Virus record (IMG/VR): IMGVR_UViG_3300031857_000009
DNA length: 16,271 nt
Strand: one strand, 5' to 3'
DNA from: a virus
Taxonomy: Duplodnaviria > Heunggongvirae > Uroviricota > Caudoviricetes
Positions 1 through 16,271 of the stretch are shown piece by piece. Numbering within the stretch: position 1 is the stretch's first letter; every line of letters starts with the position of its first letter. The notes below the pieces were generated by a model, which worked only from the letters and a program-made list of their open reading frames with translations, was not told the origin of the DNA and did no database searches. The translations under genes were made by a program, and so were the position numbers.

Positions 1-53
1 TGGCGAGTTTGTTGCAAATGCGCCGACACGGACTAAAACCGCCAATCTAATTT
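1..53. repeat. TTGGC/GCCAA inverted box pair (left arm cut by window edge)
   Basis: TGGCG at 1-5 and CGCCAATCTAATTT at 40-53; separation would be 41 bp like other pairs if the base before position 1 is T. Confidence 0.55.
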
Positions 54-230
54 CCCTCATGCGCAATTGCTCGAAGGAGAAGTTGCTAAATGCTTTAGGT
101 GTTGCTAAAACCGCCAATCTAATTTCCCTCATGCGCAATTGCTCGAAGGAGAAGTTGCTAAATGCTTTAGGTGTTGCTAAAACCGCCAATCTAATTTCCA
201 ACCATGCGCTGTTGCTCGAAGGAGAAGTTG
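33..230. repeat. 72-bp tandem repeat, about 2.7 copies
   Basis: Unit CTAAAACCGCCAATCTAATTTCC...TTTAGGTGTTG starts at 33, 105 and 177; the first two copies are identical and the third diverges and ends near 230. Confidence 0.95.
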
Positions 231-268
231 TTGGTGTTATCAAGTTGGCAAAATAGATATAAAAAAAT

Positions 269-299
269 GTTGTTTATATTGAAACTTATATTATATTTG
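269..299 (+). promoter_or_regulatory. Bacteroidota-type promoter
   Basis: GTTG-N19-TATATTTG. Confidence 0.8.
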
Positions 300-328
300 T
301 ATCGTTAAACCAAACAAAAGAAACAATT

Positions 329-535
329 ATGAAAAAGTTATTTCCTTACATCGCAATCATCGGGTTCATTGTTTACTCAATGTGGGTATCATTAACTTGG
401 GATATTCCCGTAGACAATCAAATGGGTATGTTCTTATTTTCTTGTATGGGTATTGGTATGTTCTTTATCATTTTGTTTGAGGACATCAAAAATTACATCA
501 AGAGTAAAAAGAAACCACAACCTCAAAGGTTCTAA
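329..535 (+). CDS. small membrane protein, 68 aa, two hydrophobic segments
   Basis: ORF after promoter and A-rich leader, followed by terminator; two hydrophobic stretches and a basic tail. Confidence 0.85.
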   Translation: MKKLFPYIAIIGFIVYSMWVSLTWDIPVDNQMGMFLFSCMGIGMFFIILFEDIKNYIKSKKKPQPQRF

Positions 536-554
536 AAATTCCAAAATGGTAATT

Positions 555-582
555 AACCCTCAACGAAAGTTGGGGGTTTTTT
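555..582 (+). terminator. intrinsic terminator
   Basis: AACCCTCAAC-GAAA-GTTGGGGGTT plus T tract. Confidence 0.9.
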
Positions 583-620
583 ATTTACACGAGGTTCTGT
601 GGTGGATTTGAGCAGCGTAG

Positions 621-681
621 AAAATTGTTTGGCGGGGTATTACACATTGGTATTATCGTATTACGCTCGCCAACCAAAAAT
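621..681. repeat. TTGGC/GCCAA inverted box pair
   Basis: AAAATTGTTTGGCG ... CGCCAACCAAAAAT; interior has GTATTAC copies. Confidence 0.85.
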
Positions 682-744
682 CAAAATCCGTCTTCTGTCC
701 CTCGACATCTTGTATCGTAAGTTGGCAAAAAAAATATAAATTTA

Positions 745-776
745 TTTGGAATATCCGTTTAATCATATTATATTCG
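745..776 (+). promoter_or_regulatory. Bacteroidota-type promoter
   Basis: TTTG-N20-TATATTCG. Confidence 0.75.
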
Positions 777-805
777 TATTGTTAAACCAAATAAAAAGAA
801 CAAGT

Positions 806-1210
806 ATGAACAATTACAAAGACATTGAAGAAATCAGAGATTTTATTCAAGGAATGACACACTCCGCAAAAGTGAGTACCGAAGAAATGTTGGGAACAAA
901 CGATAGTGTACCCAATGTAAAAATGTACCTTTTGAAAAAAGTAAACGAAGAAGGGGAAACCGAGTATGGTGTTGGTGGTGGACCAGTACCAAACGACCCA
1001 ATCGGTAGAATGGTGTACGACCGAGTTGTTCCACAAATCATTGAAAGGGATGGACACGAAATTTTGTGTAGTGTTGAAACAACCTTTGACAAGGGCGTTT
1101 TGAATGTTGAGTTCCACAATTTTGTAACCGATGAAAAACATCAAGAGGTTTTTGATTTTTATAAACCTTACCAAGTTTCCGACCTTATGAAAAATCTTTG
1201 TTTAAATTGA
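806..1210 (+). CDS. hypothetical protein, 134 aa
   Basis: Start moved from 746 to ATG 806 because the upstream part of the ORF is the promoter; terminator follows. Confidence 0.85.
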   Translation: MNNYKDIEEIRDFIQGMTHSAKVSTEEMLGTNDSVPNVKMYLLKKVNEEGETEYGVGGGPVPNDPIGRMVYDRVVPQIIERDGHEILCSVETTFDKGVLNVEFHNFVTDEKHQEVFDFYKPYQVSDLMKNLCLN

Positions 1211-1232
1211 ATTTAGTTTGTTGGTTCAGACT

Positions 1233-1262
1233 AACCCTCATCAGTAATGGTGGGGGTTTTTT
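1233..1262 (+). terminator. intrinsic terminator
   Basis: AACCCTCATCA-GTAA-TGGTGGGGGTT plus T tract. Confidence 0.9.
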
Positions 1263-1292
1263 ATTTGTTTCCCTTATTGATAAGGTGAACAT

Positions 1293-1318
1293 TTCAGGAC
1301 TTGAGTCAGGGCCCTGAA
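1293..1318. repeat. TGAGTCA spacer element
   Basis: TTCAGG-ACT-TGAGTCA-GGGC-CCTGAA; related copies at 2793, 3158, 11095. Confidence 0.7.
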
Positions 1319-1320
1319 GG

Positions 1321-1383
1321 AAAATTGTTTGGCGCCGTATGACAAATAGTGAGTATCGTATTACACCTACGCCAACCAATTTT
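1321..1383. repeat. TTGGC/GCCAA inverted box pair
   Basis: AAAATTGTTTGGCG ... CGCCAACCAATTTT; interior GTATGACA and GTATTACAC. Confidence 0.9.
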
Positions 1384-1421
1384 TGGATACGGACGACGGT
1401 TCTGAGAAAAATAAAAATAAA

Positions 1422-1453
1422 TTTGGTATATAAGAAAAATAGTTTTATATTTG
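1422..1453 (+). promoter_or_regulatory. Bacteroidota-type promoter
   Basis: TTTG-N20-TATATTTG. Confidence 0.85.
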
Positions 1454-1478
1454 TATAGTTAAACCAATAGACAAAATC

Positions 1479-1694
1479 ATGAAAGTTATCTCATCTCGTA
1501 TTACGGAACAACCAAAGAGTTTGTTCGACCCGATGCCCCAAGTGTGGGTTACAATGGAAAATGGACAAGAAGAATTTTTGTTCGACTACTATCCCGATGA
1601 AATCAGTTTCACTCCCAACGAATTTGTGGGATTGACTATTGAGGAATGTAGACACCTCAAATTTGTCAAAGACAAGAAATACCTGACCTCCTGA
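1479..1694 (+). CDS. conserved hypothetical protein, 71 aa (FDPMP / YYPDEISF motifs)
   Basis: ORF after promoter; motifs resemble a small uncharacterised family (from memory). Confidence 0.85.
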   Translation: MKVISSRITEQPKSLFDPMPQVWVTMENGQEEFLFDYYPDEISFTPNEFVGLTIEECRHLKFVKDKKYLTS

Positions 1695-1728
1695 CGGGAG
1701 ATGTTGGAATTTGATTGGCAAAAAAAGA

Positions 1729-1760
1729 TTTGGAATATAAAAGAAATAGTATTATATTTG
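1729..1760 (+). promoter_or_regulatory. Bacteroidota-type promoter
   Basis: TTTG-N20-TATATTTG. Confidence 0.85.
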
Positions 1761-1789
1761 TATCGTTAAACCAATAAAACAAAAAAGAA

Positions 1790-2164
1790 ATGTCAAGAGG
1801 AATTTTAATCGACGTAGAAAACAAAACAATTTCCGAAGTTGAAGTTGTTCGTGATGAAACTGGTAGTCAGTTACCAAGTATCTATGGACACTTAAAGTGT
1901 TCTATTTTTGAGATTGTTAGTTACAACAACGAAAACGATGTGTATGTTGATGAAGAAGGTATAATGAGTGTTGATGAAAACACAAAGTTTTTCAAGTTGA
2001 AAAATTACCGACAACCTCTATCGGGTAATGGGTTGATAATGGGTTACGATGATGAAACGGGTGAAAATGGTGATACCAAACTTTCACTTGAAGAAGTCAA
2101 AGAACAAGTAACATTTATGTCCGCGTTTGACGTGGCGTTAAAAGAAAGGTTTGGTTCATATTAG
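1790..2164 (+). CDS. DUF3846-like protein, 124 aa
   Basis: CxxFEIV...YVDEEG...PLxGNGLIxGxDxExG pattern resembles DUF3846; the CDS itself is certain, the family is tentative. Confidence 0.7.
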   Translation: MSRGILIDVENKTISEVEVVRDETGSQLPSIYGHLKCSIFEIVSYNNENDVYVDEEGIMSVDENTKFFKLKNYRQPLSGNGLIMGYDDETGENGDTKLSLEEVKEQVTFMSAFDVALKERFGSY

Positions 2165-2183
2165 GTTTGGTTTAGTTAGGTGG

Positions 2184-2215
2184 AAAGTCCTCGGCGAAAG
2201 TCGGGGATTTTTTTT
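2184..2215 (+). terminator. intrinsic terminator
   Basis: AGTCCTCGGC-GAAA-GTCGGGGATT plus T tract; same hairpin at 4977. Confidence 0.9.
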
Positions 2216-2253
2216 GCTCGGATGTGTGCAGTGGAGCTGCACAGTTGCAGCTC
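2216..2253. repeat. GAGCTGCACAG spacer element
   Basis: GCTCGGATGTGTGCAGTGGAGCTGCACAGTT, near-identical to 14099-14130; contains 8-bp stem GAGCTGCA/TGCAGCTC. Confidence 0.7.
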
Positions 2254-2255
2254 GG

Positions 2256-2316
2256 AATTTTGGTTGGCGTTGTATGACACTATCATACATTGTATTACAC
2301 CTACGCCAAACAATTT
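2256..2316. repeat. TTGGC/GCCAA inverted box pair (arm variants swapped)
   Basis: AATTTTGGTTGGCG ... CGCCAAACAATTT; interior GTATGACAC and GTATTACAC. Confidence 0.9.
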
Positions 2317-2390
2317 TTCGGATTTGACGACAGGTGGTCATCTGTTTCGTGGTAGTTTGGCAAAATAGATAAAAAAAAATATACTCAAAT

Positions 2391-2421
2391 GTTGTGTATA
2401 TTAAAATTTGATTTATATTTG
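2391..2421 (+). promoter_or_regulatory. Bacteroidota-type promoter
   Basis: GTTG-N19-TATATTTG; closely similar to the 269-299 promoter region. Confidence 0.8.
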
Positions 2422-2453
2422 TATTGTTAAACCAATAAAACAAAAAAAACAAA

Positions 2454-2756
2454 ATGGAAAAGTACATTGATTTCTCTATCGACTACGATGGTAATTGTGA
2501 ATGTGTTGATGATTTCCTCGTTAATAACGAAGAAGTAACTATTGACGATTCGGATGTTCAACCTCTAATTGAGAAGTTGGAACAACTTGAAGGGTTTTTT
2601 ATTTCCGACCACCGAACCCAAGTCCGTATTTGGTGGAACGAAGATGGAACTATGGATGTCCGTTTTCGTTATTTCAATGAACCCGATTGGGGGGAATTTG
2701 ATGATTACGAACTATTGGGTATCCCACAAATTGAGTTTGAACCCGAAGTTTTTTAA
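2454..2756 (+). CDS. acidic hypothetical protein, 100 aa
   Basis: ORF between promoter and terminator; very Asp/Glu-rich. Confidence 0.85.
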   Translation: MEKYIDFSIDYDGNCECVDDFLVNNEEVTIDDSDVQPLIEKLEQLEGFFISDHRTQVRIWWNEDGTMDVRFRYFNEPDWGEFDDYELLGIPQIEFEPEVF

Positions 2757-2761
2757 CAACG

Positions 2762-2790
2762 AACCCTCACCGAAAGGTGGGGGTTTTTTT
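2762..2790 (+). terminator. intrinsic terminator
   Basis: AACCCTCACC-GAAA-GGTGGGGGTT plus T tract. Confidence 0.9.
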
Positions 2791-2792
2791 AT

Positions 2793-2821
2793 GACCTGAA
2801 GAACTTGAGTCACGGTTCAGG
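2793..2821. repeat. TGAGTCA spacer element
   Basis: GACCTGAA-GAACT-TGAGTCA-CGG-TTCAGG. Confidence 0.75.
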
Positions 2822-2855
2822 GTGAAAATTGGTTGGCAAGAAAGATATAAAAAAA

Positions 2856-2887
2856 TTTGGATTATACGAAAAAATGTTTTATCTTTG
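2856..2887 (+). promoter_or_regulatory. Bacteroidota-type promoter
   Basis: TTTG-N20-TATCTTTG. Confidence 0.85.
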
Positions 2888-2909
2888 TGTTTCACCAAAA
2901 CTAATTAAA

Positions 2910-3122
2910 ATGACAAGACAAGAAGTTGTTGGTTTAATTTACCAACATATTCAAACCGAAAACGAAATGGGTTTACCACCGAATAGAAGTTGGGAAGGAA
3001 TTTTTGAAGGTGATAATGATTGGGTAGATGAATGTATTAAGAGTGGATATACACTATTTCAATTACAGAATGAATTGTTCAACGAAGCGATTCAAATTTT
3101 TCGGGATAGTGAAGAAGAGTAA
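2910..3122 (+). CDS. hypothetical protein, 70 aa
   Basis: Start moved from 2829 to ATG 2910 (downstream of promoter); terminator follows. Confidence 0.85.
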   Translation: MTRQEVVGLIYQHIQTENEMGLPPNRSWEGIFEGDNDWVDECIKSGYTLFQLQNELFNEAIQIFRDSEEE

Positions 3123-3129
3123 AGACAAG

Positions 3130-3155
3130 ACCTCAACGAAAGTTGGGGTTTTTTT
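3130..3155 (+). terminator. intrinsic terminator
   Basis: ACCTCAAC-GAAA-GTTGGGGT plus T tract. Confidence 0.9.
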
Positions 3156-3157
3156 AT

Positions 3158-3185
3158 GACCTGAAGTCCTGAGTCACGGTTCAGG
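3158..3185. repeat. TGAGTCA spacer element
   Basis: GACCTGAA-GTCC-TGAGTCA-CGG-TTCAGG. Confidence 0.75.
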
Positions 3186-3188
3186 GTG

Positions 3189-3263
3189 AAAATTGTTTGG
3201 CATCCACTTTACAGATTAGTAGGTTTTTACTTTACAGATTGTAAGAACGCCAACCAAAATTTT
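3189..3263. repeat. TTGGC/GCCAA inverted box pair
   Basis: AAAATTGTTTGGC ... GCCAACCAAAATTTT; interior has direct repeat ACTTTACAGATT at 3206 and 3229. Confidence 0.85.
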
Positions 3264-3339
3264 CCCGACGCAGCGGTTCTGAGATGTTACCGAATGGTAA
3301 GTTACTATTTGGTTAGTTGGCAAGAAAAATAAAAATAAA

Positions 3340-3371
3340 TTTGGTAGAATAAAAAACTCGTTATATCTTTG
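3340..3371 (+). promoter_or_regulatory. Bacteroidota-type promoter
   Basis: TTTG-N20-TATCTTTG. Confidence 0.85.
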
Positions 3372-3392
3372 TATCATAAAATCGACAAAATA

Positions 3393-3941
3393 ATGAAAAC
3401 ACTTGTAATTCATCCAAAAGACAAATCGACACAATTTTTAGATATTGTGTACGAACCTATACCGAATAAGACAATTATCACGGGTGGGGTAACAAAAGAA
3501 GAAGTTAGAAAACTTATCGACGCCCACGACAGAGTAATAATGTGTGGACACGGAGCACCTATGGGATTGTTCTCGGTTGGACAATTTCCTGGTTCAAATG
3601 GTTTCATCATTGATGAAAGTATGGTGTACCTATTAAAAGAAAAAGACAATTCAATTTTTATTTGGTGTAACGCGGACAAATTCGTTAATCACTTTAAGTT
3701 GAAAGGTTTTTATTCGGGAATGTTTATTTCCGAAGTAGGGGAAGCGTACTATTGTGGTTTACCTGGTACCGAACAAGAAGTAGTTGATGAAAGTAACTAT
3801 GGTTTTTGTGAACTTTTATCGGAGTGTATTAACGAACCACAAGATAGAATGTACGAAATCATTAAAAAGGAATATGGTAAGATTGCGGAAGAAAACCCAG
3901 TCGCACTATACAACCACAACCGCCTGTACTTGTCGATTTAA
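3393..3941 (+). CDS. hypothetical protein, 182 aa; possible His-Cys (clan CD-like) peptidase fold
   Basis: ATG 3393 after promoter; VIMCGHG and IFIWC motifs; function is inference only. Confidence 0.8.
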   Translation: MKTLVIHPKDKSTQFLDIVYEPIPNKTIITGGVTKEEVRKLIDAHDRVIMCGHGAPMGLFSVGQFPGSNGFIIDESMVYLLKEKDNSIFIWCNADKFVNHFKLKGFYSGMFISEVGEAYYCGLPGTEQEVVDESNYGFCELLSECINEPQDRMYEIIKKEYGKIAEENPVALYNHNRLYLSI

Positions 3942-3964
3942 TTGGTTTAACTCGGTTGCGGTGG

Positions 3965-3994
3965 AAAAGGGTAGCAGAAATGTTACCCTTTTTT
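3965..3994 (+). terminator. intrinsic terminator
   Basis: AAAAGGGTAGCA-GAAA-TGTTACCCTTTTTT. Confidence 0.9.
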
Positions 3995-4034
3995 GTTGCG
4001 TTTTAGTTTCACCTCACAGCACGTGCTGTATCCT

Positions 4035-4134
4035 AAATTTGGTTGGCACTGTATGACACTCAATAAAGGCGTATTACACTATATGTTTTGTTTAATCTTT
4101 CGGTCAAAACATTAAACAACACGCCAAACAATTT
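4035..4134. repeat. TTGGC/GCCAA inverted box pair, long form (arm variants swapped)
   Basis: AAATTTGGTTGGC ... GCCAAACAATTT; interior GTATGACAC, GTATTACAC and an AT-rich insert; preceded by perfect palindrome ACAGCACGTGCTGT (4016-4029). Confidence 0.85.
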
Positions 4135-4165
4135 GTGGGATGGAGACGACAGGTATGAAAAAAAA

Positions 4166-4197
4166 TTTGGATTATACTGAATATAGTTTTATATTTG
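4166..4197 (+). promoter_or_regulatory. Bacteroidota-type promoter
   Basis: TTTG-N20-TATATTTG. Confidence 0.85.
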
Positions 4198-4217
4198 TAT
4201 CGTAATACATAATTACT

Positions 4218-4379
4218 ATGAGTAAGAAATCAATCCCAACGGAAATCAAAGTCGGTGTTTACTATTACATTGATGATGAAACTAAACAACCAATCTTTGA
4301 TACCGATGAAATGAGAAATGAGTTTGAACAAAAACTTAAAGAAATAGAAGATGAAACCGAATTTAACTATGAAGAATGA
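4218..4379 (+). CDS. small acidic protein, 53 aa (not in ORF track)
   Basis: Hand translation MSKKSIPTEIKVGVYYYIDDETKQPIFDTDEMRNEFEQKLKEIEDETEFNYEE; directly follows promoter 4166-4197. Confidence 0.8.
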   Translation: MSKKSIPTEIKVGVYYYIDDETKQPIFDTDEMRNEFEQKLKEIEDETEFNYEE

Positions 4380-4509
4380 AACCCTTAATGGATTAAGTGT
4401 GAGACACGTCGCACAAATAGTCCGTAGGAAAATGTTACAGAAGTCGAAACCTTCGGCGAAGGCGTACAGACGAATAAAGTTTGGCAAAAAAGATTTGGTA
4501 AACGAATAA
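4369..4509 (+). CDS. small basic protein, 46 aa (not in ORF track)
   Basis: Hand translation MKNETLNGLSVRHVAQIVRRKMLQKSKPSAKAYRRIKFGKKDLVNE; start overlaps end of previous ORF by 11 nt. Confidence 0.65.
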   Translation: MKNETLNGLSVRHVAQIVRRKMLQKSKPSAKAYRRIKFGKKDLVNE

Positions 4510-4525
4510 AATTGTTATATATTTG
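4494..4525 (+). promoter_or_regulatory. Bacteroidota-type promoter
   Basis: TTTG-N20-TATATTTG. Confidence 0.85.
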
Positions 4526-4550
4526 TATAAACCAATAAATAATAACGACT

Positions 4551-4958
4551 ATGTATCAAGATTTTGACAACCCACGGAGTTGGGACAACCTCGGAAAAAT
4601 GGTGTGTTTTCACGGACGTTACGACCTTGGAGACAAACACGACTACAACCACAATAACTACAATGGTTGGGAAGAAATGAAAAACGCAATCATCAAAGAA
4701 GAAGATGTTTGTGTTATCTTACCTCTTTACTTGTACGACCACTCGGGAATTACAATGAACACAAGTCCGTTCAGTTGTCGTTGGGATAGTGGACAAGTTG
4801 GTTGGTACTTTGTTTCAAAGAAGAAAGTCCGTGAAGAATATGGAGTAAAGAAAATTACCCAAAGTCTTATTGACAAAGTAACCGAAGTGTTGGAGGGTGA
4901 AGTAAAAACTTACGACATGTACCTCACGGGTGAATTGTACGCAGAAGAATACGAATAG
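4551..4958 (+). CDS. conserved phage/mobile-element hypothetical protein, 135 aa (YDHSG / WDSGQVG motifs)
   Basis: ORF between promoter and terminator; motifs recalled from an uncharacterised family. Confidence 0.85.
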   Translation: MYQDFDNPRSWDNLGKMVCFHGRYDLGDKHDYNHNNYNGWEEMKNAIIKEEDVCVILPLYLYDHSGITMNTSPFSCRWDSGQVGWYFVSKKKVREEYGVKKITQSLIDKVTEVLEGEVKTYDMYLTGELYAEEYE

Positions 4959-4976
4959 ATTTTGTTTGGTTAGGTG

Positions 4977-5010
4977 AAAAGTCCTCGGCGAAAGTCGGGG
5001 ATTTTTTTTT
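4977..5010 (+). terminator. intrinsic terminator
   Basis: AGTCCTCGGC-GAAA-GTCGGGGATT plus T tract. Confidence 0.9.
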
Positions 5011-5044
5011 ATACCAGAATTCGCCCAGCCCACGCCTGGTGGGG

Positions 5045-5104
5045 ATTTTGTTTGGCGGATAACCTATTATATTTAAGTGTTTTATGTGGTCAGCCAACCA
5101 AAAT
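5045..5104. repeat. TTGGC/GCCAA inverted box pair
   Basis: ATTTTGTTTGGC ... GCCAACCAAAAT with a unique interior. Confidence 0.85.
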
Positions 5105-5158
5105 TTTTACGACGCCGGGTGAAACAGTAGATGGTGTTATTGGATATTTTAAAATAAA

Positions 5159-5189
5159 TTTGGATATCATAAAATGAATTGTATATTTG
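5159..5189 (+). promoter_or_regulatory. Bacteroidota-type promoter
   Basis: TTTG-N19-TATATTTG; near-identical to 5523-5553. Confidence 0.85.
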
Positions 5190-5193
5190 TATT

Positions 5194-5499
5194 ATGAAAA
5201 ACTATAACGACATATCATTGAATACCGATGAGGAAGTAATGAACTACCTAAAAAAATCGGAAAAAGAAGGTAAAGTGTGTGACATCATTGAAACTGAAAA
5301 TTATATTTCGGTTGATGTTGAATGGGCATACAACTTTGAAGGTCACAAAGTGGAGAGGAGAAAATTTATCTATCTTCTTACTCGTTCTAACTTTCAATTT
5401 AACAAAACAATATCGCGTTATGTTAGAGAAAAAGACGAAATAAGATTCAGAAGAATTGAAAAAGAGTTCAAACGAATATTCAGATTGACATCAATTTGA
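5194..5499 (+). CDS. hypothetical protein, 101 aa
   Basis: First ATG downstream of promoter is 5194; start uncertain (could be a later Met). Confidence 0.75.
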   Translation: MKNYNDISLNTDEEVMNYLKKSEKEGKVCDIIETENYISVDVEWAYNFEGHKVERRKFIYLLTRSNFQFNKTISRYVREKDEIRFRRIEKEFKRIFRLTSI

Positions 5500-5522
5500 T
5501 TGGCAAAATATCCTAAAAAAAA

Positions 5523-5553
5523 TTTGGATATCATAAAATAAGTTGTATATTTG
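5523..5553 (+). promoter_or_regulatory. Bacteroidota-type promoter
   Basis: TTTG-N19-TATATTTG. Confidence 0.85.
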
Positions 5554-5574
5554 TATTAATAAACTAATACAGAT

Positions 5575-5820
5575 ATGAAAATAAACGAAAAATTAATCGG
5601 AAAAAGAATTCGTCTCGTTTCAATGGAGAACGACCCTAACCCCGTTGAGGAAGGTTCAATGGGAACAATTTATCATGTTGGTCATGGTGTTATCAATGTC
5701 CGTTGGGATAGTGGTAGGACTCTTGGTGTAGTTGAGGGTGAAGATGAATATGAAATCATTGACACTCCCGACACTTATTTACCACCCAACAATTTTCTTG
5801 TCTTTTCGGGAAATATCTGA
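5575..5820 (+). CDS. DUF4314-like protein, 81 aa
   Basis: GxRIRLxxMxNDPxPVxxGxxGTI...VxWDxGRTLxVVxGxD pattern recalled for DUF4314. Confidence 0.75.
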   Translation: MKINEKLIGKRIRLVSMENDPNPVEEGSMGTIYHVGHGVINVRWDSGRTLGVVEGEDEYEIIDTPDTYLPPNNFLVFSGNI

Positions 5821-5857
5821 GGAGATGGTGAACCGCCGATTTTGATTGGCACAATCG

Positions 5858-5890
5858 TTTGTATATTCCAAAAATTCATTTGTATATTTG
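5858..5890 (+). promoter_or_regulatory. Bacteroidota-type promoter
   Basis: TTTG-N21-TATATTTG. Confidence 0.8.
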
Positions 5891-5913
5891 TCCAATAATT
5901 AAAAAAACAAAAA

Positions 5914-6273
5914 ATGTTAATTAAACTCACTTATCAAGGTAAAGGAACCCCAACACTTGTCAATCTACAAAATGTCAAAAACATTTTTAGTATCTTGGAT
6001 AAAAGAAACGACAAGATAGCAACGAAGATTGAATACATAGATGGTACATATGTCAATGTTGAAGAAGACATTAAAACCATTTATGAAATTCAGTGGAAGA
6101 TGATGAATGGAAGTTGTGATATGGACTTTGAAGTTCCATCGGTTGATGAAATGATTAATAACTCATACTACGAAAATGGTGGTAATGGAGACCGCCATTG
6201 GAATGGTCAACGAACCAACCAACCTCGTAAAAGAGTTTACCGAGACAACTACGATAATCAAAACAATTATTGA
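5914..6273 (+). CDS. hypothetical protein, 119 aa; N-terminus loosely FlbD-like, low-complexity Asn/Gly/Arg C-terminus
   Basis: MLIKLT...LVNxxNVxxI...TKIxYxDGxxVxVxE pattern; family tentative. Confidence 0.75.
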   Translation: MLIKLTYQGKGTPTLVNLQNVKNIFSILDKRNDKIATKIEYIDGTYVNVEEDIKTIYEIQWKMMNGSCDMDFEVPSVDEMINNSYYENGGNGDRHWNGQRTNQPRKRVYRDNYDNQNNY

Positions 6274-6274
6274 T

Positions 6275-6415
6275 ATGTTAAAGGAAATGTTTTCAACTTT
6301 CAAAGAAGTTTACCAAGAAGACCGAAAGGAATTTTGGGATGGAATTTTGGGTGGCATTGTAATACTTATGTTTTTCCTATTGACAATGTTTGTTTTAATT
6401 CCTATATTTGGTTAA
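6275..6415 (+). CDS. small single-pass membrane protein, 46 aa
   Basis: ATG 2 nt after the previous stop (start moved from 6176); long hydrophobic C-terminal segment. Confidence 0.75.
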   Translation: MLKEMFSTFKEVYQEDRKEFWDGILGGIVILMFFLLTMFVLIPIFG

Positions 6416-6466
6416 AGTGTAATACACTTGATTTGTCGTTCATAGATTAGTTTTATTTGGTTAAGG

Positions 6467-6494
6467 AACCCTCACAGAAATGTGGGGGTTTTTT
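6467..6494 (+). terminator. intrinsic terminator
   Basis: AACCCTCACA-GAAA-TGTGGGGGTT plus T tract. Confidence 0.9.
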
Positions 6495-6533
6495 GTTTGC
6501 TAAAAAAATTCGTCGCCGGCAAATCCCGTGTTC

Positions 6534-6573
6534 AATTTAGTTTGGCGGGTGTATGACAGATGCCAACCAATTT
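6534..6573. repeat. TTGGC/GCCAA inverted box pair, short form
   Basis: AATTTAGTTTGGC-GGGTGTATGACAGAT-GCCAACCAATTT. Confidence 0.85.
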
Positions 6574-6623
6574 CTGAGATGGTACGGTGAATTCTGGGGT
6601 CAGAAAAAAAAAATAAAGATTTA

Positions 6624-6655
6624 TTTGGATTATAATGAAAAGTGTATTACATTTG
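6624..6655 (+). promoter_or_regulatory. Bacteroidota-type promoter
   Basis: TTTG-N20-TACATTTG. Confidence 0.8.
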
Positions 6656-6677
6656 TATCAAATTAAAAAACATCCAT

Positions 6678-7532
6678 ATGTCACAAGAAAATCGCACACA
6701 GCAAGTTCTCAACAAAGTCGGCCTAAATTGGACCGTAAGAGAAGAAAGTATCACTACAGAAAGTGGTATCATTGTTCCTAAGAGTAAAGCAATCATCCGT
6801 GAGGACACAAACACTGTTTTGTCTGTACATGGTGATGGTTACTTTCCTTATCAAAATCATCAGATGGTTGATTTACTAGACAAGGTATCTCAACAGGTTG
6901 GTTTACCAATTCACAAAGGTGGTTACTTTGGTGGGGGTGAGAAAGTATACCTTCAATTGAAATCAAATGATTTGAAATTGGGCAATGACAGAGTTGAGGG
7001 TTTCATCACTGGTGTGAATTCCTTCGATGGGTCAACTAGTTTGGCATTCGGTCCAAGTAATATTACAATCAGTTGTCAGAATTCATTCTTCGCAGCGTTC
7101 CGTAACTTGAATGCGAAAATTCGTCACACCAAAAACATGGAGATGAGAATCGATGATATCTGTCGTGGTTTGGAGGGGGTACTCGTGGAAGAAAAAGAAA
7201 TGTTCGAAGACATTAAGAAACTTTCTGAAACGAAGATGACCAAGAAACAAGAGGATTGGGTTACACGTACATTGTTCAATATCATGAAAGATGTTGATTT
7301 GAATAGTGACAAAGATGTGTCGACCGTGACTCGTAATCGTCTTTCTCGTTTCTACGTAGACCTTAATGGTGAAGTAAAAGAGAAAGGTGATAACCTTTGG
7401 GGATTGTTCAGTGGGGTTACTAAGTACACCACACATTCCTTAAGTAAAGGTGATAACTCTGAAAACAAGATGTTTGGAACCTATGGACAAAGGGAACGTC
7501 AAATTTTCAAAGAATTGGTTGAGTTGGTTTAA
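6678..7532 (+). CDS. DUF932 / TIGR03299-like phage-plasmid protein, 284 aa
   Basis: GLNWTV, AxxRxDxxxVL, YxPxQN, NSFDGSTS, SCxN, IRHT, NLWGLFSGVTxY motifs typical of DUF932; start moved to 6678. Confidence 0.85.
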   Translation: MSQENRTQQVLNKVGLNWTVREESITTESGIIVPKSKAIIREDTNTVLSVHGDGYFPYQNHQMVDLLDKVSQQVGLPIHKGGYFGGGEKVYLQLKSNDLKLGNDRVEGFITGVNSFDGSTSLAFGPSNITISCQNSFFAAFRNLNAKIRHTKNMEMRIDDICRGLEGVLVEEKEMFEDIKKLSETKMTKKQEDWVTRTLFNIMKDVDLNSDKDVSTVTRNRLSRFYVDLNGEVKEKGDNLWGLFSGVTKYTTHSLSKGDNSENKMFGTYGQRERQIFKELVELV

Positions 7533-7558
7533 GATTGGTTAGGTACTCAATTAATAAG

Positions 7559-7584
7559 AACCCCACAGAAATGTGGGGTTTTTT
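7559..7584 (+). terminator. intrinsic terminator
   Basis: AACCCCACA-GAAA-TGTGGGGTT plus T tract. Confidence 0.9.
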
Positions 7585-7623
7585 ATTGCTCCAAAGTTGA
7601 TGGTGAGCTACGCGCAAACAGTG

Positions 7624-7686
7624 AAAATTGTTTGGCAAACTCTAAACCCAATAAAATCAATACTTTGGGTTCGAGCCAACCAAAAT
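7624..7686. repeat. TTGGC/GCCAA inverted box pair, family B interior
   Basis: AAAATTGTTTGGC ... AACCCAATAAAATCAA ... TTGGGTT ... GCCAACCAAAAT. Confidence 0.85.
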
Positions 7687-7713
7687 CGAGGGCTGCGCGC
7701 AACCAGGAGATGT

Positions 7714-7845
7714 TCATGTATCTTCCCAGAATCTAAATGGTTTCTCTTGATAATCTTCTTTTAGTTGTCTTCTTAACTCATAACAAAACAATATAATGAC
7801 TAATACGAACTCAACTCCTAATGTATAAAGTATCCCTTCTATCAT
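7714..7845 (-). CDS. putative small membrane protein, 43 aa, minus strand (not in ORF track)
   Basis: Hand translation MIEGILYTLGVEFVLVIILFCYELRRQLKEDYQEKPFRFWEDT; hydrophobic N-terminal half and charged tail; fills an otherwise empty gap. Confidence 0.55.
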   Translation of the reverse strand: MIEGILYTLGVEFVLVIILFCYELRRQLKEDYQEKPFRFWEDT

Positions 7846-7917
7846 AATAATAAGTATCCAAGATGGTGATGATGCAGCACAGGATAACTTTTGTTTGGCA
7901 AGAAATATAAAAATAAA

Positions 7918-7949
7918 TTTGGATTATACAAAATATAGATTTATATTTG
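7918..7949 (+). promoter_or_regulatory. Bacteroidota-type promoter
   Basis: TTTG-N20-TATATTTG. Confidence 0.85.
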
Positions 7950-7967
7950 TGTTCTAAATTAATTTAT

Positions 7968-8189
7968 ATGGTTTTAGAAAAACTAACTATCGGTAATGTC
8001 TACTATGTAAAACACATAGGGAATGTTAAGTATTTGGGTAAGTGGAAAATGGATTACTATGTAGAGGGTGAAAAAGGTATTAAAGGAATGAATACCTTTA
8101 AGTTGTTGTCGTTCAGAGGTAATCAACTTCTTTCATTAACCAAAAAAGAAATTGTGAATGACCTATTAGATATTGTACGAAACGAATGA
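7968..8189 (+). CDS. hypothetical protein, 73 aa
   Basis: Start moved from 7947 to ATG 7968; terminator follows. Confidence 0.8.
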   Translation: MVLEKLTIGNVYYVKHIGNVKYLGKWKMDYYVEGEKGIKGMNTFKLLSFRGNQLLSLTKKEIVNDLLDIVRNE

Positions 8190-8191
8190 CG

Positions 8192-8215
8192 AAATCACCT
8201 TCACGGGTGATTTTT
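8192..8215 (+). terminator. intrinsic terminator
   Basis: AAATCACC-TTCACG-GGTGATTT plus T. Confidence 0.8.
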
Positions 8216-8240
8216 GTTTGGCGAAAAAAATAAAAAAAAA

Positions 8241-8272
8241 ATTCACTTATACAAAAAATAGATTTATATTTG
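8241..8272 (+). promoter_or_regulatory. Bacteroidota-type promoter, degenerate -33
   Basis: TATATTTG at 8265-8272; no TTTG at -33, but a TTGGC box at the canonical 47-bp offset. Confidence 0.7.
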
Positions 8273-8292
8273 TACCATAAAACAATCTAAAA

Positions 8293-8571
8293 ATGAAAAA
8301 CAAGAAAGTAACTCCGAAGAAAAAACACACACTCTTAAAGGGTGAGGGTGTTAACCAGCACACTCTGTATGGTGATTTCATTGTTGATGAAACACAAACA
8401 GATTTCGCAGAAGTTGAAGTTAGAAAGGATAGTGTATTAAGACACGAACAACCCGATGGAAGTTTCTCAAACGAACACAAACCACTCAAAGTTGAGCAAG
8501 GTGATTGGGTTATGGGAAAACAAGTTGAGTACAATCCGTTTGAAGGTACTATCACTCAAATTTGGGATTAA
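8293..8571 (+). CDS. small beta-rich protein, 92 aa (GE..H / EH / QxEYxP..D family)
   Basis: HTLLKGEGxNQH, RHE...EH, QVEYNPF...WD motifs; this family is usually found beside DUF6745-type genes (from memory). Confidence 0.8.
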   Translation: MKNKKVTPKKKHTLLKGEGVNQHTLYGDFIVDETQTDFAEVEVRKDSVLRHEQPDGSFSNEHKPLKVEQGDWVMGKQVEYNPFEGTITQIWD

Positions 8572-8573
8572 CT

Positions 8574-8978
8574 ATGGCGAACCCACTAATTCACTCAAAG
8601 AGCAGCGTCAAGCGTTGGGGTGGTAAGGTAGAAGATTATTTACCTATCCACGAACTTATTGATAGTCCGAAAGCGACAATGAACAATAATAGTTCTCGGT
8701 TACTCACCCACAACACTTGGTTCGCATACACTATCATTCCAAAAATCTTCGGTTACAACATTACTAATAGTGATGGTAAGTCAGTTGATGTTGTTGATAT
8801 TGCGATGTTACATATCGCAGAAGATTTTAGAATGAAGTTCGTTCCAACCCCACAAGATTACCTTAAACATTTAGAGGTTCAACCCTGGATGTGTAATGGG
8901 GTAAAAGATTTAGACAACCCCGAAGCGTACGAAGTAGTTAAACAATTAAACCAAAAAATCCACGAATATGCAAACTAA
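8574..8978 (+). CDS. DUF6915-like protein, 134 aa
   Basis: ANPLIHxKSSVKRWGGxxEDYLPIH...HR/HN...FG...NSDG...HIxED pattern; ATG 8574 follows previous stop. Confidence 0.8.
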   Translation: MANPLIHSKSSVKRWGGKVEDYLPIHELIDSPKATMNNNSSRLLTHNTWFAYTIIPKIFGYNITNSDGKSVDVVDIAMLHIAEDFRMKFVPTPQDYLKHLEVQPWMCNGVKDLDNPEAYEVVKQLNQKIHEYAN

Positions 8979-9621
8979 TGAAGCAATCGCACTCTGGAAA
9001 GAGTTAGGTATTACAAGCGCAACTATGGAATTTAGTTGTGGTGGTGATAGTATGAATGATTATCACTTTAATTTTTACAATTCAGAAAACAAAGATGTTG
9101 AGAGTGGTGAACTTGATAGTTTCTTTGATGATGATGTTTTCCGTAGAGTAGAATTTTATGTGAACTCTGACGGACACTACATTGGTGAATTTGGAAGTGT
9201 TGAGATTACACTTGATGAAGATGATGAGGAAAACCCCACTTTCTCGTATTACAAATCTGCACAGGCGGAATGGTCAGAGAGTTTTACAGAAGAAGTTGTT
9301 GTTGAACTCACAGAAAAAGAGGTTGAGTTTATTAGAACCAAAGTCCTTAATTTGGTTGGCAGTCAAGACGGAAGTTCAATTAACTACAAAGGTGATTGTA
9401 TTCTCAATGATGAGGAAGAACAGATTTCTGATACATTATTGGAAAAGATTACTGATGTTGTTGAGAACCACGAATTTGAAAACGCAGACGGCGAACAAGA
9501 GGATTGGTTTCAATTCAACACAGAAGAAGTGGATAGTGATGTATTACCTAAAATTGTAGATAACACATTATTCGTTTCACTAACAAGACAATTTTTGGTA
9601 TTGACTGAAAGTGATATGTAA
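8968..9621 (+). CDS. acidic protein, 217 aa, DUF6878-like N-terminus
   Basis: LGIxxxxMEFSCGGDS...FYVNSDG pattern; overlaps previous gene; family tentative. Confidence 0.75.
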   Translation: MQTNEAIALWKELGITSATMEFSCGGDSMNDYHFNFYNSENKDVESGELDSFFDDDVFRRVEFYVNSDGHYIGEFGSVEITLDEDDEENPTFSYYKSAQAEWSESFTEEVVVELTEKEVEFIRTKVLNLVGSQDGSSINYKGDCILNDEEEQISDTLLEKITDVVENHEFENADGEQEDWFQFNTEEVDSDVLPKIVDNTLFVSLTRQFLVLTESDM

Positions 9622-9641
9622 ACAATTAAAAAGTAAAAGAA

Positions 9642-10331
9642 ATGAAAATCATAATTGAAAACACTCGTTTTGACTACAACATTGGTTGTCGTTTATTAAA
9701 AACAAAATATCGTAATACACCCTTTAATGGTTTGGAAGATATTTGGGAAGATATTGTTCCTATTACTTTCAAAGAAATTACAACCGAAATTCAAAACATT
9801 GAACAGAGGCGTATCGCCGTAGGTTGTTTGGGTTTGGAAAACATTTACAAAGAAGTGAACCCCACACTTATTAAGTCCGAAACGATTTCAAAAGAAACAT
9901 TTTGGGTTGGTGAGAATGGTGAACTCATTAAGAAAAACTTTGAGGACACCTACGAACTTTATGAAGTAAAAGGAAATGTTTGGGGTGAAGGTGCAGAATT
10001 TGGTTGGCGTAGACCAGATAATGTTCACTTTGTAAAGTGTAAGGACACCTCAACTGATAGGGAGTATTTTATTTGGGTGGACGCACAAAGTGTTTATCGT
10101 ACTAACAACAAAGACAAATGGTTGAGTAGTAGTGAGAACTTTGGTGAAAAGATTACCCCTATTCAAGCAATCGCGTGGACAATTCAAACAGACATTAAAG
10201 AAGGTGGAATTGAGAAAATTGTTCGGCAAGGTGATTGTGTTCTTATTAAGAAGAAAAAGAAGTGTGAAAGTGGTTCGGTTAGACACTTGACCGAAAAAGA
10301 ATACCGAAAACTATTGGTCGCAGAGAGTTAG
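9642..10331 (+). CDS. DUF6745-like protein, 229 aa
   Basis: NIEQRRIA..LG.E, VxCxxTSTxRxYxxWV, AIAWT motifs; family tentative. Confidence 0.75.
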   Translation: MKIIIENTRFDYNIGCRLLKTKYRNTPFNGLEDIWEDIVPITFKEITTEIQNIEQRRIAVGCLGLENIYKEVNPTLIKSETISKETFWVGENGELIKKNFEDTYELYEVKGNVWGEGAEFGWRRPDNVHFVKCKDTSTDREYFIWVDAQSVYRTNNKDKWLSSSENFGEKITPIQAIAWTIQTDIKEGGIEKIVRQGDCVLIKKKKKCESGSVRHLTEKEYRKLLVAES

Positions 10332-10351
10332 TTGTTTCATTTTTATTGGTT

Positions 10352-10382
10352 AAAACCCTCACTCAAAAGGTGGGGGTTTTTT
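10352..10382 (+). terminator. intrinsic terminator
   Basis: AAAACCCTCACT-CAAAA-GGTGGGGGTTTTTT. Confidence 0.9.
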
Positions 10383-10420
10383 ATTGCTCCGAAGTTGCTG
10401 CTGGTTGCGCTGCTGTTCGT

Positions 10421-10482
10421 GATTTTGTTTGGCATTCTGTAAACCCAATAAAATCAATGGTTTGGGTTCGCCAACCAAAATC
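10421..10482. repeat. TTGGC/GCCAA inverted box pair, family B interior
   Basis: GATTTTGTTTGGC ... TGTAAACCCAATAAAATCAA ... GCCAACCAAAATC. Confidence 0.9.
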
Positions 10483-10603
10483 AAGGGCTGGTTGCTGCTG
10501 TTGCACAACTGGTTTTTTCTAGTCATTGCTTCTGGTTTTACTGGTTTCCTGCTGCGGGGACCTGGAATCCACCAAATTGTTTGGCAAAAAAAATAAAAAA
10601 ATT

Positions 10604-10635
10604 ATTGGATTATATTCTATATACTTTTATATTTG
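10604..10635 (+). promoter_or_regulatory. Bacteroidota-type promoter
   Basis: ATTG-N20-TATATTTG. Confidence 0.8.
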
Positions 10636-10656
10636 TGGTGTTAAATTAATAAACAT

Positions 10657-11064
10657 ATGTACACGACAATTAAAGATTATTATTCCTTCTTGAAAAAACA
10701 AAAAGAGGAAAAAGAGAATGAACTTTCTAAGATAAAAGAAAGTGTTAACCAACAAATGGATGTTTTTATGTCCGAACATGGTTGGACACGAAAGGGTAAA
10801 GTTCAAACCAAAAAGTATACTCAAAAAGTAACTTACACCAAAAAGTTCAATGGTAAGGATATCGTAATTGAGTATCGTGGTAACTACCAAGATGATTTTG
10901 TTGATGGTGGTTGCCCCGAGTTCGTACACGATAAATCAATACCTAATTGTGTTGAGAAATTTCAAATGGGTTACTTTCATTGGAACGACCAAGACACAAG
11001 TGGTTGGAGTTTAGATGTGGTAATGGAACGAATGGAAGTGTTCTATAACAAGTACACCTCGTAA
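10657..11064 (+). CDS. hypothetical protein, 135 aa
   Basis: ORF between promoter and terminator; N-terminal coiled-coil-like segment. Confidence 0.85.
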   Translation: MYTTIKDYYSFLKKQKEEKENELSKIKESVNQQMDVFMSEHGWTRKGKVQTKKYTQKVTYTKKFNGKDIVIEYRGNYQDDFVDGGCPEFVHDKSIPNCVEKFQMGYFHWNDQDTSGWSLDVVMERMEVFYNKYTS

Positions 11065-11067
11065 GAG

Positions 11068-11089
11068 AAACCCCGAAAGGGGTTTTTTT
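11068..11089 (+). terminator. intrinsic terminator
   Basis: AAACCCC-GAAA-GGGGTTTTTTT. Confidence 0.9.
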
Positions 11090-11094
11090 ATTTC

Positions 11095-11120
11095 TCAGGA
11101 CTCTGAGTCACGGTTCAGGA
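11095..11120. repeat. TGAGTCA spacer element
   Basis: TCAGGA-CTC-TGAGTCA-CGG-TTCAGGA. Confidence 0.7.
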
Positions 11121-11154
11121 CGGAAATTAGATTGGCAAGAAAAATAAAAAAATA

Positions 11155-11186
11155 TTTGGATTATATTAATTACTGATTTATATTTG
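11155..11186 (+). promoter_or_regulatory. Bacteroidota-type promoter
   Basis: TTTG-N20-TATATTTG. Confidence 0.85.
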
Positions 11187-11206
11187 TATTATAAAACGAC
11201 AAGACA

Positions 11207-11425
11207 ATGATAAAATCTATTGATGAAAAACAAGGAGGTATTGAGATTGACCTCACAGGACCTGATGGGAACGCGTTCGTTCTTATTGGTCTCGCCTCAA
11301 AATGGGCGAAACAACTCGGTTTGGACTCCAAGAAAATTCAAGAGGAGATGATGAGTGGGGATTATGAGAATTTGATTGGCGTGATTGAAAAGTATTTCGG
11401 TGACTATGTAACTCTTTATCGTTAA
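11207..11425 (+). CDS. conserved small protein, 72 aa (DLTGPDGNAF motif)
   Basis: ORF after promoter; motif recalled from a widespread small phage family of unknown function. Confidence 0.85.
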   Translation: MIKSIDEKQGGIEIDLTGPDGNAFVLIGLASKWAKQLGLDSKKIQEEMMSGDYENLIGVIEKYFGDYVTLYR

Positions 11426-11429
11426 TCAT

Positions 11430-11633
11430 ATGGCACAGAAAATTCAAATTTTATCCCCTGATGGGTTCACACTCGAAAGGGATGTACCTTACTACAAGTC
11501 GCACAGAGCGGCGTGTAAGGCGTTCGAACAATGGAAGAAAGGGTACGAAACTCAAGGGTATTATTCTTCCGTAAAATATGGTCGCATACCATTAGTTGAC
11601 CTTGAGGATTATTGTCAATTAAATTATTTGTAA
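11430..11633 (+). CDS. hypothetical protein, 67 aa
   Basis: Tightly spaced middle gene of a three-gene operon. Confidence 0.8.
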   Translation: MAQKIQILSPDGFTLERDVPYYKSHRAACKAFEQWKKGYETQGYYSSVKYGRIPLVDLEDYCQLNYL

Positions 11634-11634
11634 C

Positions 11635-11955
11635 ATGAAAAATTTCAGTCAAGTTTGTGTTTGGCCCGCAACTCTTATCGGTAAGTCCAACATTAAGGAA
11701 TTCGAAAAGTGGTTAAAACAAGAATTCGGTGTTCGTGCAAAATATTGTGAGGAAGTAGAAACACTACCTACACCAGGCGAACCTGAAACGGGTGGAAGAA
11801 ACGATGTGTTCTTTAGAGTCCATCAAGATGACATTCCAAAATTCGCAGTACCCCGTTTACAAATTGGTATTCGTTGGTGGGAGGATGTATTACTTAATGG
11901 TAATGGTGTTCTCTATCCCCAAGATATTTTGGAAAGATACCCGAAGACATGGTGA
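11635..11955 (+). CDS. conserved hypothetical protein, 106 aa (TGGRND / GIRWWED motifs)
   Basis: ATG 2 nt after the previous stop. Confidence 0.85.
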   Translation: MKNFSQVCVWPATLIGKSNIKEFEKWLKQEFGVRAKYCEEVETLPTPGEPETGGRNDVFFRVHQDDIPKFAVPRLQIGIRWWEDVLLNGNGVLYPQDILERYPKTW

Positions 11956-11982
11956 ACAGTGAATATTGATTGGCAAAAATAA

Positions 11983-12013
11983 CTTGTAAAAAGAAATAAT
12001 CTTTATACCTTTG
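11983..12013 (+). promoter_or_regulatory. Bacteroidota-type promoter
   Basis: CTTG-N19-TACCTTTG. Confidence 0.75.
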
Positions 12014-12028
12014 TAAAAAACCATTCGT

Positions 12029-12280
12029 ATGACAAATCAAGAAATAACTACCCATTGGGTAAATCAAAGTGAGAAAGTCCTAAAGGGACGAGTTATCAAA
12101 TCAGTTCGTTATCTTACCGATGAGGAAATGGAACTTATGGGTTGGTACAAGAGACCAATTTGTATTGAGTTGGACAACGGAACACTATGTATTCCTTCTA
12201 TGGATGATGAGGGAAATGATGGTGGAAGTTTGTTCTACCAAGAAAAAGGTAAAGAACTTGATGTATTACCTGTAATCTAA
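12029..12280 (+). CDS. conserved hypothetical protein, 83 aa (DDEGNDGG motif)
   Basis: ORF after promoter; motif recalled from an uncharacterised phage family. Confidence 0.85.
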   Translation: MTNQEITTHWVNQSEKVLKGRVIKSVRYLTDEEMELMGWYKRPICIELDNGTLCIPSMDDEGNDGGSLFYQEKGKELDVLPVI

Positions 12281-12365
12281 AAACACTTGACAATGTAAAA
12301 TATGATGTGTAACTTTTTATTGGATTACATTTCATAGTTGTAATTTGTGTTTGGTTTGACACACT

Positions 12366-12393
12366 AAAGGGGTTCTTCGGAATCCCTTTTTTT
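12366..12393 (+). terminator. intrinsic terminator
   Basis: AAAGGGGTTC-TTCG-GAATCCCTTTTTTT (cUUCGg loop). Confidence 0.9.
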
Positions 12394-12582
12394 GTTTCTA
12401 AAATACTGAAAATCTTCGTTTTAACATACGCCAGGGGGAAAACTGGACGACGGCTGGACGATTTTGTTTGGCAAGAAATACTAGTATTCTTGGTGAATAT
12501 CCTTAAAAGTTTTAGTATGTTTGTCATACACAAAGTCAAAGATGTATGTGGAAAAACTTTTTTGAAAAAACTTTAAAAAAAA

Positions 12583-12614
12583 TTTGGAAAAAAAGAAAAA
12601 CTATTATATCTTTG
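12583..12614 (+). promoter_or_regulatory. Bacteroidota-type promoter
   Basis: TTTG-N20-TATCTTTG. Confidence 0.85.
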
Positions 12615-12653
12615 TACCCACATTAAATCTTTAATCTAAAATTAGAAACGAAA

Positions 12654-13409
12654 ATGAGTACAAAAAATGTTCAAGTAAAGTTCACCCAAAATTTGGGTAT
12701 GTTCAAACTTCACAATGTAAATCGTGAGGTAGACTCTCCACGCGTTAAGCGTATTACAGACTCGATGAAGAAGGACGGATTAAAACTCGTTCCAATCATT
12801 GTAAACTCCCAGTATGTGGTTGTAGACGGACAACACCGACTAACCGCAGCAAAAGAAGCGGGTAAAGGTATCTACTTTATTGTAGACAACTCAATCCCCA
12901 ACACCACGAAAGGTATCTTTGAAGCCGCACGTAAGTTCAACCAGAACATGAAAGAGTGGGGTAAGAAAGATTACATTCATGGTTTTTCCGAACAAGGAAA
13001 CAAATCTTACAAAACTTTGGAAGATTTTTCAAAAGAGTTTCCGATGTTTTCTTTGACCGAAAGAATTATGTTACTACAAAATTCTGGTACTCGTCATTGT
13101 GACAAACAAGATTTTGCGGATGGTAAGTTTGTTGTTGGTAATATGGAAACCGCCAAAGAATGGGCGAATAACCTACTCCAACTGAAACCTTACTTTGAAA
13201 AGGGTTACAACAAATCGGTATTTGTTCGTACTATTCTTACCATTATGGAAAAGAAACCCGATTTTAAGTTTGAAGAATTTTTACATAAAGTAAAACTTCG
13301 TCCAAGTTCAATCTATATGTGTGGTGATAAAAAATCATACGCGGAAATGATTGAAGACATTTACAACTACAAGCGTCGTAATGAGGACAAGTTGAACCTT
13401 CGTTTCTAA
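12654..13409 (+). CDS. ParB/Srx N-terminal-like (DGQHR) domain protein, 251 aa
   Basis: NRxV...V..I..SM...G...PIIVN....VVDGQHRL.A motif is the ParB/Srx-fold signature. Confidence 0.85.
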   Translation: MSTKNVQVKFTQNLGMFKLHNVNREVDSPRVKRITDSMKKDGLKLVPIIVNSQYVVVDGQHRLTAAKEAGKGIYFIVDNSIPNTTKGIFEAARKFNQNMKEWGKKDYIHGFSEQGNKSYKTLEDFSKEFPMFSLTERIMLLQNSGTRHCDKQDFADGKFVVGNMETAKEWANNLLQLKPYFEKGYNKSVFVRTILTIMEKKPDFKFEEFLHKVKLRPSSIYMCGDKKSYAEMIEDIYNYKRRNEDKLNLRF

Positions 13410-13431
13410 CTTTGGATTAGGGTTAGTGATT

Positions 13432-13461
13432 GGGGTGACCGAAAGGTTACCCCTTTTTTTT
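13432..13461 (+). terminator. intrinsic terminator
   Basis: GGGGTGACC-GAAA-GGTTACCCT plus T tract. Confidence 0.9.
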
Positions 13462-13609
13462 GCTCAAAATTTCACAAGATGTAACATCCTGAAGACGACT
13501 CCAGATTTTGTTTGGCGGAGTTTTCAACACACAAATGTTTGTAATCCAATAAAAAAGACACTTTTTGTATAAGGTTTTGACAAAAAAGTTGAACAAAGTG
13601 AAAATATTT

Positions 13610-13641
13610 GTTGTTTATCGAAAATATTCTTATTACTTTTG
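13610..13641 (+). promoter_or_regulatory. Bacteroidota-type promoter
   Basis: GTTG-N20-TACTTTTG. Confidence 0.7.
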
Positions 13642-13664
13642 TACTGTAATTCAAAAACTTGAAT

Positions 13665-14036
13665 ATGATAAAAAAACCAAGAAAGACTACGGCTAATTCT
13701 CTGAAGAAGTCTTTGCACGAAATTCGTGAATGCCTTAATGAGAGTTTACCAAACTTTGAGAAAAAGGAAATGGTGGGAATTAAATTTTCTCGTGTTGGTA
13801 CTCGTTATCACATTGAAAATGCACCAGTTCCTCCTACCGATAAGATTGGTGTACAGCTTGAGCGTTCTTTCAATGATTTTATGCGTAAGCTGAAAGTAAC
13901 TTATGGTGGAATGAAACTTGAAGGTTCGATGGTGTTAGGGACCAAAGACGATTTGTTTTTGGTTGGCTACAACAACTATGAACGTAAAGGTAAAAACCTC
14001 ACCAAAAAGGGACATTCAATAGAAGGGGTTCTTTAG
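13665..14036 (+). CDS. basic hypothetical protein, 123 aa
   Basis: ATG 13665 after promoter; Lys-rich; terminator follows. Confidence 0.8.
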   Translation: MIKKPRKTTANSLKKSLHEIRECLNESLPNFEKKEMVGIKFSRVGTRYHIENAPVPPTDKIGVQLERSFNDFMRKLKVTYGGMKLEGSMVLGTKDDLFLVGYNNYERKGKNLTKKGHSIEGVL

Positions 14037-14066
14037 TTTAGTATATTGATTTAATGTTCGGTTCGA

Positions 14067-14096
14067 AAAACCCTCACAGAAATGTGGGGGTTTTTT
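14067..14096 (+). terminator. intrinsic terminator
   Basis: AAAACCCTCACA-GAAA-TGTGGGGGTTTTTT; same hairpin as 6467. Confidence 0.9.
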
Positions 14097-14140
14097 ATTG
14101 CTCGAATGTGTGCGGAGGAGCTGCACAGTTCGTCTATTAA

Positions 14141-14166
14141 ATTAGTTTGGCGCCCGCCAAACAATA
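14141..14166. repeat. TTGGC/GCCAA inverted box pair with no interior
   Basis: ATTAGTTTGGCG-CC-CGCCAAACAATA. Confidence 0.8.
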
Positions 14167-14215
14167 TCGCCCTGGGAAGAACAGGTCCCTCCTGAAGAAA
14201 AAAAATAAAAATAAA

Positions 14216-14247
14216 TTTGGAATATAAAAGAATTCGTTTTATATTTG
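14216..14247 (+). promoter_or_regulatory. Bacteroidota-type promoter
   Basis: TTTG-N20-TATATTTG. Confidence 0.85.
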
Positions 14248-14267
14248 TATTGTTAAACCAATATTAT

Positions 14268-15038
14268 ATGGAGTACAGAAATAAAACCCAAGCCAGAAAG
14301 GAAACTGGAATCAATTATTTAGGTTCAGTTAACCTGACATCAAAACACGCTAAGGCGTACAAGTATGATGAATTAACCTACAGTCTTTACCTCGCACCCG
14401 CGGACTTAAGTGGTTACGAAGTTTGCCCAATGAGAAACGCGGAGTGTACTGCACTATGTTTAAACGAATCTGGTATGAATCGAATGAACATGAGAGATGA
14501 CATGATTACTGAGAGTAGAATTAAAAAAACAAAATTGTTTTTCGAACATCGCCAGTATTTCATGCAATGGATGGTTGCAGAAATTGAGGCGGCAAAAAAG
14601 AAGGCAGAAAAACAAGGTTATCACTTTAGTGTTCGTTTAAATAACACTTCAGACATTTCACCCGAATCTTTTCATATGGAGATAGATGGTAAAAGAAAAA
14701 ACATTTTGCAATTGTTTCCTAATGTTATGTTTTACGACTACAGCAAAGTGGGTAAACGAATGGAGTTAGTTAAGAAGTATAAGAACTACGACTTAACATT
14801 TTCATTTAGTGGTACAAACTTTTCAGATTGTATTAGTATGTTGAACAATGGTATACGAGTTGCCGTTGTTTTCAAAAAAGAAATACCCAAAAAGTTTTGG
14901 GGTAGAAAAGTTATCGATGGTGACTTATATGATATGAGATATCGAGATGAGAACGACATTATTGTGGGATTAAAATATAAAGTCACACGAAAACGACCTC
15001 AAAAAGATAGTAAGTTTATAGTAGACCCCTCACAATGA
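14268..15038 (+). CDS. GP88-family protein, 256 aa
   Basis: SLYLAPA..SG..VCP.....C...CL..SG, VRLNxTSD, FYDY.K, NYDLTFS, DGDxxDxRxxD, VGLxYK motifs recalled for the phage gene product 88 family; start moved to 14268. Confidence 0.8.
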   Translation: MEYRNKTQARKETGINYLGSVNLTSKHAKAYKYDELTYSLYLAPADLSGYEVCPMRNAECTALCLNESGMNRMNMRDDMITESRIKKTKLFFEHRQYFMQWMVAEIEAAKKKAEKQGYHFSVRLNNTSDISPESFHMEIDGKRKNILQLFPNVMFYDYSKVGKRMELVKKYKNYDLTFSFSGTNFSDCISMLNNGIRVAVVFKKEIPKKFWGRKVIDGDLYDMRYRDENDIIVGLKYKVTRKRPQKDSKFIVDPSQ

Positions 15039-15048
15039 GGGGTTTTTT
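15025..15048 (+). terminator. intrinsic terminator overlapping stop codon
   Basis: ACCCCTCA-CAA-TGAGGGGT plus T tract. Confidence 0.85.
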
Positions 15049-15087
15049 ATTGCTTGAAGATGTTGCGCGCATGATGCTGGTCATCGG

Positions 15088-15149
15088 AATTTTGTTTGGC
15101 ATTCTGTAATCCTAATAAAATCAACACTTTAAGTTGTGCCAACCAAAAT
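15088..15149. repeat. TTGGC/GCCAA inverted box pair, family B interior
   Basis: AATTTTGTTTGGC-ATTCTGTAATCCTAATAAAATCAA ... GCCAACCAAAAT. Confidence 0.9.
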
Positions 15150-15261
15150 CACCTGGCTTCAGACTGGTTGCAACAGCCAGTTTTACTGGTCATTTTGCTG
15201 GTGACCCTGGTTAATCCAAAAACTTGGTTGGCAAGAAAACAATAAAAAAGATAAAAAATTA

Positions 15262-15293
15262 TTTGGAATATAATAATAACAGTATTATATTTG
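15262..15293 (+). promoter_or_regulatory. Bacteroidota-type promoter
   Basis: TTTG-N20-TATATTTG. Confidence 0.85.
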
Positions 15294-15313
15294 TATCATA
15301 AAACAACATAACA

Positions 15314-15916
15314 ATGGGACAATATTATAAACCAATCATTTTAGGTAACACCCCAAAAGAGGGTGAACACGAAACAGTTAAAGCGTGGATGTATTCACAC
15401 GAGTACGACAACGGACTCAAACTGATGGAGCATTCCTATCAAGGGAACAACTTCGTTTCAACTTTTGAAAAACAATTAACCCGTAGAGGTGAACATTACA
15501 AAAGTCGTGTAGTGTGGGCGGGTGATTACGCAGGAGAAGAACCAGGTGTAAAAGTCATTTCGGAAGGGAAGGAGTACGATGCAAATTTGTATTCACTTTG
15601 TAATGATGAAAACCAAATCAAACCCAAAGTGTCATCAACGGATGAATACCCCTACATTGTAAACCACACCAAAAAAATGTTCGTGGATAAAAACAAAGTT
15701 CCCGAAATTCAAGGATGGGATGGTGTAAAAATTCACCCTTTACCACTATTAACTAGTGAAGGTAACGGAATGGGTGGGGGAGATTTTAGAGGTGATGATG
15801 AAAATGAGATTGTTGGTTCGTGGGCAAGAGATGTTATCTCGGTAGAAAAAGATAGTCCACTCGTAACCAATGGGATGATGAATTACACCGAATTGATTTT
15901 TGATTTGAAAGAATAA
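15314..15916 (+). CDS. conserved phage hypothetical protein, 200 aa (MGQYY / GLKLMEHSY motifs)
   Basis: ORF between promoter and terminator; motifs recalled from an uncharacterised family. Confidence 0.85.
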   Translation: MGQYYKPIILGNTPKEGEHETVKAWMYSHEYDNGLKLMEHSYQGNNFVSTFEKQLTRRGEHYKSRVVWAGDYAGEEPGVKVISEGKEYDANLYSLCNDENQIKPKVSSTDEYPYIVNHTKKMFVDKNKVPEIQGWDGVKIHPLPLLTSEGNGMGGGDFRGDDENEIVGSWARDVISVEKDSPLVTNGMMNYTELIFDLKE

Positions 15917-15920
15917 AAAG

Positions 15921-15944
15921 GTCCCCCGTCACAGGGGGATTTTT
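15921..15944 (+). terminator. intrinsic terminator
   Basis: TCCCCC-GTCACA-GGGGGA plus T tract. Confidence 0.8.
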
Positions 15945-15960
15945 GTTTGGCAAAAAAACA

Positions 15961-15992
15961 TTTGGAATATAAAAGAATTAGTATTATATTTG
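15961..15992 (+). promoter_or_regulatory. Bacteroidota-type promoter
   Basis: TTTG-N20-TATATTTG; near-identical to 1729-1760. Confidence 0.85.
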
Positions 15993-16010
15993 TATTATAA
16001 ACCAATCAAG

Positions 16011-16271
16011 ATGAGTAAAAGTATTAAAGTAAGGTTCAATCTCGGTAGAGGTAAGAACTACATGAAGTGGAAAGTACAACACCCTGATGGTAGTGTATTG
16101 TATTACAGTCCAACAGATAATCAGTTGGTCATGACAGGTTGCACATTTAAGAACCACAGGAAAACAGCACAGAAGATTTTCGATGGTGGTAATAAAACAG
16201 TATGTGCGTGGATACTTTGTAAGGACATCAAGATTTACACAGGTCAACCATACAAGGATGAAAGTCGTAGG
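16011..16271 (+). CDS. hypothetical phage protein, truncated at window end (not in ORF track)
   Basis: Hand translation MSKSIKVRFNLGRGKNYMKWKVQHPDGSVLYYSPTDNQLVMTGCTFKNHRKTAQKIFDGGNKTVCAWILCKDIKIY..., open to the end of the window. Confidence 0.85.
   Translation, partial: MSKSIKVRFNLGRGKNYMKWKVQHPDGSVLYYSPTDNQLVMTGCTFKNHRKTAQKIFDGGNKTVCAWILCKDIKIYTGQPYKDESRR

Follow-up and report, generated by a model that had tools for sequence, protein, structure and literature searches.

Promoter-early stem-loop (PeSL) cassettes are known from the T4-type phages RB49/phi1, PST/T4, and nt-1/KVP40, with crossover points in the loop, in the AT-rich tract, or between the -10 element and the ATG (PMC2839356, PMC4122927). 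The region analyzed here—a window of 16,271 nucleotides from an uncultured freshwater (lake) jumbo phage—resembles these cassettes in its many repeats of a stem-loop terminator, an AT-rich tract, and a strong host-type early promoter. It is likewise a hyperplastic region rich in orphan genes, whose close relatives differ by whole-cassette indels with crossovers within the repeated element. However, its promoters are of the Bacteroidota type (-33/-7) instead of sigma-70, its spacers span 70-435 bp and are built of exchangeable parts as opposed to ~100 bp for PeSLs, and it bears a conserved box, lone and in inverted pairs, which PeSLs lack.

The box itself is reminiscent of the operators and stoperators of cluster A mycobacteriophages, as known for L5 gp71 and the TipsytheTRex repressor (PMC9283540, PMC6550527). 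Both are asymmetric 13-14 bp sites that recur dozens of times, at promoters as well as in short gaps between genes; their orientation follows transcription and the motifs vary by sub-lineage. Stoperators are, however, distributed genome-wide in temperate phages and silence the prophage, whereas the boxes here occupy one early block, and no integrase was found in the window phage. In addition, the boxes lie upstream of promoters and after terminators—outside the polymerase path—and also form inverted pairs; the repressor has no known homologue here. A further parallel is offered by plasmid RK2, with its KorB operators (OB), and by the CTP-dependent DNA clamps ParB/Noc (PDB 8qa8, 8qa9, 7ol9, 6sdk). 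There, one protein serves many promoters from adjacent or distant sites; the array-encoded g25 is modeled with a ParB/Noc/KorB-type fold, and a minimal pair (14138-14169) forms a 16-bp-type palindrome resembling parS or OB. Yet OB, parS, and NBS are palindromes to which dimers bind; in this array, the majority of boxes stand alone as half-sites or form widely spaced pairs. The DGQHR motif found in g25 is that of the DndB/DUF262 branch. Stoperators and KorB operators are described analogues of the box layer, which the first-pass annotation could not match to a described system. In enterobacteria, BIME/RIP elements consist of inverted REP pairs around an IHF site; REPs are chromosomal, hairpin-forming, and moved by RAYT transposases. 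The elements described here are similarly mosaic, follow genes, and carry inverted repeats with exchangeable inner motifs (e.g., the WATCAANNNNTTR family), but no RAYT-type enzyme was found in the window phage and its boxes are tied to promoters.

The parent contig (G000) comprises 115 kb, ~34% of the estimated genome. Its first 26 kb form a + strand block of small, mostly orphan early genes, about two-thirds of which lie in the window; here, 17 of 28 proteins are without match in Pfam or PHROGs and the non-coding share is 30%. The host is a Bacteroidota bacterium; such a host fits the sigma-A consensus TAnnTTTG, located at -12 to -5 in Flavobacterium (PMC9723704). Relatives were collected with the GP88-family gene g27 as an anchor, which gave 22 related loci; among the relatives, G001 is a 97%-complete genome of 324 kb.

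The genes appear to be arranged in units of one to four, each with a predicted, near-consensus host sigma-A promoter (TTTG at -33, TAnnTTTG at -7, preceded by an A-tract), and most predicted units terminate in a GC-stem hairpin. With a strict promoter pattern (TTKG, 18-21 nt, TAnnTTTG), the + strand of the window yields 18 distinct sites and the - strand 0; random sequences of matched composition (first-order Markov) yield 0.76 ± 0.9. Each of the 18 sites is intergenic. An ATG follows 17 of them at 12-47 nt, and the remaining one (7914) corresponds to the -33 region belonging to the promoter at 7942. Six further promoters with a weaker -33 or -7 element were read by eye, which brings the total to the 23 counted in the first-pass annotation—every one intergenic and on the + strand. 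A repeat search places 18 promoter copies in one 51-nt family. Terminators were defined as hairpins at or below -7 kcal/mol with a run of at least 5 T at their end; the + strand has 19 and the - strand 4. On the + strand, 17 stand directly 3' of a gene, the same number as previously claimed, and a consensus scan gives 25 sites versus 10.7 ± 3.3 in shuffles. RNA-library contigs—metatranscriptome assemblies, possibly with DNA—span gene bodies. Those of two studies stop at 14060, shortly before the terminator at 14069, a weak indication; also weak is the start of another at 12543, downstream of an orphan promoter (-7 at 12516, no ORF) that lies 48 nt 3' of the box at 12459-12473.

At the boundaries, the parts follow the order stop, terminator, GC-rich spacer, inverted box pair, spacer, single box, A-tract, promoter, and leader. 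This order, as claimed before, is unbroken wherever the parts occur, while the full set is an ideal: among 23 promoter-bearing boundaries, a terminator is present at 17, an inverted pair at 11, and a promoter-adjacent box at 18. The proposed leader TTAAACCAA is present in only 6 of 23 leaders, and TTGCTC follows five terminators. The reported reuse of parts is borne out: the terminator at 2184 recurs at 4977 and that at 6467 at 14067, and the promoters at 1729, 14216, and 15961 are 87-91% alike. Parts are also recombined, since the spacer 2197-2246 is 86% like 14081-14130 with unlike terminators, and a terminator common to 2162 and 4956 (93%) is followed by unlike spacers. Between the modules 2786-2838 and 3151-3202, similarity ends exactly after TTGGCA.

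The "TTGGC box" has the asymmetric 14-nt consensus gAWTTWGKTTGGCR. All 65 copies of at least 14 bits (49 forward, 16 reverse) fall within the initial 26 kb of the contig, and the 44 copies of G001's own box fall within one block of 18 of 324 kb (control pattern: 2), so that an even spread of the motifs is not observed; as the contig represents a third of the genome, it is only the box of G001 whose confinement to the block is proven. In the window, 39 of 47 boxes lie in non-coding DNA and eight inside genes. Across relatives, identity amounts to 0.91 for box columns, 0.92 for promoter hexamers, and 0.66 for the remaining spacer. Variation in the box is limited to set positions (W, K, R) with the others near invariant, and its flanks are unrelated among copies and scrambled between relatives. 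Lone boxes are all oriented with transcription and stand at 37, 47, or 58 bp from the -7 element. The 65 box-to-promoter (-7) distances in five genomes are 36-38, 46-48, or 57-58 bp only—a regularity whose independence is overstated, as module copies are related by descent—and at the orthologous g27-g28 promoter the distance switches between 47 and 57-58 among genomes. Other lineages show the same grammar with other boxes (TTACTGGGG, TTTACTGGA, TTTACCGGG, TTGTCTGGC, or TTGTTTCGCAC), and several, among them L033 and L029, have pairs without the promoter-proximal box.

The inverted pairs are spaced by 9, 20, 30, 40-43 (eight times), 52, and 80 bp (Rayleigh R=0.81, from copies related by descent); other lineages show weak phasing or none (L022, p=0.31; L019, p=0.9). 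In 10 of 11 pairs of the window genome, T precedes TTGGC in one arm and G in the other. The arms are conserved and the interiors free, falling into families—one matches WATCAANNNNTTR in 10 of 12 copies. Interiors also flip between relatives: the 37-nt interior of the pair 15087-15151 is inverted in L003 and L007 (84% identity reverse vs 57% forward). Another motif, GTATKAC, shows enrichment in the block and does not occur in the adjacent 70-110 kb; the flipping interiors and this enrichment are new here.

Alignment of relatives supports the proposed cassette behavior. Shared DNA is 87-96% identical, and against the closest relative, L026, there are seven whole-cassette indels over 16 kb, with all joints in repeated regulatory parts (box, terminator, spacer part, or promoter) and none in genes. 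Instead of one identical gene order, gains, losses, and moves are found: L003 and L026 are without g06, g10, g15, and g20 and have three additional cassettes. At the left edge of the array lies a 72-bp tandem repeat (33-230; 2.7 copies, TRF score 359, 96% matches) holding one reverse-oriented box per unit (40-54, 112-126, 184-198; 19.6-20.4 bits). All following features are on the + strand unless stated. Unit 1 (245-535) has a weak box at 245, an A-tract, a variant -33, a -7 at 292-299, and an TTAAACCAA leader (promoter families D1, D4), and its ORF (329-535) reads as a 68-aa membrane-type protein. At the g01/g02 boundary (536-805; terminator 555-582, pair 620-682 with a 35-nt interior holding two GTATTAC, box 722, -7 at 769), L026 has an extra cassette joined at the terminator. 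At g02/g03 (1211-1478; families D15, D16, D17), terminator 1234-1262, a TGAGTCA part (1302-1319), and pair 1320-1384, with GTATGAC and GTATTAC 21 nt apart, precede the -7 at 1446 without a promoter-proximal box; L026 has ~800 additional bases here, including a minus-strand gene. The g03/g04 boundary (1695-1789) is without terminator, its box 1706-1720 and short A-tract preceding the -7 at 1753 (distance 38), and in L026 two copies of this box flank a 504-bp cassette. At g04/g05 (2165-2453; families D9, D10) follow terminator 2186-2215, the GAGCTGCACAG spacer part, pair 2255-2318, and a weak box (2348-2362) 56 bp from the -7 at 2413. The g06 cassette (2757-3122; terminator 2762-2790, TGAGTCA part 2806-2823, box 2824-2838, -7 at 2880, ORF 2910-3122) is mobile: it is missing from L026, L003, and L007, the joint being spacer part plus box and ending at the box, and is located between g20 and g21 in L005, L006, and L028. 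The g06/g07 boundary (3123-3392) holds terminator 3129-3155, a TGAGTCA part (3170-3187, D15), pair 3188-3262 with a 47-nt interior, box 3317, and -7 at 3364.

At g07/g08 (3942-4217), terminator 3967-3994 and pair 4034-4136 (75-nt interior) precede the -7 at 4190; g08/g09 (4380-4550), without T-run terminator, has box 4472-4486 at distance 37 from the -7 at 4518. The g10 region (4959-5499; terminator 4980-5010, pair 5043-5106, -7 at 5182) contains the g10 cassette (5194-5499), its ATG only 12 nt past the -7 T. It is absent from L003, L026, and L007 with the right joint inside a -7 element, and the flanking promoters (5144-5199, 5508-5563) are 88% alike. Within 5491-5913, box 5491-5505 overlaps the g10 stop (-7 at 5546), and g11 (DUF4314; 5575-5820) is followed by box 5837-5851 and -7 at 5883. 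At g13/g14 (6416-6677) stand terminator 6467-6494, a short pair (6533-6575; 15-nt interior with GTATGAC), and -7 at 6648, ahead of the DUF932 gene g14 (6678-7532; Pfam E=2.8e-24), present in all related arrays by synteny. The g14/g15 boundary (7533-7967) includes terminator 7559-7584, pair 7623-7688 (interior with AATAAAATCAA), a minus-strand 43-aa ORF (7714-7845), box 7886-7900, and -7 at 7942. The g15 cassette region (7968-8292; g15 7968-8189, terminator 8193-8215, box 8209-8223, -7 at 8265) is missing g15 in L003, L026, and L007, the two sides having in common only the box TTTTGTTTGGC at the joint. The four-gene unit g16-g19 (8293-10331), with a DUF6915 protein (8574-8978) and in-frame boxes (9347-9361, 9995-10009, 10214-10228), adjoins g27 in L015, L017, and L018. 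In the g20 region (10332-11206), terminator 10354-10382, pair 10420-10483, a second hairpin (10486-10518), and box 10572-10586 precede the g20 cassette (10657-11064), which is followed by terminator 11069-11089, a TGAGTCA part, box 11123-11137, and -7 at 11179. It is a 551-bp box-to-box indel versus L003, and the joint, 10580 to 11132, recurs in an RNA-library contig. Gene g23, followed by the g23/g24 boundary (11956-12028; box 11961-11975, -7 at 12006, distance 36), has another location in other relatives. Upstream of g25 (12281-12653) lie terminator 12368-12393, the box and orphan promoter mentioned above, and the g25 -7 at 12607; 3' of g25 (12654-13409; phrog_12305, E=6e-22), the region 13410-13664 has terminator 13432-13461, a lone box (13503-13517), a variant -33, and -7 at 13634. 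Before g27 (14268-15038; Pfam E=1.5e-33), the boundary 14037-14267 combines terminator 14069-14096, an GAGCTGCACAG part, the minimal palindromic pair with its 4-nt interior, and -7 at 14240; in L007, a full cassette is inserted at this point, with a copy of the terminator on either side. The g27/g28 boundary (15024-15313; terminator 15024-15048, pair 15087-15151, box 15219-15233, -7 at 15286, distance 58) and the right end (15917-16010; terminator 15920-15944, box 15938-15952, -7 at 15985, distance 38; next gene from 16011) complete the series.

The box is a putative binding site of a sequence-specific protein that differs between lineages. The protein-recognised layer proposed in the first-pass annotation gains indirect support from purifying selection, orientation, 10-bp spacing, and lineage-specific boxes, while its reader was not found. 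Most likely, this protein is phage-encoded. Pfam identifies no helix-turn-helix protein among ~48 array proteins, and g25 alone was found to have a fold of DNA-binding type (model pLDDT 90.8; Foldseek matches to ParB, Noc, and KorB at probability 1.0). Two observations speak against g25, the one candidate for the box reader: G001 has the same grammar and no g25 homologue, and the putative recognition helix does not covary with the box, being nearly the same in L004 and L034, whose boxes are different.

Alternatively, the box might be a dedicated recombination site, with attC-like pairs, an attI-like lone box, and a site-specific enzyme joining cassettes. Of the seven indel joints versus the closest relative, four are at a box, including one with only the 11-12 nt of the box itself in common, and the abrupt end of module similarity, the free and flipped interiors between conserved arms, and the T/G arm asymmetry fit as well. 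Yet neither the contig nor G001 has a tyrosine recombinase, serine recombinase, or Y1 transposase scoring above its family cut-off, other joints lie in terminators and promoters as expected of homology-driven exchange, and a 36-bp interior is too short for pairing two sites on double-stranded DNA. Loop flips between short inverted repeats are also produced by strand switching during replication, which offers another possible origin of the flipped interiors; the 10-bp quantised promoter distance points to transcription, and integron cassettes do not each carry their own promoter as these do. We consider this explanation unlikely. Similarly improbable is a box without reader, a neutral linker homogenised by recombination and gene conversion and useful only as shuffling homology. 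PeSLs, too, show ~100 bp of conservation with no binding protein known (PMC2839356), the box drifts in sequence among lineages, and no reader was found; but the box is an isolated island, 91% identical amid scrambled flanks, with position-specific variation, one orientation of lone copies, and promoter spacing shifting only by 10-bp steps.

A role in RNA—processing, antitermination, or antisense-termination hairpins of read-through transcripts—seems very unlikely, even though pairs can fold into 13-bp stems, the minus-strand stem ends in a U-run with minus-strand ORFs facing pairs (7714-7845; L026), and one relative's RNA-library contig spans a box (12459-12733). The majority of copies are placed after a terminator and ahead of the following promoter, a lone box is unable to fold, the arms preserve sequence beyond mere pairing, interior lengths at helical multiples are meaningless for a hairpin loop, and an Rfam search gave no match. 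Least credible, and scarcely to be expected, are miniature transposable elements that colonise spacers and leave lone boxes as remnants. The arms resemble terminal inverted repeats, with variable presence among relatives and interiors in families, but no transposase exceeds the cut-off, target-site duplications are not visible in the sequence, and lone boxes hold fixed, phased promoter positions. Moreover, pairs are retained in orthologous spacers among relatives of 70-98% protein identity, and the alignments suggest stable orthologous sites without new insertions.

Taken as a whole, transcription units shuffled by homology, with the box as putative operator of a phage-encoded regulator, is the reading we hold to be probable. 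Comparison of sequences shows whole-cassette gain, loss, and movement at repeated regulatory parts, and by analogy the array is supported as the Bacteroidota counterpart of the T4-type PeSL cassettes, in line with the first-pass annotation and with the relatives' indels and Bacteroidota-type promoters. Recombination between promoters, terminators, spacers, and boxes, which recur dozens of times, inserts, deletes, and moves self-sufficient cassettes with genes unbroken, either within one genome or among co-infecting relatives. As the contig and G001 show no dedicated recombinase, the engine is probably general phage recombination acting at short homologies, and the boxes double as such homologies. 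The lone box lies upstream of the A-tract with its centre near -51, -61, or -71, on one helix face relative to RNA polymerase, and the inverted pairs that follow terminators are mostly spaced by whole helical turns. We tentatively favour shut-off of very strong promoters over activation. Together, lone boxes and pairs would allow a single protein to control the entire early block.

The predicted promoters of the window follow the strict pattern TTKG-N18-21-TAnnTTTG, which occurs at 18 distinct sites on the + strand and at none on the − strand, where composition-matched random sequence yields 0.76 ± 0.9 sites. All 18 are intergenic; 17 sit 12–47 nt upstream of an ATG, and the remaining one coincides with the −33 region of a neighboring promoter. 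Judged by sequence, these promoters match the primary sigma consensus of the host—TAnnTTTG at −12 to −5 for Flavobacterium sigma-A (PMC9723704). Together with six weaker variants judged by eye, the strict sites reach the 23 promoters counted in the first-pass annotation—23 for 30 genes—and promoter matches are concentrated in the first 25 kb of the contig. One folding rule detects hairpins followed by a T-run at 19 sites on the + strand and four on the − strand, and places 17 of these directly 3′ of genes, in agreement with the 17 terminators of that annotation. Such a hairpin precedes 17 of the 23 promoters within the same spacer. The annotation had also proposed a boundary grammar running from terminator over spacer part, optional inverted pair of TTGGC boxes, and single box to the promoter. 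The order of these parts stands, but not their completeness at every boundary: a terminator is found at 17, an inverted pair at 11, and a promoter-proximal box at 18. The identities claimed between individual terminators and between individual promoters are borne out by sequence comparison, and the parts do recur in new combinations, one spacer standing behind differing terminators and one terminator ahead of differing spacers.

Some boundaries carry peculiarities of their own. At the g10 promoter (5182–5196), the −7 element begins just 12 nt upstream of the ATG, which leaves two readings: a leaderless mRNA, or a true start codon further downstream, at 5227 or 5239. At 12459–12560, a box is followed, after 48 nt, by a good promoter (−7 at 12516) and then by a small hairpin, with no ORF; this promoter may serve a small RNA or be a second, upstream promoter of g25. 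A contig from an RNA library begins beside it, at 12543. Such metatranscriptome contigs cover gene bodies and are uninformative on starts, ends, and strand, and the parts they leave uncovered carry no meaning. Small − strand genes occupy the spacer from inverted pair to promoter-proximal box and are oriented so that they run into the pair (window 7714–7845; around 6400–7085 in L026, one of the two loci of the closest relative), and, read on the − strand, the pair facing them terminates in a U-run. A tandem second promoter, formed by the box together with TAAATTTG at the −33 region, was rejected because its spacing is 13–16 nt instead of 19–21. Outside the window, a 276-aa ORF on the − strand bears a sigma-70 region 4 domain (contig positions 92464–92619, E = 2.6e-13) and presumably encodes a phage sigma factor for later genes. 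Domains of a phage multisubunit RNA polymerase were not found with models that divergent phage enzymes could escape.

The window covers bases 1485–17755 of a 114,927-bp IMG/VR record that is classed as linear and has a CheckV completeness of 34%. Since its relatives reach 270–324 kb, the contig represents a jumbo-phage fragment. For window positions 6001–16000, 96–100% of the sampled words are present in each of 14 or more DNA runs, which come from 10 or more lake or freshwater studies; an assembly artefact is thereby ruled out. Its GC content is 35–36%, and the + strand carries all genes except one. A near-identity DNA search of GenBank phages did not find close relatives, the protein hits of DUF932 each stayed below 30% identity, and Rfam at a permissive E-value returned chance-level matches only. 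For 17 of 28 proteins there is no Pfam or PHROG match; families among the matched array proteins are DUF932, DUF3846, DUF4314, DUF6915, GP88, and SprT-like. One relative's array adds an S-AdoMet lyase (window genes and L030; L034 10109–10783). DUF932, DUF3846, DUF4314, ParB-like, and SprT-like proteins, with the lyase in that one relative, recall the "leading regions" of conjugative plasmids, which are anti-restriction regions.

Relatives gathered with the GP88-family g27 and the DUF3846 protein g04 comprise 27 related loci at 55–98% protein identity. The closest of them (L003 and L026), with 87–96% identity over shared DNA, is without cassettes g06, g10, g15, and g20 and bears three extra ones. 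Seven indel events separate it from the window, and one more is seen in L007; all joints fall within a box, terminator, spacer part, or promoter, and none in a gene. The joint at g20 consists of box plus A-tract (∼25 identical bases) and is present too in an RNA-library contig, the joint at g15 of the box alone (11–12 bases), and that at g06 of the TGAGTCA spacer plus box. An insert between g03 and g04 has a copy of a 17-nt box at either end, whereas the insert after g01 and that of L007 have terminator hairpins as joints; at g10, the left joint is the spacer and the right one the −7 element. Cassettes also move: g20 and g21 flank g06 in L005, L006, and L028, where g23 is relocated as well, and the g16–g19 unit adjoins g27 in L015, L017, and L018. 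The comparison of relatives that the first-pass annotation had suggested as a check thus reveals whole-cassette indels and moves with breakpoints in the regulatory spacers. A self-contained cassette array with a role in modular shuffling is hence well supported. In an RNA-library contig of a related strain (run X17), window position 2812, in the TGAGTCA spacer after g05, is joined back to 1407, in the A-tract before g03. This join reflects either a relative whose order differs or a junction of circular or tandem DNA.

A dedicated enzyme could in principle move such cassettes, as IntI does in integrons. Tyrosine recombinase PF00589, matched in all 14 control genomes, gave nothing in the contig or in G001, a 97%-complete relative, and serine recombinase and Y1 transposase (PF00239 and PF01797) gave nothing above family cut-off in either, which argues against a dedicated cassette recombinase. 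By the PF00589 search, the integron tyrosine recombinase acting on attC/attI has no counterpart in these two genomes; integron cassettes are also promoterless and depend on one common promoter, whereas 23 promoters are present here. The promoter-early stem-loop (PeSL) cassettes of T4-type phages offer the closer likeness. Four of their defining features (PMC2839356) recur: a strong host-type promoter, present here by sequence (18 strict sites vs. 0.76 expected); a composite of stem-loop terminator and AT-rich tract, which is longer here and bears extra parts; a location in a hyperplastic region with many orphan genes; and indels bordered by the elements, within which the crossovers fall. The mini-circles that PeSLs also release during infection would be compatible with the joint of 2812 to 1407, as would a rearranged relative. 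The array is a Bacteroidota variant of this known design.

On top of it lies the box layer. TTGGC is the core of an asymmetric 14-nt motif, gAWTTWGKTTGGCR, with 65 copies of at least 14 bits (49 forward and 16 reverse). All of them lie within the first 26 kb of the contig, a stretch that coincides exactly with the small-gene block on the + strand; an even spread of the motifs over the genome, which would have spoken against the cassette reading of the first-pass annotation, is not seen in the contig, and the box of G001 is likewise confined to one block. The non-coding 30% of the window contains 39 of its 47 boxes, and most boxes sit between a terminator and the next promoter. Reverse copies are right arms of inverted pairs or belong to a tandem repeat of 72-bp units at the array's left edge, and every lone box outside this repeat is co-directional with the genes. 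The repeat (33–230; 2.7 copies, 96% matches) carries one reverse-oriented box per unit; an ORF (2–256) reads through it, and the region may be non-coding. In four orthologous spacer alignments, identity to the window is 0.91 for box columns and 0.92 for promoter hexamers versus 0.66 for other spacer positions, with GC-rich fillers and pair interiors replaced outright.

The distance from box to −7 element takes three values alone—36–38, 46–48, and 57–58 nt—in 65 of 65 cases from five genomes, and a single orthologous promoter shows 47 in three relatives and 57–58 in three others. With the T of the −7 element set at −12, box centers fall near −51, −61, or −71, a placement known from activators that contact the alpha subunit of RNA polymerase. 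Within inverted pairs of this genome, centers are 9, 20, 30, 40–43 (eight times), 52, and 80 bp apart, which against a 10.5-bp period gives a Rayleigh R of 0.81 for copies that are related by descent. Phasing of pairs is not significant in L022, L019, and L004; because of this and of the shared descent, it is suggestive only. Overall, the boxes are a real layer that is under selection, and this layer is best read as a putative operator system.

In distant arrays, promoters, terminators, and the pair-plus-single layout are kept, and the boxes differ: (A/T)TTACTGGGG in L008–L014, ACTTTACTGGA in L022, AGTTTACCGGGA in L019, TTGTCTGGC in L032, and TTGTTTCGCAC in L034. In G001 (323,865 bp), 44 of 44 copies of TTTACTGGA lie at 156.4–174.1 kb, compared with two for a control pattern. 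Such lineage-specific boxes resemble the operator–repressor divergence of cluster A mycobacteriophages (PMC9283540, PMC6550527). The stoperators of these phages are also asymmetric 13-mer-type sites with more than 20 copies and a transcription-tied orientation—here 14 nt and 65 copies. However, stoperators are spread genome-wide in transcribed intergenic gaps, whereas the boxes form one block, mostly from terminator to promoter. As for the cognate monomeric immunity repressor of a temperate phage, an HTH_3 protein and an integrase are absent from the 34%-complete contig, and an integrase is absent from G001.

Which protein might read the box? Pfam and PHROGs reveal no classical DNA-binding protein among the ∼48 array proteins, and HTH_3, HU/IHF, Sigma70_r4_2, and DnaA domain IV gave no possible reader in the contig. 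The model of g25 (pLDDT 90.8) predicts a two-domain protein of ParB/Noc/KorB type, with the nucleotide-binding N-terminal and helical DNA-binding domains of such regulators; Foldseek matches it to ParB, Noc, and KorB with probability 1.0, over 216–250 columns and at TM scores of only 0.3–0.48. Its homologues come from arrays with boxes that begin TTGTTT or TTGTCT. Nevertheless, g25 is kept only as a weak candidate reader, because no homologue is found in G001, which has the same grammar, and its putative recognition helix does not covary with the box. A free-standing RNA polymerase alpha C-terminal domain of 98 aa (PF03118, E = 4.8e-12) is encoded inside a relative's array (L022 4034–4327, corresponding to G001 162283–162456) and not in the contig studied here; it could compete for A-tracts.

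The interiors of the inverted pairs behave differently from their arms. In the pair at 15087–15151, the 37-nt (36–38) interior is inverted in L003 (10826–10880) and L007 (10829–10882) with both arms unmoved; the L003 interior is 84% identical to that of the window when reversed and 57% when read forward. The same interior family is found in both orientations within L004 and L007. Exact scans of viral_contigs, which excluded the phage's own record, matched the 15087–15151 interior in neither orientation. Either the interior works in both directions, or short inverted repeats merely flip their loops. One family (7632–7679, 10429–10474, and 15096–15142) carries AATAAAATCAA-N4-TTR between the boxes, a layout recalling REP-IHF-REP elements. 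The enterobacterial IHF consensus WATCAANNNNTTR is matched by this motif in 10 of the 12 copies seen across relatives; because these copies share homology, the match carries no statistical weight, and an IHF-like site was rejected.

Another pair family has two GTATKAC copies 20–21 nt apart as its interior (window copies include 637, 658, 1337, 1358, 2272, 2292, 4051, 4071, and 6551). In the first 26 kb of the contig, this motif occurs 41 times versus ∼9 expected—a four- to five-fold excess on both strands, genes included. The remaining 89 kb hold five copies versus ∼30 expected, with none over the 70 kb between ∼30 and 100 kb, a zone that encodes a helicase, a thymidylate synthase, and an SbcC-like protein. 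G001 has 96 copies in all, 47 of them inside its array, and the neighboring 109 kb are free of the motif (G001 157–283 kb). Since the depletion affects both strands, it suggests a signal at the DNA level, and this regional avoidance may point to an unrecognized sequence-specific activity.

It is conceivable, if rather doubtful, that box and GTATKAC form a two-signal DNA code marking the early block for a genome-zoning shut-off. The lineage-specific box, helically phased with every early promoter, would be read by a fast-evolving phage protein, and GTATKAC, enriched in the block and missing from the adjoining 70–110 kb of DNA-metabolism genes in two phages, would be the second signal. One set of proteins might then silence the entire early block, neighboring genes would have to stay signal-free, and the same boxes would double as joints for cassette exchange. 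If true, such a system would be without described precedent.

PeSLs have so far been described in T4-type phages of Proteobacteria and Cyanobacteria. The same design is now seen with a Bacteroidota promoter type, in jumbo phages that are common in lakes, and with joints at the base level. Its near-consensus promoters, compact terminators, and phased upstream boxes could serve Bacteroidota genetics. For the phages themselves, portable promoter–terminator cassettes permit the safe swapping of orphan genes, and the box layer opens to experiment the question of how a giant phage may switch a block of ∼50 strong promoters as a unit; it also bears on how regulator and sites may change jointly between lineages.

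Follow-up and report, generated by a model that had tools for sequence, protein, structure and literature searches.

In an uncultured freshwater phage of Bacteroidota-type bacteria, a TTGGC box stands one, two or three helix turns upstream of host-type early promoters. From this arrangement, the box is likely the docking site of a predicted phage regulator. About 30 early promoters are of the Bacteroidota primary-sigma (host) type, with a -33 TTTG and a -7 TAnnTTTG, and about two thirds of them carry one co-oriented box directly upstream of a UP-like A-tract array. One to three A-tract modules, each 10-11 bp long, make up the spacer, which abuts the -33 element. Each module corresponds to one helical turn. 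The distance between box and -33 element is accordingly always 12-14, 23-24 or 34-35 bp (36-38, 46-48 or 57-58 bp to the -7), and the box keeps its rotational register at any distance.

Offsets, counted between the first T of TTGGC and that of the -7 octamer TAnnTT(T/C)G, were recomputed from the sequence of the window, i.e. the whole stretch of DNA that was analysed (16,271 nucleotides). All 16 values given in a preliminary description were reproduced, as was its remark that the spacer is rich in variable A-tracts. One further TTGGC-octamer pair, missed in that description, is the last of the following list; it is not credible as a promoter.

238-299, + strand: box (TTGGC at 245-249), two A-tract modules and promoter; -7 at 292, offset 47, no -33 TTTG
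715-776, + strand: box (722) and promoter; -7 at 769, octamer TATATTCG, offset 47
1708-1760, + strand: box (1715), one A-tract module and promoter; -7 at 1753, offset 38
2350-2421, + strand: box (2357), three modules and promoter; -7 at 2414, offset 57, no -33 TTTG
2826-2887, + strand: box (2833) and promoter; -7 at 2880, offset 47 (57 in the L006 ortholog)
3310-3371, + strand: box (3317) and promoter; -7 at 3364, offset 47
4474-4525, + strand: box (4481) and promoter; -7 at 4518, offset 37
5493-5553, + strand: box (5500) and promoter; -7 at 5546, offset 46 (orthologs 47 and 57); -33/-7 spacing 23, so box-to-(-33) remains 23
5839-5890, + strand: box (5846) and promoter; -7 at 5883, offset 37
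7888-7949, + strand: box (7895) and promoter; -7 at 7942, offset 47
8211-8272, + strand: box (8218, TTGGCG; its T-rich 5' half is also the terminator T-run) and promoter; -7 at 8265, offset 47 (orthologs at 57/58 via a 10-bp block insertion), no -33 TTTG
10574-10635, + strand: box (10581) and promoter; -7 at 10628, offset 47
11125-11186, + strand: box (11132) and promoter; -7 at 11179, offset 47 (57 in the L005/L006 orthologs)
11963-12013, + strand: box (11970) and promoter; -7 at 12006, offset 36
15221-15293, + strand: box (15228), three A-tract modules and promoter; -7 at 15286, offset 58 (orthologs 47 and 57)
15940-15992, + strand: box (15947, overlapping a terminator T-run) and promoter; -7 at 15985, offset 38 (orthologs 37 and 47)
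12461-12523, + strand: box (12468) 48 bp before TATGTTTG (12516); doubtful promoter with no -33 element and no ORF behind, the pair being conserved at 49 bp in L003

The offset histogram gave 5, 10 and 2 matches in the 36-38, 46-48 and 57-58 bp classes, against 0.09, 0.04 and 0.05 in dinucleotide-preserving shuffles of the window, while the intervals between them (39-45 and 49-55 bp) contain no match in the window. The earlier statement that three classes lie about 10 bp apart with none in between therefore holds. The classes are far more than chance would produce, although the individual promoters are related cassettes and not independent. Four more promoters outside the window fit the same classes (window-equivalent positions 16947, 17704, 18092 and 20765). 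All class-fitting box promoters are on the + strand (genome 700-22300), and a genome-wide search identified none on the - strand.

In five related metagenomic phage lineages, 42 promoters (dereplicated as clusters at 85% identity) are distributed 10/22/10 across the three classes. Their best period is 10.4-10.5 bp (Rayleigh R 0.958), with p-values that overstate significance because the promoters are homologous recombining cassettes whose counts are not independent. Promoters followed by an ORF in L001-L007 exhibit only offsets of 36-38, 46-48 and 57-58 bp, every apparent exception being a non-promoter. Orthologous genes change class between phages by whole turns, and homologous cassettes of different class are related by a single 10-11 bp block indel right after the box. 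The conserved quantity is the box-to-(-33) distance, with values of 13, 23 and 34 bp, which is steadier than box-to-(-7): an offset of 46 bp accompanies a 23-bp -33/-7 spacing and one of 47 bp a 24-bp spacing.

Distant lineages share this architecture but carry other boxes (TTACTGGGG, TTTACTGGA, TTTACCGGGA, TTAGTCTGGA and TTGTTGGGCAA). In the L022 lineage the box is 2-4 bp out of register with the classes of the phage analysed here. Of the two origins envisaged previously for the binding factor, phage-encoded or hijacked, these variants point to the former; a hijacked host factor appears less likely since the lineages differ in box sequence but not in architecture.

Promoters lacking a box retain the A-tract array found at box promoters and look equally good. 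If mutation adds or removes an entire 10-11 bp tandem unit at a time, quantised lengths would arise from this alone. The boxless promoters of the window are:

1422-1453, + strand: two-module A-tract array upstream; -7 at 1446
4166-4197, + strand: one A-tract module; -7 at 4190
5159-5189, + strand: -7 at 5182
6624-6655, + strand: promoter of a DUF932 gene; -7 at 6648 (L004 ortholog with a box at 58)
12583-12614, + strand: promoter of a ParB/DGQHR-like gene; -7 at 12607 (L005/L006 orthologs with a box at 58)
14216-14247, + strand: promoter of a GP88-like gene; -7 at 14240

At the core of a 13-bp asymmetric motif, rAAwTTwGnTTGGCr, stands an invariant TTGGC; the motif is a putative protein-recognition site. 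This extended motif has 72 matches in the first 26 kb (5.4 expected), 55 of which are co-oriented with transcription. The box is present in about 70 copies, only in the early region (about the first 25 kb), and roughly 50 copies lie away from promoters. With its lineage-specific variants, it does appear to serve a whole early regulon, as had been proposed. Some boxes form convergent pairs spaced by 9, 19-20, 30-32, 40-43 or 50-52 bp, a periodic distribution (R about 0.65 at 10.5-11 bp). In the window, these pairs (centre-to-centre distances) are:

622-680: 629 (+) / 673 (-), 40 bp
1322-1382: 1329/1375, 42 bp
2257-2316: 2264/2309, 41 bp
3190-3260: 3197/3253, 52 bp
4036-4134: 4043/4127, 80 bp
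5045-5104: 5052/5097, 41 bp
6535-6573: 6542/6566, 20 bp
7625-7686: 7632/7679, 43 bp
10422-10481: 10429/10474, 41 bp
14140-14167: minimal palindrome TTGGC-N4-GCCAA (14147/14160), 9 bp
15089-15149: 15096/15142, 42 bp

The leading candidate for the box binder is an 89-aa protein (genome 24249-24518; L023:6550-6819), which every lineage retains where the early block ends. It carries a Lys/Pro/Ala-rich basic tail and an AP2/integrase-arm-like domain. This C-terminal domain is predicted to fold as a beta-sheet plus helix (pLDDT 81-92). It has no Pfam hit, and its top structural matches are AP2 and tyrosine integrase arm-type domains (PDB 3jtz, 3rmp, 7et4, 6sy0), the similarity being weak (Z 4-5.2, Foldseek E 0.4-1.7). 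Integrase arm-type N-terminal and AP2 domains bind as monomers to asymmetric sites about 10 bp long, arrayed in direct or inverted orientation. Unlike integrases, the candidate stands alone without a recombinase domain. Its gene is flanked by 3-5 boxes in 9/9 genomes, whatever the box sequence; in 6/9 genomes compared, no direct box array is denser than the one around it. The idea that residues 48-49 track the box sequence was rejected, L024 (NN) and L025 (HH) sharing TCTGGA. A second candidate is encoded in the window and is restricted to the TTGGC and TCTGGA lineages:

12654-13409, + strand: ParB/DGQHR-like gene

The explanation that we favour, and consider on balance probable as a whole, is that a sequence-specific DNA-binding protein, most likely phage-encoded, recognises the 13-bp box and tunes the early regulon. 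The register being the same at every distance, the bound protein would always occupy the same helix face with respect to RNA polymerase, probably beside alpha-CTD on the A-tracts. Extra boxes that form helically phased convergent pairs, located between terminators and promoters, may let bound proteins interact. The preliminary description had stated that the protein must share the face of RNA polymerase. Quantisation by one turn stands, also in the related phages; the obligation itself is not established, since whole A-tract modules also occur at boxless promoters and a modular element, UP-like or curved, could give rise to the phase lock.

That the phased A-tract array is the only functional part, as an UP element or curved DNA recruiting alpha-CTD, is possible but unlikely. 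The quantised distance would then count the copies (1-3) of a 10-11 bp tandem unit, with no protein facing RNA polymerase, and TTGGC would be the conserved upstream end of a mobile promoter cassette and a recombination joint. This would account for the arrays of boxless promoters and for class changes by single-unit indels; moreover cassette similarity stops at the box, and the contigs of relatives join at boxes or A-tracts (e.g. 10580->11132). The A-tract centres (about -8.5, -28.5, -39 and -50.5) also recall UP elements (Ross, Estrem, Aiyar, Gourse), with their proximal, distal and far-distal subsites and A-tract preference (PMC3326320). Both have A-tracts immediately upstream of -35/-33 and subsites of about 10 bp, but the phage array varies in subsite number (1-3) and is capped by a conserved GC-containing box. 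With Bacteroidota RNA polymerase, such a UP-like function is putative. A recombination edge leaves unexplained a 13-bp motif with an invariant core, the copies away from promoters, the convergent pairs with their helical phasing, the direct arrays that surround a single small gene in all lineages, and the lineage-specific replacement of the box with its architecture kept.

It seems improbable that the phage early regulon is wired to a host protein, a transcription factor or nucleoid protein that recognises the box. Early promoters must fire before any phage protein exists, and an activator would therefore be host-encoded or injected; in addition, the related lineages L015, L017, L018 and L027 carry TTAACA direct repeats with 11-bp spacing at the box position. 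However, closely related lineages from similar freshwater samples have different boxes within a conserved architecture, and box arrays consistently flank one phage gene. Still more doubtful is the origin of the three classes as three ancestral cassette types spread by recombination, with spacing not under selection. All cassettes do cluster at 75% identity and each genome favours one type (57 in L005/L006, 47 in the phage analysed here). Yet, although the spacers are long, slippage-prone A-runs and the neighbouring proteins of these lineages are only 57-78% identical, the offsets deviate by no more than +/-1 bp from three values spaced by one turn. A 1-bp change in -33/-7 spacing is mirrored with box-to-(-33) constant, and independent single-block indels are all 10-11 bp. 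Finally, the box region could scarcely be the -33 of a second, upstream tandem promoter, in which a TTTG in the box 5' half lies 24 bp before TAAATTTG, itself overlapping the main -33. At 3336, 7914, 17676 and 18064 (window coordinates) TTGGC does occur 19 bp before TAAATTTG, with the flanking TTTG at 24, but only 4 of about 21 box promoters match this pattern, which does not hold in the 37 and 57 classes nor in most of the 47 class.

The proposed arrangement resembles known systems in part. E. coli CRP class I sites are reportedly located at -61.5, -71.5 and -82.5 and depend on helical phase (Gaston et al. 1990; Ushida & Aiba 1990). The phage box likewise occurs at several distances separated by whole turns, with alpha-CTD proposed to lie between the factor and the -33 element. 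Unlike CRP sites, it is asymmetric, 13 bp long and in single copy; the core promoters are near consensus, the nearest class (about 13 bp from -33) is closer than CRP tolerates, and the host polymerase is of Bacteroidota type. Protein p4 of phi29 is said to contact alpha-CTD, activating weak and repressing strong promoters so that early transcription is switched off (Monsalve, Rojo, Salas 1996-1997). In both cases a phage protein (here putative) would act upstream of host-sigma promoters on bent, A-tract-rich DNA. However, p4 binds inverted repeats as a dimer at few promoters only, with no regulon-wide box and no discrete spacing classes.

The preliminary description had seen the absent -33 TTTG of the promoter at 8265 as consistent with compensation by an activator. 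This promoter indeed lacks the TTTG and keeps the 47-bp box, but box and missing -33 are not significantly associated (11/76 vs 8/38, Fisher p=0.43). Activation is not established, and our slight preference is for feedback shut-off, or for over-stabilisation of strong promoters, as for p4, because the core elements come close to the consensus and promoters without a box look no worse.

Cluster A mycobacteriophage stoperators are dozens of 13-bp asymmetric sites, mostly co-oriented with transcription, that vary between lineages and are recognised by a monomeric phage protein; in temperate phages they are spread genome-wide, and they halt elongation (PMC9283540, PMC6550527). The box shares their length, asymmetry, copy number, orientation and lineage variability, but occurs within the early block only, helically phased upstream of promoters, and no HTH repressor was found in the phage analysed here. 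PeSL cassettes of T4-type phages are repeated terminator/promoter units that flank small accessory early genes and act as recombination joints (PMC2839356, PMC4122927), as the cassettes seen here may do. The phage group and promoter type are however unrelated, and PeSLs have no described extra phase-locked box. The principle behind helical-phase spacing is already known, but the arrangement is real, and through it a bound protein would tune the whole early regulon.

The window corresponds to positions 1485-17755 of one 114,927-bp contig (33.5% G+C). A near-identity search found no close match in the phage collection, and the DUF932 gene used as a protein query matched only distant actinophages. 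The public runs containing this sequence are freshwater and lake metagenomes. The first ~25 kb carry about 50 small genes on the plus strand, the majority with their own promoter and many with an intrinsic terminator, a typical arrangement for the early or accessory block of a phage. The nameable early genes encode DUF932, DUF6915, ParB/DGQHR-like, GP88-like and SprT-like proteins, a set that recalls conjugative-plasmid leading regions and anti-defence loci, together with DUF4314, DUF4241 and bacterial PH domain proteins. Pfam and PHROG scans identified no classical transcription factor among ~30 early proteins.

Genes of the plus-strand block referred to in the text (window coordinates unless stated)
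6678-7532, plus strand, DUF932 gene
8574-8978, plus strand, DUF6915 gene
12654-13409, plus strand, ParB/DGQHR-like gene
14268-15038, plus strand, GP88-like gene
L023:207-683 (L023 is this phage's locus with the 89-aa gene), plus strand, SprT-like gene
genome 24249-24518 (L023:6550-6819), plus strand, 89-aa candidate gene, last gene of the block

Judged from their sequence, the early promoters are of the Bacteroidota primary-sigma type (-33 TTTG / -7 TAnnTTTG). The -7 octamer is exact in 15 of the 16 listed promoters, which are named by the position of this element (promoter 769 has TATATTCG). Most promoters have a -33 TTTG whose start lies 24 bp (range 23-25) upstream of the octamer; it is absent at promoters 292, 2414, 8265, 10628 and 12006. 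Core elements as close to consensus as these are unusual in promoters that depend on an activator. A sigma-54 reading of TTGGCA was rejected on inspection of the sequence since no -12 GC element occurs at the proper distance. A common leader, TAT(C/T)GTTAAACCAA(T/A)A, lies directly 3' of the -7 element (300-320, 777-797, 1454-1474, 1761-1781, 2422-2442 and 14248-14268) and would start many transcripts. The shared transcript leaders lack a Shine-Dalgarno sequence, which is the usual situation in Bacteroidota.

When all TTGGC copies in the first 26 kb are aligned, an asymmetric motif of 13 bp emerges, rAAwTTwGnTTGGCr (the box). A softened weight matrix finds 72 copies in these 26 kb, compared with 5.4 in random sequence of the same composition, and 19 copies in the other 89 kb, close to chance. 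The copies are restricted to intergenic DNA of the first 25 kb, and 55 of the 72 are co-oriented with transcription. A stoperator-like role for copies in coding sequence was considered and set aside: they are few and not above chance, about 5 chance matches being expected per 26 kb at the threshold used. At two tight junctions (8203-8222 and 15925-15951) the T-rich 5' half of the box (ATTTTTGTTT) doubles as the T-run of the upstream terminator. A GC-richer repeat, CCTGAAG…GAGTCACGGTTCAGG, with an internal inverted repeat (CCTGAA/TTCAGG) and GANTC sites, lies upstream of several boxes (2786-2832, 3151-3196, 11095-11131) and also occurs in relatives.

The preliminary description had placed the box of 16 promoters in three distance classes about 10 bp apart. 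On recomputation, all 16 offsets (counted from the initial T of TTGGC to that of the -7 octamer) were exact.

Offsets between box and -7 octamer in this phage
47 bp: promoters 292, 769, 2880, 3364, 7942, 8265, 10628 and 11179
46 bp: promoter 5546
38, 37, 37, 36 and 38 bp: promoters 1753, 4518, 5883, 12006 and 15985, respectively
57 and 58 bp: promoters 2414 and 15286, respectively

The classes (36-38, 46-48 and 57-58 bp) contain 5, 10 and 2 observations, against 0.09, 0.04 and 0.05 expected from dinucleotide-preserving shuffles, and offsets 39-45 and 49-55 are indeed empty. An extra box/octamer pair (12468 to 12516, 48 bp) was left uncounted because it lacks a -33 element and is not followed by an ORF. 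Past the window, four further promoters have the 47-bp offset; across the whole genome, no comparable box promoter occurs on the minus strand or beyond ~25 kb.

A search with the GP88-like protein provided 22 viral contigs for comparison. Seven loci, L001-L007, carry the same box, with GP88-like proteins 78-98% identical. In these loci the offset is 36-38, 46-48 or 57-58 bp at every promoter with an ORF downstream. Offsets of 25, 30, 40, 49, 63 and 64 bp were rejected as exceptions, as they fall inside coding sequence, in the -33 region itself or at the doubtful 12516 site. After dereplication at 85% identity, 42 promoter clusters split 10/22/10 among the classes with none between, and a period scan peaks at 10.4-10.5 bp (R 0.958). 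A -33/-7 spacing of 23 bp pairs with offsets of 46 or 57, and one of 24 bp with 47 or 58. The truly conserved distance is therefore that from box to -33 element, which is 12-14, 23-24 or 34-35 bp, in steps of ~10.4 bp. The class also differs between orthologous genes of different phages.

Offsets (bp) among orthologs of the genes behind individual promoters
gene 2880: 47, 57
gene 5546: 46, 47, 57
gene 8265: 47, 57, 58
gene 11179: 47, 57
gene 15286: 58, 47, 57
gene 15985: 38, 37, 47
gene 16947: 47, 37

Cassettes that can still be aligned differ by one unbroken block of 10-11 bp, inserted immediately 3' of the box, which makes the spacer a short tandem array with one, two or three A-tract modules.

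Examples of block differences between alignable cassettes
L006 2566 and L006 2068: 11 bp
window 8265 and L001 3999: 10 bp
L006 5641 and L006 6218: 11 bp
L004 9927 and window coordinate 16947: 10 bp

The frequency of A peaks near -28.5, -39 and -50.5 relative to the -7 start, with modules of 10-11 bp. Boxless promoters (1446, 4190, 5182, 6648, 12607 and 14240) retain the same A-tract array, which indicates that the array is a promoter element in its own right, similar to an UP element. UP elements comprise proximal, distal and far-distal subsites (PMC3326320); the A/T-tracts described here likewise lie directly upstream of the -33 element in subsites of ~10 bp.

The spacing is thus truly quantised by one helical turn. 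The preliminary description had gone further and held that a protein on the box must share a helix face with RNA polymerase. The period of 10.4-10.5 bp and the empty gaps bear out the quantisation, at the level of sequence. Two compatible readings would account for it: a protein on the box may have to hold a fixed face towards RNA polymerase, or the spacer may change only by whole A-tract modules, themselves functional helically phased units. Because all the cassettes are homologous, the nominal Rayleigh probabilities (~1e-17) exaggerate the significance. Simple descent of three cassette types is unlikely, since spacers made of slippage-prone A-runs vary by no more than 1 bp either way between lineages with only 57-78% identity in the neighbouring proteins, and since 1-bp changes in core spacing are mirrored in the offset while the distance from box to -33 element is constant. 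A further suggestion, that an activator on the box compensates for the missing -33 TTTG at promoters such as 8265, was not upheld: TTTG is missing in 11 of 76 boxed and 8 of 38 boxless promoters or, counted the other way, the box is present at 11 of 19 unique promoter sequences without TTTG and 65 of 95 with it (Fisher p=0.43).

Besides the promoter-proximal copies, 11 convergent pairs of boxes lie between terminators and promoters in the window. In this phage and its relatives pooled, their centre-to-centre spacings are 9, 19-20, 30-32, 40-43, 50-52 and 80-82 bp, with few exceptions (14, 15, 28, 77, 86 and 87 bp) and a best period of 10.5-11 bp (R ~0.65). The box copies are therefore also in helical register with one another, which fits proteins on double-stranded DNA better than an RNA hairpin. 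A hand count showed no register of the -7 element with the right arms of convergent pairs. The interiors of the pairs share GTATTAC or GTATGAC(A) words, a near-palindrome GTAnTAC (634-668, 1334-1370, 2269-2304 and 4048-4122, for example), and words of the same type occur inside pairs of lineages with other boxes (L009, L022, L024); they may constitute a second recognition element. Near-palindromes are also found behind a box at 12468-12560 and at the window-equivalent 20718-20770 (AAGAAATACTAGTATTCTT, and AATATTCTAGAA, which is repeated), and GTATGTTTGTCATAC lies upstream of the ParB/DGQHR-like gene. These three elements may be extra operators. Just upstream of the first box promoter, a 72-bp unit is repeated three times in tandem (window 30-245), each unit with a reverse-oriented box GCCAATCTAATTTCC (at 45, 117 and 189). 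With boxes at genome positions 1408 and 1484, these units make up the genome's densest cluster of boxes, 7 within 800 bp.

More distant relatives retain the layout: convergent pairs lie upstream, one co-oriented copy is close to the promoter, and the interiors contain GTATTAC/GTCATAC-like words. Their boxes differ by lineage, with a T-rich 5' half and a YGG core common to all.

Boxes of distant relatives
L008-L014: TTACTGGGG
L022: TTTACTGGA
L019: TTTACCGGGA
L024 and L025: TTAGTCTGGA
L027: TTGTTGGGCAA
L015, L017 and L018: short palindromes TTGGC-N4-GCCAA

In L008-L014 the box lies farther out, 24 of 28 offsets being at 66-67, 76, 84-86 or 95-97 bp (outliers at 73 and 83), a weaker and partly independent echo of the periodicity. 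In L015, L017, L018 and L027, two direct TTAACA repeats 11 bp apart (…CTTTAACAAAATCTTAACAAAATAAATTTGG) replace the A-tract modules. A site that drifts by lineage within a conserved layout favours a co-evolving phage protein over a conserved host factor.

The last gene of the plus-strand block encodes a candidate for such a protein. In this 89-aa protein, a tail rich in Lys, Pro and Ala precedes a conserved domain (…IYYDGFSYRVR…G…S.NFSSKKKA..FR…). Pfam gave no match to the protein, and its 120 homologous clusters are all without a name. An AlphaFold model from an 11-sequence alignment (residues 44-87, pLDDT 81-92) predicts a three-stranded sheet (strands in residues 44-72) packed on a C-terminal helix (75-87). 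The best structural matches are weak and comprise AP2 domains (7et4, 6sy0) and integrase arm-type domains (3jtz, 3rmp, lambda Int), with Z 4.0-5.2 and Foldseek E 0.4-1.7; the top ones reach Z 5.1-5.2 with an rmsd of 1.9-2.2 over 46-48 residues. A search of solved structures with the sequence profile gave chance matches only and no PDB sequence match. Language-model neighbours, to be taken as leads only (scores 0.83-0.87), include clusters with Integrase_DNA and Arm-DNA-bind_4 domains.

The gene is present at the same position in every lineage examined. Each of the 9 genomes compared has 3-5 co-oriented copies of its own box flanking the gene, an array that is the densest or joint-densest in 6 of the 9. 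In the TTGGC clade, five boxes surround the gene, divided between upstream and downstream as 1+4, 2+3, 3+2 or 4+1. Here (L023:6462-7100, genome 24161-24800) one box lies upstream and four direct boxes downstream, the latter at genome 24619-24779 with spacings of 57, 47 and 56 bp. In the gene's own promoter the box is 34-37 bp from the -33 element, and the -7 element lacks the final G, which is replaced by T or A. An element GTTCTTTGAAA between this box and the -33 element is kept in four lineages. The overall pattern is what would be expected of an autoregulated regulator, and the arrays bracketing the gene in all nine genomes point, by genomic association, to the 89-aa protein as a candidate box binder. 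Small domains of the arm or AP2 type are monomeric binders of asymmetric sites, a mode consistent with a box that occurs as single copies, direct repeats and inverted pairs. Residues 48-49 (HH, DN, NN, SN or RN) were considered as a code for box specificity, HH at first seeming tied to TTGGC and DN to ACTGG. This was rejected because L024 (NN) and L025 (HH) share TCTGGA, and L027 (SN) has TTGGGC. A second candidate binder is the ParB/DGQHR-like protein, which occurs in TTGGC and TCTGGA lineages; its gene was not found near the GP88 gene in L009 or L022.

In the mechanism proposed here, a phage protein would bind the box and adjoin the alpha-CTD, itself on the A-tract modules, from a face of the helix that never changes. 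As the outcome we slightly favour feedback control of the early regulon, or its shut-off, because these strong promoters must be active before any phage protein has been made. Polymerase might be held at strong promoters, as it is by phi29 p4, a possible route of shut-off here. By another possible route, the basic tail would fill the minor groove of the A-tracts, where it may compete or cooperate with the alpha-CTD. Activation could still occur at the small number of promoters that lack a -33 element. Class I (CRP-like) activation offers a parallel in that the upstream sites fall, by sequence, into three whole-turn classes, but the core elements are here near consensus rather than weak.

The box also coincides with sites of exchange. 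Cassette replacement is seen among orthologs, and boxes and A-tracts are where contigs of relatives join. Four metatranscriptome runs, which may include DNA, gave contigs spanning gene bodies of relatives. In contigs of relatives from RNA-library runs, the joins correspond to window positions 10580/11132, 6632/8217, 8224/14215 and 8224/15258. Joined contigs in which the genes between two boxes or A-tract arrays are missing or swapped indicate gene loss and replacement mediated by the cassettes.

Helical-phase dependence of upstream sites, phased A-tracts and UP elements are already known. Stoperators are multi-copy asymmetric operators (PMC9283540, PMC6550527), and the box resembles them as a ~13-bp asymmetric site with dozens of co-oriented copies. 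However, stoperators lie within and between genes genome-wide and block elongation, whereas the box is intergenic and confined to the first 25 kb. PeSL are mobile promoter cassettes with recombination joints (PMC2839356, PMC4122927). Here too, repeated promoter/terminator cassettes flank small early ORFs and the boxes coincide with recombination joints, but PeSL occur in T4-type phages with sigma-70 early promoters while the present promoters are of the Bacteroidota type. A literature search on Bacteroidota phage early promoters with such a box found nothing specific. The novelty lies in the combination of a 13-bp box, used across the regulon and capping one to three UP-like modules at Bacteroidota-type promoters in three helical classes, with lineage-specific box variants and an unannotated AP2/arm-like candidate protein.

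Taken as a whole, a tentative and rather doubtful model would be that, in a widespread group of freshwater Bacteroidota phages, small proteins with a basic tail and an AP2/integrase-arm-like domain run the entire early regulon through a lineage-specific 13-bp box, held in phase with promoters of the host type by one to three UP-like A-tract modules, and that the boxes also serve as joints for cassette shuffling. If this is true, one site couples regulation with gene exchange. To our knowledge, almost nothing is known of how Bacteroidota phages time their gene expression. The grammar described here is concrete: a host-type core promoter, a modular whole-turn UP-like spacer, a capping box in ~70 copies and a named candidate regulator. 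The natural 13-, 23- and 34-bp variants are ready controls for phase dependence, as are the lineages with different boxes for the co-evolution of protein-DNA specificity. If confirmed, these parts would be useful for tunable promoters in Bacteroidota.
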